Below are positions 1 to 64,000 of a DNA stretch of 64,000 nucleotides, piece after piece. The stretch is from Candidatus Nomurabacteria bacterium (GTDB taxonomy: Bacteria > Patescibacteriota > Minisyncoccia > Phycocordibacterales > UBA918). A program made the translations under genes and the position numbers. The notes beneath the pieces are model-generated. The model did not search any database. It was not told where the DNA came from and was given only the letters and a program-made list of their open reading frames with translations. Numbering within the stretch: the stretch's first letter is position 1; each line of letters starts with the position of its first letter. The stretch spans positions 893,932-957,931 of the forward strand of contig CP060227.1 in the NCBI GenBank assembly GCA_023898525.1, read 5' to 3'.

Positions 1-1
1 G

Positions 2-301
2 GTGGGCGAGAGGCGGGCTGAATATGACGTTAGAGCCATGGTAGAAAAATTGTATGAGACGCTACCAAGGCAGCAGTTTGTAACGAAAATTCAGGCGAAG
101 GTCAAAGGTAAGATAATTGCTTCTAAAACACTCTCAGCGCTTAAGAAAGATGTGACAGGGCACCTGTATGGAGGTGACATTACGCGTAAGATGAAACTGC
201 GTGAAAACCAAAAACGTGGCAAGAAGAAAATGCTTGAACGTGGAAAAGGTAAAGTAAATATACCGCAGGAAGTCTTTATGAAGATGGTGAAGAGTGAGTA
301 G
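2..301 (+). CDS. lepA: Elongation factor 4 (LepA), C-terminal fragment; 5' end lies outside the window
   Basis: C-terminal motif ...[32 protein letters not shown] matches the conserved LepA C-terminus. Confidence 0.75.
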
Positions 302-453
302 GGACTGCGCTGCTGGTGAACATTTGACCGCTACCTGAAAAAACAAAGATCATACTAAGTATCAAAAGTACAGCGATGATTCCCCAGACCCACTTTATGA
401 CCCTCTTACCTCGTTTGGAAAAAAGTATACTCATAATGTTAGAATATTAGCAC

Positions 454-837
454 ATGTTTGATTTTCATCAAAAGCGAAAATTTAGAACGGTGCTAAACTC
501 TCGTGTTACTCAAGTGTTCATTTTTTTAGCGGCCATCCTTATTTTGTGGAGTGCCTATGACCGGTATTTGATTGCTAAGGAGATGTCGGAAAAGCGTCTA
601 GCGGTAGAAAAGGAATTATCTGACTTAAAAGATCGAAAGGATAATTTGGAGAAAGAAGTGGAGTATTTGTCCAGCGAGAGGGGGATCGAAGCGGAAATGC
701 GTCGCCAGTTTGATGTCGCTAGGGAAGGGGAACAGGTGGTGATAATTATGGATGACGATACTGCTACTACAGTCAGGCCTCTATCATCGACCAGTACCGA
801 TCAAGATAATAATCGACCTTGGTACAAATTTTGGTAA
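454..837 (+). CDS. Septum formation initiator (FtsB/DivIC-like) cell-division protein
   Basis: N-terminal single TM helix followed by a coiled-coil (EKELSDLKDRKDNLEKEVEYL); the size and layout are typical of FtsB/DivIC. Confidence 0.5.
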   Translation: MFDFHQKRKFRTVLNSRVTQVFIFLAAILILWSAYDRYLIAKEMSEKRLAVEKELSDLKDRKDNLEKEVEYLSSERGIEAEMRRQFDVAREGEQVVIIMDDDTATTVRPLSSTSTDQDNNRPWYKFW

Positions 838-896
838 TTTGATGGTATACTTAGCTTTACGTAGTTAAAAATAAGAAATAAAATAAAATATAAATT

Positions 897-1133
897 ATGG
901 ATAAAGCAGTAACTATATATACGACCCCGACTTGTCATTTTTGTCACGCCGCTAAAGATTTTTTTAAGGCTAATAATGTAGAATTTACCGAACATAATGT
1001 GGCTGCTGACCATGATAAAGCCAAAGAAATGGTGGATATGACTAATCAGATGGGAGTACCGGTAATAAAGATTGGTGATGATGTGGTTATTGGGTTTGAT
1101 GAAGGGAAAGTAAAGGAACTGCTTGGTCTGTAG
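897..1133 (+). CDS. Glutaredoxin/NrdH-like thiol-disulfide oxidoreductase
   Basis: 78 aa thioredoxin fold with a CHFC active-site motif near the N-terminus and a GVPVIKIGDD..IGF signature. Confidence 0.7.
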   Translation: MDKAVTIYTTPTCHFCHAAKDFFKANNVEFTEHNVAADHDKAKEMVDMTNQMGVPVIKIGDDVVIGFDEGKVKELLGL

Positions 1134-1177
1134 TAATTTATCTAAATTTAAGTAAGTGAACTTTGATAAAGTAGAAA

Positions 1178-1212
1178 GCAAAAGCCCCGCGCCGTAGGCG
1201 CGGGGCTTTTGC
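1178..1212. terminator. Rho-independent terminator, a perfect GC-core palindrome with a GTA loop
   Basis: gcaaaagccccgcgcc-gta-ggcgcggggcttttgc; the same core recurs at 45695, 47927 and (variant) 54763. Confidence 0.7.
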
Positions 1213-1265
1213 TTTCTTGACTGTTAAACAAAAAAAGAACCTACCTAAAAATGTTTTAGGTAGGG

Positions 1266-1694
1266 TTACCAGTTGAGTTTTTTTGTAACGAAGTCACGTA
1301 AATACATGAGGTTTCTAGCTCTTCTGTTACCTGAGTTTTCACTGTGCGTGATTTTTTTAATCAGAAGTTTTTTGCCGTATACTAAAAGTATATTTTGGTG
1401 TCTTAAAAGCCATTCTTTCACAACCATTTCGTCACATAATGTGTCACCCATTTGTATTTGATTTAATTCTCGAAATGCCTCTATTACATGAATAGTAGCT
1501 AATTCTGGAAATTTACTTTCTAAATCAGCAAGACACTCTTTTCTGGCTTGTGAAAAATTACTAAGATCTACTTTGTGTCCTGTCAAAAAAGTTAGTAATT
1601 CGTATGACTCTTGCAGGGCACGATCGTGAATTACGCCAAGTACTGCTACGTATGAAAATTCTCCTTCTTTATGCATAGAACTAACTCCTCCCAT
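1266..1694 (-). CDS. Hypothetical protein
   Basis: 142-aa ORF with no motif I recognise. Confidence 0.3.
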   Translation of the reverse strand: MGGVSSMHKEGEFSYVAVLGVIHDRALQESYELLTFLTGHKVDLSNFSQARKECLADLESKFPELATIHVIEAFRELNQIQMGDTLCDEMVVKEWLLRHQNILLVYGKKLLIKKITHSENSGNRRARNLMYLRDFVTKKLNW

Positions 1695-1826
1695 AAAGAA
1701 AATCTAATTTAAAAACAGTAAAACCCTGTAAATAATGACATAAATACCATTCAAAGTCAAATAGAAATTGGTTTGTAAATAAACGTAGACTGATTATTTC
1801 TAGCTGGTACAATATCCTCTAACAGC

Positions 1827-4214
1827 ATGACTAACTTCCTGCGTGACAACTTATATCTAATCGCTGTTTTTATCACAGGTGCCTGTGTGTTGGTGGTAGA
1901 AGTTGTAGCGGTTAGAGTATTGTCGCCTTACTATGGGAATACTATTTACACTGTCTCCAGCATTATCAGCGTTATTCTAGCGGCTTTGAGTATTGGTTAT
2001 TATGTGGGAGGAAAATTTGCCGACAAGCATCCATCACCATACTGGTTCTTTCGCATTATTCTAGTTAGTGGTGTGGCTATTTTGGCTTTGCATTTATTGG
2101 GTATGCTGCTACTTCCACTGTTGAGTATCGGTTTGTCGTTGGCTAGTGGACCTTTGGTATCATCTCTCTTACTATTTTTTCTGCCAGCACTTCTTTTAGG
2201 TACCCTTTCACCATATGCCATAAAGCTGCAGAGTCTTAGATTACCAGACCAGGGTATTGGTGGAGTATCGGGAAAAATATTTTTCTGGTCGACGCTGGGG
2301 AGTATTATCGGCAGTCTTCTGGCTGGATTTGTTTTAATTCCGAAATTTGGTATTGATCATATTTTTATTGGTACTGGTTTGGTTCTATTTTGTCTTGGTT
2401 TAATACCATTAATATCTTTGGGTTATGCCCGAGAAAAGGTGGCTGCAGTTTTATTGTCTGTATTTATTATTATCCCAGCTATTATTTTTGGTTCACAGCT
2501 GTTTAGCGACGGGTTTATATATCAAAAAGATGGTATTTATGAAAAAATTACGATCTATGACGGTGAATATGAAGGTCGTCAGACTAGGTTCTTTCTTCAA
2601 GATAGAAGTGCCTCCGGAGCTATGTTCTTAGATGAAGCTGACCCAACCGATTTAGTTTTTAACTACACAAAGTATTATGACTTATACAAATTATTTAAAC
2701 CGGAACTAAAAAACGCGTTAATTATTGGCGGTGGGGCTTATTCAATACCAAAAGCTTTACTTTATGAGGCTCCAGCGGTCAATGTTGATGTGGCTGAAAT
2801 TGAACCAGCTTTGTTTGAATTGGCTAAGGAATATTTTGGGCTGGACGACAACCCTCGCTTAACTACTTATAGTGAAGATGGTCGAAGACTTCTTTTTGAT
2901 AGTAATAAGAAATATGATTTGATTTTTAGTGACGTGTATTATTCACTATATTCAATTCCTGCCCACTTTACGACGCAGGAATTTTTTACAATTGCCAAAG
3001 ACCGTATGTCTGAAAATGGAGTATTTATGGCAAATTTGATTGGTAGCTTATCAAGACAACAGCCGTCGTTAATTTTCTCAGAAATTAGAACCTTTCAAAC
3101 TGTATTTCCTAATAGTTATTTTTTTGCAACTACTGACTCCGTAAGTATCGGGGTTCAAAATATTATAATGGTTGGTGTAAATGGTGATAAGAACTTGGAT
3201 TGGAAGCAGGAGGGTGTTGAGACTGTCTATAATTACAGCGACTTGTCAGATAAGATTATAAACCTAGACCGCTTTGATTTATCAAAGTATACGATTATGA
3301 CCGATAATTATGCGCCGGTCGAATACCTGACTACTGCAGTCCTGAAAAGAGCTGGAGACGAAGATGGTTTAGTCGACGGTGAGGAAGTATTAGCTTTGAT
3401 CAAAGAACAGCTAGACTACGGCCCTCGTTATATTGGGTCATCGGGACACGATGAAGTTGAGAAAATGATCCTGGCTGAGCTTGGTGAACACACTGACAAG
3501 ATTTTGGCTCAGACTTGGGATTACGTTGGTTCTGATCAGAAAGAATATGAGCTTAAGAATATTATTGGGCAACTTAATCCAGATTCGAAGAAACGTATCA
3601 TTTTAGGATCCCATTATGATAGTAAGCGTTTGGCTGATAAAGATCTGTTTCATCCTGAGGCTCCGGTACCTGGAGCTAATGACTCGGCTTCAGGGGTGGG
3701 GGTTTTGCTCGAGTTGGCAAGGTTGCTAAATAATGCTTCCACTACAGTCGGAATAGATTTTGTTTTGTTTGATGGGGAAGAGGGTGATCCTTGGCAGGAT
3801 GGTGATTACCAGGACTGGAAGCCTCTTGGCTCTACTTATTTTGCTGACAACCTTGAGGCTGTCTATGCTGAAGAGTCTTTACCAAAAATGTCTATCGTAC
3901 TGGATATGGTGTGTGATAGCGATCTTAATATACATAGAGAAGGGTTGTCTATGAAATACGCTCCGAAGGAGACTAATAAATTTTGGCAATTGGCTAATAA
4001 TCTAAGTCCTGGTGTATTTGTAGATAAGATGGAACTGGATGTCTATGATGACCACGTACCTTTAAATCTGGCTGGAATTCCAAGTGTTTTGTTGATTGAT
4101 TACCATTTTCCTTATCATCACACAACTAAAGATACTTTAGATAAATGTAGCGCTGGAAGTCTAGAAACGGTAACCGAAGCAGTGCTTACTTTTGTGCGGA
4201 GTTTGGAGGAGTAA
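1827..4214 (+). CDS. Fusion protein: N-terminal polytopic membrane domain plus spermidine-synthase-like domain, C-terminal M28 family (aminopeptidase) domain
   Basis: About 6 TM helices at the N-terminus, then a spermidine synthase-like Rossmann region (LIIGGGAYSIPKALLYE..VDVAEIEP). The C-terminal part carries M28 peptidase signatures (ILGSHYDS, GANDSASGVGVLLELAR, FVLFDGEEG). Confidence 0.6.
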   Translation: MTNFLRDNLYLIAVFITGACVLVVEVVAVRVLSPYYGNTIYTVSSIISVILAALSIGYYVGGKFADKHPSPYWFFRIILVSGVAILALHLLGMLLLPLLSIGLSLASGPLVSSLLLFFLPALLLGTLSPYAIKLQSLRLPDQGIGGVSGKIFFWSTLGSIIGSLLAGFVLIPKFGIDHIFIGTGLVLFCLGLIPLISLGYAREKVAAVLLSVFIIIPAIIFGSQLFSDGFIYQKDGIYEKITIYDGEYEGRQTRFFLQDRSASGAMFLDEADPTDLVFNYTKYYDLYKLFKPELKNALIIGGGAYSIPKALLYEAPAVNVDVAEIEPALFELAKEYFGLDDNPRLTTYSEDGRRLLFDSNKKYDLIFSDVYYSLYSIPAHFTTQEFFTIAKDRMSENGVFMANLIGSLSRQQPSLIFSEIRTFQTVFPNSYFFATTDSVSIGVQNIIMVGVNGDKNLDWKQEGVETVYNYSDLSDKIINLDRFDLSKYTIMTDNYAPVEYLTTAVLKRAGDEDGLVDGEEVLALIKEQLDYGPRYIGSSGHDEVEKMILAELGEHTDKILAQTWDYVGSDQKEYELKNIIGQLNPDSKKRIILGSHYDSKRLADKDLFHPEAPVPGANDSASGVGVLLELARLLNNASTTVGIDFVLFDGEEGDPWQDGDYQDWKPLGSTYFADNLEAVYAEESLPKMSIVLDMVCDSDLNIHREGLSMKYAPKETNKFWQLANNLSPGVFVDKMELDVYDDHVPLNLAGIPSVLLIDYHFPYHHTTKDTLDKCSAGSLETVTEAVLTFVRSLEE

Positions 4215-4587
4215 TTTTACAGACTTTGCGCCTGCCTCAGACACCAGAAACTAGCTAAACGCTAGTTTACTCTGGTGCCTTCGGCAGGAACCCTCTCCGA
4301 GCCGGGGAAACTGTCGTGCCGTCACACATTCAGTTTCCCTTCGATTCCTGACAAAAGCAAAACGGTTTGCTTTCTCCGAAGGCACATTTAAAAAGCGTTT
4401 TTTTGGCGCAGGTTACTAATTCGCTGACGCTCATAAGTACCTGCTGCCCCAGCTCGCCTAATTTTACGCTAGGAAAGGCGCAAAATGTATGGCTCCGCTT
4501 CACAAACAAGCACGAAAGCAAAGCAGTTTGCTTTCTAAAACAAAAAAGCTTATCCGTCCGAATAAGCTTTTTTGTTTTACTTGTTTG

Positions 4588-4660
4588 TGCCTTCGGCAGG
4601 AATCGAACCCACATTTCCTCCTTAGGACGGAGTAGTTCTATCCATTGAACTACGAAGGCA
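4588..4660 (-). tRNA. tRNA-Arg (anticodon CCT)
   Basis: Reverse complement TGCCTTCGTAGTTCAATGGATAGAACTACTCCGTCCTAAGGAGGAAATGTGGGTTCGATTCCTGCCGAAGGCA folds as a cloverleaf (7-bp acceptor, D arm AGTT/AACT, anticodon loop GTCCTAA, T arm GTGGG/TTCGATT/CCTGC). No CCA is encoded. Confidence 0.8.
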
Positions 4661-4742
4661 ATATAACAATATTAATTAGTGGCTATACTCTAACATAATT
4701 TGTGAAAATCAGTAGTCTCTTGGTATACTTTAAATATATTTT

Positions 4743-5033
4743 ATGTATCAAGATGATAATGGTGAAATAAAGGAATTGTTGAAAGAAAATCAGCGTCTAC
4801 TGATTGAAAATAATCAACTTCTTCACAAGATGCGGCGACATTCGATTATTGGAGCAGTTTTTCGATTGCTTTGGTTTGTATTTGTAATCGGTATTATTTT
4901 GTATGGATATTACCATTATGTAAAACCAAATTGGGAAAATCTAACTTCCAAGATCAGTGAATTAGAACAAGCTTCAAAAGAAGTGGGGGAAGCTAAAGAA
5001 TGGTTTAATTCCCTCAACTTACGAGCCAGGTAA
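4743..5033 (+). CDS. Hypothetical small membrane protein
   Basis: 96 aa with one strongly hydrophobic helix (IIGAVFRLLWFVFVIGIILYGYY) flanked by charged coiled segments. Confidence 0.35.
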   Translation: MYQDDNGEIKELLKENQRLLIENNQLLHKMRRHSIIGAVFRLLWFVFVIGIILYGYYHYVKPNWENLTSKISELEQASKEVGEAKEWFNSLNLRAR

Positions 5034-5116
5034 GTAAAAAGGTGCACAGGAAACCAGAAATTTAGACGGTTGAAATAAAGCTTCAAACAGGTTAGAATAC
5101 CCTCACCTAAATAAAT

Positions 5117-5189
5117 GCTTGGGTAGCTCAGTTGGTAGAGCGCTTCCCTGAAGAGGAAGATGTCGTCGGTTCGAGCCCGACCCCAAGCA
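5117..5189 (+). tRNA. tRNA-Phe (anticodon GAA)
   Basis: GCTTGGGTAGCTCAGTTGGTAGAGCGCTTCCCTGAAGAGGAAGATGTCGTCGGTTCGAGCCCGACCCCAAGCA forms a canonical cloverleaf with anticodon loop CTGAAGA. Confidence 0.9.
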
Positions 5190-5242
5190 CTGGTATATAA
5201 AAAGTCTCTATATAGAGACTTTTTATATACCAGTGCTTGGGG
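5181..5242. repeat. 62-nt perfect palindrome that incorporates the 3' acceptor strand of tRNA-Phe
   Basis: ccccaagcactggtatataaaaagtctctat | atagagactttttatataccagtgcttgggg; the arms are exact reverse complements. Confidence 0.85.
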
Positions 5243-5632
5243 AGGAAAGTGTTAATACACTTTCCGTTCGGGCTCGAAAAGCGCAGTCATGTCGCACGGA
5301 GCGGAGCGAGTACGACAGACGAGCTGGGGTCGAGAACACTTAGTAGATTTGGAGTCGAAGACGAACAAATATACTTAGTGATTCGTGACCGAGCCCGACC
5401 CCAAGCACACTTAAAAATCCCCGTTTAGGGGTTTTTGTGTACTTGGGGTAGTAAGGCACCTTCGTGCCTTACGTCGGGCTCGCACCACAAGAGTATTTCC
5501 ATTTTTATACCCAAAGGGCACAAGTATTCCTTTCAGTCATTAAAAATTAGGTCAACCAGCGGAACAATGTGAGGAGTTTACGACGAACGAGTGAGCTACA
5601 TTAATTTTTAGCGATTTTCTCAATTGTAGATT

Positions 5633-6163
5633 TTATTTCCCACCGTTTATATTACTCTTAACCCTCAACTGTGTACTTCGATGCTTATCAAGCTTAGGTA
5701 AACGAATTTCCAGCAAACCATGCTTTTCTTGAGCCTCTGATTCATCAATAATGACTTCTTCAGGTAATACTAGAGTTCTTGAAAAACTCCCCCAGAATAA
5801 CTCGCGGTGAAAGTAATTGTCGTCGTTGGTTTCTTGATATTCTTCACGGATGCCACGAATGGTTACCATGTCACGGGTTATAGAGATGTCTAAGTCGGAA
5901 GGACTGACTCCAGCTACTAATGCTCGAATAATGATTGCATCGTTAGTCTGGTACATATCTACCGGTAGTTCACCTTCTTGAGGGGTGTGGTCTTGGGTAT
6001 TTTCCTCTTGCCAATCGCTGTCTGTTTCATAAGGGGAATCGTCGTCGCTTTCGGTGTCTTCATCGCCAAAATGATGCTCTTCATCTAAAATACGATCATA
6101 ATCGCTATCATCATCTCTGGAGGTAGAGCCAGTTAGTCGTTCTAAAAAAGAAGGTTTTTTCAT
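5633..6163 (-). CDS. Hsp20/alpha-crystallin family small heat-shock protein with an acidic N-terminal extension
   Basis: ACD-like core (DMYQTNDAIIIRALVAGVSPSDLDISI..., GLLEIRLPK) and a D/E-rich N-terminal region. Confidence 0.7.
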   Translation of the reverse strand: MKKPSFLERLTGSTSRDDDSDYDRILDEEHHFGDEDTESDDDSPYETDSDWQEENTQDHTPQEGELPVDMYQTNDAIIIRALVAGVSPSDLDISITRDMVTIRGIREEYQETNDDNYFHRELFWGSFSRTLVLPEEVIIDESEAQEKHGLLEIRLPKLDKHRSTQLRVKSNINGGK

Positions 6164-6873
6164 ATACGTTTACGTGAAGATGGTTTTTTGGTTGATTCGA
6201 GTAATTTGATCTTTTCAAACAGCAGGAATAGCATGATTATGCCCATCCAGACAAAAAGGAAGATGATCAGTATTCCTTCGCCACTTGACTCCATTATAAA
6301 AAAGTTAAACAAGGCATGCAATAAGACAGCAATGAATAACCCAACTGTACCGTAGATGAGTTTTGTAGAAGCTGATTTGTAGAAAGCGAGGGCGAGAAGG
6401 ACTCCAATGGTGGCTGATGATAGAACGTGAAGTAGGGTAGAGCCAAGGAAGCGAAAAGAACCGGTGATGGCGGCAGTACTGTACTCACCATTAGTAAGAG
6501 GGTTTAGTATAAATAAAGTATTTTCCAAGGCAGCAAAACCAAGGGCAATTGTAATCATGTAGATGATTGGATCAATGGCTTCATCGACAGCCTTGTTCCA
6601 TAGTATGACAAATAATGCTGCTACATACTTAAGTACTTCTTCAATTATTACCCAAACAAACATAACGTTAGAGCCATCGTATAAGTCGATAGCCATTTTT
6701 TGGAGGGGTAAAACTAAGGGTACTACCGCCATACCGGCAATAAATGAGATAGCTATTAGCAGGTAAGGCTCAGGGTGTTTATTGTCTTCCCGTAACCAAA
6801 ACCAGAGCCAAAATAATGCTGGAATCAAGCCAAATAAGAAGGCAACAGCAAAATCAGTGGAACTTATATCCAT
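6160..6873 (-). CDS. PrsW-family intramembrane protease
   Basis: Polytopic membrane protein with IIEEVLKYV, GFAALEN and HxxF motifs characteristic of PrsW/CPBP-type proteases. Confidence 0.55.
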   Translation of the reverse strand: MDISSTDFAVAFLFGLIPALFWLWFWLREDNKHPEPYLLIAISFIAGMAVVPLVLPLQKMAIDLYDGSNVMFVWVIIEEVLKYVAALFVILWNKAVDEAIDPIIYMITIALGFAALENTLFILNPLTNGEYSTAAITGSFRFLGSTLLHVLSSATIGVLLALAFYKSASTKLIYGTVGLFIAVLLHALFNFFIMESSGEGILIIFLFVWMGIIMLFLLFEKIKLLESTKKPSSRKRI

Positions 6874-6949
6874 TTTAATATTGTACCAGTTTTAAAATCG
6901 GTAATTTTTATAGTAGGGGATTATTTTGTTGCAGGTACTGAATTCCGAC

Positions 6950-9900
6950 TTAGTAGTCTAGGTAAGCAGTGTGGCTTTGGTTAAACAATCTCAGCCAGTT
7001 ACCATAGCGGTCATAGACAGCCGCTTGTTCTATTGGTGGAAGGGTAAGGTTTAGAATTGAAGTTGGGTAAACTTTGGTGGCGATTGATTCGTTAACTGGA
7101 TTTTGTTCTGCTAAATCTTCTTCGGGGGTTGATACTGGTCCGGAAAATAGCCAGTCAGTAACATCAATTTGGTTTTTGTTAATACGGAAGAAGTCTATTT
7201 CTTGTTGTTGATCGGGGGTAAGAGGGAACTTGGTGATGTTACCACACATGATCTCGTTAATCGTCTTTTGGGTTGTAATATAAACGTAGCCTGAACTTCT
7301 TGTCATACCCCAAGGGATTAAGATATCTTCTTTATATTGTTGTTGAAACTCGGCAACAGCAACTCTGGTTGCATCATCAAAGACTCCTGTTATCAGTACA
7401 TTATCCGAAATATGACTTTTGAGGAATTGTTGGAGTTTGATGACTTCTTCGGTGTTATTTACTTTGTTCTGCCTTAAATAGGTTGTGATATACGGGTCGC
7501 AGGTTGATACTGTAGTGTTGAGACCAAGTAGTTCCGCCTCAGCTAAGCTGCCGATCATTAATTTATGCTCAACTGGAGTACTTTCATAGAGGGTTCGGTA
7601 CTTTGGTTGTTTGGTACCATGAACACCGATTAGTTGAGCGGTATTGGTAAATACTCCAGTTGCTCCTTCTGGGATTATAATAGAGTAGTCAATAGTTATT
7701 TCTTCACCATTTTTGATCGTGTCTAGAGGCCAAGATTGTTCGCTTAAGACATTTCCTTCTTCATCTCGTAGAACATCAACCAAAAGTGAGTCAAAGAGTG
7801 GTCCACCAAGACTGTGTAGCTTTACTGTGTAATTTACGGTATCACCAGGTGCGACAAAAGCTTTGTCAGCACTTTTGGCAACAGAGAACTTAGCTGCAAA
7901 GGTTTTGCTTGGACCTTCGTGTTGTTTTTGCTTCTCACCAACGTAAAGCAAGAGAGAGTCCTCATTGTCGGTATCGTTAGCGTCGGGTTGGTCGCCATAG
8001 ACCCTTGAACTTAGGGGTAATGGTAGACGGTCATTAAGGCCGAAAGTTTCATGGGTTCTGGTGTGGACTGTGAACTCTCGAGTCTCGCCTGGTTCTATAT
8101 CGCCAATTGCCCAATGTGTCTGGTTGTCGATATCGTCAGCATCTACTGGTGAGTCTGTAAAGTACAGGGAATTAAGGGGGAATTTGTTCTCTACAATCAC
8201 GTTCCTAGCTACTGTGTCACCTCCGTTAAAGATAGTATATTTGTAATCAATCTGGGAGCCGGGTTTTACCTGGCTCCGATAGCCAGTGTTGGCTTCTAGT
8301 CCGAGCCATAGATCGGGTTGACCAAAGGCTAGATTACCACTCCAATTTCCGTAGATATTAAAGATAAGATTGGCCCAGTTACTACCAATTACATTGGTGT
8401 TCGCAACATTGACGATCGTGCTGTTGGCGTATGCGTCTCCGGTTTCAATAGTACCAGTCTCACTATCGTTGATTTGATTGTCACCGGTTAGAGCGTAAAC
8501 ATGAACATTGTTGGCAATGGTGGCATTGTTGGTTATTTTTCCGGCTGATGAAGCCGCTCCGGGTTGGCTGTTTGGGGCGTAATATAACCTTATACCTTCA
8601 CCAGTGTTTTCCCACTGCATGCCTTCCGGTAAGCCAAATATTTCACCGCTCCAAGTACCATGTACGCGAATTAGCATACTGAAAGAATTAGTATTTAGAA
8701 GGTTTTGATTGATTAGGTTGTCGGTGTGTGAGATAGCTTGAGCATTACCGGTGGTTATGCTGGCCTCTTCGGTTGAGGAAGTGGTGTTGTCGCCGGTATT
8801 GGCTATAGTGGTTACATCATTAGTTACGCTGGCGGTGTTACTAATTTCGTATGAGCTAGCTCCACCTGTATTATTGGCAAATAAAGAAGTAAAGAAGTCA
8901 CTGTTTGGCAGAACCAAAGACCCGGCCAAGTCAGCAAAGTTATCAAAGGTAAGGAGTAGGTAGTTAGAATCAATAATATTAGTGTTAGCCAAGTTTACGA
9001 TATTAGCACTGGCATAAGCGGTACCAGTGTCTATGCTACCATTGTCTCCACTACTACTGTTGCCGCCAGTATTGGCGATGACGTCTATGTTGTTGTTTAT
9101 ATTAACGTCATTCATTATGTCTACCAATAAGGAGGCAGGGTCACATATGTCATAGGCACAGGAGGGTGAGCTTTCGGCTGTTTTAAATGACTTAAAGATA
9201 TCGTAGAAGTTACTGCGTAAATCAAAGTTCTGATAACCCAATACGTTACGAATAAAATCAATCAAGCCGGTTGAGTTGATGATATTGGTATTTACAACAT
9301 TAACTAAGTCTACGTACGAGACAGCATCACCAGTGTTGATTTCAAAGTTACCGCTTTCGGTAGTGTTACCGCCGGTATTGGCTGAGCTGGTGGCGGTGTT
9401 GCTGCTGGTGGCCGAGTTGGTCAAATCTACTTCTACCACAGTTTCGTCTGTATCGGTGTCTTCAGGATCTTCAATTACCGGATCAGATGAGGTTGAGGTA
9501 GTGCTAGCGGTAGGCGTAGCGGGTATTTCTACTTGATCAGTACTGGTTGCGTTTTGATGAACTTCCTCTCCTCCTTCTTCTGTAGTATTTTCTGTGGTTG
9601 TTGCTGCAAGGGTGGTTGAGGTGTTTATATCGACAGAGCTGGTAGCATTTTCGTTAGTTTTTTCTTCACTATCGGTGCTGTCTGTAGTGCTGGCGGTTTC
9701 AGTATCTTCTGCCACGTCTATAATAGTGTCTGTCTCGTCCATGGTGTCTTCTTGGTCAGAGGGTTCCTCTTCTGTGTTTGCTTCCACCACGTTGGTGTTT
9801 ATTTCTGATTCCAGCTTAAGACCTGACACGGCATCGCCGGTGTCAATTTGTGTTTCATCTACCGGTGTCGAAGTCTGTTCTTCTGCGACCGGTGCTGGCT

Positions 9901-10033
9901 CTGGTGTCTCTTCGGTATTAGCTAGCACCACTAAAGGTGAGTATATCTGTAGTATTAAAGCAAATATTATCGCCGAAGATGTTAGGTTAGTTAAGATTCT
10001 GCTTAATCTATTGTTTAGTCTGAAGTTTTTCAT
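6950..10033 (-). CDS. Giant secreted/cell-surface repeat protein with a C-terminal peptidoglycan-binding (PG_binding_1-like) domain
   Basis: N-terminal signal/TM segment; long S/T/E-rich low-complexity region; at least four copies of a ~60-aa motif (TGDA..N.VN.ANTN.I.S). The C-terminus has LQQFLKS..GVFDDATRVAVAEFQ, typical of PG-binding domains. Confidence 0.55.
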   Translation of the reverse strand: MKNFRLNNRLSRILTNLTSSAIIFALILQIYSPLVVLANTEETPEPAPVAEEQTSTPVDETQIDTGDAVSGLKLESEINTNVVEANTEEEPSDQEDTMDETDTIIDVAEDTETASTTDSTDSEEKTNENATSSVDINTSTTLAATTTENTTEEGGEEVHQNATSTDQVEIPATPTASTTSTSSDPVIEDPEDTDTDETVVEVDLTNSATSSNTATSSANTGGNTTESGNFEINTGDAVSYVDLVNVVNTNIINSTGLIDFIRNVLGYQNFDLRSNFYDIFKSFKTAESSPSCAYDICDPASLLVDIMNDVNINNNIDVIANTGGNSSSGDNGSIDTGTAYASANIVNLANTNIIDSNYLLLTFDNFADLAGSLVLPNSDFFTSLFANNTGGASSYEISNTASVTNDVTTIANTGDNTTSSTEEASITTGNAQAISHTDNLINQNLLNTNSFSMLIRVHGTWSGEIFGLPEGMQWENTGEGIRLYYAPNSQPGAASSAGKITNNATIANNVHVYALTGDNQINDSETGTIETGDAYANSTIVNVANTNVIGSNWANLIFNIYGNWSGNLAFGQPDLWLGLEANTGYRSQVKPGSQIDYKYTIFNGGDTVARNVIVENKFPLNSLYFTDSPVDADDIDNQTHWAIGDIEPGETREFTVHTRTHETFGLNDRLPLPLSSRVYGDQPDANDTDNEDSLLLYVGEKQKQHEGPSKTFAAKFSVAKSADKAFVAPGDTVNYTVKLHSLGGPLFDSLLVDVLRDEEGNVLSEQSWPLDTIKNGEEITIDYSIIIPEGATGVFTNTAQLIGVHGTKQPKYRTLYESTPVEHKLMIGSLAEAELLGLNTTVSTCDPYITTYLRQNKVNNTEEVIKLQQFLKSHISDNVLITGVFDDATRVAVAEFQQQYKEDILIPWGMTRSSGYVYITTQKTINEIMCGNITKFPLTPDQQQEIDFFRINKNQIDVTDWLFSGPVSTPEEDLAEQNPVNESIATKVYPTSILNLTLPPIEQAAVYDRYGNWLRLFNQSHTAYLDY

Positions 10034-10358
10034 AGTAAGACATGAGGGTTTGCAGCTTTGCGAGCAAGTCTAATAATCGGTTTAATTCGGTAAGTTTGTC
10101 ATTAATACTGGTGTCCACTTTGGTATGACTAAGTCCATCTTCTGAACTATAGCTTGATTTATATTGATACGGTGTAGTACTGGATATAGTCGTATCCTCC
10201 ACTACTTCACCGTTACTGATTGTTCTTACGTGAGTAGTACTAACTCCATTTGAAGCTGACACAGACACAGAATTACTAATAAACGTATCAGCCGATACTG
10301 AAATCGGGAAAAACACCACTAAAGATAATATTCCACCAATAATCTTCATAATAGACAT
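10008..10358 (-). CDS. Small secreted hypothetical protein
   Basis: Signal peptide (MSIMKIIGGILSLVVFFPISVSA) then an S/T-rich sequence and a C-terminal coiled segment. Confidence 0.35.
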   Translation of the reverse strand: MSIMKIIGGILSLVVFFPISVSADTFISNSVSVSASNGVSTTHVRTISNGEVVEDTTISSTTPYQYKSSYSSEDGLSHTKVDTSINDKLTELNRLLDLLAKLQTLMSYYEKLQTKQ

Positions 10359-10476
10359 AACTTATACCTCTCACCAAAATCTTGTCAACCTTGACCAGAT
10401 CTTGGTAGAAGTAGGGTCTTTGACCCATCTTCTACGGATAAAGAAAATTTATCCTACCAGTTTATTTTCGCTGAAT

Positions 10477-11199
10477 TTAGCGAGCTACACGTGTTACGTT
10501 ACGGTTTACAACGTTGATAACTAGACCATCTGCTACAGAAGGACCAGTCATGATGTCTCCACCATTGTTTGAAGCACCAGAGTTTCCACCATTTCCTGCG
10601 TTAGCTGCACCACCCTTGTGCATGTGCTTGAACCACATTGCGCGAGTGTATGAAGTAGCGTCACCACCGTTTCCGGCTGCACCTGAAGTACCACCAGCGA
10701 TCATGTTGTCACCAGTGTTGGCGTCTACACCAAGACCGTTAAGAAGAGTAGCGTTGTTTCCGCTCCAAACTGTGATGTCAGAACCACCTTTGCGGTTTTC
10801 ACAACCACAATCTGTAGTAACTACTGTTCGGTTGCTGTTTACAGTGTTGTCAACAGTTCCGATAGCTCCAGCGGCACCAGTGAAGATAGAGCCACCGTTG
10901 TTAGACTCGCCAGTATCACCACCATTGCCTCCGTTTGCTCGGTTGCCAGTAGCGTCACCACCGTTTCCAGCACGTCCGGTGTTTCCTCCAAGAATACCGT
11001 TGTACCCAGTGTTGGCACCAACCATAACTTCATTAACAACCGTAGCATTGTTCTCGCTACTTACGCTAATATCGTTGCTTGATGGCATATGATGATTGTA
11101 GTAAGCAGCTGCCGGATTTGTAAGTGCAAGCATTCCAAGAGTAACAATGCTTCCAACAATAAGCATTGATCTTGTGCTGTTATAAGTTGAGTGTGTCAT
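10477..11199 (-). CDS. Secreted Gly/Asn-rich repeat protein
   Basis: N-terminal signal/TM then degenerate GNGGDATG / ANTGDN repeats that share motifs with the giant neighbour. Confidence 0.4.
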   Translation of the reverse strand: MTHSTYNSTRSMLIVGSIVTLGMLALTNPAAAYYNHHMPSSNDISVSSENNATVVNEVMVGANTGYNGILGGNTGRAGNGGDATGNRANGGNGGDTGESNNGGSIFTGAAGAIGTVDNTVNSNRTVVTTDCGCENRKGGSDITVWSGNNATLLNGLGVDANTGDNMIAGGTSGAAGNGGDATSYTRAMWFKHMHKGGAANAGNGGNSGASNNGGDIMTGPSVADGLVINVVNRNVTRVAR

Positions 11200-11684
11200 A
11201 AATAAATTTATTTATTAATCTAGATAATAATTTTGTGAGTCACTTTTCTATATAGATCTATTACTGGTTGAATAAATTTATATATAAGAATAACTCGTGA
11301 ACAGGTACCAGGTACTGTCCACATAGAGATCTAAGTTTTGTTTACGGCACTCAGGCCTTTATGTGGAAAGGTCTTTAGTGAATTTACGGGTACAAAAAAA
11401 CTTGCACGACAAGGCAAGTTGAAAAAATAAATATTAATGAATATGGGTGTACTGTTTGTTCACGTAAAGACATACCGGTTTCGTGTACAAAACTGTCCCC
11501 CTCAGAATGTAACGTTACATAATTTTATACCCACCACCCCCGCTGTCAATTTTTATCTGTTCCTTTTTAGTAGTGCAGAACAGAGTTTTTTATTTGTCAA
11601 AGGATGTTAAAATAGAATTAATCACGGATTAAAAAAGCATAGTCTCAACAACGATTTAATTTGAGATAGTTTTAAATAGACAAA

Positions 11685-11763
11685 AGCAAATTCCCGTAAA
11701 GGGCAGGCGTACGGGGGAATTGACCAAAGGTCAAAAGTACACCAGCCCTTTACGGGAATTTGC
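11685..11763. repeat. Large imperfect-free inverted repeat (20-bp arms, ~39-nt structured spacer); candidate structured RNA or regulatory element
   Basis: agcaaattcccgtaaagggc ... gccctttacgggaatttgct; the spacer contains nested hairpins (ttgacc aaa ggtcaa). Confidence 0.5.
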
Positions 11764-11880
11764 TATAAAAAAGCAGGACCAATTAAGTCCTGAAACTGTG
11801 TGCTTTTATATAATGAAATGAAGAATAATGCAAATGTTATTCACGGCATCTATGCTAATTAAAATCAACCAAAACAAAGA

Positions 11881-11951
11881 AAATAACCAAGGGTAGACCT
11901 TAAAGAGGAGTGCCTAGCGACGGGGAAAGGTCTACCTTTGGTTATTTTCTA
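11881..11951. terminator. Hairpin with 22-bp perfect arms immediately downstream of the tsaD stop
   Basis: aaataaccaagggtagaccttt ... aaaggtctacctttggttattt. Confidence 0.6.
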
Positions 11952-11984
11952 GACAAATCTAGCGTATGCCTGTTCAAAGATTTT

Positions 11985-13154
11985 CTAAGACAAAGATAGA
12001 TTACCGTCTGCTTTTGCTTCTTTAGAAAAATCTTCTGGAGAAAGGGCGGATTTTTCTCTAGCGTGGCCGGAGAGAGCGATCATAATACTATTATCGGTGG
12101 ATAGGGCTGGGTCTGGTAGGTAAATGTTTAGTTCAGAAAAGTCTGTTTTTTTCTTTAAGTCTGTTATGGCTTGGCGAAGATGTTGGTTGGCAGATACACC
12201 TCCACCGACAATCAAGGACTTAACGGAATATTTTTCTATCGCTTGGGTTACTTTTTTTATCAGTACTTCTATTACCGCATCCTCAAAATCCCTGGCTAAA
12301 GCTTTCTTATTATCGTCTGTTAGTTCTCTGTCCTTAGTAGCGTAAAGTACAGCGGTCTTTAGACCAGAAAAAGAAAAATCCAAATCACCAGAATGAAGCA
12401 TCGGTCTTGGTAGGTCGGTAAACGGTGGTAGTTGTTCCTTGTGGGCTTCTTCGGCTAAACGACTGATGATCGGTCCGCCTGGGTAATCTAGTCCGAGTAG
12501 GCGAGCGACTTTGTCAAAAGCTTCACCGACCGCATCATCTCGAGTCTGCCCGATTTTTTCGTATTGACCCCAGTCTTGCATAAGGACGAGTTCGGTGTGT
12601 CCTCCTGACACTAGAAGAGATAGGCTAGGGAAGGTTAAAGGAGCTATTTTGTGTCCATCAAAAACTGAAGCTAAGATGTGTCCCTCCATATGGTCGACTG
12701 GTACCACAGGTGTATTCCATATATAAGCTAGAGCTTTAGCAAAATTAATACCAACCCAAAGTGCAGGCTCAAGTCCTGGGCCAGTCGTGACCGCGATAAG
12801 ATCAATTGGTGGTCGACCGTAAGAATTATAAAAGGTGATTACTTGGTCGGCTAAGCCATGTTCGCGCGAGAGTAAAGTATGGATGTGGTCTTTTTGATCT
12901 TCAGTTAAAGCGGGAGAAAAATTACTTTCAAGCTTAGCCTCCTTTAAGGCCTTCTCTAACATTGGTAACACGGTAGCGATGTGCTCGCGCTTAGCGAGGG
13001 CAGGGAAGACACCACCGTACTCACGGTGGGTGTCTATTTGGGAAAAGAGGGCATCGCCTAAAACTTCGTATTTAGAATTAGGAAAATCACCAACCGCTTC
13101 GATAATACTGACAGCGGTTTCATCACAGCTGGTTTCGATGGATAGGATTAGCAT
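11985..13154 (-). CDS. tsaD: tRNA N6-adenosine threonylcarbamoyltransferase TsaD (Kae1/Gcp family)
   Basis: MLILSIETSCDETAVSII N-terminus, metal-binding His region (HMEGHIL) and GGVSAN motif; longer than typical (389 aa) because of internal insertions. Confidence 0.85.
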   Translation of the reverse strand: MLILSIETSCDETAVSIIEAVGDFPNSKYEVLGDALFSQIDTHREYGGVFPALAKREHIATVLPMLEKALKEAKLESNFSPALTEDQKDHIHTLLSREHGLADQVITFYNSYGRPPIDLIAVTTGPGLEPALWVGINFAKALAYIWNTPVVPVDHMEGHILASVFDGHKIAPLTFPSLSLLVSGGHTELVLMQDWGQYEKIGQTRDDAVGEAFDKVARLLGLDYPGGPIISRLAEEAHKEQLPPFTDLPRPMLHSGDLDFSFSGLKTAVLYATKDRELTDDNKKALARDFEDAVIEVLIKKVTQAIEKYSVKSLIVGGGVSANQHLRQAITDLKKKTDFSELNIYLPDPALSTDNSIMIALSGHAREKSALSPEDFSKEAKADGNLSLS

Positions 13155-13311
13155 GAAGGTGTCCGATACAGGACTTGAACATTACATGTTCAGTACAGGT
13201 TGTCGATATTTTGGTCCAGGTATTCCCAAAATATCTGACTAACCTTTTCAAGTCCTGGGGCCAAAAGTAAAACTTTTCCTGGTAAAAAACCAGGAAATCT
13301 TTCACTTTGTG

Positions 13312-13384
13312 TCCGATACAGGACTTGAACCTGTGACCTCTACAATGTCAATGTAGCGCTCTACCAGCTGAGCTAACCGGACTT
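13312..13384 (-). tRNA. tRNA-Val (anticodon GAC)
   Basis: Reverse complement GTCCGGTTAGCTCAGCTGGTAGAGCGCTACATTGACATTGTAGAGGTCACAGGTTCAAGTCCTGTATCGGACA forms a cloverleaf with anticodon loop TTGACAT. Confidence 0.85.
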
Positions 13385-13468
13385 ATGTTGGAGATGAGTA
13401 TAACTTATTTGTGTTTATTTTAAAATAGTAAAGGCACCCTGTTGGGCGCCTTGTGGTTTTTGTTTTGT

Positions 13469-13678
13469 TTATTTTGGTATTCCTACGAAATATGTAGTAT
13501 CTTTATGTTCTATTGTTTTTATAGGAATCAAATCTGTTTCTGTTTTGGAAACTCTGATTTTTACATTATTCTCTGGTCCATTTAAATTAAAGTCCAAAAA
13601 AGTTACTTCATTAAAGTTACCCGCTTCTATAGAAGTAGTAATTCTGCTTTCCAGTTCTGTTGTTATGGTTATATGCAT
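13469..13678 (-). CDS. Hypothetical protein
   Basis: 69-aa ORF only. Confidence 0.2.
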   Translation of the reverse strand: MHITITTELESRITTSIEAGNFNEVTFLDFNLNGPENNVKIRVSKTETDLIPIKTIEHKDTTYFVGIPK

Positions 13679-13739
13679 TTCTATATCCTATTAAATCTCT
13701 CGCCAATGTAACACAGATATTTGATTTTGTAAAATAAGA

Positions 13740-14441
13740 TTATTTATTTTTTTCAAAATATTCAACAAATTTCTCGTAAGTCTCGTCATACAGTCTCCAG
13801 TCTTCATCAATTAGCTTCTCTTTTTCTTCGTCGTTTATACGAGACAAGTCTTTAGCTCTACCGTAATCGATTACTCTAGGTTCCCCAGTTTCTTTGTCTA
13901 TCATAATATTGCGTGCATATAAATCTGTATGAGCTATTTGATCAGTGGTGTGCATATGATCCAAAAAATCAGCTAAGTCGGAGAAAAAAGAATTAAGCGA
14001 AAAATTATCAGGAAGAGATTCTCTTCCGTTTATTACATGCTGCATGTTAACAGCACTTAATTCTTCCATTACTATGGCGTTTTTTTCTTCTCGTGATTCT
14101 GCAACAAAAACACTAAAAACGTAAGGTGATCTAGTCAATCCGTCATATTTAGTTCGTGACATTTTGTTTTGAAGATCAGACTCTTCTTTTGGTTCGTTAC
14201 CTAAGTCAAAAAGGTGTCTTTGTGGATGGTTATGCCTCTCGTCTAGTATTTTAATGCATAACCCGCCAGGAAGATGGTAGAGTTTCCCAACCCCGCCTTC
14301 ATCGATATAAAAGCGCTCTTGTTCATAAGATAATATTCTCTTTATACCTTCTTTTACAGCTTCAGCTGTTTCAGGATCAAGAGATTCCACTTTCTCTTTT
14401 AAATTAGGTTCAGCTGTGATAGATAAGTTTTCAAAACTCAT
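13740..14441 (-). CDS. Protein kinase-like / aminoglycoside-phosphotransferase-fold protein
   Basis: Catalytic-loop-like HTDLYARNIMID followed by IDYG (DFG-equivalent), consistent with an APH/eukaryotic-like kinase fold. Confidence 0.45.
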   Translation of the reverse strand: MSFENLSITAEPNLKEKVESLDPETAEAVKEGIKRILSYEQERFYIDEGGVGKLYHLPGGLCIKILDERHNHPQRHLFDLGNEPKEESDLQNKMSRTKYDGLTRSPYVFSVFVAESREEKNAIVMEELSAVNMQHVINGRESLPDNFSLNSFFSDLADFLDHMHTTDQIAHTDLYARNIMIDKETGEPRVIDYGRAKDLSRINDEEKEKLIDEDWRLYDETYEKFVEYFEKNK

Positions 14442-14479
14442 ATTGTTTACATATTATCATTTACCGTTACTATAATAAA

Positions 14480-15052
14480 GTGATGACAATTCTCTATCCC
14501 ACCGAAACCCTGTACGCCCTTGGGGTTAATGCTTTTGATCCGGCGGCTTTGGCGGCTTTGTATGAGATTAAGGAGAGGGAGGAGGGTAAAGCGGTGAGTG
14601 TGTTGGTGCGAAGTGTGGAGGACGTGGAGCGGTTTGCGCATATGCCGCCAAAAGCGAAGCTTTTGGCGGCTAAGTTCTTGCCTGGTCCGTTGACTTTGGT
14701 CCTTAAGGCGCGGGACGAAGTCCCGCGCCACCTCCTGGCTCCTGATGGTACTCTAGGTTTTCGTGTTTCTTCTGATGAGGTAGCAAAGCAAGTGATTAAT
14801 GATTTTATGAGTAAGTATGATGCTCCACTTACTTGCACCAGTGCCAATGTTAGCGGTTTTCCGACCTTGTCTACACCAAAAGAAATTTTAGAGCAATTAG
14901 GTGATAAGGCAGATTTGATTGATGAGATACATGATGGGGGCCCGCGAGTGGGAGCTGGCTCAACAGTGATCCGAGTGCTTGATGATAAAGTAGAAATTTT
15001 ACGCCTCGGGGCTGTTCCAGAGTCTGCTATAAAATCAGTCTTGCGGCAATAA
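14480..15052 (+). CDS. tsaC: L-threonylcarbamoyladenylate synthase (TsaC/YrdC domain)
   Basis: YrdC-type signatures PTETLYALG, LPGPLTLVLKAR, TSANVSG..P. Confidence 0.8.
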   Translation: MMTILYPTETLYALGVNAFDPAALAALYEIKEREEGKAVSVLVRSVEDVERFAHMPPKAKLLAAKFLPGPLTLVLKARDEVPRHLLAPDGTLGFRVSSDEVAKQVINDFMSKYDAPLTCTSANVSGFPTLSTPKEILEQLGDKADLIDEIHDGGPRVGAGSTVIRVLDDKVEILRLGAVPESAIKSVLRQ

Positions 15053-15264
15053 TGTTGGGGCTAAAGACCGGTTTCCAAAAGCGGTGAATTACTGATTTAT
15101 TGTAGAAAATAATATGCTAGCATTAATACATAGTTTTTATTCAAACTAATAATATTTATATAATTTCAATATGGATAAAATTTCGTTTAAAACAGCAGTT
15201 GTTGGTTTTGTAGTTTTAGCGTTTGTTTTTACTCTTGGTTACTACTGGGGTACGATAAACTAGA

Positions 15265-15321
15265 TTTAAAAAATATAAAAACAGCCGCCCTATTTTGGCG
15301 GCTGTTTTTATATTTTTTAAA
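15265..15321. terminator. Bidirectional terminator, a perfect palindrome with 25-bp arms
   Basis: tttaaaaaatataaaaacagccgcc-ctattttg-ggcggctgtttttatattttttaaa; it overlaps the stop codon of the downstream minus-strand gene. Confidence 0.7.
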
Positions 15322-15868
15322 TCTGCACAGTAAAGGGGATGCGGGTAAATTCTCTGGTATTCATGTTGGTGGTTCCAACTAATACAGAGATATAGGGAAT
15401 TAATTCAGGAACCTGTTCTTTTATTGTTTCGAGTGAAAACTCTGCTAATGATATAGCCTTTTCTGCAGCTAAGCGACTTTCCATACCAACGTTATCACGA
15501 TAAGCAGCTGAAGTCATAAGGAGAACGCCGTCTTTAGCTTCAATCCTGCCTAGTTTTATATTATCTAATAGTATACCAGCCGCTTTTTCAATTGGGTCTT
15601 TCAGATTGTAGCTATATGGTCCAATGATTAGGGCTTTGTTGTGAAAATGCAGCCAATCAAAACCTCTTCCGACGGCTAATACAAATTCTTTGTGATTTAT
15701 TTCAGTGATGGGCCTACTTTGTTCGCGGATTTCTTTTATGTGTTTGGCGTTACCAGCTAGAAGTGGTAAAAGATCACTGACTATTTCTGGTGACATATCT
15801 GGGAATAGGGTGTTTATTCTGTTTCGAATATCATTTGAGCCAGCCTCCGTCATTTCTGACATATCCAT
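15317..15868 (-). CDS. Hypothetical protein
   Basis: 183-aa ORF; no confident family assignment. Confidence 0.35.
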   Translation of the reverse strand: MDMSEMTEAGSNDIRNRINTLFPDMSPEIVSDLLPLLAGNAKHIKEIREQSRPITEINHKEFVLAVGRGFDWLHFHNKALIIGPYSYNLKDPIEKAAGILLDNIKLGRIEAKDGVLLMTSAAYRDNVGMESRLAAEKAISLAEFSLETIKEQVPELIPYISVLVGTTNMNTREFTRIPFTVQI

Positions 15869-15904
15869 TATTTCTCCATTTTCACCATGAATGATCAGGG
15901 TATC

Positions 15905-16468
15905 TTAGTCTGTTTCAATACCAACTAATATCGGATAGACAACTGAGTGGTGTAGACCAAACACTCTTTCAAACTGTTCTTTTAACTTCTTGGTTTCACT
16001 AAGGGCCAGGTCACAGTTATAACCGAAGCCTTTACAGCCAAGATGTTCATCGCTCTTTGAGTAGTGGTAGGTGGTAAGAACGATACTTTTTTTACCCTGA
16101 GATACCGCATAATCCACCCAGTCTTTCATGACTTGTCCAAAAAAGGGCCAACCAAGATCAAATTGACCACCTAAATTACGAAACGGTTGGATGATACCGA
16201 GCGGGGTTTTGGTTATGATTGGTAAGTGTAGTCTACCGTCCATACACTTCAAGACGGCTATTTCTGTTGGGTGTTTGGCACGGTATAGTCGACGTTCCAA
16301 GACGATGTCTGGGTTAGAGAAATTATCGCTACGTTTTTTATTGTGTTCCAAAAGCAAGTTTATCAGATTTTCATTTTGCATAAGTAAATATAATATTTTT
16401 ACAACAGTATAGTATGGCATAAGGATAGATAAAATTCTATGTGTTCCTTCCTTGTTCGTTATACTCAC
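15905..16468 (-). CDS. Beta-class carbonic anhydrase-like protein (tentative)
   Basis: CxDxR motif (KCMDGRL) and HxxC motif (HLGCKG) about 60 aa apart, as in beta-CA zinc ligands. Confidence 0.35.
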   Translation of the reverse strand: MSITNKEGTHRILSILMPYYTVVKILYLLMQNENLINLLLEHNKKRSDNFSNPDIVLERRLYRAKHPTEIAVLKCMDGRLHLPIITKTPLGIIQPFRNLGGQFDLGWPFFGQVMKDWVDYAVSQGKKSIVLTTYHYSKSDEHLGCKGFGYNCDLALSETKKLKEQFERVFGLHHSVVYPILVGIETD

Positions 16469-16670
16469 TGCGGAAGCGGAGGGATTCGTCCCAGAATCAC
16501 GGCTATTTTATTTCGCTTCACTCATAAAATAAGCTCGTGTTCTTGGACGGCTGCTCGCATGTTTACTCGTTTTTAAATACTCGTAAACATAAGCTGCGCA
16601 GCTTCGAATCCCTCACGTAAGCCAAGAAGTTGGCTTACTCGCTTCCGCAGTTTCCACTACGTTACAACTG

Positions 16671-16759
16671 CGGAAGCGGAGGGATTCGAACCCTCGATGC
16701 GGGGTTGCCGCATACGCGATTTCGAGTCGCGCGCCTTCAACCAACTCAGCCACGCTTCC
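16671..16759 (-). tRNA. tRNA-Ser (anticodon CGA), class II with long variable arm
   Basis: Reverse complement GGAAGCGTGGCTGAGTTGGTTGAAGGCGCGCGACTCGAAATCGCGTATGCGGCAACCCCGCATCGAGGGTTCGAATCCCTCCGCTTCCG; anticodon loop CTCGAAA, long variable stem-loop. Confidence 0.85.
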
Positions 16760-16892
16760 TATTTAAATTAGTCAGTATAGTATCATATAATTAATATCTA
16801 TTAATTAGCAAAGGAGACCAGAGCTATTGCTAATACCGATATAATGTGATATAGTTTTTTACTGTAATTCACCTAATAATTAATTTAAAATT

Positions 16893-17852
16893 ATGTTTTC
16901 GCATACAGTTACTAACCGAATTGTTTCCCAGCTTTTAGTTGTAATTTTGATTGTAGCTTTTATTAGTATTGGTCCTTGGACCAATACCGCTAAAGCTGAG
17001 ACCGTTACCTACAGTACGCCGATGAATAATCAGCAATATTTGGCGTTTCTTTATGGTCAATTGTTGCAGTTGCAAGTGCAGTTAGCTATTCTCATTAAAC
17101 TGCAGGCTGAACAGACCGCACTTTCACCAGTAGAAAAACGTCGCTACGCTAACCCTTTTTATATGCAGGTTACTACTGATGCGGCATCAGCCGTGGGTCG
17201 AACAACTGCTGAATTGCAAGCAGAGGCCAATAAGGGTAGTTCTGGAACAGCGTTGGTTTGGTTTGAATATGGTGTTGGTAATTCGTTAAATAAAGACTCA
17301 GATAAAGTTGAGGTAAATTATAACTATACTCGCCAAACAGCTTACAAAATCAGAATTTCTGATTTAAAGCCGGATACTAGATATAGCTATAGGGCGGTGA
17401 TAGAGGATGAAGATGGGAATATTGTTTTGGGGCAGATTAGAACTTTGACGACCGTAAAGCCAGCGGCAACGCTATCTTTTATCGGGCAGCCGGTAGTGGA
17501 AAGTGAAGGAGTGGAAAAGGTAACTAGAAGCAGTGCCGATGTTAAGGTGTTTGTGAGTATGAATGATTATGATAATGGTACAGTTTTTTATGTTTATTCT
17601 AAAGACCGTTCATCATTGACTGACTTAGAGGATGACTATGATAATTATGATGATATACCAACGGCAAGGGGTGCAAATTTAATTAAACAAAAAACCAGGG
17701 GAGAGGTAAATGAACGTACTACTGTGACTGGAAAAATTTCTCGTTTGACCCAGGCTACTAAATTTTACTACCGTGCCTGTGTGGAATACGAATATCGTAG
17801 TGACTTAGTCTTTAGGTGTAGTGATATTGAGTCATTTGTTACCGCAAACTAA
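16893..17852 (+). CDS. Secreted hypothetical protein
   Basis: N-terminal signal/TM then a beta-rich sequence. Confidence 0.4.
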   Translation: MFSHTVTNRIVSQLLVVILIVAFISIGPWTNTAKAETVTYSTPMNNQQYLAFLYGQLLQLQVQLAILIKLQAEQTALSPVEKRRYANPFYMQVTTDAASAVGRTTAELQAEANKGSSGTALVWFEYGVGNSLNKDSDKVEVNYNYTRQTAYKIRISDLKPDTRYSYRAVIEDEDGNIVLGQIRTLTTVKPAATLSFIGQPVVESEGVEKVTRSSADVKVFVSMNDYDNGTVFYVYSKDRSSLTDLEDDYDNYDDIPTARGANLIKQKTRGEVNERTTVTGKISRLTQATKFYYRACVEYEYRSDLVFRCSDIESFVTAN

Positions 17853-18213
17853 GACAGAAAACTATTGACGCACTACTGATTTAATGTTATTTTTAATGAA
17901 GGACTGCTGCTGGCAAAAAAAATAAATAAAGTCCAAACATCTCCCTCCAAAAGAGATTTTAGATCTTGGTTTCCTCCCCTTGAGCCAAGGTCTTTTATTT
18001 TTTTGGCTTGAAAATTTTCGTCTAAATTTAGTTGTGGATAACTTCTGCTTGCACTATATTTTGGTTTGGTTATAATTAGGGCTGTTCCACTCGTTCATTA
18101 TTGTTTCTTTTAGAATTTTTTTTAAAAATTCCATTTATTGTAAAAAATCTGGCCCCGGGCTGGATTTTTGTTTTTTTATATACTAGTTATTTTGTTTTTG
18201 ATGAGAAATTTGT

Positions 18214-19758
18214 GTGTACAGAAAGACATGCAATAGTATTTGGTTCTCGGTATCATTGATGTCAATGAATGACACTAAGACACATCCTCGTAAAATCTCT
18301 AAATTTAAAATATTTGTGCGTGTTGTTTTGGTGGTGGTCCTGGTAATCGGACTGTTTAATGTTTTTAAACCATTGCCAACCAATACAAATTTAACTGGTG
18401 GTGTATTTTCGGTTCCGGATGATAGTGTAACTTTTTTAAGAGATAAAACTTACCTAGACAGCAACGGTCAGATTCAGTCAGAGCAGGAGATATTTGACGA
18501 GGTAATAAAAATGATTGAAGGGGCAAACCACTACATATTAGTAGATATGTTTTTATATAATGATTTTTTGGGTACTGCCACTACTTCATATCGTAGTCTG
18601 AGCAAAGAGTTGACCGAAGTATTGCTAAAAAAGAAAAAAGAAAATCCTGATGTAGTAATTCAGGTTGTTTCCGACCCGATTAATACCTTGTACGGTGAAT
18701 ACGCTTCGCTACAGTTTCAGACTCTTCGTGGAGCGGGGGTGGAGGTAACGTTAACTGACCTAACTAAACTTCGAGATAGCAACCCAATATACAGTGCTTT
18801 TTGGCTAACCTTTTTACAGTGGGTGCCAGAAAAGGCTGATCAAGGCAGGCTGGCTAATATTTTGGATGCTAATAAGACCAAAGTCGATATTCAAGCTTAC
18901 TTAAACATACTTAATTTTAAGGCTAACCACCGCAAGGTTGTTTTGGCGGATTATGAAAGGGAAGGGAGACTTGGTGTTTCCACCCTCATAACCTCTGCCA
19001 ATCCACATGATGGTTCTAGTCGACACACCAATACTGCGATTAAGGTAGATGACTGGTTGTGGCTGGATGTTATAAAAAGCGAAGAGGCAGTAGTGCGCTT
19101 TTCTGGCGGTGATTTTACACCTTTACCGCCAGAGTTGAGTGGAAATGTTGTTGATCTAGTCGGTGATACTAAAGTTCAACTGCTAACAGAACAGGCGATT
19201 AAAGCAAAAATTTTGGAAAAGATAAACGAACTTGGAGTTGGTCATTCCTTGGACATTAGCATGTTTTACATCTCAGATCGTGATATAGTCGAGACCTTAA
19301 AACAAGCTGATCAGCGCGGAGTTAATATTCGGCTATTATTTGATCCAAACAAAGATGCTTTTGGGCGAGAAAAAAACGGTGTCCCCAATCGACAGGTAGC
19401 TTATGAGTTGATGAGTAGTTCAAAGGGTAATACACAAGTGCGTTGGTGTAATACTCACGGTGAACAGTGTCACACTAAACTATTGTTAGCCAAGACTCCA
19501 ATGCAAGTATCTTTGATTCAGGGCTCGGCTAATTATACGAGAAGAAATTTAGACAACTACAACCTAGAAACCAATGTCTTGGTGGAAGGTGAGGCCTCAA
19601 CTTCGGCTATTGCAGCTAGTCAAAAATTCTTTGACGAACAGTGGGGAAATGAAGGTGGAATTGAATACTCATTACCTTATGAAGCTTTCAAGGACAGTAA
19701 CCCTTTCCGAAAAATTCACTATCGTCTGTTTGAGTTTACCGGGTTTAGTAATTGGTAG
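18214..19758 (+). CDS. Phospholipase D-family protein (cardiolipin synthase-like) with two HKD motifs and an N-terminal TM anchor
   Basis: HRKVVLAD...SANPHD and HTKLLLAK...GSANYTRRN HKD motifs. Confidence 0.65.
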   Translation: MYRKTCNSIWFSVSLMSMNDTKTHPRKISKFKIFVRVVLVVVLVIGLFNVFKPLPTNTNLTGGVFSVPDDSVTFLRDKTYLDSNGQIQSEQEIFDEVIKMIEGANHYILVDMFLYNDFLGTATTSYRSLSKELTEVLLKKKKENPDVVIQVVSDPINTLYGEYASLQFQTLRGAGVEVTLTDLTKLRDSNPIYSAFWLTFLQWVPEKADQGRLANILDANKTKVDIQAYLNILNFKANHRKVVLADYEREGRLGVSTLITSANPHDGSSRHTNTAIKVDDWLWLDVIKSEEAVVRFSGGDFTPLPPELSGNVVDLVGDTKVQLLTEQAIKAKILEKINELGVGHSLDISMFYISDRDIVETLKQADQRGVNIRLLFDPNKDAFGREKNGVPNRQVAYELMSSSKGNTQVRWCNTHGEQCHTKLLLAKTPMQVSLIQGSANYTRRNLDNYNLETNVLVEGEASTSAIAASQKFFDEQWGNEGGIEYSLPYEAFKDSNPFRKIHYRLFEFTGFSNW

Positions 19759-19813
19759 TTTGGAGTTTGTGTGTATTACAATCGACTACAAGTGTCCAAG
19801 ACAACAACAGTCT

Positions 19814-21463
19814 TTATTTAGGTGTGACTTTCTTTACTGCGCTGGTGAGCAGGCTTATATCTGCATCCACTTTTTTGTGGGGATTAAAGATGCGGTGCGG
19901 GTCAAATATTTCTTTAATTTCCAAAAAAACATCTAACATTTTTGGGGTAAACATTTTGTTTAGATAAGGGGTGCGGATCAGACCATCATTGTGTTCGCCG
20001 GTAATTGAGCCATGGTATTCTCCTACCAGCGTGTAGACACGGTCTGAGAGCTCATTGATAATTTTGATGAAGTCAGGTCGAGAAAAATCCATCAGAGGAA
20101 TAATGTGAAAATTACCATCACCAACATGGCCGGCTACAGTATAGATAAGTTTGTATTCATCAAGAATCTTGTATAAACGAGGTAGAAACTCTGGAAGATG
20201 CTTTGGTTCAACCGACAGGTCGTCAATAAATGGTGCGGTATGCTTGCCTTTGACATTTTCACGTAATAATTTAAAACTTTCTCGGCGGATAAGCCAAAAT
20301 TTATTAGCCTCTTCCTTATTAGCTGTTACGTGAATTGGTATATCGTATTTGTTACCTACAATGTGCCCAACGGTGCGAGCTCGGTTGGCTACCTCTTTAT
20401 CATCGTCACCAACAAACTCAGCCATCAAGACTAATTTTGGTATACCGCCGGTAAGAATAAGTCTGGTCTCAGGCCAAAAATCACGAGCTAATTTAAAAAT
20501 ATTACCACCAAGGCGCTTAAATAACTTTGGAAATACGCGCAACATAACCCCAAAGGTTTTGTCGTCGTATGATTCAAAGCTTTCCGGTTTGTATTTTAAT
20601 ACAGTATTTATGATCTCACCTAGCTTAGGCCAGTGTTTTGGTCTTAAGAACATAACCAACATCCTGGACTCATTTTTTGGCTGGACAAGATCAAAAGTAA
20701 TTTCGCTAATGAATCCAAGAGTCCCTTGCGAGCCCACAAAAAGTTGAGTTAGATCAAAAGTGTCAGCTTCTTTATCCCAGACGTTCCAGATACCATAGCC
20801 AGCTGAATTTTTGTTGACGGTCGGACGATTGGCTTTAATGGTATCGGTGTTTTGATGAATCAAATCCTCAACTCGGCGATAAATCTCACCTTCATAATCA
20901 GATTGAGATTTCTTAGCTTCAAGTTCAGGTCGAGAAAGTTTTTTGAATTCATACTCCACACCATCTTGTAAGACAACTTTAAGTGAGTGTACATACCGTT
21001 CGGTTTTGCCGTAGGTTAGTGATTTTTCACCGGCGGAGTTGTTGGCGACCATCCCACCGACAGTATTCAGTTCACGACTAGCGGTATAGCTAGGTAAAAG
21101 TGCTCCGTATTTTAGTGTTTCTGGTTCAAAGTCACGGTAGAAAACCCCTGGTTCGGTGGTGGCGTGTTTTTCGTCTACTTGTTTAATTTTGTTGAAATAC
21201 CGCAAAAAGTCAACGACAATTGAAGTAGTCAGCGGTCCGCCAGACATGTCGGTGCCAGCACTTCGAGCGGTAAGGGACATTTGGCCACGATGGCGGTGCG
21301 TATAGTGAATTAGGGTGGCTAAGTCAGCCACGTCTTTAGGATAGACCACCACCTCTGGTTGTAAGTGGAAAATACTAGTATCTTCACTGTATTTTTCTAG
21401 TGTCCGAGGGGAATCATCCACATCACCTTTAAATTCTTTTATGAAATCTTCAGAGAATTGCAT
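19814..21463 (-). CDS. FAD-linked oxidase (GlcD / D-lactate dehydrogenase-like)
   Basis: PCMH-type FAD-binding region (LTARSAGTDMSGGPL) and C-terminal FAD-oxidase domain. Confidence 0.7.
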   Translation of the reverse strand: MQFSEDFIKEFKGDVDDSPRTLEKYSEDTSIFHLQPEVVVYPKDVADLATLIHYTHRHRGQMSLTARSAGTDMSGGPLTTSIVVDFLRYFNKIKQVDEKHATTEPGVFYRDFEPETLKYGALLPSYTASRELNTVGGMVANNSAGEKSLTYGKTERYVHSLKVVLQDGVEYEFKKLSRPELEAKKSQSDYEGEIYRRVEDLIHQNTDTIKANRPTVNKNSAGYGIWNVWDKEADTFDLTQLFVGSQGTLGFISEITFDLVQPKNESRMLVMFLRPKHWPKLGEIINTVLKYKPESFESYDDKTFGVMLRVFPKLFKRLGGNIFKLARDFWPETRLILTGGIPKLVLMAEFVGDDDKEVANRARTVGHIVGNKYDIPIHVTANKEEANKFWLIRRESFKLLRENVKGKHTAPFIDDLSVEPKHLPEFLPRLYKILDEYKLIYTVAGHVGDGNFHIIPLMDFSRPDFIKIINELSDRVYTLVGEYHGSITGEHNDGLIRTPYLNKMFTPKMLDVFLEIKEIFDPHRIFNPHKKVDADISLLTSAVKKVTPK

Positions 21464-21669
21464 AAGAAAGATCTCTATTTGAAAAGATTAACCATAAAAC
21501 TAGTATAGCTTAAAATCTAGTTGGAGATAAATCTGAAGAGTGTTTTGTGGGGATACTTTATATGATCGTTTAAAAGTTGTTTACTATATTTAGTAATACA
21601 CAGAAAGACAAAAATACCAAAAAACTCATTTTTCCCACTGCTATAATAATAAAATAACCCACATTATCT

Positions 21670-24600
21670 GTGCCCACCCTCCACCACCTCCTCCAAACCA
21701 CCCTCACCTTCCTCTTCACCCTCACCCTCTCTTTTGTCAGTGTATACATCCCTCAACCATACCACCAAGTCAACCACGCCGAAGCCGGAGTCGCCACCTT
21801 CAGTGGTCAGTTGATGGGTCTGGCCGAACAAGCCGTCAGTGCCGCCGCCAACGTGATGTCAGCGGCTATTGAGTCGGTCATCAGATTCAAGGAACTAGTC
21901 TGGGACCCCTTAGCCTGGAGTGTGGCCAAGGGCATGATCGCTGTCATGACTGCCAGTGTGGTCAGGTGGATCAACTCCGGTTTCCAAGGTTCCCCCGCCT
22001 TTGTCCAAGACCTGGAATACTACCTCTCCCGGGTTGGAGACCGAGTCTTTGGTGAATTCGTCAACGAACTCGGTATCGCCCCCTTTGTCTGCCGCCCCTT
22101 TAGACTTGACCTCCAAATCGCCCTCAACATCGGCTACCAAAGACACTACCGCGCCGGTTACCCAATTGGCGCCACCTACTGCAGCCTCGAAGGTGCTCTT
22201 GCCAACATCGACAACTTTGTTAACGGTAGCTTCAATGACGGTGGTTGGGACACTTGGTACACTGTCACCACCAGACCCAACACCTATACCCCCTATGGTA
22301 ACTTCCTCTCCGTCAGTGGTGAAGCGGCTCTCAGAATCAACAACCAACAAGTTAACGCCACCCGTTTCCTAAACTTCGGTGACGGTTTCATGTCCAAAGC
22401 CATCTGTTCCCAAATCCCCCTCATCACCGGCGGAGCGATCACCAGAGAACGTTGTGCTGTCTCCACTCCGGGACAAGTCATCAACCAAACTCTTAACCAC
22501 CACCTTGGGGCCGGTCTCGACAGTCTCATTGCCGCTGATGAGATCGGTGAGATCATTGGAGCTCTGGTGGGCCAACTGGCACAAAAGTCCCTGGAAGGCG
22601 CGGCCGGACTCCTTGGTCTCTCCGGTGGCACCGGCTACACCGACCCTAGCTACGGTACCTCCTACCTGGATGCTGCTATTACCCAGCAAGCCGCTAGCTC
22701 CTCTGAAGCGGTGGCCCAAGCTGACCAACTCTCCAACAACACCTACAACCAAGCCGCCAACCAAGCCGAACAACAAGGACAACAAAGAGCTGATAATGCA
22801 CAGGCGGGAGCGGATAGTACGACGAATACTGGTATTGATACTACTAATATAGACCAAGCTCTCCAGAATTTGATTGATATTCTTGGTGGGGGTGGTACCA
22901 TAATCACCCCAACTGACCCTAACACCACCACCCCACCAATTGGTCTTAGTGGTCCAATTGGACCGCAACCCGTCGCCGCTACTCCACTTTCCAGTGGTAC
23001 CATCTTCGCTGCCCCTAACGGTTCTGGTACCGCTTGTACCGAAGTGATACCGTGTACCATCCAAACCGCGATTGATAAAGCTAGAGCCGGGGATGTGGTG
23101 TTCTTATTTGGAGGAACGTATCAAGTATCTAAAAATATCGACTTCAACAACCAAGGTACCGCTGCTAATCCAGTGATCTATGAGAGTTATCCGGGGGAGA
23201 AGGCGGTGTTTGATGGGAGTACTTCACCTCAATCAAGTTGGGCTCAGATGCGCATCAGTGGTAATTTTATCTACATAAGAGGAATGGTTATTAGGGAGAT
23301 GCCGAAAAAAGGTTTAGAAGTCCTTGGAGCTGACAATCTAATTGAAGGTATGGAGGTTTATAACAATACTCTATCAGGTATTCAAATACAGGCTGGGGAT
23401 GGAGCTGGTACCACAGTAGCGTCACGAAACATCATTCGCAACAATATTGTTCGAGACAATTCAGCTGCTGGTTTGTTCGAGGCTGTATACAACGATGGTG
23501 GTAATACAGATGGTATTGCTATTAGTTATGGTTATGATAATAGAATAGAAAACAATCTGGTGTACAGGAACTCTGATGATGGTATAGACACATGGCGAGG
23601 TGTTCGAAGTTATGTAGGGTATAACATTTCTTACTCAAACGGCATAGCTAAGGGCGAAGGTAATGGTGTCAAAGCTGGCGGATCTTCTCCAAGTAAAGAT
23701 ACGGTAGTAGAGCGCAACTTGGTATATTCAAACAAGAGCAACGGTATTAATTATAATTCTGGAGTAAACGTAACAATGTCATACAACACCACATGGAATA
23801 ACGGATTAGTGGGTTACAAGGTTGGTTCAGATACTATTCTTACTAAGAATATTTCGTCTGGTGGAGTTGAGAAGAATGGTGCTGGTATCGAAAGCAACAA
23901 CTCCTGGCAACGCTCCGGTACCGTCCAGTTCATCAGTACCGACCCTAACTCACCTGACTTCTTAAGACCGACAGTTGGAGGAGGATTTGAGGATATTGGA
24001 GTATATGCTGGGACCACTGCAGTTAGTCCTAGTCAACCTTCTACTGTGCCGGTGGACGTGTATCTAATCGGTGATTCCACTGTGTCTAGTGGTTCAGGTT
24101 GGGGTGATTTCCTTAAGGATTACTTACGAACTGAGGCAACTGTAATTAACGCGGCAATTAGTGGCAGAAGTAGCAAGTCTTACTACGATGAGGGTAGTTT
24201 CAACTCAGTTCGTAGCTCTCTAGCCCCTGGTGATTATTTACTAATCCAATTTGGACATAATGATCAGCATCTTGATGATATTCATTACACAAATCCAGGC
24301 ACTGCACCGGCATACAACGGAACTTTTCGTGATTATCTCGAACTTTATATAAATGAGGCCCGTGCCAAAGGTGCAATACCGGTTTTAATTACTCCCGTCA
24401 GTCGCATGGTTTTTACCTCAACCGATCAACATATTCGATCACATGGAGAATACGCTCCAGCTGTTCGTAAGATTGCGGCTGATAACAATGTGATCCTTTT
24501 GGATCTAGAAGAACGTAGTCACCAGGTGTTCAATAATTTAGGAGAAACTCAAACATTACAACTATATGCCGGTTATGGTGGTACTTTTGATGACAGAACC

Positions 24601-24696
24601 CACTTCCCACCAGAAAAAGCATTCCGTGTTACTGAAATGGTAGTGACACTGTTGCGTAATTCGTCTAGTCTTCTGCGTGGATACCTGTTAAATTGA
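21670..24696 (+). CDS. Giant secreted protein with a right-handed parallel beta-helix (pectate-lyase-like) region and a C-terminal SGNH/GDSL hydrolase domain
   Basis: N-terminal TM/signal; beta-helix-like repeats (NNIVRDNSAAG, NNLVYRNSDDGIDTW, ERNLVYSNKSNGIN). The C-terminus has a GDS-type block (VYLIGDSTVSSGSGWG) and a GHND block. Confidence 0.55.
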   Translation: MPTLHHLLQTTLTFLFTLTLSFVSVYIPQPYHQVNHAEAGVATFSGQLMGLAEQAVSAAANVMSAAIESVIRFKELVWDPLAWSVAKGMIAVMTASVVRWINSGFQGSPAFVQDLEYYLSRVGDRVFGEFVNELGIAPFVCRPFRLDLQIALNIGYQRHYRAGYPIGATYCSLEGALANIDNFVNGSFNDGGWDTWYTVTTRPNTYTPYGNFLSVSGEAALRINNQQVNATRFLNFGDGFMSKAICSQIPLITGGAITRERCAVSTPGQVINQTLNHHLGAGLDSLIAADEIGEIIGALVGQLAQKSLEGAAGLLGLSGGTGYTDPSYGTSYLDAAITQQAASSSEAVAQADQLSNNTYNQAANQAEQQGQQRADNAQAGADSTTNTGIDTTNIDQALQNLIDILGGGGTIITPTDPNTTTPPIGLSGPIGPQPVAATPLSSGTIFAAPNGSGTACTEVIPCTIQTAIDKARAGDVVFLFGGTYQVSKNIDFNNQGTAANPVIYESYPGEKAVFDGSTSPQSSWAQMRISGNFIYIRGMVIREMPKKGLEVLGADNLIEGMEVYNNTLSGIQIQAGDGAGTTVASRNIIRNNIVRDNSAAGLFEAVYNDGGNTDGIAISYGYDNRIENNLVYRNSDDGIDTWRGVRSYVGYNISYSNGIAKGEGNGVKAGGSSPSKDTVVERNLVYSNKSNGINYNSGVNVTMSYNTTWNNGLVGYKVGSDTILTKNISSGGVEKNGAGIESNNSWQRSGTVQFISTDPNSPDFLRPTVGGGFEDIGVYAGTTAVSPSQPSTVPVDVYLIGDSTVSSGSGWGDFLKDYLRTEATVINAAISGRSSKSYYDEGSFNSVRSSLAPGDYLLIQFGHNDQHLDDIHYTNPGTAPAYNGTFRDYLELYINEARAKGAIPVLITPVSRMVFTSTDQHIRSHGEYAPAVRKIAADNNVILLDLEERSHQVFNNLGETQTLQLYAGYGGTFDDRTHFPPEKAFRVTEMVVTLLRNSSSLLRGYLLN

Positions 24697-24754
24697 TTGA
24701 GGTTCAGGGATGATAAAAACAACCACTCGCGTGCGAGCGGTTGTTTTTAGAATA

Positions 24755-26176
24755 TTACATCTTCTCTACCATCATCATATTAGTTGCCCCAGGCTTTCCA
24801 AATGGCACGCCGGCTCCGATTATGAATAGGTCGTCGGCTTCGGCTATGTGATAGTTACGTAAAACGCGCTTGGCGCTCTGGCGAGCGGCGACCAAACTCT
24901 TTACTCTTTCGATCAAGACCGGCTCACAGCCATAAATTATCAATGCCTGGTTGTAAGTGACTTGGTTTGGGGTACAAACCAAAATCGGCACACGTGGACG
25001 ATAACGGGCTACCATACGGCCTGTGTACCCACTCTCACTAAAGGCTACTATCGCTTTAGCTTTTACCGAGGCAGCGGTCTTCGCAATAGATTGACTAACG
25101 GCATCATAGACAGTTTTAGCTGAGAAATCCCAATCCGATTGATGTTGAATAAAAAACTGGTCAGCCTCCGTCTCGTGAGCAATTCTAGACATTATTTCTA
25201 TGGTGTGGGCCGGATGTTCACCGACAGCGGTTTCGTCAGATAACATTACAGCATCGGTGCCGTCCAATATAGCATTGGCTATGTCAGCTACTTCGGCTCG
25301 AGTAGGGGTAGTGGAAACGCGCATTGAATCCAGCATCTGGGTCGCTGTGATGACGGGCTTTCCAGCTTGGTTGGCTGTGTGGATGATGTGTTTTTGTAGC
25401 ATAGGTACATTTTCTAGTGGTGTCTCAATAGCCAAGTCTCCGCGGGCGACCATGATTACATCCGCTTCAGCGACAATCTCGTCAAGATTATCAATAGCAA
25501 ATTTTGTTTCAATCTTAGCCACTATGTTTACTTTTCTAGTTTTCTCTGCCAAGCGTCGTAGTTGACGAATGTCGGCAGCACTGCGGACGAATGATAGAGT
25601 AACAAAATCGACACCTTGTTCCAAACCAAAAGCCAGATCTTTTTTATCTTTTGGGGTTAGGGAAGAGATAGATAGATTTGCTTCAGGAATATTCACGCCA
25701 CGGCGACCACGGATTTGTCCCCCGACGATTACGGTAGTGTGAATTTCTGAGCCTTTAATTTTATCAACTAAGAGTTTTTGCTTACCATCGTTAAGATAAA
25801 TGTACATGCCAACTTCAACTTCAAGCGGTAATTTGGCGTAGTTAACAAAGACACGTGTAGCTGTTCCCACACACCTTTTTGTTGTTAAGATAAGTGATTC
25901 GCCAGGTATTAGAGTGACTTGTTCGGTTTCAAAATCACCGATCCGGATTTTTGGACCTGATAGGTCTTGCAAGATAGCTATTGGTCGTTTGGCACGTTTG
26001 GCCGCGAGACGGGCATTTTTTATCAGTTCGGCATGAGTATTATGATCGCCGTGACTCATGTTGATGCGAGCAACTGTTAATCCAGCTGTAAGCATATTCT
26101 GAATCACTGGCACCTTATTTGAATTGGGTCCCAAGGTCGCAACAATTTTGGTCTTTGAATTAAAAGGTTGACTCAT
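24755..26176 (-). CDS. pyk: Pyruvate kinase
   Basis: KIVATLGP, ARINMSHGD, MVARGDL and the C-terminal allosteric domain. Confidence 0.85.
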   Translation of the reverse strand: MSQPFNSKTKIVATLGPNSNKVPVIQNMLTAGLTVARINMSHGDHNTHAELIKNARLAAKRAKRPIAILQDLSGPKIRIGDFETEQVTLIPGESLILTTKRCVGTATRVFVNYAKLPLEVEVGMYIYLNDGKQKLLVDKIKGSEIHTTVIVGGQIRGRRGVNIPEANLSISSLTPKDKKDLAFGLEQGVDFVTLSFVRSAADIRQLRRLAEKTRKVNIVAKIETKFAIDNLDEIVAEADVIMVARGDLAIETPLENVPMLQKHIIHTANQAGKPVITATQMLDSMRVSTTPTRAEVADIANAILDGTDAVMLSDETAVGEHPAHTIEIMSRIAHETEADQFFIQHQSDWDFSAKTVYDAVSQSIAKTAASVKAKAIVAFSESGYTGRMVARYRPRVPILVCTPNQVTYNQALIIYGCEPVLIERVKSLVAARQSAKRVLRNYHIAEADDLFIIGAGVPFGKPGATNMMMVEKM

Positions 26177-26431
26177 ACAAAAGCGGTAATTAAAACGTAG
26201 TAAAGATTACCTAGTATAACATTTTGTGTGGAGACGTAGTCATGTTTTGTGACCCTAGACGACCTTGGATAGAACATTATTGAAAACTACGTTATATCCT
26301 GGCTATCGCAGATGGGGCTTGTCGTCTATATGCTAGAAGTTCAAGAATTAACAGTTTAAAAGTTATGTCTTTGATTGTAATTCATACCCTTATGTCTAGA
26401 GAATACTAAAGTAAATGACCAAAAACGTACC

Positions 26432-26626
26432 ACCATAAACAAAAAAGCCTTCCTCGCTAATTACAGCGACTGCTACCTCCGCATCAACCGCACCTGCAAA
26501 AAGAAAGGAATTGGCCGCCACACTTACTACGATTGGCTTAAAAATAATCCTGTGTTTAAGAGACAAATGGATGAGAACTGCCGTAGATCAGAGCTATACA
26601 AAGGCAATGTTAGCTGACGAATAGGC
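26432..26626 (+). pseudogene. Fragment of an HTH-domain gene (phage/IS-associated homeodomain-like HTH); no start codon in frame
   Basis: Translation KAFLANYSDCY..INRTCKKKGIGRHTYYDWLKNNPVFKRQMDE resembles terminase-small/transposase-helper HTH proteins. An in-frame stop lies just upstream, and a paralogous fragment follows. Confidence 0.3.
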
Positions 26627-26639
26627 ACGAAACGGAGTA

Positions 26640-26834
26640 TTGGGAGTCACTTTAGTTACCAAACTATTAGGTGTTAGTCGTTGGACGTACTATAACTGGA
26701 GGAATAATGACTTTCATTTTAATCAGCTAGTCGATAAGGAAATTAAGACTAAGAAAGGAAGTATTAGGAGGCTAAGACTATGTAAAAGAGTATCCACTCT
26801 ACAAAAAGATGTAAACAAACCGTATGTTTGCTAA
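26640..26834 (+). CDS. Small HTH-like protein, paralogous to the upstream fragment
   Basis: LLGVSRWTYYNWRNND shares the G(V/I)SRxTYYxW motif with the 26432-26626 fragment. Confidence 0.3.
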   Translation: MGVTLVTKLLGVSRWTYYNWRNNDFHFNQLVDKEIKTKKGSIRRLRLCKRVSTLQKDVNKPYVC

Positions 26835-26869
26835 CAGTTTTAAACATTTACGGGTTAAATTTAGACGGC

Positions 26870-27379
26870 CTAATCTTTACAGTTTGTACAATAGCCCGGA
26901 TGGCTTACTGGTCGATTTATGTGCGACCTGCATTCACCTTGCAAACAAAAATACACCGCACTGTTAATATCAAAGTCTTCCGCCCATTCGGTATTGGGAA
27001 ACTTACACTCGTCTGGCTTTCCTACGGGACAAAATCTAACGCTTATTTGTATAATTCTTTGACTCGAGTCATTAGGGTCTTCCCAGTTATCCCAGTCAAA
27101 AACACTGCCGGGCCAAGCTGCGTCAGGCCAATTATTATCTCCTGCCAAAAATTCTTCTAGTCCAGGAGGTAAGTCTCTATTAGTATCAGCTGGGTACTCA
27201 CCGTATTTATTTTGGTACATTTGGATTGCCTGATTAAAAGATCTGAATTCTTGTTCAGCACGAACTAAATAGGCTACTTCTCGAGCTTTATTTACTTGAG
27301 GAAATACTACACTTGCTAGCACACCGATAATGGCGATAGTGATAAGTAACTCAATAAGGGTAAATCCAGACTGTTTCAT
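26870..27379 (-). CDS. Type IV pilin / pseudopilin-like protein with a prepilin N-terminal methylation motif
   Basis: MKQSGFTLIELLITIAIIGVLASVV (G|FTLIEL class III signal) and a Cys-rich C-terminal domain. Confidence 0.65.
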   Translation of the reverse strand: MKQSGFTLIELLITIAIIGVLASVVFPQVNKAREVAYLVRAEQEFRSFNQAIQMYQNKYGEYPADTNRDLPPGLEEFLAGDNNWPDAAWPGSVFDWDNWEDPNDSSQRIIQISVRFCPVGKPDECKFPNTEWAEDFDINSAVYFCLQGECRSHINRPVSHPGYCTNCKD

Positions 27380-27639
27380 AATGTTATTTTAGCATGTTGC
27401 ATGTAAATACTATTCAAAGAATATTACCATCGCCTTTCAAGGCGGGGCTTTTTGTTACCATGTAGGTAATGTCACCAATTATAAAAAAGTCACACAGTGC
27501 CAGTGAACTGGTTTACCACTTTGTATTCCATATGAAATACAGAATCAAGGTTTATCAGAATACAAACAATTACACCACCAACTCTTCTTTGTTTTAACCC
27601 AAAAACTCTCTTCATGTGCCACTGATACCCCCCCCATGC

Positions 27640-27661
27640 CTTCAGGTCGGGGTAGTTCATT
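27640..27661. repeat. Solo copy of the IS200-like element end sequence
   Basis: cggggtagttcatt is identical to the right-end segment at 29851-29864. Confidence 0.4.
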
Positions 27662-27769
27662 AGAAGTAAATCTGGTGCTCATTACGGTACTTATCATTGT
27701 GGAGTCAGTAATAACCCTGCAAGAAATCACAAGTATCACAGAATCGCAAAGGAAACCTTTGAAGCTCAA

Positions 27770-28111
27770 GTGAAGAAATTTCTAACTAAAATTGAGTTTA
27801 CTGGAGAATACTTAGAAGCTTTTGAAAAGGTCTTGATAAATAAATATCGAGAAAGTGAGAAAGAGATAATACACACATCATCTTACGTGAACAGACACAT
27901 AGCTGATCTCCAAGCAGAGCAGGCAATGATTATTGATAAACTGCCACTTGTCGAAAGTGTTATTGCTAGTAAGAAATTGGAAGAAAAGATAGAAGCACTT
28001 CAAATTGAAATTGACGGTGCTAGAGAGCAAAGAGATGATTTAGAAATAAAAGAGCACGACATTAGGTCTTATATTCGTAATGCAAGGTATTTAATGGAAC
28101 ACCAAAACTAG
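27770..28111 (+). CDS. Hypothetical coiled-coil protein
   Basis: 113-aa ORF predicted to be mostly coiled-coil. Confidence 0.3.
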   Translation: MKKFLTKIEFTGEYLEAFEKVLINKYRESEKEIIHTSSYVNRHIADLQAEQAMIIDKLPLVESVIASKKLEEKIEALQIEIDGAREQRDDLEIKEHDIRSYIRNARYLMEHQN

Positions 28112-28679
28112 CCCTTACTTACAAGGTATCTGAAGAATTTAAACGAGATAAGTCTCAATTGGTGAACCATACCGCGCCACATCTCGAACTTTTGATACAA
28201 AACCGAATGATAGTTCAAAGAAAATATTCAAGTTGATACATGACAAAGAACCACCAGACAGGTCAGAACCAAAAGCGGCATAACCAAACTTTTTCATATC
28301 TATTATGTTATCAAGTTGAGTCTAATGTGATAAGAGGAGAAAAAAGTTGTTTCTGGTATAATTTAGATGGGCTAACGCTCATTTACTATTAATTTCATGT
28401 ATATGATATTCATAGAAAAATTTGAGCTAGTTCCTACAATATTCGGCTAGTCATCCACAAAAGTGTGGAATTTGATCATTGCTAATCAGTGAGCAAGAGA
28501 TCGTACACCATACTCTGACTTTTTTGTCTAGCGGTGAGTATGATACGACCGGGGCTAGAGCATGACGAATATCGTGATGTGGGAAGATGTATCATGTTGC
28601 ATAAGCCCAAAAAGCAGTATACGGAATACTGCGGAACATAGCTCCTAAAAACCACCATAAGGTGGTTTTTAGTTTCTGG

Positions 28680-28922
28680 CTATTTAGCCTCACCTCTACA
28701 TTCCAAACAATCACATTTAGGGAATGATTTGATTTCATCCAACCGACCCTCTTTTTCTAGTCTTAGAAAGATACGGTATAGAACAGCTAGGTAAGCTCTA
28801 AAATTCACCGTCGCTTTCTTTAATTCTTCGTCACTAGCGTCCGGCATGAAGTACCGTACAATTTCAGCGATTTCCGGTGGTGGTGGGTATTTTTTCATAT
28901 TAGCAAGTAAAGCAAAATACAA
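28680..28922 (-). CDS. Hypothetical protein
   Basis: 80-aa ORF followed by the hairpin aaaaaccaccataaggtggttttt at 28648. Confidence 0.25.
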   Translation of the reverse strand: MYFALLANMKKYPPPPEIAEIVRYFMPDASDEELKKATVNFRAYLAVLYRIFLRLEKEGRLDEIKSFPKCDCLECRGEAK

Positions 28923-29310
28923 AAGGGTAGGGAAGTTTTTAAAATACTTAAGTTGTGGTCATGCACTGCACATAAGTTATTGACTTTTATATTCAATCAG
29001 TGGTATATTATTGATACAAATTGACATTAGTCATCAATCCCTCCCTCAAAAGGGAAAGGGTTAAAAAATAAGAGCTCCCGTTGGGGAGTTTTTATTTTAG
29101 GTAATCCAATAAATCTCGTTTTATATTTGTAAACTCCCTTCCTCCTACTCTACCCATTAACTTAGTAATTCTATTGGCGTCCCATAACCTCATTTGCGTC
29201 AGCATGGCACATTGTTTGTTCCCTTTAAAAACAAAATGATGATAGTGTTTATTGTTTTTAATTTGAGTGGTTAAAGGTACTCCCCAAAATAAGCGGGTGT
29301 TAAATTCCAT

Positions 29311-29865
29311 CTTTACCCCGCATGCTTGTCATCGGGGGAAACACTGTCATACTAAACAGTAATGAAAGGTAAACCACAACATATCAAAAAACCACACAAC
29401 AAAACTCTGTTCATCTATCATCTGGTATGCCCAGTAAAATACAGAAGAGATGTATTTACACCACCAATATCAAAAACATTTAAAAACTTATGTTTGGAAT
29501 TTGGTCCAGCTTACGAGATATACTTTCTTGAAATAGGAATAGACGAAGATCATGTACACTTTTTAATACAAACAATTCCAAACATACGTTTCTCTGATAC
29601 GGTAAAGAAAATAAAAAGCATCACCTCCAATCATCTCTTTAAAATCCACCCTGAACTAAAAATAAAACTCTGGGGAGGAAAGTTCTGGACTGAAGGTTAT
29701 TATGCAAATACAGTGGGTAATGCCAGTATGGATATTATTACCAATTACGTTAAAAACCAAGGTTATCCCGAATACCAACAGCTACACTCCGCACCAGTTC
29801 AGACTTCACTGTTTACTACCTAGTCCAACGCCGATACCCCGCATGCTTGTCATCGGGGTAGTTCA
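29311..29865 (+). mobile_element. IS200/IS605-family (IS200-like, tnpA-only) insertion sequence with subterminal hairpins
   Basis: The same imperfect palindrome ccccgcatgcttgtcatcgggg occurs at both ends (29315-29338 and 29837-29858). The internal gene is a Y1 HUH transposase. Confidence 0.6.
29362..29823 (+). CDS. tnpA: IS200-like Y1 (HUH) transposase TnpA
   Basis: YHLVCPVKYRR, HVHFLIQ (HxH) and WGGKFWTEGYYANTVG signatures. Confidence 0.8.
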   Translation: MKGKPQHIKKPHNKTLFIYHLVCPVKYRRDVFTPPISKTFKNLCLEFGPAYEIYFLEIGIDEDHVHFLIQTIPNIRFSDTVKKIKSITSNHLFKIHPELKIKLWGGKFWTEGYYANTVGNASMDIITNYVKNQGYPEYQQLHSAPVQTSLFTT

Positions 29866-30060
29866 TTTTTTTACAACCAACACCGGACGATTAAATACAC
29901 CACCTTTTCCATTTTCTTCATGACCGACATTTACTCCTAAACTACACCACCATATATCACGCTCTTTGAAAGTTCTGTGGCTGGTTTTTGCATCTAATTT
30001 AGTTTTTATAATGTTCCACTTTTTGAAGTCCTTCATCCATATAGCATAAATAAAAGACAT
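29863..30060 (-). pseudogene. MazF/PemK-like mRNA-interferase toxin, C-terminally truncated by the IS200-like insertion
   Basis: ERDIWWCSLGVNVGHEENGKGGVFNRPVLVV matches the PemK/MazF N-terminal motif; the ORF stops at the IS end. Confidence 0.5.
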
Positions 30061-30499
30061 TAAAAGTCAAAGGTTTATTTCAATAGTTCGATTCCCGGTA
30101 GGGTTCAACCATTATTTTCAGTTGCTGCAACTTTTATACCCATAACCCAAAACACAACATCGCCCTTAAAATAAGGGCAATGTTGTGTTTTGGGTGACAA
30201 TTTGCACTGGTGGCAAGTTATCTAGTCGTTGTGAACCATACCGAGCCACATCTCGAACTTTTGTTGCAAAATCCAGTAATAGCTCGAAAAAGATATTTAA
30301 ACTTATACATGACAAGGAACCAGCTGGTAATGAATAGGAGAAACAAACTACTTAACACTATTTATGAATCTTTATACATACTCTCAAAAAATGTATAACC
30401 TGGATAGGATGGAGAAGATGCATCAATGGTAATTTCCATCACAACCTCATCGTCCTCTTGACTGCTATATTGTGTATGCTTTGATATACTGATGGTCGT

Positions 30500-31321
30500 A
30501 TGTCTATCTCCCTTACATCAACTGAAAAAGAAGTTATCTATCTTGTCGCAGTGATTGAATCTATTGATTCAGTGGTTAACAATGTTATTTTTGAACTTAT
30601 TGGAGATGATACTCAGTCACAAATCTTGTTTCGTGACGAAAATGCACAACGCTTGTTTAATATATATCTCGTAGACTTCCTGTCTACCACTGATAAACAT
30701 AAACATGCACCTGTTCCAAGAAAGTCTTATCTAAAAGCACTCCATGAAATTACTGAAAACCCAACTTTTTCGAATGACATGATTAAAAATCTTAAACTCT
30801 CCGTCAATTCGTTTAAAGAATGGTTGGATGCAGAGGTGTCCGTTAAAGTCTATTTTCCTTCAATTAATTATGATGGTGAGATACGATTATCTAGATCGTT
30901 ATTTATTAAAATGTGTGGAAATTTATCTAAACACAATATTCTGCGATCAGTGGGTATCGCGATAGATATTATGGATGTTTTAGAGAAGGAAGGTGTTCAG
31001 ATTACAAAGGAAGAATCAATGTTTGTATTGAATGAATTCTATGAGTGGTTTCATGACGATATCCTCAACTATCACGGAACCACAATCGTAGAATTTCTCA
31101 ACAATATTCGTTGGGATATTTACGAATACTTAAAGACTGAGCATCAAGGTAGTATTACTTGGGACTATAATTCTGACCCCAAGAGATATGCATACAACAT
31201 CCCACCAGGAATAGAAAGTGATTTTGGAAAAAAGTGGTATTGGAGTCTTATGAACAAGGTTAAACATCCACCGCACATTAGACAATTCATAGCAACGGAA
31301 TTTTCAAAAAATGGATTTTGA
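30500..31321 (+). CDS. Hypothetical protein that flanks the island on the left
   Basis: 273-aa ORF; no recognisable domain. Confidence 0.3.
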   Translation: MSISLTSTEKEVIYLVAVIESIDSVVNNVIFELIGDDTQSQILFRDENAQRLFNIYLVDFLSTTDKHKHAPVPRKSYLKALHEITENPTFSNDMIKNLKLSVNSFKEWLDAEVSVKVYFPSINYDGEIRLSRSLFIKMCGNLSKHNILRSVGIAIDIMDVLEKEGVQITKEESMFVLNEFYEWFHDDILNYHGTTIVEFLNNIRWDIYEYLKTEHQGSITWDYNSDPKRYAYNIPPGIESDFGKKWYWSLMNKVKHPPHIRQFIATEFSKNGF

Positions 31322-31510
31322 CATACTAATCAAATGTATAAAAACACTACTCCCTTTACTTTACTGACTCAATCAAGTCTGAATTAGAGTCATATGACTG
31401 GTTCGATTCCCCTTAAGGTATGAAATTTTGAATCAAAATTTGCACTTTTGGTAATCAAAATATGGCTTATTTTAATGTTGGATGGATAGAAATGTTACCA
31501 AAAATAACAT

Positions 31511-31754
31511 TCCTCTCTATGTGATGTATTAGCGCACCGCGCTCTAACTCACTACATCGCGAAGCGGTGAACCAACAACGCGCGGAGCGCGTGGTGATGC
31601 GGACGTGAAGCGTACGCATTCGGGAACCTCTGCGCGCCTCGCTGCCTCGCTCCACTCGGCCCCCAAAACCAAAGAAATTTCCTTACAATCATTTTTTCGG
31701 TGGAGGGGTCTGGGGAGGAGCCGACATAAAAAGGAAAGGATATTTCTTTGGTTT
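31511..31754. repeat. GC-rich long inverted repeat, copy A (about 244 bp), the left boundary of the R-M module
   Basis: Exact reverse complement of 36601-36845 on base-by-base comparison. Confidence 0.9.
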
Positions 31755-32100
31755 GGGATCGCCGCTTCGTCCTCCAAAAAGCTCCGTTTCAGTCTCCATT
31801 TATTTGAGAGTCTTCCACTTCGCTTTTCTCCGTACTCGCGGCGTGCGAGGCGCGCTCCCGTAGCGTACCCGCGTGGTAATTCTAGCGTTCGCTCACCACA
31901 CTCTAGCACCTCCGCACTGCTCGCTCGCTTCGCTCGCGCGAGCTGCTGCGGTGCTTCCGTGTGTGAGCTTGGTGGCTTCGGTTGGGTTCGTGGTTTTCAA
32001 AGTGGTTTGCGCTGACGCGCAAGCAAGTCTGTATGTGCTTGTCCCACCCTCCCAATACGCGCACAAACAACCCCGCCTAGCGTCGGGGTTGTTGCTCCCT

Positions 32101-33720
32101 CTAATTCTTTTTTAGGATTTTTTCCTTTCCGACCAAGTTTAGGATTTTCGGGGAAGCGTCTTTTAGAGAAATCAATGTCAATTTCTTTTTCGCCCGTGTT
32201 ATCCCGACTAAAAATTCACATATTTTATGATCAGTAAACTTCTTGGTGTCCTTATCTAAAATATGTTCATCATCTATTCCTACATAATACACAAAATCCG
32301 CAGAGAGTCCCTTGGAGCTCGTAACAGTAGTTAGCTCAACTTCTATAGCGTCTTTTTTATTTGACTCAAAACCTCTGACAATCTTTGTCAGGATATTTTT
32401 TAGATTAAAAATTTTACTAAATCGTTCTAACTCTGTCTTGCTCAGTTCTTTTTTGCCAGTTTTAACCTTTTTGAAAATATTGATATCTTCTTCTATTTTT
32501 CCTTTTATGCCATCATCTAGACAATTCCATATTTTCTTTTGTTTCTCATTACTTTCATTTATAACCTCCTTCCTTTTTGTCTCATCTAAATACAAGGGTA
32601 AAATCTTCCTAAGAGCCAAATTATCAGTCTTCCTTTTTAGAAGAATTTCGAATACTTCACATAGCTTCCTGTGTTTAATTTTATTTCGCTCCTCGTTAGA
32701 AAACAATTCAACACCAACAACGGTAAATCCTTTTTTCATCAAACCCTCATATACAGTTTGTTTTAGATATGATGGCGTTAAAATCAGTACTCTCTGTTTA
32801 TCTTTGTACTCCTCAAGATCTTCTTCAATCATTTTTGACAATCTGTACGCAAGTTGATTTCCGATTACCGAGGGTACAAAAGTTATTTGTGCATATTTCT
32901 TACTTTCTTCATCTTTGTGTCCCTCTGGATACAAGAACTCCTTTTCCAGTCTTTCGTCCAAACATCCATTTGTTTTTGCATTCCGTATCAAATCATTAGT
33001 AGTCTCTATGATAACTTTTGGACATCTATAACAATAATCCAGCGAAAATCCTTCAGTGTCACCGTCGTTGTATAAACTTCTTATTTGAGATGGCTTTGCC
33101 TGTTTAAAATGGTACAGAGACTGGTCGTCATCACCAACTAAGATCACAGTACTCTGTTTGTTGAGAAATTTTATCAGCTCATACTCCGATTTATTGAAGT
33201 CTTGGAATTCATCAACTAAAATCAGATCGTACGTTGGTATCTTTGACTCATTTTGTTGAAAAAGAAGATTTGCAGCGTAAACAACTGAATTAAATGAATA
33301 TAATTTTCCGTTTGAGCTGTAGAATTCCTTTCTCTGTTTGTAGAACTCTTTTTCGTTATCAGTCAAATCGTTATCATGAAACTTTTTCTCGTAGTTAATT
33401 TTACTGCCGTGAATAAAAGAGTAGTCTTCACTTATATACTTGTCTAAATCCTCATCTAAATCACAATCTTCTTCTTTGACGAGTATGCTTCTGGCGAAAG
33501 CATGTAATGTTGAGACATCAACGTTGGGAAAATCGTTAAACTCCTCAGATAAATCATCAATAAGTTTATTTATAAAAGATAATATAAGTATTTTCTTACC
33601 TTTATATTCCTCTGATTTAATTATAGTCCCAAATGTAAAACTTTTACCGGTTCCAGGTCCAGCTAATCCGACAAACAACTTTTTATCTGACTGTTTTATT
33701 TTTTCTAGAATATCAGTCAT
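32101..33720 (-). CDS. UvrD/Rep-like superfamily-1 helicase
   Basis: Walker A GLAGPGTGKS, Walker B/motif II LILVDEFQD, motif III VGDDDQSLY, and a C-terminal UvrD_C-like region. Confidence 0.7.
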   Translation of the reverse strand: MTDILEKIKQSDKKLFVGLAGPGTGKSFTFGTIIKSEEYKGKKILILSFINKLIDDLSEEFNDFPNVDVSTLHAFARSILVKEEDCDLDEDLDKYISEDYSFIHGSKINYEKKFHDNDLTDNEKEFYKQRKEFYSSNGKLYSFNSVVYAANLLFQQNESKIPTYDLILVDEFQDFNKSEYELIKFLNKQSTVILVGDDDQSLYHFKQAKPSQIRSLYNDGDTEGFSLDYCYRCPKVIIETTNDLIRNAKTNGCLDERLEKEFLYPEGHKDEESKKYAQITFVPSVIGNQLAYRLSKMIEEDLEEYKDKQRVLILTPSYLKQTVYEGLMKKGFTVVGVELFSNEERNKIKHRKLCEVFEILLKRKTDNLALRKILPLYLDETKRKEVINESNEKQKKIWNCLDDGIKGKIEEDINIFKKVKTGKKELSKTELERFSKIFNLKNILTKIVRGFESNKKDAIEVELTTVTSSKGLSADFVYYVGIDDEHILDKDTKKFTDHKICEFLVGITRAKKKLTLISLKDASPKILNLVGKEKILKKN

Positions 33721-33724
33721 GGAT

Positions 33725-34471
33725 TTATTTCTGAAACACGAACAAATGTTCGTGCATTATTAGCAAGAAATTGCTTTCTTTTGATTTGTTAACCCAAAAA
33801 CCAGTCGCTTTGCAGTTGTATTGTCGCTTGATGATGTCTTCCTTGAGATCAAAACCAGCGTTTAGAAAGCGATCCATAACACGATATGCAAGCGGTTGAT
33901 ACATTTTTTGTCGACGGGTGTCACCAATCAGAATCGCACAAAATTTTCCTGGTTTTAAGACGCGGTACAGTTCTTTTGCAACCTTTTCCATTTCGTCGGC
34001 AAATTCTTCAATTCCGTGGATGTTTGAAAGATCTTCGTTAATTTCTCCTTCACTGTATTTGATTATGTCAGCGTAGGGCGGGTGTGTGAGAATAAAATCA
34101 ATGCTCTCATTCTCGGCTTTGACGAGGTTGCGCGCGTCACGTTTTGCCACTTTTTGCCAAGCTTTGTTCTCAACGGGAAACTTCAAACTTTCTTTCGTTC
34201 GCTCCAAGGCAACATCGTTTACATCTGAACAAATGATATTGCGGTTGAGTATTTTTGCTTCAATCGCTGTCGTACCACCACCAATCATTGGATCAAGCAA
34301 AATATCACCCTCGTTGGAGTAACGGAGAATAAGATTGCGCGCGACTTCTGGTGACCAGTTGCCGCGCCAGTCTGACTTATGCGTTGCCCAATTCCCGCGA
34401 CGAGGAAAAGCCCACACCGTCGTGCATTCAAGATCAAATTCATCGGGGTGTAGTTTCATTTCCTTTGCCAT
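33725..34471 (-). CDS. Beta-class N6-adenine/N4-cytosine DNA methyltransferase (DpnA / M2.DpnII-like)
   Basis: Motif order is SAM-binding DPMIGGGTT and then the catalytic THPPY (DPPY-like), as in PF01555 methyltransferases. Confidence 0.75.
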   Translation of the reverse strand: MAKEMKLHPDEFDLECTTVWAFPRRGNWATHKSDWRGNWSPEVARNLILRYSNEGDILLDPMIGGGTTAIEAKILNRNIICSDVNDVALERTKESLKFPVENKAWQKVAKRDARNLVKAENESIDFILTHPPYADIIKYSEGEINEDLSNIHGIEEFADEMEKVAKELYRVLKPGKFCAILIGDTRRQKMYQPLAYRVMDRFLNAGFDLKEDIIKRQYNCKATGFWVNKSKESNFLLIMHEHLFVFQK

Positions 34472-34475
34472 TGTT

Positions 34476-35336
34476 TTACCAAGTTAGTTCATTGAGTACG
34501 TCGTCCTCAAGCATTTTGAGATTAAAAACTTGACCTTTGTTGTGTTCAAAAGTTTCTTCAAGTGGTCGCTTTGTGGTTTCCCAGCCGAGTCCGTCTGTAA
34601 CCCAAACAAAATCAATATCTTGTTTTGTTAGCTCGTCATATAAACTACGGAATTCGCCACACACCGCCTTTAGTTTTGAGCCACCTCCGTTATAGAAGTT
34701 TGTCTCAAACAATTTTAGTTTTTTGGTCTGTGGATTGTATACAGCGAAATCAAAGCTTCGTTCTGATTTATCGACATTTATTTCGTAGCTCCATTTGGCT
34801 TTGATGTCGGTTGCTCGTGCTTGGGCGATGTATTCAAAGCCACGTTTTTCTGAAAAATCTTTGACGTACGATTCCACAATTTCTTCCATGAGTGTTCCTC
34901 CACGGTTTTTTCGTCCGTTGCTATCCAACCCAACCTCGACTCCCATAACATAATCGACAAGATTTTTGATTCCATCTTTTTGGAAAAGGCGAGCAAGCCC
35001 AGATTTTTCGATAAACTCGAAATACTTTTCGGCACCATCTTCTCCGTTGGAGAAATCGAAAAACTCCGAATCTTTGGTGACCTTATCAAAAATCTCAAGT
35101 TTGTTTTCGCGTACTGCTAACAAGACAGGCAACGCTTTTACAATATCAGGATTTGATTCGTAGAGCTTTGCAAATTCTTCCGTTAGATTTTCCTTGCCGA
35201 GCAAGTAATTGAGTTTGTTTAGGGAAATCTCAAGATCAGTGGCGTTTGTGGTAACTTTGTCCCAATTTACAAAATAATCCCATGTTTTTATGGAGCTTTT
35301 GAAACCGTCCACCAGTTCTGTAAATGTTTTGTTCAT
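34476..35336 (-). CDS. DpnII/MboI-family type II restriction endonuclease (GATC-type)
   Basis: Blocks LNYLLGK, IKNLVDYVMGVEVGLDSNGRKNRGG, ETNFYNGGGSKL and FVWVTDGLGW are as I remember them from the DpnII family; the length is 286 aa. Confidence 0.65.
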   Translation of the reverse strand: MNKTFTELVDGFKSSIKTWDYFVNWDKVTTNATDLEISLNKLNYLLGKENLTEEFAKLYESNPDIVKALPVLLAVRENKLEIFDKVTKDSEFFDFSNGEDGAEKYFEFIEKSGLARLFQKDGIKNLVDYVMGVEVGLDSNGRKNRGGTLMEEIVESYVKDFSEKRGFEYIAQARATDIKAKWSYEINVDKSERSFDFAVYNPQTKKLKLFETNFYNGGGSKLKAVCGEFRSLYDELTKQDIDFVWVTDGLGWETTKRPLEETFEHNKGQVFNLKMLEDDVLNELTW

Positions 35337-35341
35337 ATCAT

Positions 35342-36298
35342 TCAGTAATTAGTTACTAATACCTCGCTAATCTTTCCGCGCTTTGCGGCGTTTGAGTTTA
35401 TTGCACGTCCTGCAGCGACTTTCGACACTTTTACGCCTTTGATTCCCGAGTAGAGTTTGTTAATGAAAGGAGTGTCAGAGTTAGAAAGCATGACGTAACA
35501 ACCGCGTTTGTGTAATTCGAAAAATGTATCTCTCAATTCCGCTTGCTCCTTGTCCAAGAATGAATCTGCAGTGTACGAAGTGAAAGACGCCGTCTTGCTC
35601 ACGGGATAGTATGGCGGATCAAAATATACAAAGTCTTCTTTCTTTGCTTTTTTAAGTACCGCTTTGTAGTCTTGGTTTTTAACGGTGACTTTTTGCAATG
35701 CTTTTGACACTTTGCGCAAGTTTTCCTCGTCGCAAATTATAGGGTTTGTATATTTACCAAACGGTACATTGAAACCGCCTTTGCTGTTGACTCGGTACAT
35801 TCCATTGAAACAAGTTCGGTTTAGGAAAATAAAACGTGACGCAACATCAATATCTGACAATGCTTTTGGATCCCTTGCGCGCACTTCAAGGTAATACTCT
35901 TTTTCGTATTTGTGTTTTTTGAGAGATTTAATCAGTGCATCAACGTCATTTTTAATGACGTTATAGGTTACTACAAGTTCGTTGTTTAGATCTGAAAGTT
36001 CTGCTTTTTTTGGGAGAAGATCGAAAAAGACAGCACCTCCACCAACAAACGGTTCAAAGTAAGTATTTGTGACAGGATCAAAATCATCTGGTGGGTATAA
36101 CCCCATATCGCGGAATTGTTGGAGGAGTTGTCTTTTCCCACCAACCCATTTCACAAACGGCTTCGGCTTCTCATTAACAATTCGAGTAGCGTCCTCAAAC
36201 AATCGTGTTTTGTCTGCATTATGGAAAACATGATGCGCGTAGATTTTGTTGATATTTAACTCATGTGCGAGTTTTGTGATTGTTTGTTGCGTAGTCAT
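35342..36298 (-). CDS. Dam-like (alpha-class, D12) N6-adenine DNA methyltransferase (DpnM-like)
   Basis: VKWVGGKRQLL, FEPFVGGGAVFF and DPPYYP motifs. Confidence 0.8.
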   Translation of the reverse strand: MTTQQTITKLAHELNINKIYAHHVFHNADKTRLFEDATRIVNEKPKPFVKWVGGKRQLLQQFRDMGLYPPDDFDPVTNTYFEPFVGGGAVFFDLLPKKAELSDLNNELVVTYNVIKNDVDALIKSLKKHKYEKEYYLEVRARDPKALSDIDVASRFIFLNRTCFNGMYRVNSKGGFNVPFGKYTNPIICDEENLRKVSKALQKVTVKNQDYKAVLKKAKKEDFVYFDPPYYPVSKTASFTSYTADSFLDKEQAELRDTFFELHKRGCYVMLSNSDTPFINKLYSGIKGVKVSKVAAGRAINSNAAKRGKISEVLVTNY

Positions 36299-36302
36299 AA
36301 CT

Positions 36303-36506
36303 TTATTTTAGCAGTTCTGTGGTGCTAACTCCGAGTACCTTAGCTAGTTTGGAAATTGTCTCAAGGGTGGGGTTTGTTTTTCCGTTTTCGATATTGCTGA
36401 CATAACTGCGACTACAACCCATACCGCGCATAACATCACCTTGAGACATCCTTTTCGCTTCGCGAATCCTTTTCAAATTATTGCCGAGTTTTGTGGAATC
36501 ATTCAT
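36303..36506 (-). CDS. XRE-family HTH regulator, probably the controller (C) protein of the R-M operon
   Basis: 67 aa; LKRIREAKRMSQGDVMRGMGCSRSYVSNIENG is a classic XRE HTH. It is the first gene of the co-oriented cluster. Confidence 0.65.
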   Translation of the reverse strand: MNDSTKLGNNLKRIREAKRMSQGDVMRGMGCSRSYVSNIENGKTNPTLETISKLAKVLGVSTTELLK

Positions 36507-36600
36507 TCACACAATTATACCCAACTCTTACATTATACACGACTATTATATTTTAGTATAATAGGGTAATGGTGGAGAAAATGATTTTTAGGGACTCATT

Positions 36601-36845
36601 GCGGCGATCCCAAACCAAAGAAATATCCTTTCCTTTTTATGTCGGCTCCTCCCCAGACCCCTCCACCGAAAAAATGATTGTAAGGAAATTTCTTTGGTTT
36701 TGGGGGCCGAGTGGAGCGAGGCAGCGAGGCGCGCAGAGGTTCCCGAATGCGTACGCTTCACGTCCGCATCACCACGCGCTCCGCGCGTTGTTGGTTCACC
36801 GCTTCGCGATGTAGTGAGTTAGAGCGCGGTGCGCTAATACATCAC
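36601..36845. repeat. GC-rich long inverted repeat, copy A' (the partner of 31511-31754)
   Basis: See copy A. Confidence 0.9.
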
Positions 36846-36954
36846 CAATCGAAACAAACTCGGGAGCAAGGCCGCCTGCGGCGGCTATGGGGGCAATATG
36901 GCGGCGGCGTGCCGCCGCGCCCTGGGCAAAAGCAGCCTTTGTTTCTGCCACGCA
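36842..36954. repeat. GC-rich inverted repeat, copy B (about 113 bp), immediately upstream of the recombinase start
   Basis: Exact reverse complement of 38424-38536. Confidence 0.9.
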
Positions 36955-36986
36955 CTGCGTAATCCCAAAGTGAAACCCAGTACATT

Positions 36987-38594
36987 ATGAAAGAACTCAA
37001 ACCAAAATATGTTCTCTACGCTCGCAAGAGTACGGAAGATGATGATAAACAAGTAATGAGTATTGAAGCTCAGTTAGTTGAGTTGCATGAGTTTGCGCGT
37101 AGAGAACAACTTGAAATCCTATCGGAGTTTCAAGAGTCAAAAAGCGCAAAGACGCCCGGGCGTGAGACGTTTGGTGAGATGATGGCGTTTATTGAAAATC
37201 ATAACGAGCCACTTGGTATTCTCGCGTGGCACCCCGATCGTCTCGCTCGCAATTCGATAGACGGTGGGCGTATCGTGTATGCAGTGGACACAGGGAGTAT
37301 CGCGTCTTTGCGCTTTCCGACCTTTTGGTTTGAGCCAACGCCGCAAGGAAAGTTCATGTTGCAAGTGGCGTTCGGTCAGTCGAAATATTTTTCGGATAAC
37401 TTAGTAGAAAACGTGAAGCGTGGAATGCGCCAAAAACTTCGCCGTGGTGAATGGTTGACCAAAGCCCCGTTTGGGTATGTGAACAATCCAAAGACTCGCA
37501 ATATCGAACCGCATCCTGTGTATTCAAAGATTGTGGTGCGGGGCTTTGAAGAATATGCCAAAGGCACATACACCATAGAATCATTGGCGAAGTTTTTGGC
37601 TGACCTCGGTTTGGAAACCAAGAACCGAACACCACTTGGCAAAGCTTCCATTGTGCGGATGCTTTCTAACCGAGCGTATATCGGATTTATCAAATACAAA
37701 GATGAATGGCACGAAGGAAGCTTTGCGCCGATTATCACTCCCACACTGTTTGAAGCAGTCCAAAAGGTGCTCGAAACAAAACGGCGGCCTCGGGTACAGA
37801 AAGAACCACATAATTTTCCACTCACGCAGTTTGCCGAGTGCGGTGAGTGTGGCGGCATGATAACTGCTCAGTACACTACTAACAGGCATGGTACGAAGTA
37901 TGCGTATTATCGCTGTACTCAAAAGAAAGGATCATGCCGCCAACCGTACGTGGCCACCGCTTTGTTGGAGACACAAGTGAATGACATGCTTCAAACAGTT
38001 GCACTGCCGTCAGTGGAGATAGACAAGATTGATGGGTGGATTGTACGCTGGGAGCGTGAACAAACCGCTGATGACGGCAGTGCTGCCCGAGACCTTAAAA
38101 ATGAGATTGCGAGCGTGCAAGAGAAGCTTGATCGCTTAGTTTCTCTGTACCTTGATGGCGATATAGAGCGCGATAGTTATCTCGACCGCAAAGACAAGCT
38201 GATGCGCGAAAAAACGACGCTCGCTGAGAAATTGAATGGTCTCGGGCGTGGGAGTGATAATCGGCTCCAACCCTTGCGGCGTTTCGTTTTGTCTTTAAGA
38301 GAAGCCGTGAATTTGATAGAGAGCGGTGAGATGCACGAAAAACGTGACTTTCTGAAAAAGCTCGGCTCTAACCCTTCTCTTAAAGACAAAACACTTTCAT
38401 TGCACTGGGATGCACTTTGGGATGGCGTGGCAGAAACAAAGGCTGCTTTTGCCCAGGGCGCGGCGGCACGCCGCCGCCATATTGCCCCCATAGCCGCCGC
38501 AGGCGGCCTTGCTCCCGAGTTTGTTTCGATTGGTGACCCTACGGGGAATCGAACCCCGATTTGCAGGATGAGAACCTGCTGTCCTAGCCGTTAG
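36987..38594 (+). CDS. Large serine recombinase (resolvase domain + recombinase domain + zinc ribbon + coiled coil). The C-terminal ~55 aa are encoded by repeat B' and the tRNA-Glu 3' region and are probably not native
   Basis: N-terminal YARKSTEDDD..S (catalytic Ser region), Cys-rich CGECGG...YYRC zinc ribbon, then a coiled-coil. The tail is Ala/Gly/Arg-rich and comes from GC-rich repeat DNA. Confidence 0.8.
   Translation: MKELKPKYVLYARKSTEDDDKQVMSIEAQLVELHEFARREQLEILSEFQESKSAKTPGRETFGEMMAFIENHNEPLGILAWHPDRLARNSIDGGRIVYAVDTGSIASLRFPTFWFEPTPQGKFMLQVAFGQSKYFSDNLVENVKRGMRQKLRRGEWLTKAPFGYVNNPKTRNIEPHPVYSKIVVRGFEEYAKGTYTIESLAKFLADLGLETKNRTPLGKASIVRMLSNRAYIGFIKYKDEWHEGSFAPIITPTLFEAVQKVLETKRRPRVQKEPHNFPLTQFAECGECGGMITAQYTTNRHGTKYAYYRCTQKKGSCRQPYVATALLETQVNDMLQTVALPSVEIDKIDGWIVRWEREQTADDGSAARDLKNEIASVQEKLDRLVSLYLDGDIERDSYLDRKDKLMREKTTLAEKLNGLGRGSDNRLQPLRRFVLSLREAVNLIESGEMHEKRDFLKKLGSNPSLKDKTLSLHWDALWDGVAETKAAFAQGAAARRRHIAPIAAAGGLAPEFVSIGDPTGNRTPICRMRTCCPSR
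38424..38536. repeat. GC-rich inverted repeat, copy B' (the partner of 36842-36954)
   Basis: See copy B; it ends within the CCA end of tRNA-Glu. Confidence 0.9.
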
Positions 38595-38605
38595 ACGATA
38601 GGGCC
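38531..38605 (-). tRNA. tRNA-Glu (anticodon CTC) with an encoded CCA
   Basis: Reverse complement GGCCCTATCGTCTAACGGCTAGGACAGCAGGTTCTCATCCTGCAAATCGGGGTTCGATTCCCCGTAGGGTCACCA forms a cloverleaf with anticodon loop TTCTCAT. Confidence 0.8.
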
Positions 38606-38770
38606 ATGTTGTTTAATTTTGCTTTTTTGGTCAATATTGGTTTTGTGGTAACCGGTTCTCATTGCTGAGAACTTCTCCTATCACCTCGTAAACATCGGTG
38701 ATTTCTTCCTGACGTCAGAACCGGATAAAAAGTTAATCACTTTTTATTATCCTAGCCGTTAGACTAAAAA

Positions 38771-38960
38771 TGTCTGGGAGACATTTTTAGTTGGGTGCAA
38801 TACTTAACTTGTAGTATCTACCAGGTGCTCTACTAATAATGGTAAAGAATACATCTGGGACACAATTTGGTTGAGTGAAATACTTAACCAAAATACCACA
38901 TGTATGATTTTCAGACTTACTGTCTGGGAGATATTTTTTTGGTTGAGTGCAGCTACTGAC
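38771..38960. repeat. Three degenerate ~40-nt direct repeats at 70-80 bp spacing
   Basis: tgtctgggagacatttttagttgggtgcaatacttaac / catctgggacacaatttggttgagtgaaatacttaacc / tgtctgggagatatttttttggttgagtgcagctactgac. Confidence 0.5.
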
Positions 38961-39342
38961 AAACTATTAAGTATTTATCAGCGCATACATAGTAGCAAAA
39001 AATATGAAAAAGACCAGTAAAAATTATTTTTTTGTGCAGAATTTATTTTGACAGGTTAAGCACTGGTTTTACCTGGTTTATACATAAGTTATAGACAGAC
39101 ATATCCAGTACTTTTACACAGCTTTATACACAGAAAGCCTATAAATAAGGCTATTAGTTGGTTATTGACACCAGGAATGAGTGTGAGAAGCTAGTATTAG
39201 GTTTGTGCGGTGGTGGTGTATCTCTATACAACGCTCGATAAACGAGCAAAGCGCACAGACCAAAACTCTACGTTGTACAAAGCAAAAAGCGTCTCTCTGA
39301 GACGCTTTTTGTGTGTATTGTGAAGTTTAGCAGGGAAGGTGG

Positions 39343-40269
39343 CTATTTAGCACGTAAGTTAACATAAATATCCTCTAAAGCGCGTACAGCGTCTCCAGCG
39401 GCGATATTGTTTTGGTGGTAGAGAATAGTGGTACAGTCACCAGCGGCCCAGATGCCAGGAGTCTTGGTTTGCTGAGTCCATGGGTCGATAATAACTCGCT
39501 TGAATTCATCAAGTTCTACCAGACCGTCTAAATAATCAGTGTTTGGTATCATTCCGATCTCAACAAAAATTCCAGCCACTTCTAGGTTTTTGCTCTCACC
39601 GGAAGTTTTGTCTTTGTAAGTTAATCCAGACACAAAGTTATCACCGTTTACTTTTTCAACCTCTACATTGGTAAGTCCGGTCATGTTGGGGTGGGAAAGA
39701 ACTTTTTCGACTGTCACCGGGTCAGCCTTATAGTTTTCGCTGCGTTGTAATAGGGTAACACTTTTGGCATAGGCTAGAAGTTGAGCTGCAGTTTCAAAAG
39801 CAGCATTACCACCACCAATCACAGCTACGTCTCGGCTGGAAAATAGCGGTCCGTCACAAGAGGCGCAGTAGGTTAGACCCTTGTGTTCAAATTTATCTGC
39901 ATCGAAAGCTGGTAGTTGTCTTCGCTTTGAGCCGGAGGCGATTAGTATAGCCTTGGTCTGGTGAGTCTCACCGTTATCAAGAGTAATAGAAAAGCTTCCA
40001 TCGTCAGGCTTGGTAATTTCTGTGACCAACGAACCGGCTTTGATGTCTACGTACTCGCCGGCGTATTTAGTGAGATGTTCTTTGAAATTTTGGGCTAAAT
40101 CTGCACCGCTTATAGAAGGAGTTCCTATCCAGTTTTGAATATCTTCTGAGACAATACTTTGACCTCCCCATTCTTTGGTAATAAATAAAGTCTTTAGTTG
40201 TTTGCGTGAAGCGTAGACGCCGGCAGCGATGCCGGCTGGTCCACCACCGATAATTGTAAGTTCGAACAT
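39343..40269 (-). CDS. trxB: Thioredoxin reductase
   Basis: GGGPAG FAD site, CASC redox-active pair (CASCDG), and an NAD(P)H-binding GGGNAA. Confidence 0.85.
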   Translation of the reverse strand: MFELTIIGGGPAGIAAGVYASRKQLKTLFITKEWGGQSIVSEDIQNWIGTPSISGADLAQNFKEHLTKYAGEYVDIKAGSLVTEITKPDDGSFSITLDNGETHQTKAILIASGSKRRQLPAFDADKFEHKGLTYCASCDGPLFSSRDVAVIGGGNAAFETAAQLLAYAKSVTLLQRSENYKADPVTVEKVLSHPNMTGLTNVEVEKVNGDNFVSGLTYKDKTSGESKNLEVAGIFVEIGMIPNTDYLDGLVELDEFKRVIIDPWTQQTKTPGIWAAGDCTTILYHQNNIAAGDAVRALEDIYVNLRAK

Positions 40270-40374
40270 ATCTGAAATTATTTTTGTAATGTAAAGGTTA
40301 GTTTACTATAGATAAGATAAAAATAAAACGCGCCGCTTTAGCGGCGCGTTTATAAGTCAATAGCTACATTTAGA

Positions 40375-41637
40375 CTATTTTAGCTTTGAACGACGGAGGA
40401 AAGCTGGGACAGCTCCCCAGTCACCGTCATCGTCTTCATCAATCGGGTCAACTGGTTTTGGATCACGCTTTGGAATTTCTACATTTTTGCTAGGGGCAGA
40501 GATTGGTGTTTCGTTGATACTATCATCTTCAGTCTTGCGCGGGACTGACAATGAGTTAAATATCCTACCTTTATTAGATTCAATCGGAGCGGCGGCTGGT
40601 TCTGGTTCGACTGGTTTTTCGGTGGCTACTGGCGCAGCAACTGGGGCTCGTCTAGAGATAGTGTTTGAAGGAGAAAGCATCTCTTCCGGGAAGCCGGTAG
40701 CGATTACTGTTACCTTGAGCTCATTTTTCTTTAGTTTATCGTCTTTGATTGCTCCAAAAATAACACGAGCTTGTGGGTCTATTGATTCAGTAATTACTCT
40801 GGCCGCATCCTGAATCTCAAGCATGGCTAGATCATCACCGCCGGCAATAGCAAAGAGTACACCCTTGGCTCCATTAATTGAGACTTCTAGAAGAGGAGAG
40901 TTGATAGCGGCGCGAGCAGCTTCCTCAGATCTCTTTTCACCGCTTGAGATACCAACTCCCATCAAGGCTGAACCGGCATTTTCCATAACACTGCGAATAT
41001 CGGCAAAGTCAACGTTAATAATACCCGGCATAGTGATAAGGTCAGAGATACCTTCAACCGCCTGTTTAAGAATGTTGTCACATTGCTCAAATGCGTTCCT
41101 TACCGTAGTCTCACGATCAACAATAGCAAGAAGACGATCATTAGGAATGGTGATAAGAGCGTCGACTTCTTTTTTGAGTTCTTCGATACCTTGAAGAGCC
41201 AAACGCATACGCTCCTGGCCTTCAAAGAGGAATGGTTTGGTCACGACACCAACAGTCAGTGCGCCACTTTCACGAGCAATTTTTGCTACTACCGGGGCGG
41301 CTCCGGTACCGGTACCACCACCCATACCACCAGTAATAAAGATCATGTCAGAGCCCTTGATAGCATTGGCAATCTCTTCCCGAGTTTCTTCAGCGGCTCG
41401 GCGTCCCATGTCAGGATTACCCCCAGCACCTAGACCACGAGTCAGGTTTTTCCCAATGTGAATCTTTTTCTTTGCGAGTGAGTGGTGAAGATCTTGAGCG
41501 TCACTATTGATGGCGATAAACTCAACTCCTTTTACTTTTGATGCCACCATGTGGTTTACGGCATTTTTACCAGAACCTCCAACACCGACTACGCGGATTC
41601 GTGCAAATGATTCTACGTCTGATTTAATTTGTTCCAT
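40375..41637 (-). CDS. ftsZ: Cell division protein FtsZ
   Basis: [10 protein letters not shown] and [14 protein letters not shown] tubulin signatures, with a long P/E/A-rich C-terminal linker. Confidence 0.9.
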
Positions 41638-41782
41638 AAAATTTTTTAATACGTTACCTCATACTCGTACCCACTCTAGAGCACACGAATAATATGATGT
41701 ATGTATCATACAGTGTACAATCGCATCTGTCACGATATTGACTAAACTGATATTTATGTGATTGACAATTTAAAAAAATATT

Positions 41783-42952
41783 TTATGGGAGGAATTGATT
41801 GAGCCAAGCAAACAAACTTTTCTTGGTCTGCTTCACGATACCAACGGTGCTATTGTCTGGTGTGTCACTAGCTCCCCACATGCAAAGGCCATAGGTTACC
41901 GCCCAAGAGGCATCTTTGACTTTTGTATGTTTACCGATTTCTAAGGTGGCAGTGCGGGCTGGTAAAGACAGGCTATTTTTGGCCACATCTACAATACCAG
42001 AAGTACTTGAGCCACCTCCAGTCAGAATCACACCGGCTGGCAGAAGGCCATCTCGTTTGATTTTCTTTAAATGGTTATCAATTAGAGCAAAAATATTTTG
42101 TAGTCTAGATTGAATGATTTCGTCCAATCTTTTTTTTGAGAAAGTGGCGTTGGTTAGATTGCCTCGTTTTATTTTTTCGGCTTCTTCAATCGGAACCTTC
42201 AGACCAAGAGCAATATCGTTGGTGATGTCAGTGGAGCCAACGGGGAATATTTTTAGCGAGATTGGGGTGGAGTCTTCAAAGACAACAAGAGAAGTGGTTT
42301 CAGAGCCGATATTGACTAAGATGCACCCGGCTCGTTTTTGGGTTTTGCTTAAGAGAACAAAACTGGTTGCTAGTGGTGAGGCGATGACATCTTCAACGTA
42401 GACTCCGATACTTTCGATTGCAGAGATTAAATCGTTTACATGTTGTTCGTAGGTAGTGATAAAAAGTGTATCAACCTCTAATTTGGTGCCACGCATACCT
42501 TGGGGTCTGCCCAAGACCTCTGTTCCATCAACAGTGTAGCGGAGAGGAATGTTGTGAAGGATCTTTCGGTTTGGAATATGGTCGCTAATACGGTCTTCGC
42601 TATCTTGCATGACTTTGTCTAAGTCGGTAGAGGTTATTTCGGAGTCGGCCCGAGCCGGTATGATTTCACCACGTGAATAGACCTCTTCCAAACCAATGCT
42701 GCCGATAGCTACGTGAGCTTTTTTGACAATCACTCCTGCCATTTTTTCAGCTTGAGAGATAGCGCTTTTGATACTTCTTGAAACATCATCCGGCTGCATG
42801 ATGTAGCCGCTTTTTAGTCCACGACTTTCGGCATAACCAGTACCAATGATCTCTGGAATCGGATTACTCTTGGTGTGTTTGGGTAGGCGAGCAATAGCCA
42901 CCTTTATGTGGTAGGTCCCTACATCTATACCTGTGATAATTTGCTCAGCCAT
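41783..42952 (-). CDS. ftsA: Cell division protein FtsA
   Basis: Actin-fold N-terminus GIDVGTYHIKVAIA and FtsA-like domain order. Confidence 0.8.
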   Translation of the reverse strand: MAEQIITGIDVGTYHIKVAIARLPKHTKSNPIPEIIGTGYAESRGLKSGYIMQPDDVSRSIKSAISQAEKMAGVIVKKAHVAIGSIGLEEVYSRGEIIPARADSEITSTDLDKVMQDSEDRISDHIPNRKILHNIPLRYTVDGTEVLGRPQGMRGTKLEVDTLFITTYEQHVNDLISAIESIGVYVEDVIASPLATSFVLLSKTQKRAGCILVNIGSETTSLVVFEDSTPISLKIFPVGSTDITNDIALGLKVPIEEAEKIKRGNLTNATFSKKRLDEIIQSRLQNIFALIDNHLKKIKRDGLLPAGVILTGGGSSTSGIVDVAKNSLSLPARTATLEIGKHTKVKDASWAVTYGLCMWGASDTPDNSTVGIVKQTKKSLFAWLNQFLP

Positions 42953-42964
42953 ACAAAATAATAA

Positions 42965-43351
42965 CTACACTATATCAAACCGCTTCATGTAGCGTTTTTC
43001 AAGTTGTTCCATTTTAACCCCATGGTCATATCCTTTCAAATGTAATAGACCGTGGATAAACAAAAAAGCAATATAGCCATCTTTGGTGAGATTGTACTGC
43101 CAAGCTTCTTTATTGGCTATTTTAGGACAAATGAATATTTCGCCATTATTTTCATCTAAAGGAAAAGATAAGACATTGGGAACATAGTCTTTTTTTCGAT
43201 AATTAATATTTAGTTGTTGCGCTCGTTTCTCACCAACAAAAGTAAGAGAAAGGGTGTATTTTTTGCCAAGAATGGCTTCTTTTATATTTTGATAAGGGAA
43301 CGAGGGGTAATGCTTGATAGTTGAGGTGATTGAATAAGTGTCAGTACTCAT
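42965..43351 (-). CDS. ybeY: Endoribonuclease YbeY
   Basis: HGLLHLKGYDH zinc-binding motif. Confidence 0.85.
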   Translation of the reverse strand: MSTDTYSITSTIKHYPSFPYQNIKEAILGKKYTLSLTFVGEKRAQQLNINYRKKDYVPNVLSFPLDENNGEIFICPKIANKEAWQYNLTKDGYIAFLFIHGLLHLKGYDHGVKMEQLEKRYMKRFDIV

Positions 43352-43428
43352 AACCTATAGTATCGCATAGTAAACGGCAAACAAAAAGCCTCCTCTGGTA
43401 GAGAAAGCTTTTTGTTTGTGGGTTGGAC

Positions 43429-43674
43429 TTAGCGACGGTATGACTTTTGCTCTGGAATCTTTCCAAGCTTAAGTAGACTTTCGTAAGTTTCCTTCTTTAT
43501 CAATTTTTTCAACTTAGCCATGCGCTGCACGTTTCGACTCTTGATGCGGCTGTAATAACGGCCAGAGCGTACTTTTGGTACTATACCAGCCCCTTGTACT
43601 CGCTTGGTAAAGCGGCGAATAACATTTGCGCTGCTTTCGTTGTTATTTTTTTCAACTTGAACGTTTGTTGCCAT
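43429..43674 (-). CDS. rpsU: 30S ribosomal protein S21 (the likely start is Met-8 of the listed ORF)
   Basis: ANVIRRFTKRVQGAGIV..RSGRYY..KSR pattern typical of bS21. Confidence 0.5.
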   Translation of the reverse strand: MATNVQVEKNNNESSANVIRRFTKRVQGAGIVPKVRSGRYYSRIKSRNVQRMAKLKKLIKKETYESLLKLGKIPEQKSYRR

Positions 43675-43831
43675 ATGTGGGAAAGAGCATAACATTTAGC
43701 TGAGGAAACCGCAAGTTGTTAACTCGCACCTCAAATTTGCTCTGTTTTTCGTTAGAATTTCGGGTGAAAAACATATTTTCGTTACAAAAGCAGGGGTTCG
43801 CGAAGCGAACCCCTGCTTTTGTATATTTAAA

Positions 43832-45001
43832 CTAACTAGTAACCAGTTGACGCTTAAGTTTCCTAATCATTTGGTCGGTAGAGATATTCTCTTGATTACG
43901 ATCTTGCATGTTGCGTAGAATCACGGTTTGTTCTATAAATTCCTTTTGGCCGATTATAATTGAATATTTTACACCACGCGCCTCCGCTTCGCGTAGTTGG
44001 GTAGATAGAGAGTCGCTGGACAAATCATGTTGAACCGGTATACCGGCGCGACGTAATTCGTCAATTATCATCAAGCTGCGTACCTTGGGTCCAAATCCAA
44101 GTTGAACCACATAAACATCAGGACTGGTTTTTTTGCTCTTAGGTAGACGGGAAGGGGTCTTGGTCGGGCTTTTGAGGGTAATAATAGTACCTACTGCTGG
44201 TATACGATTTTTTAGCTTACGAAAGACAAATTCATCATAACGTCCGCCGTGTACGGATAGTTTTTGTGATTCGTTGTCTGCATTTTCGACATCTCCTATA
44301 GCAAAAAGGGCATCTGAATAATATTCGTGGTCACTAAGCATCATTGGGTCAATTTCGTAAGGAGTTTCGGTCATGTCTAGGTATTCAATGATCTCACGGA
44401 AGTGTTTGCGGCTCTGGTCACTCAGAAACTCAAGTGGTTTTGGTGATTTATAAGCCAATTCGTGATCTTCTTCAATTAGTTGAACTAGTGATTTAAAAGG
44501 GTGGACTTTCATTAGTTCGCGGGCGGTGGCCGGCATGACATCAAGGCGTTTTTTTAGGAAATTAGTTAGTTCACGGTTGTATCTAGTGATTGATTCGTTG
44601 TCGCCGAGTGAATTAATACGGACGGTTGCATCTCCATGGCCCAGTTCTTGCATTAGTGAACGGCTGGTTTGAATCAGTATTGCTTCAGCGATGCTCTTGG
44701 GTACATTAAATATGTTAAAAGAGACAGTTGTGTCTTCTGAGTTAAAGGGTTGGTCTAAAGAGTAGAGTAGGACAGGAGCATCAAGTGCGTAGAGATTTTT
44801 TTCGCAAAAAGTAGCGATAGAATTAGTTAACAAGCCGTTGCTAGCATCTGAATATCTTTCGTCATCGGATATGTTGTGGGACAATGAAGTATTGCAGTTT
44901 TTACACAAAGGATTATTTTTGAAGCTATCAGCCGTACGGAAACCAAAATGTTCAGCTGTGTTGGTGGCAACTTTTAGGAATTCTGTAGGTGAATACTTCA
45001 T
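43832..45001 (-). CDS. Histidyl-tRNA synthetase-like protein (class II aaRS paralog, HisZ-like; the catalytic motifs appear degenerate)
   Basis: GGRYDE motif and a C-terminal class II anticodon-binding domain (VYVVQLGFGPK...IIIGQKE), but no clear motif 2/3. Confidence 0.45.
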   Translation of the reverse strand: MKYSPTEFLKVATNTAEHFGFRTADSFKNNPLCKNCNTSLSHNISDDERYSDASNGLLTNSIATFCEKNLYALDAPVLLYSLDQPFNSEDTTVSFNIFNVPKSIAEAILIQTSRSLMQELGHGDATVRINSLGDNESITRYNRELTNFLKKRLDVMPATARELMKVHPFKSLVQLIEEDHELAYKSPKPLEFLSDQSRKHFREIIEYLDMTETPYEIDPMMLSDHEYYSDALFAIGDVENADNESQKLSVHGGRYDEFVFRKLKNRIPAVGTIITLKSPTKTPSRLPKSKKTSPDVYVVQLGFGPKVRSLMIIDELRRAGIPVQHDLSSDSLSTQLREAEARGVKYSIIIGQKEFIEQTVILRNMQDRNQENISTDQMIRKLKRQLVTS

Positions 45002-45010
45002 AAGAGAGTT

Positions 45011-45643
45011 TTAATGGGAATTATTAATTACATCATCATCAACTGCGCCTGGGAAAATACTAGCTGTGCTAGGTGGAAAAAGTCTGAGAAAGGCTTTACC
45101 AATAATCCTTTCTTCCTGCAGGACACCCCACATTCTTGAATCAGAGCTTTCGTCACGGTTGTCTCCCATAACAAAATACTCTCTTGGTCCCAATTCTTCT
45201 GTTAGAGAGTTTGGATCACGCATAGACTTGATATAAGGTTCATTTAGGACAAAGCCTTCAGGGTAGTCTTTGTTTTTTATGGTTACCGTTGAACCGTCAA
45301 TTACTACTGTTTCACCTGGTAACCCGATCACTCTTTTGATAAAGAATTTTGATGGGTCCCTAGGGTAACGAAAGACGATTACGTCACCGCGGTCTGGTTC
45401 GTGTAGGTAGTAGCTGACTTGGTCAATTATTAAGTATTCTCCAGTATGAAAAGTTTGTTCCATCGAGGCACCGGAAACTATGAAAGGCTGAGCAATAAAC
45501 ATTCTGATTGGGATGACGATCAGTAGGGCAATTACGGAAAATCTGACAATTTCAACAAATGGATTTTCCTTATGTACAATTTCGGTGGTTTGGTTATTAG
45601 ATTCAGGATTTTTGTTAGTTTCGTTTTGTGGTGATGGGTTCAT
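45011..45643 (-). CDS. lepB: Signal peptidase I
   Basis: SGASMEQTF (catalytic Ser box), RVIGLPGETV, GDNRDESSDSR. Confidence 0.8.
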   Translation of the reverse strand: MNPSPQNETNKNPESNNQTTEIVHKENPFVEIVRFSVIALLIVIPIRMFIAQPFIVSGASMEQTFHTGEYLIIDQVSYYLHEPDRGDVIVFRYPRDPSKFFIKRVIGLPGETVVIDGSTVTIKNKDYPEGFVLNEPYIKSMRDPNSLTEELGPREYFVMGDNRDESSDSRMWGVLQEERIIGKAFLRLFPPSTASIFPGAVDDDVINNSH

Positions 45644-45694
45644 ACGCGAAATTTTTTACTATTATACTTTAATGAAAAATTAAAAACAAATTTT

Positions 45695-45747
45695 TCATGA
45701 TTTTAAAAAGCCCCGCGCCGTAGGCGCGGGGCTTTTTAAAATCATGA
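45695..45747. terminator. Bidirectional terminator, a 53-nt perfect palindrome with a GC core
   Basis: tcatgattttaaaaagccccgcgcc-gta-ggcgcggggctttttaaaatcatga; the right arm contains the stop codon of the ABC permease gene. Confidence 0.75.
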
Positions 45748-46509
45748 CCTAATTTTCCAACCTCTTTTAAAGAGTTGAGTAACCAAAATTCCAAGTCCAA
45801 GAACTAATCCAGCGATTATAACGATACCAATATTGGTGTTAGCTTCGCTAACACCAATCATGCTATAGCGCACTGCGTCGGCAAAATAAAAGAAGGGATT
45901 TAGTTCGGTCATGGTAGCGGCGGTTTCTGGCAGAAATGTAATAGAGTAGAAAATTCCCCCGAGATAAGTAAGGGGAGTGATAACGAAAGTATTAAGAACT
46001 TGTAGTTGCTCAAAGTTTTCAGCCCAGAGCGCCACAATGATACCGAGCATAGCAAAAATAGCGGCAATGGCACTGACATATAAAATAAATAAGACAGGAT
46101 GAAGAAGGGTAACGGCACCAAAAATAAAGCCAACTGCAAGAATAAGAAACGATACTAAAATAGCACGAGTAATGGCACTACCAACAAAACCAATTAGCAT
46201 TTCGAGGTATGAAAAAGGGGTGATTAGAATCTCTTCAATGCCGCGAGTAAAGCGCATAAAGTAAAGTGAGGAAGAAGAGCTAGCAAAAGCGGAGTTAATG
46301 ACAGACAGCATCAAAATACCAGGAAATACAAAAGCAATGTACGAAACTCCGGCAATTTCAGTAATCTGTGAACCGATCACGAGGCCAAAGATGAATATAT
46401 ATAAGGCAGCGGAAATCACTGGTGCAGCTAGGGTTTGGATAGCTACCCGAAAAGTACGCTTTACCTCGCGCTCAAACATAGTGAAAAGACCAATCCAATT
46501 TGTTTTCAT
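45742..46509 (-). CDS. ABC-2 type transporter permease
   Basis: Six predicted TM helices; co-oriented with and abutting the ATPase gene. Confidence 0.65.
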   Translation of the reverse strand: MKTNWIGLFTMFEREVKRTFRVAIQTLAAPVISAALYIFIFGLVIGSQITEIAGVSYIAFVFPGILMLSVINSAFASSSSSLYFMRFTRGIEEILITPFSYLEMLIGFVGSAITRAILVSFLILAVGFIFGAVTLLHPVLFILYVSAIAAIFAMLGIIVALWAENFEQLQVLNTFVITPLTYLGGIFYSITFLPETAATMTELNPFFYFADAVRYSMIGVSEANTNIGIVIIAGLVLGLGILVTQLFKRGWKIRS

Positions 46510-46511
46510 AA

Positions 46512-47246
46512 TTATTCTTTAGTGATTTTTAAATAAGCGTCTTCCAGCTTTTGTCCGTTTTTGATGAAGTTTTCTTTAGTGTCGTGAGCGACTATCTTTC
46601 CGTGATTGATGATAGCGATGTCGTTACAAAGGTACTCTATTTCTTCTAGGTAGTGTGAAGTTAAGATGATAGTGGTACCTTTTTCGTTTATTTCTTTCAG
46701 GTACGCCCAGAGGTCGTGACGCTGCTTGATGTCGACACCAGCGGTTGGTTCGTCGAGTATCAAGAGTTGTGGTAAGTGAACTAAGGCCCGTCCGAGCATA
46801 GTGCGACGCTTTAATCCGCCCGATAACTTCTGAAAGCGTACGTTGCGGTGTTCTTCAAGGTCGAATTGTTTGATAAGTTCGTCGATTCGTGCTTGTCTGG
46901 TGCTTTTATCTATACCGTAGTAGCCACCCATAAAGTCCATTAGTTCGGCAGGGGTGGAGAAGATGTCGACATTGAACTCTTGAGGTGAAAGTCCGACTTT
47001 GGTACGCGCTAGTTTGTATTCTTTTACCACATCGGTACCGTCAACAAATATTTGCCCGGAAGTAGGTTGAGAGATGCCGGTGATACAGTGAATGGTGGTA
47101 CTTTTGCCGGCGCCATTTGGCCCCAAAAGACCAAAAAAACTACCTTTTGGGATACTAAGGGAGATATTATCTACCGCCAGCTTGGCTTTGTCACCTTGGC
47201 CGTAGGTTTTGACTAAGTTTTCTATTTTGAGAATAGGTTCTGACAT
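46512..47246 (-). CDS. ABC transporter ATP-binding protein
   Basis: Walker A GLLGPNGAGKST, signature LSGGLKRR, Walker B ILDEPT. Confidence 0.85.
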   Translation of the reverse strand: MSEPILKIENLVKTYGQGDKAKLAVDNISLSIPKGSFFGLLGPNGAGKSTTIHCITGISQPTSGQIFVDGTDVVKEYKLARTKVGLSPQEFNVDIFSTPAELMDFMGGYYGIDKSTRQARIDELIKQFDLEEHRNVRFQKLSGGLKRRTMLGRALVHLPQLLILDEPTAGVDIKQRHDLWAYLKEINEKGTTIILTSHYLEEIEYLCNDIAIINHGKIVAHDTKENFIKNGQKLEDAYLKITKE

Positions 47247-47308
47247 AATATTGATAAGAATAACATAACTTAATATGAATAAATAATCATGGCTTTAACT
47301 CTGGTTTC

Positions 47309-47911
47309 ATGTACAATAATTCAAATATGCACTACATCGTTGGTTTAGGAAATCCAGGAGAAAAGTATGAAATGACCCGTCATAATGTCGGGTGGTTGGT
47401 ATTGGATTACTTTATTACCAAGACAGGTCTATCAAGTCCTGTTTCTAATTCTGCGGTGGCGGGACGAATTTCAAACGGGTTTATAGGCGGTAAGGAGGTA
47501 ACACTTTTGTACCCAGAAACCTTTATGAATAATTCTGGTACAGCAGTCAAAAAGCTGGTGTCGAAAGCAGAAATAGACAAGCTGGTGGTTGTTTATGATG
47601 ATATTGATTTAGCAGTTGGAGAGGTAAAGGTTTCAGTTGGGAAGGGCGACGGTGGGCATAATGGAATAAAATCGATAATCGGTTTGCTTGGGAGTAAGGA
47701 TTTTGTGAGGGTGAGGGTTGGTATTGCTCCGGTTAGCTTCTGGACTGGTAAACCAAAACGTCCTACCGGTGGAGCTTTGCCAAAGTTTGTGTTGAAGGAG
47801 TTTAGTAAAAAGGAAGCTGAAAAAATAGAAGGAGTGAAGGAAAAAGCTTACACTGCTTTGAAAATAATTATAGAAAGCGGGGTAGAAAAGGCGATGAATG
47901 AGGTTAATTGA
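47309..47911 (+). CDS. pth: Peptidyl-tRNA hydrolase
   Basis: VGLGNPGEKYEMTRHNVGW N-terminal signature, GHNGIKS. Confidence 0.85.
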   Translation: MYNNSNMHYIVGLGNPGEKYEMTRHNVGWLVLDYFITKTGLSSPVSNSAVAGRISNGFIGGKEVTLLYPETFMNNSGTAVKKLVSKAEIDKLVVVYDDIDLAVGEVKVSVGKGDGGHNGIKSIIGLLGSKDFVRVRVGIAPVSFWTGKPKRPTGGALPKFVLKEFSKKEAEKIEGVKEKAYTALKIIIESGVEKAMNEVN

Positions 47912-47926
47912 TGTAAGGATATATGG

Positions 47927-47967
47927 AACAAAACACCCTGCGCCGTAGGCGCGGGGTGTTTTGTTAC
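47927..47967. terminator. Rho-independent terminator from the same GC-core/GTA-loop family
   Basis: aacaaaacaccctgcgcc-gta-ggcgcggggtgttttgtt. Confidence 0.7.
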
Positions 47968-47984
47968 TCTGATTACTGCATTTA

Positions 47985-49097
47985 CTACGCAGTCTCGTCA
48001 GTATTAGCTTCCTTGTATGACAAAGTCATCTTTTGTTCATTTGGTTCAAACAAAGTGATCTTGAATTTGTACACGTTACCAAGTGATAGAGCGCTTTTTA
48101 GAGCGGCTTCGTTTTCAAACTCTGATACGTGTACCAAGCCAGCCACACCTTCTTCGATAGAAGCCAGAGCACCGTGTTTGTTGTATTTGATAACAACCGC
48201 CTCGACAACCTGGTCTTTTTTGAACTTCTTGCTAGCTTCTGCCCATGGGTTTTCGCGTAGTTGCTTGATGGAAAGTGAAATCTTGTCATCCTTTACCTCT
48301 ATTACTTTCACTTTTACCTTGTCTCCGACTTTGTATAGGGTGCGAGTGTCTTCAACTAAGCCCCAATCTAGCTCAGAGATGTGTACTAGACCTTCAAGGC
48401 CCTGCTCAACTTTCACAAAGATACCGAAGTCTACGGCTCCTGTTACTTCACCGGTTAGGACATCTCCCACTTCATATTTACCAACTTTTTCTTCCTTCTC
48501 TTCTTTTTCTTGCAGACCTTTTTCTGAGAAGATTAGCTTGTGTTCCTTTTGGTCAGCAGTGATCATTACTACGCTCAAATGCTTACCAACTAGATTGTTA
48601 AGTGAACTTAGGATTTTGTCCTTGTCACCGTCAGATACTCGTGGATAGTTGTCGGCTGAAAGCTGTGAGGCAGGTAAAAAGCCTTGGATACCTTGCCAGT
48701 CGATGATAAGGCCACCTTTGTTTGCTTCTTTTACCTCAAGACTCATAACGGTACCGCGCTTAACTGCTTCTTCGGCGTCAGCCCAGATTAGGGCTTGACG
48801 AGCCTCCTTAAGTGATAGTTCGATGTATCCATCCTCGTTTTCTGGAGTTACCACCTTAGCTGCTATAGTGTCGCCGATTGATACTTTGCGTAGTACGTCT
48901 CGGGCGTTCATGTACTCGCGACCGAAGATAAGACCGGTACCGAAAGGTGGCAAGTCAACATAAACCCTGGCGCGACCAATCGCTGAAACTGTTCCTTCAA
49001 CTAGCTGCCCTTCTTTTGGAGCGGTAGGAATATTGCTAATAAGTGACTGCATTACACCGGTGTCGGTGCTGGTAGCAGTGATTGTGCTATCTGACAT
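47985..49097 (-). CDS. rpsA: 30S ribosomal protein S1 (four S1 domains)
   Basis: Repeated S1 OB-fold blocks (GxV..I..FGAFV-like: GEVTGAVDFGIFVKV, GTVSAIGRARVYVDL) along 370 aa. Confidence 0.7.
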   Translation of the reverse strand: MSDSTITATSTDTGVMQSLISNIPTAPKEGQLVEGTVSAIGRARVYVDLPPFGTGLIFGREYMNARDVLRKVSIGDTIAAKVVTPENEDGYIELSLKEARQALIWADAEEAVKRGTVMSLEVKEANKGGLIIDWQGIQGFLPASQLSADNYPRVSDGDKDKILSSLNNLVGKHLSVVMITADQKEHKLIFSEKGLQEKEEKEEKVGKYEVGDVLTGEVTGAVDFGIFVKVEQGLEGLVHISELDWGLVEDTRTLYKVGDKVKVKVIEVKDDKISLSIKQLRENPWAEASKKFKKDQVVEAVVIKYNKHGALASIEEGVAGLVHVSEFENEAALKSALSLGNVYKFKITLFEPNEQKMTLSYKEANTDETA

Positions 49098-49152
49098 TTT
49101 AATTTTTTAAATTATTCCGACGACGCGCGTCTGTACAACCGGTTCTCGAGAG

Positions 49153-49217
49153 GGCATAGGCACGAAAAATCTTTGATTTTTCGTGCCTATGCCCATGCCG
49201 TGTTCTTGAGTACAGGG
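49153..49217. terminator. Long hairpin (about 20-bp arms)
   Basis: gggcataggcacgaaaaatc ttt gatttttcgtgcctatgccc; downstream of the 49371-49799 gene and upstream of rpsA. Confidence 0.55.
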
Positions 49218-49370
49218 TTAAACGTGTGCCGTTAGACACTAATAATTACCTCAAAAAGGTTCGACTAATATAGTATGAAAAGTGTTTTATGTCTAGCTTA
49301 AATATATAAAGATAAAAGAGACTTTTGCAATTACTACTGCAAAAGTCTCTGATAAATGTCTTGGGTAAAA

Positions 49371-49799
49371 TTACGTCAGACTAGTCACGTCATCTGTGAT
49401 ACTCCAGTATTTGACTCCATTAGGGATTCCGTCTGCGTAGCGTCTATCCTGATCTGTACCAAGACTTCTGCGTAACAAGCTCAGTATGTTATTAACCCAA
49501 TCTTGAAATTGATCATTCGAAAGATGTGGTAATTCTTCTGTAGTGTTAAAAAATCCTAGTGAAATTCTACGTTTGTGTGGAACTAGGTAGGATAAGACAA
49601 TTCTGTAATTTCCCTGATCACCAGCCTTTTGAACCTCAAGGTTCTGTTTTGAGCCACTGAGGTGATTATTTAACAATTGAGCCATTTGAATTACTAATTC
49701 TTTACTTATTTGTTTTTCGAAAACAATTTCGCCAGCAACTAGGGTAGAAAAAACATCTATTTTACTCATGGTAATCTCCTGTAATGTGGAGGTAGGCAT
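49371..49799 (-). CDS. Hypothetical protein
   Basis: 142-aa ORF. Confidence 0.3.
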   Translation of the reverse strand: MPTSTLQEITMSKIDVFSTLVAGEIVFEKQISKELVIQMAQLLNNHLSGSKQNLEVQKAGDQGNYRIVLSYLVPHKRRISLGFFNTTEELPHLSNDQFQDWVNNILSLLRRSLGTDQDRRYADGIPNGVKYWSITDDVTSLT

Positions 49800-49857
49800 G
49801 CCGGATGGTCATGCTTTTGCATTATACATATAATGATTATATATGTCAAGATAATGT

Positions 49858-50930
49858 ACGATCTCACCACCTTTGAGACTCTATCTCATAATGTTCTCTA
49901 TAATACTCCATGGGCGACAAAAGACCCAGTCCTTCATGCGGTCTCTCATGGTTATACCAATACAACCATTCATTCAGTGAATCATTGAAGTCAGGAATAC
50001 TATCTCGAAGCAGGGATCGGTGATAAATAATGTGTTCTTCTTGAACGGTACGATTGAATCGCTCTATATAGGCATTCATCTTAGGACAACGTGGATAAGT
50101 GTGATAATGGTTGATGTTAAGAGTTAAACAAGCTTCGTGGAAGTATTTAGCGAATTCTGAACCATTATCAGTCTGTATCTCATCTATACTAAAAGGGGTA
50201 TAGTGTATAAGTTGTTTTAGAAAGTCTCGAGCACTATTTGAAGAATGACTGGTATAAGTACGAGCGTAAGCAAACCGTCTTTCTATGTCTATGGCGGTGA
50301 GTATGTACCGTTTAGTGCCATCTATGTGTCTCACGATAGTGTCTATCTCCAAACCTTGTTTTTGTGGTCTTCTTTGTTTTTTAACCTTGGTTTTTCTTTG
50401 TTCTTTGTGTGTACCACTCTTAGCGTACCAAGAGAGCTTAACTGGATTCGGTAGTCTACCTAGTTCTTTAAGATCACTGATACAGCGATTAACATAGGAA
50501 ACTGACACCTTGAATCCTTCCTTCTTCAATAGCGGTACCAGCTTTTTCCCACCAATCCGTGGTCGCTTAGTACGCCAGTTGATAATAGCTTGCTCTAGTG
50601 GTGGTGATATCTGTCTCACTCTTCGTTTCTTAGGAGCAGTACTCTTGGGGTCTAGGGCTTGGATATTACCATTACTATCATTTAGTTCTTTTTGCCATCT
50701 AAATAAAGTTGGTCTAGATACGCCAAAAGCATCTTTGGTGGTATTAGTACCATGTTTTTGCCAAAACGTGAGTATTTTAACTCTTCTTTCGACCTCCTGT
50801 TTGTTTTTCATTGTCTGCCACTTTAGAGCACTATCAGCCGCTTTGGCAAACCCTCTGGTGTTCCTTAAAATGTTATGTATTCTCATTACTCCTTATTTAA
50901 GGAGTCTCATATGTATGTGAGATTATTCAG
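49858..50930 (-). mobile_element. IS element (IS481-like, single-ORF DDE transposase) with imperfect terminal inverted repeats
   Basis: The ends carry AGTCTCA-(7-8 nt)-TGAGAT in inverted orientation (49861-49881 and 50904-50926). The left IR overlaps the transposase stop codon. Confidence 0.5.
49864..50886 (-). CDS. DDE transposase with rve (integrase core) domain and N-terminal HTH
   Basis: D..D..E core: TDNGSEF, HPQTNG-like CPKMNAYIERFNRT, and an HTH in the first 60 aa. Confidence 0.8.
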   Translation of the reverse strand: MRIHNILRNTRGFAKAADSALKWQTMKNKQEVERRVKILTFWQKHGTNTTKDAFGVSRPTLFRWQKELNDSNGNIQALDPKSTAPKKRRVRQISPPLEQAIINWRTKRPRIGGKKLVPLLKKEGFKVSVSYVNRCISDLKELGRLPNPVKLSWYAKSGTHKEQRKTKVKKQRRPQKQGLEIDTIVRHIDGTKRYILTAIDIERRFAYARTYTSHSSNSARDFLKQLIHYTPFSIDEIQTDNGSEFAKYFHEACLTLNINHYHTYPRCPKMNAYIERFNRTVQEEHIIYHRSLLRDSIPDFNDSLNEWLYWYNHERPHEGLGLLSPMEYYREHYEIESQRW

Positions 50931-51007
50931 ATAAAAATATCTTTATCTGACTAATTTTTATTATATTTCTTTGCCAAAATTCACTAGTCTAGTATGATAG
51001 TGGCACT

Positions 51008-51628
51008 ATGGTAATTACACATCACGGAGGGCAGTGCTTTAAAGTTTCGTTTGGCGATACAACTTTAGCTTTTGACCCAATATCCAAGAAATCCAAATTA
51101 TCGCCGGTTAAGTTTGGTTCAGATATAGCCTTTGTTTCTCTTAACCATCCAAATTTTAACGGCGTTGACCAAGTTACTCATGGTAGCAAAGAACCATTTG
51201 TCGTAAATGGTCCAGGTGAATACGAGTTTGGTAATGTAACTGCAAGAGGTTTTGGTACCAAGACTGTTTATGAAAAAGTGGATAGATACAACGTTATTTA
51301 TCAGGTGCGGTTGGAGGATATAAATATTGTTTTTCTGGGAGCCTTGAGTGTAGCTGAAATTGATCCGAAAATTCTCGGCGAACTAGGTGATGTTGATGTC
51401 TTATTTGTACCGATTGGTGGCGGTGATGTTTTGGATGTGCCGCAGGCGTCAAAGTTGGCGGTTAAGCTCGAGGCAAAGCTCATAATACCGATGCATTATG
51501 ATCAGACCGCTCTCAAAGCCTTTTTGAAAGAAATTGGTGCCGAAGGAGTCAAGCCGGTCGAAAAACTCACGATTAAGAAAAAGGATGTTTCGGCGATGGA
51601 AGGGGAAGTTGTGACTTTTAAGATTTAA
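51008..51628 (+). CDS. MBL-fold metal-dependent hydrolase (UPF0173/YtkL-like)
   Basis: ITHHGGQCF N-terminus, metallo-beta-lactamase His/Asp pattern, 206 aa. Confidence 0.65.
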   Translation: MVITHHGGQCFKVSFGDTTLAFDPISKKSKLSPVKFGSDIAFVSLNHPNFNGVDQVTHGSKEPFVVNGPGEYEFGNVTARGFGTKTVYEKVDRYNVIYQVRLEDINIVFLGALSVAEIDPKILGELGDVDVLFVPIGGGDVLDVPQASKLAVKLEAKLIIPMHYDQTALKAFLKEIGAEGVKPVEKLTIKKKDVSAMEGEVVTFKI

Positions 51629-51670
51629 GGTCTATAGAATTGTTGTTTAGCGTGGTATAAATATTAGATT

Positions 51671-52219
51671 ATGTCTATCTTGGCTCGTTTTTTTCGTTAT
51701 ATGCGCAGGCAGCCTAAGCATGTTAGGAGTAACTACGCCTTAGCGATTGCTACAAGCTTTACCGGTGTGGTAGCTCTGGTGTGGTTTGTGACCTCGATCA
51801 ACCAAGGAATGGTAAGTAGCGCTGAATATGCTAAAAGTGAAGGTAATTCACCGTTTCATAATCTACTTGAGCAGTCAAAAGAGCAATTTGCGAATGTTAA
51901 AGAAGCTTTTAAGACTAGTGAAGCCAAGGAAGAGGTTGTGGCAGAACGGTCTACTGCTGAGTCAGGTGACAATCAGCTCGATATAACCCTAAATCAGGAA
52001 GACTTGGACATCGCTCGATCCAAAACAGAACAAGCCGACGAATATGCAGCTAGTGCTACAAATACTTCAAGCATGACTGGGATAGCTTCCAGTTCGGGAA
52101 CTGTGAAAAATGAGTCAGTAAATCAGCCGGCCTATCGGGAAGTGCAGATTATGACCACTTCTGGTAATCAAAATCAGAAGACTCCAAACTCTACTACTCC
52201 AGCCGAAGGTTCGTTTTAG
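51671..52219 (+). CDS. Hypothetical membrane-anchored protein
   Basis: One N-terminal TM helix, then an S/T/E-rich tail. Confidence 0.3.
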   Translation: MSILARFFRYMRRQPKHVRSNYALAIATSFTGVVALVWFVTSINQGMVSSAEYAKSEGNSPFHNLLEQSKEQFANVKEAFKTSEAKEEVVAERSTAESGDNQLDITLNQEDLDIARSKTEQADEYAASATNTSSMTGIASSSGTVKNESVNQPAYREVQIMTTSGNQNQKTPNSTTPAEGSF

Positions 52220-52282
52220 AGTAGAAAAAGATATGTTATACTCTCTTATTGTTTAATATTCCTGCTATAATTTAGTTAACTT

Positions 52283-54751
52283 ATGCCGAAAAAGACAATT
52301 GCTGCTGAAACACCAGAATCGCCACGAGGGATTGTGACACAAAACATCACCAGTGAAATGGAGAATGCGTACCTCGATTACGCTATGTCGGTGATCACGC
52401 AGAGAGCACTACCTGATGTGCGTGACGGTCTTAAGCCGGTACATCGTCGCATTCTCTACTCAATGCGTCTCAATGGTCTTACGGCTAGCGCTAAATTCAA
52501 AAAATCAGCTACGGTAGTGGGAGATGTGCTTGGTAGTTTTCATCCGCATGGTGACTCTTCAGTGTACGAAGCAATGGTTAAGTTGGCTCAGGATTTTGCT
52601 ACCCGATATCCGCTGGTTTTGGGACAGGGAAACTTTGGTTCAATTGATGGTGATTCTCCAGCAGCCTATCGTTATACGGAGGCTAAAATGTCCAAGTTGG
52701 CTGAGGAGATGCTTCGTGATTTAGAAAAAGATACTGTCGATTGGCGACCCAACTTTGATGGTACTAAAAAAGAACCAATAGTTTTGCCGGCTGCGGTACC
52801 AAACCTGCTTTTGATGGGATCGCTTGGTATTGCGGTGGGTATGGCGACTAATATTCCGCCGCACAATCTCCGTGAAGTGGCAAGTGCGGTAGCTCATCTG
52901 ATTGATGATCCTGAAGCTTCAACTGATGATCTTTTGAAGCATATTAAGGGTCCTGATTTCCCGGTTGGAGCGGTAGCCTTTAATCAAAAGGATATTGCGC
53001 ACGCTTATGCCAATGGTAAAGGGGGTGTGACGGTGCGGGGAGAGGCGGAGATTGTCGAAGATAAGCGTGGTGCCTTTTCAATCGTGATTACTTCTATCCC
53101 GTATCGTGTAAATAAGGCTGATTTGCAGGTTAAAATTGCTGATTTGGTGCGTGATAAGAAGATTGATGGTATTCGCGATATGCGCGATGAGTCGACTTCT
53201 GACATTAGAATAGTGATTGATTTAAAGACGGGAGCACAGCCGCAAACTGTTCTAAACAAACTCTACAAACACACTCAGCTTGAAGACACTTTCCACTACA
53301 ATATGGTGGCCTTGGTTGATGGTATTCCACAGACCCTATCATTAAAAGCAATTCTTCAAGAATATGTTAAGCATCGAGCTGAAGTAATTCGCCGTCGTAC
53401 CGCCTATGATCTTGGTAAGGCTCGGGATCGTGAGCATATTTTGCTTGGTTTAAAGAAGGCTTTGGATCATATTGATAAGATCATTAAATTGATACGGGCG
53501 GCTAAAGATGTGCCGACTGCCCACGCAGCTTTGATGAAAGAGTTTAAGTTTTCCGCTATTCAGGCACAGGCTATTTTGGATATGCGACTCCAAAAGTTGG
53601 CTGGACTGGAGCGTAAGAAGATTGAGGATGAACTAAAAGCTATTCAGAAACTAATTAAGGAGCTTGAGGCAATCCTAAAAAGTAAGGCTAGGATGATGAA
53701 GATAGTCAAAGACGAATTGATGGAAATTTCGGACAAATACGGGGATGATAGGCGAACCAAGATTATTAAAGGCGGGGTAAAACAATTATCACAGGAAGAT
53801 CTGGTTCCGGATGATGAGAGTGTATTGGTTTTGACTGCGGGTGGGTATGTAAAACGCACTAATCCTGATGAATATCGTACGCAAAAGCGTGGCGGGGTTG
53901 GGGTGGTAGATTTAAATACCAAAGAAGAGGATGTTGTTACGACACTACTCACCACTTCAACTCATAGTGATTTGTTGTTCTTTACTGATAAAGGTAAGGT
54001 CTATCAGAGCAAAATGTACGAAATTCCTGAAGGTCGCAGGGCTACTAAAGGTAAGTCAATAATGAACTTTCTATCCATGGCAGCTGATGAACGCATCACT
54101 TCTGTTTTGCCGGTACGTAAAGACGAGTGGGCTGGTGAATGGAATCTAATTATGGCGACGAAAAACGGCGTGGTAAAGAAAAGTGACGCCGGTGCCTTTA
54201 AAGATGTGAGACGAAGTGGCTTGATTGCGATTACTCTCAAGGACGATGATTCATTGATTGCAACAAAATTTGTTGGTAAGGGTGATGAATTATCGTTGGT
54301 TACACTTAAGGGGCAATCAATTCGCTTTAAAGAATCTGATGTTCGTCAGATGGGGCGAACCGCTGCTGGTGTAACAGCAATGAAGCTCGGCAAAGGTGAT
54401 ATTATCGTGTCAGCTGATGTGATAAAGAAAGGGGAGAAGGATTCAGAGATTTTAATGGTGACTGAGCATGGTTACGGTAAGACTACACCTACTAAAGAAT
54501 ATAAAGTTCAAAAGCGTGGCGGGTCCGGTATCAAGACAGCTAAGGTGACCGACAAGACAGGCCTTATCGTGGCTGGAATTGTTTTGCGTAAAGAAGAAAG
54601 AGTGGAAGGTGAATTGGTGATTATGAGCCGAAAAGGACAGGTTATAAAATTGCCTCTCAAAGACGTGCCAACTCTAGGACGCCAGACACAAGGGGTACGG
54701 GTAATGAAGATGCGCGAGGGTGACGCGATTGCTAGTGTGGTGTTTGTTTAG
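52283..54751 (+). CDS. gyrA: DNA gyrase subunit A
   Basis: N-terminal [22 protein letters not shown], catalytic Tyr region [10 protein letters not shown], and C-terminal beta-pinwheel repeats. Confidence 0.9.
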
Positions 54752-54762
54752 ATAGAGCACTG

Positions 54763-54807
54763 TTGAGTAAAAAGGGCGGCACCGTAGGTGCCGCCCTTTT
54801 TACTCAA
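54763..54807. terminator. Terminator, a 45-nt perfect palindrome with a GTA loop
   Basis: ttgagtaaaaagggcggcacc-gta-ggtgccgccctttttactcaa. Confidence 0.75.
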
Positions 54808-55402
54808 CAACCAGCTATTTCCCTATGTCTCTATATGTATTACAATAATCACAAGTATGAATTTTGTTACACTAGGACGTTTTGTAGTGCCAGAGGTAGT
54901 GGCTACTCATTTCAATATTAAGCCCGGTGATAATGTGGCTGACTTTGGGGCCGGTAGTGGTTTTTATCTTAAGATTTTGTCCAACAGTGTTGATGACGGA
55001 AAGGTCTATGCTATTGATATTCAAAAACAATTAGTTGAAAAATTAGGCGAATACATCAGAATAAACAATCTACCCAATGTCCATCCTTTGTGGTGTGATC
55101 TGGAAGAAGAGGGGGGAATTAAGTTACCGGACGATGCTCTGGACGCTGGTATTCTAGTAAATACGTTATTTCAATTTGAGCAAAAAGAAGCAGCAATAGC
55201 CGAAATAAGTCGAGTCATAAAGCGTGGCGGACTTTTACATATTATTGATTGGTCGGAATCGTTTGGCGGGTTGGGTCCACAGCCAAATGATGTGATTACC
55301 AAAGATGATACGGTCGCTCTCTTAGAAGCCAATGGTTTTTTGTTGGAATCAGAATTTCCAGCCGGAGACCATCACTATGGTGTCACTTTTAGAAAATTAT
55401 GA
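54788..55402 (+). CDS. Class I SAM-dependent methyltransferase (the likely true start is near 54853, MNFVTLG, after the terminator)
   Basis: Motif I VADFGAGSGFY, motif II-like VYAIDI. Confidence 0.6.
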   Translation: MPPFLLNNQLFPYVSICITIITSMNFVTLGRFVVPEVVATHFNIKPGDNVADFGAGSGFYLKILSNSVDDGKVYAIDIQKQLVEKLGEYIRINNLPNVHPLWCDLEEEGGIKLPDDALDAGILVNTLFQFEQKEAAIAEISRVIKRGGLLHIIDWSESFGGLGPQPNDVITKDDTVALLEANGFLLESEFPAGDHHYGVTFRKL

Positions 55403-56700
55403 AATTACGTCCTTTTGAATTAGGTTTGATTATAGTGTTTGCAGTTTTGTTATTGGGTTCAATAGTTTTGTTGCGAACGTATGATATTGGTGACGAACCA
55501 ACGGATCCAGCCTTAACCACCGGAGTAACGGTCTGGGGTACTTTACCGGCAGACACATTTGAGAGGATATTACTTGACCTGGCTGGACAGAATGATGTTT
55601 ATCGGAACGTTACATATCGTTATGTACGTGAAGAGGATTTTGATAATGAGTTGTTGAACGCCTTAGCTGACCAACAGTCACCCGATATGGTGCTTATGTC
55701 TAGCGAAAAATTGGTTGAGCATAGAAACCGCTTATTCCCTATATCTTATGAAACTTTTCCTGAGCGTGATTTTAGGAACCTATATGTTGATGGAGCCTCA
55801 GTCTTTGCACTAGATAATGGTATATACGGTTTTCCGATTGCGGTTGATCCACTGGTTATGTATTGGAATCGAGATATATTTTCCAGTAATGGGTTTCTTA
55901 CCCCACCTACTACATGGGAGGATTTGGTAAATAATATAGCTCCAGTTATAACTGAGAGAGATTTCAATCGCAACATTGACCGAGCGACCGTCGCTATGGG
56001 TGATTTTAATAACGTCAAAAATGCTTTTCCAGTCATATCTATGCTTTTGGCTCAGGCTGGTAGCAAGTTTGCCATACCGAAAGGTAATTTGTATACATTA
56101 GATTTAAATATTCGTTTAGATGGTTCAACCGGAGCGTTTACCAACACCCTTACTTTTTATAGTAATTTTAGCAATATAAATAATACCCTGTATAGTTGGA
56201 ACCGCTCCTTACCACTTGATCGCGATATGTTTTTAAGCGAGGATCTAGCTCTGTATTTTGGTTACGGCAGTGAAGCTCGTGATCTGGAGGCAAAGAACCC
56301 TAACCTAAGTTTCGATATAGCTGAAGTTCCCCAGGCGCAAGACGCAAGTAACAAGCGAACTTATGGTAAATATTACGGCTTCTTTATACTAAAGGCAGCG
56401 CCAAACAAGGCTGGAGCTTACTCAGTAATACAAACTTTAAGTCAGCCTGCTTTTGCCAAACGCATAGCTGACACTAATAACTTGGCGCCTGTACACCGTA
56501 GTTTACTGCAACAAGGTAGTAACGATGTCTATGGTCGGGTTATTTATAGTTCTGCATTTAACACCAAAGCTTGGCTTAACCCCGATCTTGATCGTTTAGA
56601 TGATGTGTTTACAAAAGCTTTGGAGGATATTAGTGCAAATCGCCGTGATATAAACAGTGTGGTGGGGGATACTAATATTCGTCTGCGGCAGATTTATTAA
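55399..56700 (+). CDS. Extracellular solute-binding protein (ABC-type, family 1-like), membrane anchored
   Basis: N-terminal TM/signal, about 430 aa, periplasmic-binding-protein-like composition; translationally coupled to the upstream gene (overlap ATGA). Confidence 0.45.
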   Translation: MKLRPFELGLIIVFAVLLLGSIVLLRTYDIGDEPTDPALTTGVTVWGTLPADTFERILLDLAGQNDVYRNVTYRYVREEDFDNELLNALADQQSPDMVLMSSEKLVEHRNRLFPISYETFPERDFRNLYVDGASVFALDNGIYGFPIAVDPLVMYWNRDIFSSNGFLTPPTTWEDLVNNIAPVITERDFNRNIDRATVAMGDFNNVKNAFPVISMLLAQAGSKFAIPKGNLYTLDLNIRLDGSTGAFTNTLTFYSNFSNINNTLYSWNRSLPLDRDMFLSEDLALYFGYGSEARDLEAKNPNLSFDIAEVPQAQDASNKRTYGKYYGFFILKAAPNKAGAYSVIQTLSQPAFAKRIADTNNLAPVHRSLLQQGSNDVYGRVIYSSAFNTKAWLNPDLDRLDDVFTKALEDISANRRDINSVVGDTNIRLRQIY

Positions 56701-56709
56701 TTTTGTATT

Positions 56710-57087
56710 ATGTCAACAATAATCAGTCTAAATAGAATAAAATTTACTGCATTGTTATTTGTTTCTTCCTTCCTGGAGGTTACTTATGTTCAGGCGGCTG
56801 CGCCTGGTGTCGGTGCTACACAAGTTACCTTAGAAAATCCTCTAAATGTAGATTCTATTGAAGAGTTATTACAACTGATATTACAAATAGTTATAACTAT
56901 TGCCACCCCGATAGTTATATTCTTTATCATCTACGCTGGCTTTCTATATGTAACGGCTAAGGGTAATGCAGAGCAGACTCAAAAAGCGACCAGAGCCCTC
57001 ACTTACGCCATAATCGGTGGGGTTTTGATAATCGGTGCGGTAGTGATTGCGGGTATAATTAAAAACCTAGTCCTGTCATTCCAATAG
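56710..57087 (+). CDS. Small 2-TM protein, paralog 1 of a tandem family (VirB2/TrbC-pilin-like topology)
   Basis: Signal/TM, then TM-loop(GNAEQTQKATRA)-TM. Confidence 0.45.
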   Translation: MSTIISLNRIKFTALLFVSSFLEVTYVQAAAPGVGATQVTLENPLNVDSIEELLQLILQIVITIATPIVIFFIIYAGFLYVTAKGNAEQTQKATRALTYAIIGGVLIIGAVVIAGIIKNLVLSFQ

Positions 57088-57107
57088 TTAATTTATTTTC
57101 ATAGCCT

Positions 57108-57371
57108 ATGCCAACAACCCCTCCGTCCACTTTTAGTGAATTAGTAAATATATTTATAGGCCTAATAAACATATTAATTCCCACTATATTAGCAATTATT
57201 TTTCTTTTTTTAGTTTGGAAGATAATTGATGCTTGGGTAATTAACGCTGGTGATGAGAAGAAGCGAGAGGAAGGTAAAACTTTAGCCGTTATAGCAGTAA
57301 TTGTGTTCGTCTTGATATTGACTACTTGGGGTATTGTGGCGATGTTAAGACAATCTCTTTTTGGCATCTAA
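57108..57371 (+). CDS. Small 2-TM protein, paralog 2
   Basis: TM-loop(AGDEKKREEGKTL)-TM; shares the F..L..I....IP.....FL.FVW...... pattern. Confidence 0.45.
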   Translation: MPTTPPSTFSELVNIFIGLINILIPTILAIIFLFLVWKIIDAWVINAGDEKKREEGKTLAVIAVIVFVLILTTWGIVAMLRQSLFGI

Positions 57372-57485
57372 TTTAGTGCTTATAGTTTTATACACAGTTT
57401 ACGAAATTGACCTAGTAATATTAGTAAAAAAGGTTATAATTTTTCCAGGTCTTATTAGTTTTAGATAATATTAATAATTATATAT

Positions 57486-57872
57486 ATGCAACGTTTTAAA
57501 TTATTCGCGAGTTCTGCAGCTATGTTTGCATTGCCATTAGCTTTTGCGTCAGCGCAGGGTGGTTTAGCAACAGATGGTACAGGCGGTCCGTTTGAGCTTC
57601 TATTGGCTAACATTCTAACTTTCACGAACGCTGTTCTTATCCCATTCATCATTGGTATTGGGTTCTTAGTCTTTGTCTGGGGAATGTTCCAATACTTTAT
57701 TGCTGGTGGTGCTAATGATGAATCTAAGGAAAAGGGTAAGAGTCTTATGATTTGGGCCACTCTAGGCTTTGTTCTTATCATCATCTTCTGGGGTGTTGTT
57801 AACTTGCTTACACAAAGTACAGGTTTGCAGGACAACGACATTCTGTCTGTACCAACTGTTCTAGAGTTGTAA
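57486..57872 (+). CDS. Small 2-TM protein, paralog 3
   Basis: Signal peptide, then TM-loop(GGANDESKEKGKSL)-TM. Confidence 0.45.
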   Translation: MQRFKLFASSAAMFALPLAFASAQGGLATDGTGGPFELLLANILTFTNAVLIPFIIGIGFLVFVWGMFQYFIAGGANDESKEKGKSLMIWATLGFVLIIIFWGVVNLLTQSTGLQDNDILSVPTVLEL

Positions 57873-57978
57873 GAGTTGGTTTAGTGTTTGCATTACACAC
57901 AACAAAAGGGCCCTTAGGGCCTTTTGTTGTGTGTAACTGTCTAAAACCAGAGGGATTTGTAGTACAATAATTTAGTCT

Positions 57979-58314
57979 ATGTCACCTCAACAAAAAGTAG
58001 CCGAAGAGACAGGAGATTTCGTCAATAAACTCAATGACATAATACTTTTTCCTTTAATTGCTCTTTTGTCAGCTATTGCCTTTTTGGTTTTTATTTATGG
58101 CTTGGCTGTTTATGTATTTAATAGCAACAACGAAACTGCCAGATCAGAAGGGAAGAAGCATATCATGTATGGCATTATAGGGTTGGTTGTTATGATTTCT
58201 GCCTACACACTTCTGTCGATAGCTTCTAATACCTTTGGCATGAATAGGCAGCTCGACTGCGCTGATAACTTCCAACCTGGTTGTGAAGAGGTGTTTAAGG
58301 TTAAGACTGAGTAA
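57979..58314 (+). CDS. Small 2-TM protein, paralog 4
   Basis: TM-loop(NNETARSEGKKHI)-TM. Confidence 0.45.
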   Translation: MSPQQKVAEETGDFVNKLNDIILFPLIALLSAIAFLVFIYGLAVYVFNSNNETARSEGKKHIMYGIIGLVVMISAYTLLSIASNTFGMNRQLDCADNFQPGCEEVFKVKTE

Positions 58315-58373
58315 TGTATTTGTATAAAAAAGGACCACCTTCCTGATGCTTGATCTGGTTGGTGGTCCGTTTG

Positions 58374-59216
58374 CTAAGAACATGGATTTTTGTGTAGGCT
58401 TCCCAAACGCAGGGTTACCTGTAGTCTTACCCACATCGTTCCGTTGTCGGTTAATTTCCTAAACGAGTCTGGAGCGATGCGCCATTGTATAACTGGGCTT
58501 CGAGGCGTGTTTATTTGTTCAAACATAACTTCAAAGGGCAATTTTTTAGGCTCCAATACCTTATCGCATGCCCAAAAAGCCAAGACCTCATTAGGTCGTC
58601 TTTTCATGTGCTCTGGTCCTGGAGTTGGTACACGAACTTCCACTATTTTGTTGATAGGTACTGCGTAAGTTTCTGTGTCGCCATCTTTTCCGTTGATAAA
58701 CTTAAAAACAACTGGCTCAGTATCAATTGAGACGGTTTCTTTGTTATCACCGCTGTCTTTGTAATAAATGGAGTAAGCTATACTAAGTATAATTCCACAT
58801 AGTACAAGTACGATAACCCAGAACAAAGCCCAACTCACCGAAAGAGAACCTTTGTTTTTCCACCATCCGTAGATGATGGAAATAACCCACAGAGCAACGA
58901 CAATTTTCAGTATCCATAGTACAGTACCTGTCCATTCACCTAAGTATGTGCTTAGGTATGCACCTGGTTGTGAAGTGGTAAAGTCACCAAAAAAAGATAA
59001 TAAAGAAGAAATATTTATGTCGTCATAAAAAATCCACACTACGATTAATAAAAGTGCCAAAAACTCTGGTAGAAGATAGGGTTTATTTTTTGTCCAAACC
59101 CCAACGTTCTTAGTTGAGTTACTTACGGCACTTGTGTTATTGGGTTGTGTGTAGATAATATATATGACTATTATTGTGAGAACAATAACAGCTGCTATCT
59201 CTGGCCAATAGCCCAT
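58374..59216 (-). CDS. Hypothetical polytopic membrane protein
   Basis: About 5 TM helices plus a C-terminal soluble domain. Confidence 0.35.
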   Translation of the reverse strand: MGYWPEIAAVIVLTIIVIYIIYTQPNNTSAVSNSTKNVGVWTKNKPYLLPEFLALLLIVVWIFYDDINISSLLSFFGDFTTSQPGAYLSTYLGEWTGTVLWILKIVVALWVISIIYGWWKNKGSLSVSWALFWVIVLVLCGIILSIAYSIYYKDSGDNKETVSIDTEPVVFKFINGKDGDTETYAVPINKIVEVRVPTPGPEHMKRRPNEVLAFWACDKVLEPKKLPFEVMFEQINTPRSPVIQWRIAPDSFRKLTDNGTMWVRLQVTLRLGSLHKNPCS

Positions 59217-59346
59217 TTCTTACCTCCAATTGATTAAAATATTATTAAACAACAATTTATTAAAATTATACATAAAAATATATAAATGTCAAATAAAAGA
59301 ACCGCTTTGACACTAAATGTCAAAGCGGTCAAATAGCAGATTGAAT

Positions 59347-60606
59347 CTATCCACTTTTATTTCTATTTTTTGTTTCCAGCAAAATTGCTTTTCGTATAGT
59401 ATCTGCTTCTTCATCTTTATTATCTTTACCAGATGTATTGATACTAACGATAGCACCTTCTGGAGCAGCTTGTACTGTACGAATTGTAGACTCTCTTTGG
59501 TATACCATCTTACCTTCTTCCGTTTTTATGGCTTCTGTAATCCTTTTTGTTGCTTCAGCTTCAGCTTCAGCTTGAGTTGTACGGCTTTTAGCATCTGCTT
59601 CTGCTTTAGCTACGGCAGATAAAGCTTCAGCAAGTTTTGGGTCTAGTATATCTTGGTCATATATGGCTGCATATTCTAAATACATGCCTATTTCCCTAAG
59701 TATTGGAACTCCACTTTCACTTTTGAAGTTTAAGCTTTCGGCACCTCTTGCTAGACTTTCTTTGAGCTTTTCTTGGTCACCTAAGGCTATTAACGCATCG
59801 CTAAGTTCAGTTTTATGTTCTGACATTAGTGTTTCTTGGTATGTTTTGCTCATGTAAAAATTTCTAGCAATACCTTGTGTTAAACTAGAGATTCTTGTAT
59901 ACCAACTTTCGCCTGGTGATACTGCAAAGGCTGCTAACCATGGGTTTGTAACTTTTGCTATGATGTGTATAGTTACTTTCATTTTAACATTATCCCGCGT
60001 CTCTACAATAGGAACTATCACAAAGACATCAAATGGCATAACTCTTAAATGATTACTGTAGCCACTAGATTGAACTATTTCACCTTTTTCTAACTTCAAA
60101 TAGTCTAGTTTATAGATCCTGGGAGCCCTCCATGGAGGGGGTCCTGCGAAAATCATGCTGTTTGTTTTAAATACTATAACCTTACTAAGCCACCATAGAT
60201 ATCTCACTGTGAAAAAGGGGATCATGTATATATCCCATTTAGGAAGTGGAAATATGGAAGTGATACCATAATTATCCTCTGGAATTACGTTATACTCTTT
60301 ACCTGCCTTAAGTGTGTCAGGTAGATCGCTAACATCCTCCTTTGGAACACCCAATGTGTGGCCTTGGTAGTTCATTATAAACATCACAGGCCTATCATCT
60401 TTGACTAAGATTACGGCTAGTCCGGGTGTAAAACCTATATACCAGCCCTTTTTCTCGTTGGGTATTATTCTACCATCTTCCCCTTTAGTATAAGGTTCAG
60501 CTTTTAGGTATGGAGCAAAAATCATTGCTAATACAGTGATGCCACCGATTACATAAATAGGTAGTTTTATATACCAAATAATCAGGAATTCAATTATCCA
60601 TTCCAT
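59347..60606 (-). CDS. SPFH/band-7 (stomatin/flotillin-like) membrane protein
   Basis: N-terminal TM, SPFH-like core and a C-terminal A/E-rich coiled coil (AEAEAEATKRITEA). Confidence 0.5.
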   Translation of the reverse strand: MEWIIEFLIIWYIKLPIYVIGGITVLAMIFAPYLKAEPYTKGEDGRIIPNEKKGWYIGFTPGLAVILVKDDRPVMFIMNYQGHTLGVPKEDVSDLPDTLKAGKEYNVIPEDNYGITSIFPLPKWDIYMIPFFTVRYLWWLSKVIVFKTNSMIFAGPPPWRAPRIYKLDYLKLEKGEIVQSSGYSNHLRVMPFDVFVIVPIVETRDNVKMKVTIHIIAKVTNPWLAAFAVSPGESWYTRISSLTQGIARNFYMSKTYQETLMSEHKTELSDALIALGDQEKLKESLARGAESLNFKSESGVPILREIGMYLEYAAIYDQDILDPKLAEALSAVAKAEADAKSRTTQAEAEAEATKRITEAIKTEEGKMVYQRESTIRTVQAAPEGAIVSINTSGKDNKDEEADTIRKAILLETKNRNKSG

Positions 60607-61047
60607 GACAAACTCCTTTTTAAAGATCTGAAAACGTGAATATTCTGATAAAAAATCAGTTTAATCACACAAAATTTTGCGACTTATACAATACCACAAA
60701 ATACATGAAAAATCAAGGATTTGCGTGCGGAGGTGGTTTGGTGTGAGGTGTGGGAGGTGTAAGGGGGTGCAAAACCGTAGGTTTTGCACCGTATATTCAT
60801 TTTCTCTTAACCTAATCTCCCTATGGTTTTTTTTGGCCTTGGCTGACTTTATTAGGTCAACTGTGCTAACTAAAATCAAGAAAAGTAAAGACAATAACGG
60901 AGTGGCGACCTTAAAGAGGAGCGATGAGCGACGGGAAAAGGTCGTTCCTCGGTTATTTTCTATAGAGATAAATTAGTCATGTGTGTCAGTTGCTAAGTTG
61001 CGCTTGGTTGGTCTCTCTGGTACCATTTTGCTACTTAAATTGAAACT

Positions 61048-62088
61048 ATGAAAAAGACATCTATCAAACGTGATTTACGCTCGAGAGAAGAAAAGCGTCA
61101 GGCGGTGTTGGCTGATAAGCGACCGCGTACCACCGTCTCTTTTTACCGCTATGTAAAAATTGCTGACCCTGAAGCCTTTCGTGAACGATTGCTCGAAAAA
61201 TGGTCAGAATTGGATTGTTTGGGGCGTGTTTATGTGGCTTACGAGGGTATCAATGCGCAGATGAATGTACCGACCGAAAATTGGTACAAGTTTGATAAAT
61301 GGGTACAAGATCAACCCGAGCTGACTGGAGTGCCATATAAGATAGCTGTAGAAGAGGGAAAGAGTTCTTCTTTCTATAAACTCACTATTAAAGTACGACC
61401 AAAAATTGTGGCAGATGGTCTCGATGATGGAACTTTTGATGTAACCAACACTGGAGAATATTTGACCGCCAAAGAGATGAATGAATACATAGAAGATCCA
61501 GATGCGGTAATTATTGATATGCGCAATGCTTATGAAAGTGAGATTGGTCACTTTGACCGCGCAATTACACCAGACGTTGATACTTTCCGTGAAGAATTGG
61601 CGGTTACGCCAGAGCTCCTGGCTGAGCATAAGGATAAAAAAGTGGCTCTGTACTGTACTGGAGGGATTCGCTGTGAGAAGGCAAGTGCCTGGCTAAAACA
61701 CAAAGGTTTCAAGAATGTAAAGCATCTAAAGGGAGGAGTTATTGACTACAAGCACCAGGTAGAAGAGGAAGGTTTGGAAAATAAATTCCGAGGTAAAAAC
61801 TTTGTGTTTGACGAGCGTCTCGGAGAGCGGATAGGTGACGAAGTTATTTCACATTGTCATCTCTGTCAAAAGAATAAAAGTGATACTCACTATCACTGCC
61901 AGAATCAGATTTGTCACGTACTCTACTTGGGCTGTGATGATTGTATGGAAAAGTACGACGGTTATTGCTCTCGTTGGTGTCAGGTTACCGACAAACTACC
62001 AGCTGGTTTCAAAAAAACCTTTGCTCGCTACTACAACCAATACTTCCGCGGTAAGCAATTCAAAAAAGCCCGCCTACGCTCAGTTTAA
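61048..62088 (+). CDS. trhO: Rhodanese-domain tRNA uridine(34) hydroxylase TrhO (YceA/UPF0176) with a C-terminal Cys-rich extension
   Basis: Rhodanese active-site loop CTGGIRCEKAS and the UPF0176 N-terminal domain. Confidence 0.7.
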   Translation: MKKTSIKRDLRSREEKRQAVLADKRPRTTVSFYRYVKIADPEAFRERLLEKWSELDCLGRVYVAYEGINAQMNVPTENWYKFDKWVQDQPELTGVPYKIAVEEGKSSSFYKLTIKVRPKIVADGLDDGTFDVTNTGEYLTAKEMNEYIEDPDAVIIDMRNAYESEIGHFDRAITPDVDTFREELAVTPELLAEHKDKKVALYCTGGIRCEKASAWLKHKGFKNVKHLKGGVIDYKHQVEEEGLENKFRGKNFVFDERLGERIGDEVISHCHLCQKNKSDTHYHCQNQICHVLYLGCDDCMEKYDGYCSRWCQVTDKLPAGFKKTFARYYNQYFRGKQFKKARLRSV

Positions 62089-62142
62089 AATTTTTATTCA
62101 TACACCACCCCCGAGGTCTTTCCTCGGGGGGTGGTGTATTTT

Positions 62143-62962
62143 TATAATGCGTTATAATGAGCGAATGAATAATTTAAGTACAGATACAGAAAAGTGGGCT
62201 AAAGAATTAGAAGTGGCAAAAGGGATTGCATATGAGGCTGGTGAGATAATGCGAAAGTATTTTGATGGAGATCAACAGCTAGAGAAAAAAGAGGACGGAT
62301 CTCCGGTGACTATTGCGGATAAAGAGATAAATTCAATGGTAATTAAAAGTTTGTCTGAGAAATTTCCAGAGGATGGAGTGGTTGGTGAGGAAGAGAGTAC
62401 CGCTGAGTACGGTGAGGGGCGCAGATGGATTTGTGACCCAATAGACGGAACATGGGCTTTTATTACTGGAGTCCCTACCTGTATGTTTTCGCTGGCTTTA
62501 GTAGAAGACGGTGTGCCTGTGGTGGGTGTGGCGTATGATCCTTTTTTGGATAGGTTGTATTATGCCACTATACATAGCGGTGCTTACTGCAATGATACGA
62601 AGATATATGTTTCGGATAGAAAGCTTGAAGACGGGGTTATTGCCATAGCTGACAGTTTGAGTAAAATCAGGAAGAGCAAGTTTTCCTACTTGGATAATAT
62701 ATTATCTAGAAATTTAAAGACTGTTCCTCTAAATGGAGCTGTTTATAAGGGTTGCCTGGTTGCTACAGGGAGGTTAGTTGGTTATCTTAGTGAATACATA
62801 AATACTCACGATGTTGCAGCGGCACACTTGATTACTGAGGAGGCTGGTGGGAAGGTAACTTCTTTTTCTGGTGACAAGTTGGACTATAAAAAGTCATTTA
62901 AAGGAGCGGTGTTTTCAAATAAAGTAACGCACCAAGATATATTAGATCTCCTTAAAGACTGA
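62143..62962 (+). CDS. Inositol monophosphatase family protein (SuhB/CysQ-like)
   Basis: IMPase motifs EEE (GEEEST), WICDPIDGT, and C-terminal GG..D..A. The listed ORF begins earlier, but the domain starts near 62143. Confidence 0.7.
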
Positions 62963-62978
62963 TTTCCATCTCTTGCTT

Positions 62979-64000
62979 ATCTTGTATAATGAAAACAATG
63001 AAGACCAAATATAAAAAATATCTTGACTATATTGAGGAAAACCAAAAAGACTTAACTTTTTATTTACCGGAGGATAAGGGTATACACCTTGGTTTACCAA
63101 ATCCTTTTATTGCTCCCTCGGCCGCTTCTGGAATTTATGAAAATGATCAGTTCTATTGGGATAGTTATTTTATAATTCTTGGTCTTTTAGAAACCGACCA
63201 AGTGGAAATGGCAAAGGGTATGACTAATAACTTAGTATATTTATGCAATCGTTTTGGAATTGTGCCGTCACGTAATCGCTACTACAACCTTGGTACCTCG
63301 CAACCACCTTTTTTGAGCTCTATGATTATGGCAGTGTACGAGAAGACCAAAGACAAAGCTTGGTTAGAATATGTAGCTAAAGTGGCGGAAAAAGAATTGA
63401 AATATTGGGTTGATGGAAAAAGAGTGCACAAGGTGCATAAAGGCTTGTCTCGTTATTGTGATCACTTACATACTGATGATACTGCGGAGCACGAGTCCGG
63501 TTGGGATATGACTTCACGTTTTGAAAAACGGTGTTTAGACTTTTTGCCGGTAGATTTAAATAGTCTTCTCTACAAATATGAAAATGATTTATCGCAAATG
63601 TACAAAATACTAAAAGATAAGGATAAAGCGGTTAAGTACAAAGAGAAAGCGAAAAATAGAAAAGAGACTGTAGATAAGCTAATGTGGAATAATGAAAAGG
63701 GCTTTTTCTTTGATTATGATTATGTAAACAAGAGGCAAAGTGATTTTTGGGCTATCTCTGGCTTTTATCCTTTGTGGACAGGTTTGGCTAGTAAAGCTCA
63801 GGCGAAGAAGATGTTGGAAAATATTAAAGTATTTGAATGTGAAGGGGGGTTAGCCAGTACGCAAAGAGAAAACTTGGCTGGGGATTATAAGCAGTGGGAT
63901 TATCCCAACGGCTGGGCTAACCAACAATGGATTGTGATTAAAGGTCTTTTAAACTATGGTTTTAAGGATGAGGCTAAAAGACTGACCGATAAATGGCTTG
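62979..64000 (+). CDS. Trehalase (GH37), 5' portion; it continues beyond the window
   Basis: Manual translation from the ATG at 62979 gives FYWDSYF...QWDYPNGWANQQW trehalase signatures; there is no stop before the window end. Confidence 0.7.

Follow-up and report, generated by a model that had tools for sequence, protein, structure and literature searches.

The window analysed here, 64,000 nucleotides from a Candidatus Nomurabacteria bacterium, raises the question of why a tRNA gene should be followed by short direct and inverted copies of its own 3' half, an arrangement that a reading based on the letters alone (the sequence-only reading) had ascribed to all five tRNAs of the region. All five genes are confirmed (ARAGORN; Rfam), namely tRNA-Arg(CCU) (4587-4659, minus strand), tRNA-Phe(GAA) (5117-5190, plus), tRNA-Val(GAC) (13309-13382, minus), tRNA-Ser(CGA) (16670-16759, minus) and tRNA-Glu(CUC) (38531-38605, minus), which has an encoded CCA. 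Based on exact self-matches within 700 nt, the pattern holds for Arg, Phe, Val and Ser, where non-coding folded modules that repeat the 3' end of their own tRNA in both direct and inverted orientation are located 3' of the gene, but not for tRNA-Glu, which lacks a local unit. The direct repeats, proposed to measure 16-22 nt, were found with lengths of 16 (Arg), 19 (Phe), 22 (Val) and 19 nt (Ser), and inverted copies of T loop and T stem were located near each of these four genes. At these sites, the pattern is more regular than initially described, and our literature search did not reveal a published description of such tRNA-trailing units.

A single layout is common to the four tRNAs. In tRNA orientation, it begins with M, the stretch of the tRNA that runs from its T loop to its 3' end (about the last 21 nt in tRNA-Arg). 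In most units a terminator-like hairpin comes next, followed by M in inverted form (M'), one of at least three conserved folded cores and a direct copy of M, together spanning about 110-310 bp without any gene. M' is integral to the unit and better preserved, and it is usually interrupted at the boundary between acceptor and T stem by a hairpin of 8-9 bp (hp2). Junctions are always found within the T-loop sequence TYGAA(C) / C56. The folding of the regions, which the sequence-only reading had proposed as a check, yielded the same three-way junction for three units of the window (z-scores of -5.7 to -12.1), with hp2 placed exactly at the acceptor/T boundary.

On the minus strand directly 3' of tRNA-Arg, a terminator-like hairpin with an 18-bp stem and a T run (4536-4579) precedes the proximal unit. 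Its stretch 4501-4535 comprises a second hairpin (4514-4535), recurring in sequence in the loci L003, L005 and L010, and CTTGTTTGTG (4501-4510), in which the final 3 nt of the tRNA and 7 nt of flank are repeated in inverted orientation. The type-1 core of this unit extends over 4409-4506 (nhmmer E = 2e-16 / 1.7e-17). The distal unit (4275-4385, minus), defined by self-matches and a three-way-junction fold (z = -5.7), contains an inverted acceptor strand (4376-4385, 10 nt exact), hp2 (4351-4375), the inverted T loop and stem (4340-4350, 11 nt exact), a short core of 49 nt (4291-4339) and the direct copy of the tRNA 3' end (4275-4290, 16 nt exact). The inverted acceptor strand of this unit had been overlooked in the sequence-only reading.

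Downstream of tRNA-Phe, on the plus strand, the left part of unit 1 (5191-5278), defined by self-matches and folding, is composed of a first hairpin (5191-5232), an inverted acceptor (5233-5242, exact), hp2 (5243-5267) and an inverted T segment (5268-5278, exact). Together with the 3' end of the tRNA, this part folds into a perfect Y-shaped hairpin of 40 bp (z = -19). It is followed by a type-1 core (5275-5390; nhmmer E = 9e-23), which shares 98.6% identity over 71 nt with the Phe element of L010, and by the final 19 nt of tRNA-Phe, repeated exactly and in direct orientation (5390-5408), which we read as a displaced 3' end; the whole unit (5231-5411) folds with a z-score of -9.8. A partial unit 2 (5410-5597), recognized from sequence and self-matches, consists of a hairpin (5410-5441), an inverted acceptor (5441-5448), hp2 (5449-5473), the second inverted T copy at this locus (about 5473-5482, exact), a nested insertion of about 70 nt (5483-5553) and a shortened type-2 5' domain (5554-5597). 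L171 and L166 have this same insert at the corresponding position.

The unit at tRNA-Val (13159-13297, minus; self-matches, nhmmer E = 1e-14) contains a terminator-like hairpin (13275-13297), an inverted T segment (13247-13257, exact), a type-3 core (13179-13246; nhmmer E = 1e-14) and an exact direct copy of 22 nt (13159-13180), and exact self-matches within 700 nt did not include a separate inverted acceptor. The direct copy stops 4 nt before the ATG of tsaD (13154), and in L018 an intact tRNA is located 5 nt before the tsaD start codon. Since no recognizable promoter for the tsaD of the window follows the Val unit, the unit is probably transcribed, which leaves room for a role as RNA. At tRNA-Ser, the unit (16468-16650, minus; self-matches, nhmmer E = 4e-14, fold z = -12.1) lacks a hairpin between the tRNA and the inverted arm and proceeds from an inverted acceptor (about 16640-16650, exact at 16640-16648) via hp2 (16615-16639) and an inverted T segment (16603-16614, exact) to a type-2 core (16490-16606; nhmmer E = 4e-14) and a direct copy (16468-16488), of which 19 nt (16470-16488) are exact and which measures 21 nt with two flanking bases. 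Whereas the core at this tRNA is of type 2 in the window, it is of type 3 in the closest relative, L001.

Copies of this kind could in principle reflect the generic similarity of T loops. To quantify self-matches, defined as at least 10 nt shared with the last 26 nt of a tRNA within 600 nt downstream, we scanned the window together with 47 related genome loci, 81 tRNAs in total, and found 15 with a direct, 14 with an inverted and 10 with both types of match. In a control pairing each 3' end with the flank of a tRNA of different anticodon, the respective counts were 19, 7 and 0 out of 810, and upstream flanks gave 2, 2 and 0. Direct copies reaching 10 nt or more are present in 32 of 48 units compared to 4 of 480 controls, and the mean coverage of the last 22 nt is 18.0 for the own tRNA as opposed to 7.3 for other tRNAs. 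The genome-wide comparison proposed in the sequence-only reading was thereby made on relatives and metagenome contigs in place of the rest of this genome. Although generic similarity does produce inverted matches of at least 9 nt in 112 of 480 cross-tRNA controls, the joint occurrence of both copies and the frequency of direct copies refute such an origin, whose probability we regard as negligible, and the earlier claim that each copy matches its own tRNA for reasons other than chance is borne out. The arms co-vary with variants of tRNA-Phe across genomes and are 95.5% Watson-Crick paired, with no strand bias of G·U pairs (9 vs 7), and M' agrees with the tRNA rather than with the direct copy (24 vs 7 positions). 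The distal direct repeat behaves as a 3' end that has been displaced and is decaying.

The situation is different at tRNA-Glu, where exact self-matches within 700 nt include no direct 3' copy and the sole repeat close by reproduces 15 nt of the D-arm region and is located upstream (38750-38764). The inverted copy that had been listed as downstream repeat of this gene is found 8.4 kb away. This sequence, TTCGATTCCCgGTAGGGT (30087-30104, minus; contiguous, one mismatch), is the relic inverted arm of a former tRNA-Glu unit. Read in the direction of the tRNA, a hairpin (30145-30195) comes before it, and a weaker second copy of the arm is found at 31402-31419. The tRNA is parted from its old arm by 8.4 kb of inserted DNA; the homologous region of L001 (2400-2580) retains arm, type-2 core and direct copy, and the metagenome loci L136, L151 and L167 display the same separation. 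Part of the inserted DNA is a gene encoding a large serine recombinase of 535 aa (36987-38594, plus; Resolvase, Recombinase and Zn_ribbon_recom domains), which is bracketed by perfect inverted repeats of 112 nt and whose 3' end overlaps the 3' half of tRNA-Glu on the opposite strand. Such classical island insertion, here and in the three metagenome loci, would fit a view of the units as passive scars of gene-carrying islands that, some time after integration, lost everything but their ends, with displaced 3' fragments left behind and inverted copies generated by template-switch extension of the terminator palindrome. In line with this view, the tRNA end combines with hairpin and arm into a perfect palindrome that takes in non-tRNA flank, and the arms are plain Watson-Crick copies. 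We nevertheless consider this origin improbable, as scars at 19 tRNA types and on more than 120 contigs would not have three conserved, covarying cores in common, nor would they retain in their inverted arm a structurally conserved hairpin at a fixed position.

The distribution of the cores was determined with nhmmer profiles built for the three types. These detected 31 matches in 10 related sources and a core within 450 nt downstream of 20 out of 81 tRNAs in related Paceibacteria loci, with all 24 core-tRNA pairs being co-oriented. The type-2 core is found on at least 120 metagenome contigs, where the 64 nearby tRNAs, of 19 or more anticodon classes, all share its strand, and three metagenome loci are located 3' of tmRNA genes, with arms matching the tmRNA. 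In relatives, where the sequence-only reading had suggested looking, the family is widespread. Core stems are 97% canonical compared to 28-39% with the 3' partner slid, 15 of 28 stem pairs have changed on both sides, and G·U pairs outnumber A·C combinations by 216 to 24. The units are a conserved, folded and strand-specific family of elements with three core types and not mere footprints.

These properties could be expected of functional structured RNAs residing in tRNA trailers and made by read-through in the direction of the tRNA. The helix of inverted and direct arm would mimic that of acceptor and T arm, with hp2 replacing the D/anticodon domain, and a stable core RNA would be cut out and completed by RNase P, RNase Z and the CCA-adding enzyme; in another version, pairing of the inverted arm with the 3' half of the precursor tRNA would control the maturation of the latter. 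In favour of an RNA are the strand-specific fold with its many compensatory changes and its excess of G·U, the co-orientation of every copy, loop sequences conserved over at least 120 loci, noncoding identity far above that of neighbouring genes, the precise position of hp2 in the junction, the lack of a terminator between tRNA-Ser and its unit and the requirement that tsaD transcription crosses the Val unit. Conversely, a canonical-looking intrinsic terminator usually separates tRNA and unit, only about one quarter of the tRNAs of relatives carry a unit, close relatives have different core types at one and the same tRNA, the inverted arm follows the tRNA instead of the direct copy with which it would form the helix, a wobble bias is absent from the arms, and no Rfam family matches the units. 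On balance, we find a functional RNA rather unlikely, though likelier than the other rival readings. The same evidence bears on the earlier suggestion of a downstream structure pairing with the tRNA 3' end: the inverted arm stays complementary to the tRNA, but the usual intervening hairpin, the lack of the element at most tRNAs of relatives and the variable core type speak against it. The tRNA-like domains of tmRNA and bacterial Y RNA and viral tRNA-like structures resemble the units in a closing helix of stacked acceptor and T stem and in a side hairpin at the junction, whereas the units do not keep the T loop as a loop, copy the local tRNA in their helix and lack an Rfam match.

As small, non-coding, strand-specific hairpin structures 3' of genes, the units might also be REP/REPIN or IS200/IS605-derived repeats, moved as single-stranded DNA by a Y1 (HUH) transposase with the T loop as target. 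An IS200-like Y1 transposase gene is present in the window (29362-29823), and both the confinement of junctions to TYGAA(C) / C56 and the insert of about 70 nt at the same spot in three loci would suit such activity. However, the hairpins at the ends of this IS200 copy are its own and unrelated to the units, no Y1 gene recurs within 4 kb of 121 elements, and IS200/IS605 elements are not known to produce a target duplication, let alone an inverted one, leaving little likelihood for this origin. With REP/BIME/REPIN, BOX, ERIC and Correia elements, the units share a short, modular, non-coding and strongly folded organization with several module types and a placement after genes and around terminators, but those have identical ends in every copy, whereas the neighbouring tRNA serves as template for the ends of the units, and the units are almost exclusively found at the 3' ends of tRNA and tmRNA genes.

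Comparison of related loci offers a view on how units come and go. In L114 and L155, tRNA-Ala and the block that adjoins the tRNA in L122 are separated by one additional unit, which has a hairpin of its own and encodes CCA; that hairpin is identical at 34 of 35 positions while the flanking gene is 66-73% identical. This difference could equally reflect a deletion between repeats. Between L132 and L192, upstream DNA is unrelated and the tRNAs are 86% identical, but identity rises to about 99% from the T arm through the unit. Units are gained or lost as blocks beside the tRNA by recombination within the segment from T loop to 3' end.

Our preferred reading, held tentatively and at slightly less than even confidence, is that of non-autonomous miniature integrative modules for tRNA and tmRNA 3' ends in Paceibacteria-type bacteria of the candidate phyla radiation (CPR). 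Among the earlier proposals, footprints of integrase-type miniature elements came closest, in view of block gain and loss, the displaced 3' end and the Val-tsaD spacing, although a conserved folded family exceeds mere footprints. What is observed is the layout of the units, arms templated by the local tRNA, the gain and loss of blocks, the strand-specific core fold and the lack of a local recombinase; the 4 kb around each of 121 elements revealed no recurrent recombinase, transposase or reverse transcriptase. A unit would bring a replacement M and enter by recombination inside M, upon which the tRNA would be rebuilt from the M of the unit and the old 3' end moved downstream as direct repeat; repeated entry would generate a tandem stack with the newest unit adjoining the tRNA. 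Movement would depend on a recombinase acting in trans, the Y-shaped fold-back of M and M' might offer the attachment site as duplex in a single-stranded DNA or RNA intermediate, and the core hairpins might serve as recognition structure, in a mode comparable to integron attC sites or CTX phage attP. In latter sites, imperfect inverted repeats fold into a hairpin that is the recombination partner, structure is kept more than sequence, and the fold is strand-specific, with protruding elements marking the strand. The likeness is only a mechanistic analogy: we found no link of the units to IntI or Xer, their junction reads by eye as TYGAAC / C-R-A instead of the R boxes RYYYAAC / GTTRRRY of attC, and their arms are copies of the adjacent tRNA. 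We saw neither an excised form nor a precise pair of empty and filled sites from one population.

Genomic islands integrate in the T loop, leave direct repeats of about 20 bp and accrete in tandem (PMC4383910; PMC3146451). The tRNA and tmRNA islands and prophages of tyrosine integrases (Islander) resemble the units in targeting the segment from T loop to 3' end, in restoring the gene with incoming DNA while the displaced 3' fragment becomes the direct repeat at the far boundary (here 16-22 nt), and in tandem accretion (PMC4383910). Unlike these islands, the units measure 110-310 bp, carry neither integrase nor other gene, possess the attachment segment in inverted form as well as a conserved core whose fold is strand-specific, and use the same cores at 19 or more tRNA species. 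In the system of ssrA islands (serine recombinase DsiB) and cis-mobilizable elements of Dehalococcoides, islands are arrayed in tandem downstream of the gene, with a conserved motif just upstream of each repeat and some members without own integrase (PMC3146451). The serine recombinase of 535 aa at tRNA-Glu is a further parallel, but the Dehalococcoides islands are kilobases long, carry genes, use one target gene and have neither inverted arm nor folded core.

Several observations count against integrative modules, among them, from those given above, the lack of a recurrent recombinase, of an excised form and of paired empty and filled sites, the alternative of a deletion in the L114/L122 comparison and the probable transcription of the Val unit. 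The standard integrase model does not require an inverted arm. Copies are diverged among different tRNAs of one genome but similar at the same tRNA across genomes, which also fits conserved resident functional elements. Finally, in L008 (5127-5238), a copy of the core without tRNA-like arms is located in the 3' region of a protein gene.

All five tRNA genes of the window are intact, as judged with ARAGORN and Rfam. Behind those for Arg, Phe, Val and Ser, exact-match mapping bears out the direct and inverted repeats of the tRNA 3' half that had been proposed in a sequence-only reading, and it reveals a common order which, in the sense of the tRNA, proceeds from the gene through a hairpin, an inverted copy of the acceptor 3' strand (tRNA positions 65-74), a second hairpin of about 25 nt (hp2) and an inverted copy of the T loop and 3' T stem (positions 54-64) to an insert of 49-115 nt and a direct copy of the last 16-22 nt of the tRNA. 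We refer to this arrangement as a unit, to its inverted pieces as the inverted arm and to the folded part ahead of the direct copy as the core. The units measure 110-310 bp and contain no ORF; two of them are found at both Arg and Phe, the Val unit has no separate inverted acceptor piece and at Ser there is no hairpin between tRNA and arm. In a terminator scan, the first hairpin was flagged as terminator-like at Arg and Val, while the A+T-rich hairpin at Phe was not, and many metagenome copies of this hairpin have the appearance of canonical terminators. The previous inclusion of Glu was not sustained, as the inverted copy assigned to it resides 8.4 kb away (30087-30104) and a direct 3' copy is missing. 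Upon folding, which had been proposed as a check, the window units share a single three-way-junction fold (z = -9.8, -12.1 and -5.7), and tRNA 3' end, hairpin and inverted arm together form a perfect Y-shaped hairpin of 40 bp (z = -19).

The ATG of tsaD (13154) is located 4 nt past the Val direct copy, and a consensus scan detected no promoter within either the Val or the Ser unit and none recognizable for tsaD after the Val unit, thus indicating that at least this unit is probably transcribed. Similarly, the ORF at 15905-16468 begins 1 nt past the direct copy of the Ser tRNA end, and both genes may rely on transcription through the units (13150-13185 and 16465-16490). A bidirectional terminator-like hairpin at 15270-15310, with weak leader- or sRNA-like Rfam matches, looks ordinary.

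The claim that such self-matches exceed chance was evaluated on 81 tRNAs from the window and 47 related loci, counting downstream stretches of 10 nt or more that match the final 26 nt of the tRNA and lie within 600 nt of it. In this way, 15 direct and 14 inverted self-matches were identified, with both present at 10 tRNAs, compared to 19 direct, 7 inverted and no combined matches in 810 control pairings of a 3' end with the flank of a tRNA of other anticodon, which excludes chance as explanation. The relation to the adjacent gene is equally evident in 48 non-redundant units next to tRNAs. Of the final 22 nt of a tRNA, the mean number covered by the inverted arm is 18.0 for its own tRNA but only 7.3 for other tRNAs, and in 32 of the 48 units the core is followed by a direct copy of 10 nt or more (4/480 in controls). 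The arm sequence varies genome by genome along with the variant of tRNA-Phe. At its inner end, the inverted arm invariably reads as the complement of G53-T-T-C, and the direct arm starts at T-loop positions 56-59. Since 95.5% of arm positions are Watson-Crick complements of the tRNA end, without wobble bias (9 vs 7), the arms are copies at the level of DNA. Where tRNA and direct copy differ, the inverted arm agrees with the tRNA at 24 positions and with the direct copy at 7, which fits a displaced and decaying 3' end, with the tRNA 3' end, hairpin and inverted arm forming one coherent block.

The cores fall into three types, which are common to several genomes and to different tRNAs, with type 1 found in the window at Phe and Arg, type 2 at Ser and type 3 at Val. 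All three contain an apical module consisting of a stem, UGA, a mini-hairpin (such as GCGAAGC), GAA and the returning stem. As to conservation in related genomes, core profiles yielded 31 matches in 10 of 48 sources, with a core located within 450 nt downstream of 20 of the 81 tRNAs and the same orientation of both partners in all 24 core-tRNA pairs. In seven type-2 elements, compensatory changes are found in 28 of 45 predicted pairs, including hp2, and among 91 unique cores both sides have changed in 15 of 28 pairs, with 97% of stem cells being canonical compared to 28-39% after sliding of the 3' partner; because the search pattern itself specified part of the 3' domain, the invariance of that part is an effect of ascertainment. 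In the stems, G·U pairs outnumber A·C pairs by 216 to 24, and the fold is stronger in sense than in antisense direction (-23.6 vs -14.8 kcal/mol). The conserved secondary structure, the excess of G·U and the stronger sense fold thus indicate that the cores are selected as single strands of tRNA-sense polarity; passive scars are a less likely explanation of the units. The main rival explanation, which we consider unlikely, describes the units as functional trailer RNAs with a closing helix that mimics tRNA. The polarity of the cores and the probable transcription of the Val unit would accord with such a role, whereas Rfam 15 returned only tRNA matches at gathering score and, at relaxed E-value over the units, hairpin-like noise far under threshold, and thus no known RNA family. 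In viral contigs of IMG/VR we found no cores: the type-1 motif gave no match, and 56 matches to the type-2 pattern were attributed to chance, with no match in nhmmer. We also found no description of the core sequences or of related concepts in the literature.

Units at tRNA-Ala(UGC) illustrate how the arrangement could arise. In locus L122, the tRNA is followed by a hairpin (b), the inverted arm, a type-2 core and the direct copy. In L114 and L155, a tRNA with encoded CCA precedes a different hairpin (a), the arm, a type-1 core and a direct copy without CCA, past which hairpin b and two further units are found. The extra proximal unit brings the CCA-containing 3' end, and the distal copy has kept the CCA-less end together with the original hairpin. 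Since hairpin b is identical at 34 of 35 positions between L122 and L114, compared to 66-73% identity of the shared upstream gene, whole units are gained or lost next to the tRNA, with the proximal unit supplying the working 3' end. A related situation is observed for Val, whose direct copy precedes tsaD by 4 nt in the window, as does an intact tRNA-Val by 5 nt in the related locus L018. Finally, a comparison of L132 and L192 shows unrelated upstream DNA, tRNA-Gly bodies of 86% identity, about 99% identity from the T arm through the unit and clearly lower conservation of the gene further downstream. Insertion is found in the 3' part of tRNA and also tmRNA genes, with the gene regenerated by sequence carried on the element; the displaced 3' fragment forms a direct repeat at the distal boundary, where it remains joined to its original flank.

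Although we hold it tentatively, the best explanation of the units is that of non-autonomous miniature integrative modules. The fold-back of tRNA end and inverted arm, combined with the core hairpins, would constitute the form recognized in a single-stranded intermediate, resembling integron attC sites and the attP of CTX phage. This interpretation faces several difficulties: the units carry no gene and no integrase, within 4 kb of 121 elements there is no recurrent family of recombinases, transposases or reverse transcriptases, clustering of the ORFs there having recovered only housekeeping families and no associated protein, and the inverted arm is not required in standard integrase models. 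Moreover, copies at the same tRNA are similar between genomes but have diverged between different tRNAs of one genome, one core without arms resides behind a protein gene, and the Val unit before tsaD is probably transcribed. In L135 (4126-4906) and five other metagenome loci, a recurring ORF of about 259 residues located within 4 kb of some elements contains, by eye, LAGLIDADG-like motifs as found in homing endonucleases. As a further observation, an insert of about 70 nt (CACCACAAG...TTTCAGTCATTAAAAATTAGGTC) at 5483-5553 of the window and in L171 and L166 breaks the inverted arm, past the TYG of the T loop in complement; its occurrence at one position in three independent loci suggests that this T-loop step is a specific insertion point.

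The proposed integration can be compared with known systems. The units display the logic of islands for which tRNA and tmRNA genes serve as integration sites (PMC4383910), and match that of the tandem ssrA islands of Dehalococcoides, where insertion midway through the T loop leaves 20-bp repeats (PMC3146451). Islands in tRNA and tmRNA genes differ from the units in encoding an integrase next to the attachment site. In integron attC sites, an imperfect hairpin has R'' and R' boxes (RYYYAAC ... GTTRRRY) at its base, and the sites are associated with IntI or cassette arrays. By inspection, the units instead have conserved ends TYGAAC and C-R-A, which are placed at the inner and not the outer end of the arm, with no integrase nearby. 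In REP/REPIN-RAYT systems and elements derived from IS200/IS605, the gene for the cognate Y1 transposase has the same hairpin on its flanks and all copies share identical ends, whereas the arms of the units differ for each tRNA. The IS200 copy of the window, considered as potential mobilizer, is flanked by TACCCCGCATGCTTGTCATCGGGG hairpins (identical 24 nt at 29314-29337 and 29835-29858) that are unrelated to the cores, and mobilization of a hairpin repeat by Y1/HUH enzymes is a less likely explanation.

Other readings were rejected. In case of a retro-copy of mature tRNA or a primer-binding site, the direct and inverted copies run into gene-specific flank, and CCA after the discriminator is no commoner than by chance, being present in 3 of 28 direct copies by reading of the table, compared to an estimated expectation of about 1.75; the Arg copy of the window has it as well. 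The UGA[mini-hairpin]GAA module resembles half of a hammerhead ribozyme core but is, by inspection, part of a simple hairpin that has neither a three-way junction nor CUGA. A tandemly duplicated pseudo-tRNA would not show the complementarity of the inverted arm, which extends through the T loop and past the 7-bp acceptor stem. The sequence TCTCTTGTATAGTGCG before tsaD was considered as decayed direct repeat; since a similar TATAGT/TATACT box occurs at the same distance in distant relatives that contain no tRNA there, it is more likely a -10 box.

Related loci were retrieved with TsaD, the closest of which (L001) shares 87% amino-acid identity, and by this measure the window is placed among Paceibacteria/Parcubacteria of the candidate phyla radiation (CPR). 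In metagenomes, sampled in one scan with the type-2 core pattern only, at least 120 contigs contain this pattern. Among the matches listed, 92 cores are preceded by 450 nt or more of sequence, and for 60 of them a tRNA ends within 450 nt upstream. The nearby tRNAs, 64 in number, all share the strand of the core and represent at least 19 anticodon classes. Most of the 43 cores among these matches without adjacent tRNA belong to one of three groups, namely distal units of arrays, cores behind tmRNA genes with arms matching the tmRNA (three loci) and cores behind degenerate tRNA-Glu-like 3' fragments with a tRNA-Glu 1.8-6.7 kb upstream (L136, L151 and L167). Core types at the same tRNA vary in close relatives, as for Ser, which carries type 2 in the window and type 3 in L001, and tRNA-Val is followed by none to two units. 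In L004 (5565-5886), type-1 and type-2 cores behind one tRNA-Phe share the palindrome TCCGCCAGCTGGCGGA in the position of the apical mini-hairpin, which suggests exchange or conversion between core copies of one genome.

The family is abundant, devoid of genes and easily recognized, it is found at most kinds of tRNA genes and at tmRNA, and it keeps the complement of the 3' end of its host tRNA. It concerns CPR bacteria with their tiny genomes, in which mobile DNA and non-coding RNAs are little known. We regard it as possible, if doubtful, that the units define a new class of mobile or semi-mobile CPR element, a gene-less module of about 200 nt combining a single-stranded Y-shaped mimic of the acceptor/T-arm duplex of its target with a conserved two-hairpin core, whose fold would serve either for its recombination into the cognate tRNA or tmRNA gene or for processing of the kind that this gene undergoes. 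Such a tRNA-templated folded attachment site would depend on a host enzyme and might double as tRNA-mimicking RNA. If mobile, the units would point to an unknown recombination route that reads the structure of tRNA genes and would provide natural markers of strain-level variation, and if RNAs, they would form a new family of structured RNAs linked to tRNAs. Either way, they account for many "tRNA fragments" by which the annotation of these genomes is confused and, as suggested by the position of tsaD, may affect the expression of downstream genes.

A mirror pattern was observed at tRNA 5' ends, where tandem direct copies of the first 12-22 nt are found upstream at regular spacing, often as GCT-GTC-TTGGTAG with altered D loop, in L015 (8950-9235, unit length 124 nt), L022 (13821-13900, 35 nt), L023 (9486-9870), L003 (9525-9615, 88 nt) and the window (38750-38764), where a hairpin at Glu is followed by a 15-nt copy of the D arm.

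The window tRNA-Glu is separated from its old trailer by a large serine recombinase, a DpnII restriction-modification cassette and a helicase, and the same separation of tRNA and trailer is found in L136, L151 and L167; the homologous region of L001 has kept arm, type-2 core and direct copy. The recombinase ORF (36987-38594, 535 residues) runs antisense into the 3' half of tRNA-Glu, and its gene is bracketed by 112-nt inverted repeats of 100% complementarity (36842-36953 and 38425-38536), the right arm of which ends in the last 6 nt of the tRNA (TCACCA). The segment 31521-36845 contains a DpnII-type cassette, with methyltransferases at 33725-34471 and 35342-36298 and an endonuclease at 34476-35336, and a UvrD-like helicase at 32101-33720, all enclosed by 245-nt inverted repeats of 100% complementarity (31521-31765 and 36601-36845). 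The G+C content in its vicinity reaches 0.47 compared to about 0.40 for the window, and the segment could be invertible or transposable. The IS200-like element (29300-29870) encodes a Y1 transposase (29362-29823; PF01797, E = 9e-35), next to which the minus strand at 29880-30060 contains what looks by eye like a truncated MazF/PemK-type toxin fragment. Finally, a 92-nt direct repeat (28162-28253 and 30231-30322, 83% identical), whose complement starts with GTTCGAGATGTGGCTCGG...GGTTCAC, aligns poorly to the end of tRNA-Glu, and a similar sequence precedes the Glu-type unit of L001; the repeat may represent either the 3' end of a coding region or a displaced and degenerate piece of tRNA by which tandem islands are marked.

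Follow-up and report, generated by a model that had tools for sequence, protein, structure and literature searches.

A probable two-module integrative element with a large serine recombinase at a tRNA-Glu gene of Candidatus Nomurabacteria

What occupies the place between the 3′ end of a tRNA-Glu(CTC) gene and its former downstream flank in a genome of Candidatus Nomurabacteria (Patescibacteria, the candidate phyla radiation, CPR), and how could it have come there? Within the 64,000 nucleotides analysed (the window), a sequence-only reading had placed at 31511-38609 a GC-rich, horizontally acquired defence island with a large serine recombinase (LSR). Gene identities were assigned by Pfam and PADLOC profile matches and the tRNA by Rfam; all named parts were in place, and domain searches confirmed the protein families proposed, DpnII for instance with E=2e-91. 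The segment itself is real, but its limits were corrected to 31521-38536 (7,016 bp, from the first base of repeat arm X to the last base of repeat arm Z′), the tRNA being host sequence. It lies between the tRNA-Glu 3′ end and a flank with a hairpin, and contains a 535-aa LSR, an XRE regulator, a DpnII-type restriction-modification (R-M) set with two methylases and a GajB-like SF1 helicase. The original observation is thus confirmed and its interpretation as a whole partly supported: quite probably, the segment is one integrated copy of a small LSR-moved integrative element of Patescibacteria. High GC content is confined to non-coding blocks (55-65%) and the LSR gene (47.5% in its core). These blocks are as GC-rich as had been supposed (X and X′ 55.5%, Z and Z′ 65%, the spacer at 31766-32100 58%), so that a foreign composition can be ascribed to the repeats and the LSR gene, but not to the cargo genes, which at 33-43% are host-like or lower, and the term “GC-rich island” goes too far for a segment with 42.8% overall against 40.6% outside it.

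A cargo module (X-cargo-X′) and a recombinase module (Z-LSR-Z′) make up the element, and each stands within its own perfect inverted repeat. The long inverted repeats anticipated from the letters measure 245 nt for X/X′, which encloses the cargo, and 112 nt for Z/Z′, which encloses the LSR gene; both are 100% complementary, they abut with a 4-nt overlap, and their lengths and identity are far beyond chance. The distal arm X (31521-31765), a conserved module across loci, opens with GTGA (31521-31524), a copy of the core TCAC/GTGA that is common to all three junctions and also forms the tRNA end. It is followed inside the cargo module by the GC-rich non-coding spacer, which has a hairpin just past the helicase stop codon and homologous sequence of which adjoins X arms in four related loci (L101, L119, L061, L064). 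The proximal arm X′ (36601-36845) ends in about 30 nt (T*, about 36812-36841) that imitate a tRNA T-arm, reading GTTAGAGCG here and GGTTCGnGC in the family version; deeper in this arm come the palindrome ACGCGCTCCGCGCGT, which is conserved, and a mini inverted repeat of 22 nt. The left arm Z (36842-36984, + strand), perfect over 36842-36953 and 87% identical over 36962-36984, begins with the core TCAC, contains two hairpins with compensatory changes and doubles as the LSR 5′ leader, ending 2 nt before ATG. The right arm Z′ (38401-38536, perfect over 38425-38536) terminates in the core GTGA (38533-38536) common to the tRNA 3′ end.

The core has the same orientation at both outer junctions and is inverted at the middle one. 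When junctions were compared, the reverse complement of J1 (host|X) proved to consist of the X′ end, TCAC and then the host flank. Judged by such comparison, J1 reads as an attR-type junction, J2 (X′|Z) as an intact, inverted attP-like site and J3 (Z′|tRNA) as an attL-type junction, and this attR/attP/attL pattern with shared X′ end, core and Z in J2 and the reverse complements of J1 and J3 was found in 19 further loci with both repeats. In other words, the att sites are short, with a small common core, and the outer junctions are hybrids of the middle site with tRNA and flank. The X′·Z junction is conserved across loci as a single contiguous unit. The first base of the core changes with the tRNA: it is T with Glu (TCAC), C with Ala (CCAC) and G with Leu and Phe (GCAC). 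GTTCG stands 24 nt from Z within X′, as measured in 46 loci, and 18 nt from it within the tRNA, as measured in 56. The arrangement of attL, inverted attP and attR, which is the hallmark of a large family, had been overlooked by the sequence-only reading. Outside the element, at a distance of 100 nt, a tRNA-like 20-mer occurs in inverted orientation (31400-31419).

The target, host tRNA-Glu(CTC) (38531-38605, − strand; Rfam tRNA, 59.5 bits), is itself host sequence except for the final CA of its encoded CCA (38531-38532), which the element alone contributes; the core TCAC at 38533-38536 is common to both. The element abuts its end ...GGGTCAC, and the gene's former downstream flank is found on the other side. 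Among the window tRNAs only this occupied one encodes CCA; the four others end in NCAC or, for Ser, CCGC, and directly behind three of these comes a terminator-like hairpin with a T-run. By eye, a hairpin and then a T-run also make up the flank past distal X in six related loci (L010, L029, L037, L042, L050, L079). The direct repeat of tens of nucleotides typical of a classical tRNA island is absent, the far end repeating only the 4-nt core. It had been proposed to look for strains in which tRNA-Glu is followed by trxB; this is the wrong side, since trxB is located 5′ of the tRNA and the element at its 3′ end, so that in an empty site ...GGGTCAC would be continued by what now reads leftwards from 31520, a hairpin and then a 273-aa ORF. 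Searches for an empty tRNA-Glu site, an excised circle or a circular contig found none, same-strain unitigs contain the filled site only, and a relative (L081) carries a different family member at the syntenic tRNA-Glu. Consequently, movement of the element is inferred, not observed, and the idea of an LSR-driven defence island at tRNA-Glu is backed by the junctions and by more than 100 related loci, but by neither an empty site nor a circle.

The LSR gene (36987-38594, + strand) encodes Resolvase, Recombinase and Zn_ribbon_recom domains: the catalytic domain matches PF00239 over residues 9-156 (E=5e-20) and the C-terminal part PF07508 (E=1e-12) and the zinc ribbon PF13408 (E=7e-9). The protein resembles the C-terminal domain of A118 integrase (4KIS, E=3e-8) and SPbeta SprA. 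The YARKS motif keeps Y11, R13 and S15 without change in 26 homologs, other residues of the catalytic domain are invariant too, and by these conserved positions and the A118/SPbeta resemblance the enzyme looks active. The conserved protein stops near residue 479, while the ORF continues through Z′ and the att core and, as had been noticed before, runs into tRNA-Glu, its stop lying within the antisense tRNA (64-nt antisense overlap). In 106 of 107 loci this frame has no stop codon within Z′; the other two frames are open in 54 and 36. The 5′ leader is complementary to the gene's own 3′ end, a family-wide property with a median reach of 6 nt from ATG. Upstream, between the HTH gene and X′, lies an AT-rich divergent control region (36507-36600, 30% GC) with a sigma-70-like TATACA-17-TATAAT at 36534-36562 on the + strand, which is a pattern match only; a pattern search for the strict extended −10 gave 18 of 73 loci and nothing in this window. 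No recombination directionality factor was identified for the element. The LSR ORF is without annotation in both deposited assemblies of the source genome.

All cargo genes are read from the − strand. Next to the spacer is the 539-aa SF1 UvrD-like helicase (32101-33720; UvrD-helicase E=5e-22, AAA_19, UvrD_C), followed by an N6_N4 (beta-class) DNA methyltransferase, the second R-M methylase (33725-34471; N6_N4_Mtase E=6e-26, MTase_II E=8e-90), the DpnII-family type II endonuclease (34476-35336; PF04556 E=1.9e-91 over its full length, REase_II E=5e-96) and a D12-class Dam-like N6-adenine methyltransferase (35342-36298; MethyltransfD12 E=8e-66, MTase_II E=1e-99). The endonuclease and adenine methylases are contiguous and co-oriented, as in a DpnII-type system, and the profile matches identify this cargo as a two-methylase R-M system of DpnII type, accompanied by an SF1 helicase. 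The same combination of endonuclease, D12 Dam-like and N6_N4 methylases would place it with GATC systems of DpnII/MboI type, such as the pneumococcal dpnM-dpnA-dpnB cassette, where DpnII endonuclease is accompanied by two methylases; the order in the window differs, being methylase-endonuclease-methylase and then the co-oriented helicase. The best GajB model match of the helicase has E=8e-28; Gabija, which consists of GajA, an OLD-family ATPase-nuclease, and the helicase GajB, was nevertheless rejected, there being no GajA-like gene in the element. The 67-aa XRE-family HTH regulator (36303-36506, − strand; HTH_3 E=8e-19) had been taken for the controller protein of the R-M set. It is the first gene beside X′ and diverges from the LSR gene; of 43 loci, at least 16, with cargo unrelated to that here, have a homolog in this place, and its 90%-identity cluster spans many CPR contigs. 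Probably it is a recurrent component of the element and is not R-M-specific.

The layout of the window element recurs in most of 164 related loci, collected from independent Patescibacteria assemblies. More than 7,000 LSR homologs were found at E<=1e-10, and GTDB species genomes yielded at least 562 stretches of the family, metagenomes at least 577. Z/Z′ is present in 107 of 125 complete loci and a tRNA 3′ end abuts Z′ in 86 of the 125; an abutting X/X′ was registered in 25 of the 49 loci with at least 3 kb upstream. Elements are about 2.3-9.5 kb long, the repeats bracketing their modules 100-430 nt; arms are without mismatch in the outer 100 nt in 54 of 121 loci and only 76-95% identical in some. 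About 20 tRNA species serve as targets, and a genome or contig may hold multiple family members at different tRNAs. In almost every locus the LSR gene points towards the tRNA; cargo is highly diverse, 51 of 57 cargo ORFs diverging from the LSR gene. The departures from this layout comprise an LSR module between two convergent tRNAs (L039, L099, L019), a flipped LSR module with the T* motif of X on the far side (L015) and probably three more flipped ones (L044, L120, L159), a small inverted segment inside X (L061, L049, L101), LSR-cargo-LSR arrays of three modules (L001, L144), about ten loci with long upstream flanks and no second X copy, and near-identical X modules (94% over 146 nt) combined with different Z/LSR types at tRNA-Glu (L010) and tRNA-Ala (L012).

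These data can be accommodated if attB is composed of the tRNA end and flank, and attP of the X′ end and Z. The LSR would recognise the tRNA T-arm (GGTTCGA) and the T-arm mimic that ends X′ and lies 6 bp further from the core, and strand exchange within NCAC would produce attL (tRNA·Z) and attR (X′·flank). Besides these two att halves, a complete inverted attP copy (X′·Z) would be retained by the element just ahead of the LSR gene, and it would be because of this full copy kept inside that both modules stand within inverted repeats. In the predicted circular form, two unique segments would alternate with two attP regions in inverted orientation, which to our knowledge is unprecedented for serine integrases. 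What purpose the inverted repeats and the duplicated attP serve we can only infer. Perhaps the internal copy supplies the LSR gene with a promoter, an operator and a structured leader, and LSR synthesis might be limited by base pairing between this leader and the complementary 3′-terminal part of the mRNA. The intact internal attP might also recombine with other tRNA genes and thereby give rise to rearrangements; the modules between two tRNAs and the flip in L015 were counted in favour of such activity. Some loci call for more than simple integration: those without a second X copy are to be accounted for by decay or rearrangement, the two three-module arrays need extra events, and near-perfect identity of the arms requires gene conversion or recent formation as candidates.

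Could the LSR instead be a resident switch, flipping its own gene and/or the cargo in a shufflon-like manner to vary expression? Long inverted repeats surround both segments, and a flip would leave the LSR gene whole, since only 2 nt separate the left arm from the start codon and the right arm starts within the 3′ coding region; the module of L015, the three probable cases and the inverted X segments of L061, L049 and L101 may be cited as its traces. Yet one orientation is strongly preferred, with the LSR facing the tRNA nearly always and 51 of 57 cargo ORFs divergent, a flip would not alter the cargo's own promoter context, the junctions show insertion between tRNA and flank, and about 20 different tRNAs are occupied with unrelated cargo, so that we hold such a switch to be unlikely. 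Quite unlikely, too, is a pair of side-by-side transposon-like elements with own terminal repeats, moved separately by the LSR as stacked cassettes. Each module is exactly delimited by its own repeat, three-module arrays exist and near-identical X modules are paired with different Z/LSR types, which favours this reading, but the cores around each module are inverted (GTGA...TCAC) and have no palindromic dinucleotide. Serine recombinases cut with a 2-nt stagger, and recombination between such cores gives inversion, not excision; moreover, the X′·Z junction is kept contiguous across loci.

A decayed prophage or phage satellite with a serine integrase by chance is highly improbable: an integrase beside a tRNA and defence genes, common in prophage cargo, would suit it, but phage structural and replication genes are absent here and in related loci, elements of about 2.3-9.5 kb are small, and the LSR family is nearly absent from 2.9 million viral contigs (one match, 41% identity) and from plasmids (identity below 30%). 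Scarcely credible is an artefact of assembly or polishing of this long-read metagenome-assembled genome. Identity of 100% over 245 and 112 nt is unusual and the LSR ORF is unannotated in either deposited assembly; against this, unrelated projects and assemblers produced the same architecture in more than 100 loci, some with arms only 76-95% identical, and an independent short-read unitig of the same strain crosses from host sequence into X by 30 nt with 100% identity.

The element comes closest to the serine integrases of phages and integrative elements (A118/LI, SPbeta SprA, Bxb1, phiC31, TnpX, CcrAB), with which it shares domain order, short att sites agreeing in a small core, attL and attR of hybrid nature, and an outer half-site motif nearer the centre in attB than in attP; this rule of P/B half-site spacing reportedly comes from the work of Rutherford and Van Duyne. 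It differs in targeting the extreme 3′ end of tRNA genes, which, as far as we know, serine integrases rarely use, in keeping a second complete, inverted attP and in having the att core inside the recombinase ORF. A Hin/Gin-type switch, with its small serine invertase, inverted sites of about 26 bp and both orientations in populations, was rejected in view of the 535-aa LSR, 112-245 nt repeats and one dominant orientation across loci. The integron, which has the tyrosine recombinase IntI, attI and cassette attC sites, was rejected as well: the recombinase here is a serine one, the cargo is bounded by an exact inverted copy of the recombinase-adjacent site and not by attC, and the divergent recombinase/cargo layout is an analogy only. 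Two unique segments separated by two inverted repeats are also found in the yeast 2-micron plasmid and plastid genomes, and the predicted X-cargo-X′·Z-LSR-Z′ circle would have two copies of an inverted repeat of about 357 nt containing the recombinase target. The 2-micron plasmid, however, uses the tyrosine recombinase Flp, replicates autonomously and flips freely, whereas the window element has no evident replication function and one isomer dominates, so that the likeness is topological only.

The cassette chromosome elements of staphylococci and enterococci (SCCmec/ECC) are likewise inserted by LSRs at the 3′ end of a conserved gene, rlmH, and resemble the window element in variable cargo, stackable target-adjacent modules and cargo-only units (PMC6222049); their sites are short and all direct, while the window element has an inverted internal site and long, perfect repeats, and the family has tRNA targets and CPR hosts. 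Tycheposons and tRNA islands are also small cargo- or defence-carrying elements at tRNAs with integrase clades specialised by tRNA, but tycheposons have tyrosine recombinases in 474 of 501 cases and direct partial tRNA copies as flanks (bioRxiv 10.1101/2020.12.28.424599). The window element, with its LSR, only a 4-nt core duplicated, no partial-tRNA direct repeat and modules flanked by inverted repeats, was rejected as a tycheposon. No prior description of the element family was found in the literature, which agrees with the earlier impression that its architecture is undescribed. Apparently, the family is very common and not yet described, and, like tycheposons, it may be one of the main ways in which streamlined genomes acquire genes.

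The segment at 31521–38536, lying at the 3′ end of tRNA-Glu(CTC) (38531–38605, minus strand), is composed of two modules bracketed by perfect inverted repeats. Repeat X (31521–31765, 245 nt, paired with X′ at 36601–36845) encloses the cargo, and repeat Z (36842–36953, 112 nt, paired with Z′ at 38425–38536) encloses the gene of a large serine recombinase, LSR (535 aa, 36987–38594, plus strand; Resolvase, Recombinase and Zn_ribbon_recom domains), whose reading frame overlaps tRNA-Glu(CTC) in antisense orientation by 64 nt. An 87% extension of Z/Z′ (36962–36984 versus 38401–38423) reaches 2 nt short of the ATG codon. The cargo genes, all on the minus strand and identified with Pfam and PADLOC, encode an SF1 UvrD-like helicase of 539 residues (32101–33720; best match in the defence library GajB), an N6_N4 methylase (33725–34471), a DpnII endonuclease (34476–35336, E=2e-91), a D12 Dam-like methylase (35342–36298) and a 67-aa XRE HTH protein (36303–36506). 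This cargo amounts to a complete type II restriction-modification (R-M) set that has two methylases, together with a helicase; the R-M system is of the ordinary DpnII type. All proteins expected by the sequence-only reading in its GC-rich defence island (helicase, both methylases, DpnII endonuclease, controller protein and LSR) are indeed present at 31.5–38.6 kb, but the compositional part of that claim holds only for the non-coding blocks (55–65% GC) and the LSR core (47.5%), not for the cargo genes (33–43%); the whole segment has 42.8% GC versus 40.6% in the remainder of the window. A 335-nt non-coding stretch between X and the helicase stop codon (31766–32100) contains 58% GC. Its pieces reappear beside X arms in four related loci from other Patescibacteria assemblies (L101, L119, L061 and L064), and one of 88 nt matches positions 2954–3041 of locus L001 at 91% identity.

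Four bases, TCAC, belong to both X′ and Z. They are also found as GTGA at the start of X (31521) and at the end of Z′ (38533–38536), where they cover the final two bases of the acceptor stem, the discriminator A and the C that opens the tRNA CCA. In one reading orientation the three junctions are tRNA·TCAC·Z, X′-end·TCAC·Z and X′-end·TCAC·host flank, and judged by this arrangement they stand as putative attL, attP and attR, respectively, relative to attB composed of tRNA-end·flank. What is unusual is that an attP copy is kept intact within the element and is inverted relative to both outer junctions. The same pattern of sharing between three junctions was registered in 19 other loci with both repeats. 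The first base of the core tracks the tRNA: the core is TCAC for Glu, CCAC for Ala and GCAC for Leu and Phe.

Homologs of LSR number more than 7,000 at E≤1e-10, and their named sources are Parcubacteria-group lineages of CPR. In scans with an alignment of 26 members, GTDB species genomes gave at least 562 stretches and JGI metagenomes at least 577; 164 loci were analysed with scripts. Repeat Z/Z′ was found in 107 of the 125 loci that contain the complete gene with its two flanks (median length 131 nt, median identity 97%, minimum 76%), and in 86 loci its right arm extends by a few bases into the 3′ end of a tRNA gene on the opposite strand. Targets include, among others, tRNAs for Glu, Ala, Leu, Pro, Phe, Ser, Trp, Arg, Ile, Val, Gly, Gln and Asn. 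The second repeat, X/X′, abuts Z in 25 of the 49 loci having at least 3 kb upstream (median 242 nt, median identity 99.3%) and encloses 0.6–7.7 kb. About ten loci have no second X within 5–10 kb. In 54 of 121 loci the arms have no mismatch in the outer 100 nt, and in others they have decayed to 76%; gene conversion and recent formation are candidate causes of the frequent identity.

Across tRNA classes X′ is a conserved module of about 250–370 nt. Its consensus RNA fold (14 loci) contained only a 6-bp invariant hairpin without covariation, and X′ therefore resembles a collection of DNA motifs rather than a structured RNA. The invariant blocks are GCGTACG, the palindrome ACGCGC-TCC-GCGCGT, a second NCACCAC motif and a 22-nt mini inverted repeat, copies of which are situated in the window within 31663–31757 (X) and 36609–36703 (X′). 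The C-rich spacer of about 50 nt in the X mini repeat has the opposite orientation in L061, L049 and L101 as compared to the window, so that a short stretch of the repeat module is inverted there. The final ~30 nt of X′ (designated T*) resemble a tRNA T-arm and are conserved in every target class (consensus aaaaaGGTTCGnGCAAAnnnTAnnATnnCA). The distance from GTTCG to Z is 24 nt in X′ (46 loci) versus 18 nt in the real tRNA (56 loci). It is known from the studies of A118/LI integrase that in att sites of serine integrases the outer motif lies farther from the centre in attP than in attB, by approximately half a helical turn. A matching inverted motif (…CGAAAC…TCGGAA) is present at the start of Z, and in our own reading of the junctions the dyad centre would coincide with the first two bases of the core. 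Residues of the LSR catalytic domain are invariant in the alignment of 26 members, and the protein aligns with the C-terminal domain of A118 integrase and with SprA of SPbeta; as far as its sequence can tell, it is a bona fide large serine recombinase. Based on the T-arm spacing, the dyad, the invariant residues and the likeness to A118 and SPbeta proteins, we infer that integration proceeds by canonical attP × attB chemistry.

Excision module by module is rejected on the orientation of the cores: since TCAC has no palindromic dinucleotide, recombination of the middle site with an outer one can only invert the DNA between them, and modules that are not separately excisable speak against two stacked transposons. 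An assembly artefact is excluded because the repeats recur in independent assemblies, their arms are imperfect in places, and an independent unitig from the same strain crosses from host DNA into X at 100% identity. The element is best classed with integrative elements of the serine-integrase type, with an apparently undescribed design. All of its 7,016 bp would be expected to excise as a single circle, in which two inverted X′Z regions of ~357 nt would lie between the cargo and the LSR gene, a topology resembling that of the 2-micron plasmid. In almost all loci LSR points towards the tRNA, and of 57 cargo ORFs 51 are divergent from LSR, so that free flipping is unlikely given the dominance of a single isomer. 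In L015, however, the LSR module has the reverse orientation: the tRNA is found at its 5′ side and T* of X at the 3′ side, and the tRNA is likewise 5′ of LSR in L044, L120 and L159. In three more loci (L039, 9786–11610; L099, 9779–11619; L019, 183–2000) the module lies between two convergent tRNAs of the same amino-acid family. All these rare variants would fit activity of the internal attP, whose recombination with a second tRNA gene would give rise to the convergent-tRNA loci, i.e. to a tRNA-to-tRNA rearrangement of the chromosome. Arrays with an LSR module on either side of one cargo, Z1-LSR1-Z1′·X-cargo-X′·Z2-LSR2-Z2′·tRNA, were observed in L001 (5059–15363) and L144 (214–5408) and need additional events. 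The distal LSR of L001 is the closest relative of the window enzyme (91% identity), and a tRNA-Glu-like fragment adjoins its outer arm.

Four other tRNA genes of the window (4587–4659, 5117–5190, 13309–13382 and 16670–16759) are unoccupied, and none of them encodes CCA; three end with NCAC and tRNA-Ser with CCGC. A hairpin followed by a T-run, as read by eye, directly follows three of the four (Arg, Phe and Val). Since these anticodon types (Arg-cct, Phe-gaa, Val-gac and Ser-cga) are all targeted by the family elsewhere, the genes look like free attB sites. CCA is encoded only by tRNA-Glu (one of the five window tRNAs), and its last two bases come from the element alone. Beyond the distal X, a hairpin and T-run resembling by eye a rho-independent terminator were found in at least six loci. 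Because the unoccupied tRNAs lack CCA and three of the four are followed by hairpins, while the last two bases of the tRNA-Glu CCA are supplied by the element, the empty site is predicted to read ...GGGTCAC then ATAGAGAGGAATG..., with the tRNA joined to the hairpin now at 31520–31480; the predicted attB join is ...CCCCGTAGGGTCAC then ATAGAGAGGAATGTTATTTTTGG. The earlier suggestion to look for tRNA-Glu joined directly to trxB addressed the wrong flank, since trxB is on the 5′ side of the tRNA and the element at its 3′ end. Comparison of flanks across loci revealed no filled/empty pair; L081, L006, L072 and L002 have the tRNA-side flank in common but have diverged too far to be decisive. There were no circular contigs among 80 metagenome loci, and no empty site, circle or polymorphism in the loci and host assemblies or unitigs checked. 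Same-strain unitigs L176, L178 and L179 are unbranched at the host–X junction, and unitig breaks inside the tRNA are probably due to tRNA sequence common to other organisms of the sample.

Several other features were noticed around the element. A tRNA-like 3′ fragment, GGTTCGATTCCCCTTAAGGT (31400–31422, plus strand), matching the T-arm and acceptor of tRNA-Glu at 18 of 20 bases, is located 100 nt beyond the left end in inverted orientation relative to tRNA-Glu, and may be a leftover of an older recombination event. In L006 (8157–8492), Z′ is separated from the intact tRNA by a direct 43-nt duplication of the 3′ part of tRNA-Glu and an insert of ~220 nt, which resembles the L072 flank beyond the distal X. 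The gap of 740 nt that separates tRNA-Glu from trxB contains three direct repeats of ~40 nt (TGTCTGGGAGACATTTTTAGTTGGGTGCAATACTTAAC and variants; 38771–38960) spaced by 75–80 nt. A gene of IS200/IS605 Y1 transposase (29362–29823; three protein accessions in the draft assembly) is situated 1.7 kb to the left, with a palindromic hairpin nearby (30140–30200) that gave weak Rfam matches of miRNA type on both strands. The Rfam scan of 30–40 kb with permissive thresholds registered only tRNA.

The conserved part of LSR ends at about residue 479, where perfect Z′ begins, yet the LSR frame stays open across Z′ in 106 of 107 loci (54/107 and 36/107 for the other two frames), and in 102 of 110 loci it terminates within the antisense tRNA or past it; the att core is thereby placed inside the ORF. 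In the integrated form the final 14–20 residues come from the antisense tRNA (...GD then PTGNRTPICRMRTCCPSR), and with Z′ joined to X, in the circle or flipped form, X encodes the tail (...GD then VLAHRALTHYIAKR), which is open for a median of 16 codons (78 loci). Complementarity of the 5′ leader to the 3′ end of its own mRNA extends to a median of 6 nt from ATG, and 27 of 110 loci have it right up to that codon. Read as its reverse complement, the inner part of the repeat gives the codons of the conserved WGELWDF motif. Z contains two hairpins, one scored by alignment fold with compensatory changes at all 6 of 6 pairs, the other co-varying by eye. A core within the ORF combined with such complementarity could act as a built-in switch of direction and dosage, standing in for a separate recombination directionality factor. 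These features may constitute a self-limiting or state-sensing expression device, though we consider it rather improbable that the repeats let the recombinase sense its own integration state. With each module bracketed by inverted repeats, a single-stranded copy, acquired for instance by natural transformation, could fold X/X′ and Z/Z′ into one duplex with a double-stranded attP. A strict extended −10 promoter in T* is only partly supported, the pattern being found in 18 of 73 loci and absent from the window.

The XRE protein had been taken as the R-M controller, and it does match R-M controller-protein models. However, at least 16 of 43 loci, whose cargo is unrelated, encode a homolog of it directly beside X′; L024 and L058, which have no detectable second X, are among them. 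Because of this recurrence it is more likely to be the element's own regulator than a controller dedicated to the R-M set.

The host, by exact protein matches a Candidatus Nomurabacteria bacterium (CPR/Patescibacteria), has a complete genome (1,087,875 bp) and an older draft assembly. The intact 535-aa ORF has a protein record in neither of them: accessions go straight from the HTH protein (USN87651) to TrxB (USN87652), and the draft contig has no gene call in between. Short-read assemblies are broken by the repeats of 100–430 nt immediately upstream of the LSR gene, and many short-read contigs stop there, 50–500 nt before it. In L005, L017, L063, L069 and many others the stop is 50–52 nt upstream of Z or inside X′. 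Such ends suggest that those genomes carry more than one copy of X and that assemblies are systematically broken up by the family. Due to this fragmentation and the missing annotation the family may be under-reported.

Cargo elsewhere includes MazF-like toxins, NUDIX, ADP-ribosyltransferase, RhuM, AAA_15 ATPases and HNH with methylase, as well as seryl-tRNA synthetase, SAM synthetase, nucleotidase, sodium:solute symporters and secreted PKD/beta-helix proteins, and blastp clustering grouped almost no cargo proteins from different loci. Given such variety, the family is a general gene-delivery vehicle and not a defence island only. A scan of viral contigs gave a single distant match and tblastn against plasmids less than 30% identity, which argues against a phage or plasmid link: the family is virtually absent from both. 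The exact LSR protein was absent from a collection of 15 billion proteins, which left no identical contigs for comparison, and full-text search of the literature on serine recombinases at tRNAs in Patescibacteria/CPR found no description of such elements. Specialisation on tRNA 3′ ends, an inverted attP that is kept, long repeats bracketing each module and a core inside the ORF distinguish them from phage serine integrase systems, SCC elements, tycheposons, integrons and Hin-type switches.

For recombinase biology the design is of interest in that an intact inverted attP is kept within the integrated element and the att core is sited within the enzyme's own reading frame. Since the T-arm and NCAC target co-varies legibly with the core base, the family is also a large natural series of serine integrases in which specificity could be studied and engineered. 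Genomes of CPR/Patescibacteria are tiny and, to our knowledge, mostly devoid of CRISPR and poor in recognised mobile elements. With thousands of members, several per genome, about 20 tRNA species as targets, and cargo ranging from R-M systems, toxins and transporters even to aminoacyl-tRNA synthetases, the family may be one of the main routes by which CPR bacteria gain genes and undergo tRNA-to-tRNA rearrangement of the chromosome.

What the first reader, a model, noticed from the sequence alone, without database searches (positions are those of the whole stretch)
31511..36845. Base-perfect ~244-bp inverted repeats bracket the entire R-M/helicase module (candidate invertible or foldback element)
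Positions 31511-31754 are the exact reverse complement of 36601-36845. I compared the full length by eye and saw no mismatch. The repeats are GC-rich and non-coding; the only ORFs in them are mirror-image artefacts. They flank exactly the five-gene cassette together with a unique 345-bp GC-rich leader (31755-32100). Perfect identity over 244 bp implies recent duplication or ongoing gene conversion or inversion. With a serine recombinase gene immediately adjacent, the cassette may flip orientation, which would phase-vary R-M expression. Alternatively the repeats are the terminal inverted repeats of a foldback-type transposon that carries the R-M system as cargo. Inverted repeats of this length around a whole R-M operon are unusual.
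Basis: seen in the sequence. Interest (0 to 1): 0.8.

Follow-up and report, generated by a model that had tools for sequence, protein, structure and literature searches.

The report
Recombinase island with doubled attachment site
The perfect 245-bp inverted repeat is real, but rather than a flip-switch for the restriction genes it looks like one half of a doubled, mirror-image attachment site of a 7-kb recombinase-driven island inserted at the end of a tRNA gene, a layout that recurs in dozens of ultra-small (CPR) bacteria and that my literature searches did not find described.

Summary
The repeat exists.

It abuts the first, brackets the large serine recombinase (LSR) gene, and ends inside the 3' end of tRNA-Glu.

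All three junctions share TCAC. They read as attL, an intact inverted attP-like site, and attR. This defines a 7,016-bp element (31521-38536) inserted at the discriminator/CCA position of tRNA-Glu.

The layout arm-cargo-arm / arm-LSR-arm / tRNA recurs widely:
- 69 of 72 evaluable homologous LSR genes have their own flanking repeat.
- At least 24 loci also have the cargo-flanking repeat.
- Cargo and tRNA targets differ between loci.

A sister element carries the same DpnII restriction-modification (R-M) cassette on a different LSR backbone. A related complete genome has the matching empty site.

Cargo orientation is almost invariant, and the R-M promoter region lies inside the segment. R-M phase variation is therefore not supported.

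Best reading: the element carries a duplicated, inverted attP region, and integration split one of the two copies. How the duplication is used remains inferred.

Novelty: new variant of a known kind. Interest 0.62.

The parts
31489..31524 (.). J1 (attL-like): host flank b1 (weak hairpin, presumed native tRNA-Glu terminator) joined to arm A at core GTGA (31521-31524)
   Evidence: Reads ...cattcctctctat|GTGA|TGTATTAGCGC. In the L085/L126 pair the equivalent flank is the tRNA's terminator hairpin.
31521..31765 (.). Arm A, the left copy of the 245-nt perfect inverted repeat. From outer to inner end: core, p1 motif, terminator-like hairpin 31578-31592 (minus strand), imperfect palindrome 31663-31757
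31766..32100 (+). GC-rich non-coding leader, with a conserved covarying hairpin at about 31905-31955
   Evidence: Homologues sit just inside the distal arm in 11 elements. Hairpin pairs 166/198, 167/197 and 174/189 each show 4 compensatory changes. 89% identical to L085. No Rfam match.
32101..33720 (-). UvrD-like superfamily 1 helicase (cargo)
   Evidence: Pfam UvrD-helicase 5e-22, AAA_19, UvrD_C. Replaced by an unrelated 732-aa gene in L085.
33725..34471 (-). N6_N4 DNA methyltransferase (cargo, second methylase of the R-M system)
   Evidence: Pfam N6_N4_Mtase 6e-26.
34476..35336 (-). DpnII-family restriction endonuclease (cargo)
   Evidence: Pfam DpnII 1.9e-91.
35342..36298 (-). D12-class N6-adenine DNA methyltransferase (cargo)
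   Evidence: Pfam MethyltransfD12 7.6e-66.
36303..36506 (-). HTH controller (C) protein of the R-M operon
   Evidence: Pfam HTH_3 8e-19.
36507..36600 (-). AT-rich upstream region of the C gene, with TATAAT-like motifs on the minus strand. It lies inside the unique segment
   Evidence: Read directly from the sequence.
36601..36845 (.). Arm A', the right copy of the 245-nt repeat. It ends with the p1 motif and core
36818..36870 (+). J2, an intact attP-like site: GCGCTAATACA|TCAC|CAATCGAAACAAACTC (core 36842-36845), inverted relative to J1 and J3
   Evidence: Family consensus GTTCGnGCaAaggnTAtaATtaca|tCAC|caanaGAaAC.
36842..36953 (.). Arm B, the left copy of the 112-nt perfect repeat. Imperfect extension to 36993 covers the LSR start codon
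36987..38594 (+). Large serine recombinase ORF (535 aa). The conserved part ends near aa 479. The tail is encoded by arm B' and by antisense tRNA-Glu
   Evidence: Pfam Resolvase, Recombinase and Zn_ribbon_recom. Alignment. PDB relatives are A118 and SPbeta integrases.
38425..38536 (.). Arm B', the right copy of the 112-nt repeat
38531..38605 (-). tRNA-Glu(CUC). J3 (attR-like) core GTGA is at 38533-38536. Read on the tRNA's own strand, the gene's last six bases (TCACCA, including the TCAC core) lie within arm B'

Best explanation
The 245-bp repeat is a by-product of how a 7,016-bp integrative element (31521-38536) is built. The element encodes a large serine recombinase (LSR) and sits at the 3' end of tRNA-Glu(CUC). 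The crossover lies in TCAC: the last two acceptor bases, the discriminator A and the first C of CCA.

The element carries its attachment region twice, in opposite orientations. One copy is intact: U = A'+B, 36601-36953, just upstream of the LSR gene. The other copy was split by integration. Its p1 half (arm A) is now the left end, next to the tRNA's former downstream flank. Its p2 half (arm B') is the right end, fused to the tRNA. As a result A pairs with A' around the cargo, and B pairs with B' around the LSR gene.

Only J1 and J3 are in direct orientation, so only they can excise the element. Excision would give a circle in which two 353-bp inverted attP regions separate the cargo from the LSR gene.

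The arms are kept identical by gene conversion. They appear to have spread inwards as far as selection allows: to the LSR start codon on one side and to the end of its conserved domain on the other.

The intact copy keeps the promoter-like p1 motif next to the LSR gene after integration. The cargo is a self-contained, C-protein-controlled DpnII-type R-M operon plus a helicase. It is exchangeable between LSR backbones.

**Shown:** the repeats, the shared core, recurrence of the layout, insertion at the tRNA end (an empty site for the sister element), arm homogeneity, cargo exchange, and fixed cargo polarity.

**Inferred:** the circular intermediate, that integration used the copy at the 3' end of the LSR gene, gene conversion, the promoter/operator role of J2, and the absence of routine flipping.
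For: **Junctions**
- Two abutting perfect inverted repeats overlap by 4 nt.
- J1, J2 and J3 read b1|GTGA|A, A'|TCAC|B and B'|GTGA|tRNA. This gives attB = ...GGG TCAC ATAGAG... and attP = B'|A = the reverse complement of J2.

**The recombinase**
- It has the canonical LSR domains.
- Its closest solved relatives are the A118 and SPbeta integrases.

**Recurrence across the family**
- 69 of 72 evaluable homologues have a flanking repeat: median 131 nt, median identity 99.2%, 29 perfect.
- The right arm ends 3-7 nt inside a convergent tRNA (Glu 33, Ala 12, Leu 12, Phe 2).
- A second repeat of 154-426 nt overlaps the first by 3-6 nt and brackets 1.4-6.7 kb in 20 listed loci, plus L023, L030, L035, L064, L072 and L085.
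- The p1 motif lies upstream of B in nearly all loci, and as an inverted copy at J1.

**Insertion and mobility**
- Empty site: CP070993.1 keeps the order MurF, tRNA-Glu, TCACAAAAAA, terminator hairpin, then the 143-aa, Sua5 and ParB genes. L085 has a 7.6-kb element between TCACAAA and its own terminator hairpin.
- Near-identical p1/p2 sites occur at different tRNAs (L012/L013 at Ala, L025 at Leu).
- One metagenome-assembled genome (MAG) holds three copies (L016, L028, L039).

**Arm homogeneity**
- Arms are 96-100% identical within an element but 80-92% identical between related elements.

**Cargo**
- Cargo is unrelated between loci.
- The DpnII cassette, the leader and the inner 191 nt of both arms are 85-89% identical to L085. 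That element's LSR is only about 57% identical in protein (family alignment; 71.5% DNA identity over 948 nt).
- Polarity is fixed.

**Promoter-like p1**
- p1 is the only sigma-70-like match upstream of the LSR gene in L033 and L050. Its -10 ends 4 nt before the core (core positions).
Against: - A circle with two equivalent attP copies should integrate through either copy. That would give the mirror isomer about half the time. Only 2-3 of about 85 loci have the LSR facing away from the tRNA (L015, L044, L074). L074 looks like a flip of the LSR segment alone. The bias needs selection or an unseen asymmetry, possibly the leader.
- No circular form was seen, and no empty site was found for the window's own genome.
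- p1 and p2 show no dyad symmetry, and the b1 flank is not conserved. Both are atypical for LSR att sites.
- About a third of loci with at least 2.5 kb of upstream sequence show no left arm A within reach. For some, such as L058, the cargo simply exceeds the fetched flank.
- In the window itself the p1 -10 is degenerate (GCTAAT).
- No recombination directionality factor is evident.
Confidence: 0.62

Rival explanations
1. Two-segment invertible system, shufflon- or Hin/Cin-like. The LSR routinely inverts the cargo segment (J1xJ2) and its own segment (J2xJ3). The long repeats exist because crossover sites lie at their outer ends. Flipping regulates the LSR and/or the R-M system.
For: - The crossover core lies at the outer end of both repeat pairs. 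The inner half-sites are identical and the outer halves differ, as in hixL/hixR and the P1 C segment (comparison from established knowledge).
- Core polarity permits inversion between J1/J2 and J2/J3 (reasoned).
- The recombinase gene lies inside one segment.
- The LSR segment is found in the opposite orientation in L074, and probably in L015 and L044.
- Flipping the LSR segment would uncouple the gene from p1.
Against: - Cargo polarity is nearly invariant: cargo next to A' is on the minus strand in all 20 elements, the leader sits at the distal arm in 11 of 11 elements, and several assemblies of one population agree.
- The R-M promoter region is internal and the arms are identical, so inversion changes no expression context.
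- Flipped LSR segments are rare (at most 3 of about 85). Ordinary homologous recombination between 112-140-bp repeats could explain them.
- Characterised LSRs recombine attP with attB, not attP with attL or attR (established knowledge).
- Inversion alone explains neither insertion at different tRNAs nor the empty site.
Confidence: 0.15
2. Two separate elements bounded by terminal inverted repeats, accreted at one site. One is a recombinase-less cargo ('foldback') cassette, A-X-A'. The other is an IS-like LSR unit, B-LSR-B'. Each moves on its own.
For: - The inner 191 nt of both A arms, the leader and the R-M genes are shared with L085 on a different LSR backbone.
- L064 carries two tandem cargo modules, each starting with inner arm plus leader.
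- In L001 an LSR unit has a non-p1 left flank.
Against: - A conservative serine recombinase cannot excise a segment bounded by inverted sites with a non-palindromic core. The overhangs would not pair (reasoned and the established mechanism).
- p1 is linked to B in nearly every locus.
- The outer 54 nt of the A arms follow the LSR lineage, not the cargo.
- The whole A' arm is a conserved backbone module across 9 elements with different cargo.
- No transposase and no target-site duplication.
- Cargo exchange is explained equally well by homologous recombination within the conserved arms.
Confidence: 0.1
3. Assembly artefact, or a one-off recent duplication with no function.
For: Perfect identity and GC-rich composition can result from misassembly of repeats.
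Against: - The same bipartite layout with different sequences occurs in more than 20 independent assemblies, including closed genome CP060229.1 and a 715-kb scaffold.
- A raw-read Logan contig breaks exactly at the repeat boundary.
- The arms co-vary within elements.
Confidence: 0.01

Closest known systems
Transposon-type large serine recombinase elements (Tn4451/TnpX, Tn5397/TndX) and LSR genomic islands such as SCCmec/Ccr
   Same: A single LSR gene at one edge of a small cargo-carrying element. Site-specific insertion, and probably excision as a circle without an obvious directionality factor. Domain architecture is Resolvase + Recombinase + Zn ribbon.
   Different: Those elements have a single attP and only short or no inverted repeats (from my knowledge). 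This one keeps a second, intact, inverted attP-like site plus 112-426-bp perfect arms. It targets the discriminator/CCA end of tRNAs, and the LSR ORF runs into the tRNA antisense.
Phage serine integrases (A118/LI, SPbeta SprA, Bxb1, phiC31)
   Same: Closest solved structures. The attL/attP/attR logic with a short shared core fits the three junctions.
   Different: Not phage-borne: essentially absent from IMG/VR, best hit 41% identity. No recombination directionality factor. The half-sites lack visible dyad symmetry and the b1 half of attB is not conserved.
Invertible segments with serine invertases (Salmonella Hin, Mu Gin, P1 Cin C segment with 0.6-kb inverted repeats)
   Same: A recombinase next to or inside a segment bounded by inverted repeats, with crossover sites at the outer ends of the repeats (P1 C segment, from my knowledge).
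   Different: Those use small invertases with a Fis enhancer, and they switch gene expression or tail-fibre ends. Here the enzyme is an LSR, the cargo has a fixed orientation, and nothing outside the segment depends on orientation.
Yeast 2-micron plasmid (FLP/FRT within 599-bp inverted repeats)
   Same: The predicted excised circle (about 7 kb) would have two perfect inverted repeats. Each would contain the recombinase target, and together they would split the circle into two unique segments, one encoding the recombinase.
   Different: Tyrosine recombinase, eukaryotic plasmid, and inversion used for copy-number amplification. No replication genes are present here, and the circle has not been observed.
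tRNA-targeting genomic islands and tycheposons (Prochlorococcus)
   Same: Small cargo islands at tRNA 3' ends, some using LSRs, with highly variable cargo that includes defence genes.
   Different: Those leave a direct partial tRNA repeat. Here the junctions share only 4-7 nt, and the internal architecture is a double inverted repeat.

Membership tests
Large serine recombinase (LSR) | N-terminal resolvase catalytic domain, Recombinase domain and zinc-ribbon domain with a coiled-coil insert | tested here: met
   Pfam PF00239 (5e-20), PF07508 (1.4e-12) and PF13408 (7e-9). PDB hits to A118 and SPbeta integrases. Invariant YARKS(T) and other catalytic-domain columns in 28 homologues.
Site-specific integrative element at a tRNA gene | Insertion at one precise position of the tRNA with the gene's 3' end restored by the element | tested here: met
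   On the tRNA's own strand, arm B' supplies TCACCA. The right arm ends 3-7 nt inside the tRNA in 58 of 59 loci with a called tRNA.
Site-specific integrative element at a tRNA gene | Occupied and empty versions of the same site in related genomes | tested here: met
   Met for sister element L085 against CP070993.1 (L126), with synteny conserved on both sides. Not found for the window's own species.
Site-specific integrative element at a tRNA gene | Excised circular form with a reconstituted attP | not testable with these tools
   The circle junction B'|A is sequence-identical to the internal J2 over 353 nt, so contig searches cannot tell them apart. No read data were available.
Phase-variable invertible segment (Hin/Gin/Cin type) | Both orientations present | tested here: not met
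   Cargo segment: one polarity in 20 of 20 elements for the cargo next to A', and in 11 of 11 by leader position. LSR segment: flipped in at most 3 of about 85 loci. Within-population data were not available.
Phase-variable invertible segment (Hin/Gin/Cin type) | Expression depends on orientation (promoter or gene part outside the segment) | tested here: not met
   The C-gene upstream region 36507-36600 lies inside the segment and both arms are identical.
Phase-variable invertible segment (Hin/Gin/Cin type) | Small serine invertase with a C-terminal HTH | tested here: not met
   The enzyme is a 535-aa LSR.
Foldback / terminal-inverted-repeat transposon | The repeats are the termini of the mobile unit, with a target-site duplication and a transposase | tested here: not met
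   Arm A' is internal. The element ends are A and B'. The junctions share a crossover core rather than a duplication. No transposase lies inside.
DpnII-type Type II R-M system with controller protein | DpnII endonuclease, D12 adenine methylase, a second N6_N4 methylase and a C-protein HTH in one operon | tested here: met
   Pfam hits. The same four-gene set, with identical protein lengths, is present in L085.

The most novel reading that the evidence does not exclude
This LSR family is a distinct class of mobile element. Its duplicated, inverted attP region would be a working device rather than a relic. It would leave a live attP and the LSR promoter inside the integrated element. That would let the recombinase act again without a directionality factor, by capturing other tRNA-type sites, swapping cargo modules (inner arm + leader + genes), and driving chromosomal inversions between tRNA genes. 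The GC-rich arms and leader would be cis-acting RNA or DNA structures that set which attP copy is used. It would also give hundreds of natural LSRs whose intact attP and tRNA-end attB can be read directly from genomes.
Probability: 0.25. Interest if true: 0.8.

Novelty: new variant of a known kind. Interest (0 to 1): 0.62.

Why it matters
- **Interpretation.** It turns an apparent R-M flip-switch into a defined, recurrent architecture for gene mobility in CPR/Patescibacteria. These bacteria have tiny genomes, and few mobile elements have been characterised in them.
- **Readable sites.** The integrated element keeps an intact attP next to the recombinase gene. Cognate attP and attB (tRNA 3' end) pairs can therefore be read straight from sequence for many LSRs. 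That is useful for integrase-based genome engineering.
- **Cargo spread.** The layout suggests how defence, metabolic and surface genes are swapped as modules between recombinase backbones.
- **Genome rearrangement.** Multi-copy elements could drive rearrangements between tRNA genes (L019 and L039 have tRNAs on both sides).
- **Open questions.** What sets the strong orientation bias? What do the conserved GC-rich arms and leader do? Both are experimentally testable.

Tried and rejected
**Searches that found nothing**
- Exact search for the J2 junction in genome contigs: 0 hits.
- Exact search for the b1 flank in metagenome contigs: 0 hits.
- Exact look-up of the LSR protein: not on record. NCBI did not call the gene on this contig.
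- IMG/VR scan: no family members, so the element is not phage-borne.
- Rfam at gathering threshold on the whole window, and at E<=10 on 31300-32200: only tRNAs and noise.
- Literature searches: no description of LSR elements with long inverted repeats or a retained inverted attP. Absence in that library is not proof of novelty.

**Ideas rejected**
- ORFs inside the arms (81-142 aa): no Pfam hit, and indels that break the reading frame. Rejected as genes.
- Dyad symmetry between p1 and p2, or similarity of either to the tRNA half-site: none found by eye. Only a shared TTCG(A/T)TT-like motif, at different distances from the core.
- Independent excision of the cargo or of the LSR segment by the LSR: rejected on strand-polarity grounds.
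- A shared accessory gene such as a directionality factor in the cargo: none. Cargo proteins do not cluster between loci.

**Polymorphism and empty-site searches**
- Presence/absence or orientation polymorphism within the L085 population: all contigs show the same arrangement.
- Empty site for the window's own species: only the same genome and short Logan contigs were found.


Full report
**1. Observation.**

The repeat finder returns arms 31521-31765 and 36601-36845: 245 nt, 100% complementary, 4,835 nt apart. A direct string comparison confirms this, and identity stops abruptly at all four ends. The left arm is 10 nt off, and the leader is 31766-32100 (335 nt).

Arm GC is 0.56 and leader GC is 0.58, against 0.39 for the enclosed genes. 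The enclosed genes, all on the minus strand, are:
- a controller HTH protein (36303-36506);
- a D12 adenine methylase (35342-36298);
- a DpnII endonuclease (34476-35336);
- an N6_N4 methylase (33725-34471);
- a UvrD-like helicase (32101-33720).

**2.

A second perfect inverted repeat of 112 nt (36842-36953 / 38425-38536) overlaps the first by 4 nt. It brackets the adjacent ORF 36987-38594, which is a canonical large serine recombinase (Resolvase + Recombinase + Zn-ribbon). The nearest solved relatives are the A118 and SPbeta integrases.

The right arm ends inside the 3' end of tRNA-Glu(CUC), 38531-38605, minus strand. I call the arms A, A', B and B', the cargo X, and the recombinase segment Y. 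The three junctions read:
- J1: ...cattcctctctat|GTGA|TGTATTAGCGC
- J2: GCGCTAATACA|TCAC|CAATCGAAAC
- J3: GTTTCGATTG|GTGA|ccctacgggg (antisense tRNA)

This is the pattern expected for attL, attP and attR sharing one core, with the attP-like J2 inverted relative to the other two. Joining the outer flanks gives a plausible attB. It consists of the tRNA-Glu end ...GGGTCAC followed by an AT-rich stretch with a weak hairpin. Joining B' to A gives exactly the reverse complement of J2.

The element is therefore 31521-38536 (7,016 bp). It contains two inverted copies of a 353-nt attachment region, and integration has split one of them.

**3. The layout is a family trait.**

The LSR has thousands of homologues in CPR/Patescibacteria. 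I fetched 80 genome loci and further metagenome loci.
- Of 72 LSR copies with enough flank, 69 have their own inverted repeat. Median length is 131 nt, median identity 99.2%, and 29 are perfect.
- The right arm ends 3-7 nt inside a convergent tRNA: Glu 33, Ala 12, Leu 12, Phe 2.
- The conserved protein ends near residue 479. The rest of the ORF is a variable tail encoded by B', followed by 'DPTGNRT', which is antisense tRNA.
- In 24 loci the left arm reaches the start codon.
- In 20 loci, plus L023, L030, L035, L064, L072 and L085, a second repeat of 154-426 nt lies immediately left of B. It overlaps B by 3-6 nt and brackets 1.4-6.7 kb, or about 9 kb in L072.
- The junctions share a family consensus: GTTCGnGCaAaggnTAtaATtaca | tCAC | caanaGAaACtT..tcggaA. 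The core corresponds to the last two acceptor bases, the discriminator A and the first C of CCA.
- The p1 motif is the only sigma-70-like match upstream of the LSR gene in L033 and L050. Its -10 ends 4 nt before the core (core positions). In the window it is degenerate.

**4. Evidence for insertion and mobility.**

The sister element L085 lies on a 715-kb scaffold. It sits between tRNA-Glu...TCACAAA and a GC-rich terminator hairpin. MurF is on one side and the 143-aa, Sua5, ParB and RelA genes are on the other.

The related complete genome CP070993.1 keeps both flanks in the same order. There, tRNA-Glu is followed directly by TCACAAAAAATTAG and a terminator hairpin, with no LSR and no R-M. That is an empty site.

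Near-identical p1/p2 sites occur at different tRNAs (L012/L013 at Ala, L025 at Leu). One MAG holds three copies (L016, L028, L039). The family is essentially absent from viral contigs.

**5. Cargo.**

Cargo proteins from 20 elements do not cluster with one another. They include R-M, AAA_15/Gabija-like, AdoMet synthetase, seryl-tRNA synthetase, transporter, peptidase and surface-protein families.

The window's R-M cassette recurs in L085 with the same protein lengths (67, 318, 286 and 248 aa). Homology between the two elements is as follows:

| Window region | Content | Identity to L085 |
|---|---|---|
| 33724-36791 | R-M genes + inner 191 nt of A' | 86.6% |
| 31575-32065 | inner 191 nt of A + leader | 89% |
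| 36998-37943 | LSR gene (948 nt) | 71.5% DNA; about 57% protein |
| 32101-33720 | helicase | none (unrelated 732-aa gene in L085) |
| outer 54 nt of A arms, B arms | | not alignable |

So the cargo, with the inner arms and the leader, has been exchanged between LSR backbones.

The whole A' arm is nevertheless a conserved backbone module across nine elements with different cargo. Its parts are:
- an inner hairpin, whose loop is flipped in L061 and L049;
- an invariant GCGTACG;
- a CCACCACGCGCTCCGCGCGT hairpin followed by a T-run;
- the p1 motif.

Homologous recombination within the arms can therefore explain the exchange.

**6. Arm homogeneity.**

Arms are 96-100% identical within an element. 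Between related elements they are 80-92% identical, and each arm is equidistant from both arms of the relative. This is concerted evolution, most simply by gene conversion between the inverted copies. Arm length varies from 154 to 426 nt. The B arms stop at the LSR start codon and at the end of the conserved domain. This looks like repeat expansion limited by selection, which is my inference.

**7. Is it a switch?**

The evidence is against this for the cargo.
- The C-gene upstream region (36507-36600), with TATAAT-like motifs on the minus strand, lies inside the segment.
- The two arms are identical, and each carries an outward promoter-like motif and a terminator-like hairpin facing the outgoing direction. 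Orientation therefore changes nothing locally.
- Cargo genes next to A' lie on the strand opposite the LSR in all 20 elements, and wholly so in about 17; L025, L049 and L062 also carry plus-strand ORFs.
- The leader is found just inside the distal arm, in the same orientation, in 11 elements.
- Assemblies of one population from different samples agree.
- Orientation is preserved between the window and L085.

The LSR segment is occasionally reversed. L074 has LSR, then B'|A, with plus-strand cargo. L015 and L044 have a plus-strand tRNA next to B. L019 and L039 have tRNAs on both sides. Recombination of the internal attP with a second tRNA gene would produce exactly that arrangement.

**8. Mechanism.**

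A conservative serine recombinase exchanges strands at a 2-nt overlap. The core is asymmetric, so J1/J2 and J2/J3 (inverted) can only invert. J1/J3 (direct) can excise. Independent excision of X or of Y is therefore excluded on chemical grounds.

Excision of the whole element would give a circle in which two 353-bp inverted attP regions separate X (+leader) from the LSR gene. This topology resembles the 2-micron plasmid. After integration through the copy at the 3' end of the LSR gene, the intact copy keeps p1 next to the LSR gene. These steps are inferred and were not observed.

The main weakness is the isomer bias. Two equivalent attP copies should give the mirror isomer half the time, yet it is rare or absent. 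Possible reasons, all untested:
- selection, because the mirror isomer separates the LSR gene from p1 and exposes it to antisense transcription from the other p1;
- an accessory role for the leader;
- orientation-dependent stability.

Other open points:
- p1 and p2 lack dyad symmetry.
- The b1 half of attB is not conserved.
- No directionality factor is present. Transposon-type LSRs such as TnpX also lack one (from my knowledge).

**9. Source.**

The window is 100% identical to NCBI GCA_020632175.1 contig JACKGB010000004.1. A short-read Logan contig ends 29 nt inside arm A, which is the expected behaviour at a real repeat.

**10. Verdict.**

The repeat is linked to the recombinase and the cargo is mobile. 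The repeat is not an R-M phase switch, and it does not mark the termini of a foldback transposon.

It belongs to an apparently undescribed variant of LSR integrative elements with a duplicated, inverted attachment region. The variant is widespread in CPR bacteria. Literature searches found no description of it.

Noticed in passing
window 5181-5242: A perfect 62-nt palindrome with no spacer. Its left arm begins with the last 10 nt of tRNA-Phe (5117-5190), including a GCAC core like the LSR crossover motif. It could be a footprint of recombination at a tRNA end, an odd terminator, or an artefact.
   Followed up: no
window 31400-31419 and 30086-30107; L085 3872-3893: Fragments resembling the tRNA-Glu 3' end (18/20 and 18/22 matches) lie on the strand opposite the real tRNA-Glu, 101 nt and about 1.4 kb left of J1. 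The sister element L085 has the same kind of fragment 41 nt left of its J1, just beyond the terminator hairpin. None was found in the other 18 loci with a full-length tRNA query. These may be relics of earlier events.
   Followed up: partly
window 31766-32100 (hairpin about 31905-31955): A conserved GC-rich non-coding 'leader' lies just inside the distal arm in 11 elements. It contains a hairpin of about 50 nt with compensatory changes at three pairs. No Rfam match. Function unknown: possibly a cis-acting RNA, an accessory site or an origin.
   Followed up: partly
window 31663-31757 and 36609-36703; alignment A5: Each arm holds an imperfect palindrome with 22-nt stems and a 51-nt loop containing CCTCCCCAGACCCCTCC. 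In L061 and L049 the loop is in the opposite orientation while the stems are kept. The unit may itself flip or insert in either orientation.
   Followed up: partly
window 29314-29858: An IS200/IS605-type Y1 transposase gene (29362-29823) is flanked by a perfect 24-nt direct repeat (29314-29337 / 29835-29858). A 92-nt direct repeat of 83% identity lies at 28162-28253 / 30231-30322 around it.
   Followed up: no
window 1180-1210, 45706-45736, 47931-47961, 54770-54800: A 31-nt GC-rich hairpin (AAAAGCCCCGCGCCGTAGGCGCGGGGCTTTT) occurs four times. It looks like a terminator or REP-like repeat.
   Followed up: no
L064 4373-9831: Two tandem cargo modules. Each begins with inner-arm and leader sequence. 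Two inverted p1 copies lie at the far left. The arrangement suggests stepwise accretion of cargo modules.
   Followed up: partly
L001 5062-15363: A TARA scaffold holds two LSR units in direct orientation. LSR1 is 91% identical to the window's LSR. They flank one IR-bounded Type III-like R-M/AAA_15 cassette next to tRNA-Glu. The left unit abuts a hairpin followed by AGG|TCAC rather than p1.
   Followed up: partly
window 36987-38594 (L115 gene table): The NCBI annotation of the source contig lists no gene for the LSR ORF, perhaps because the ORF runs into the tRNA. Such recombinases may be under-annotated.
   Followed up: no
window 22001-23000: Local GC of 0.54 against a background of about 0.40. 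Not examined.
   Followed up: no
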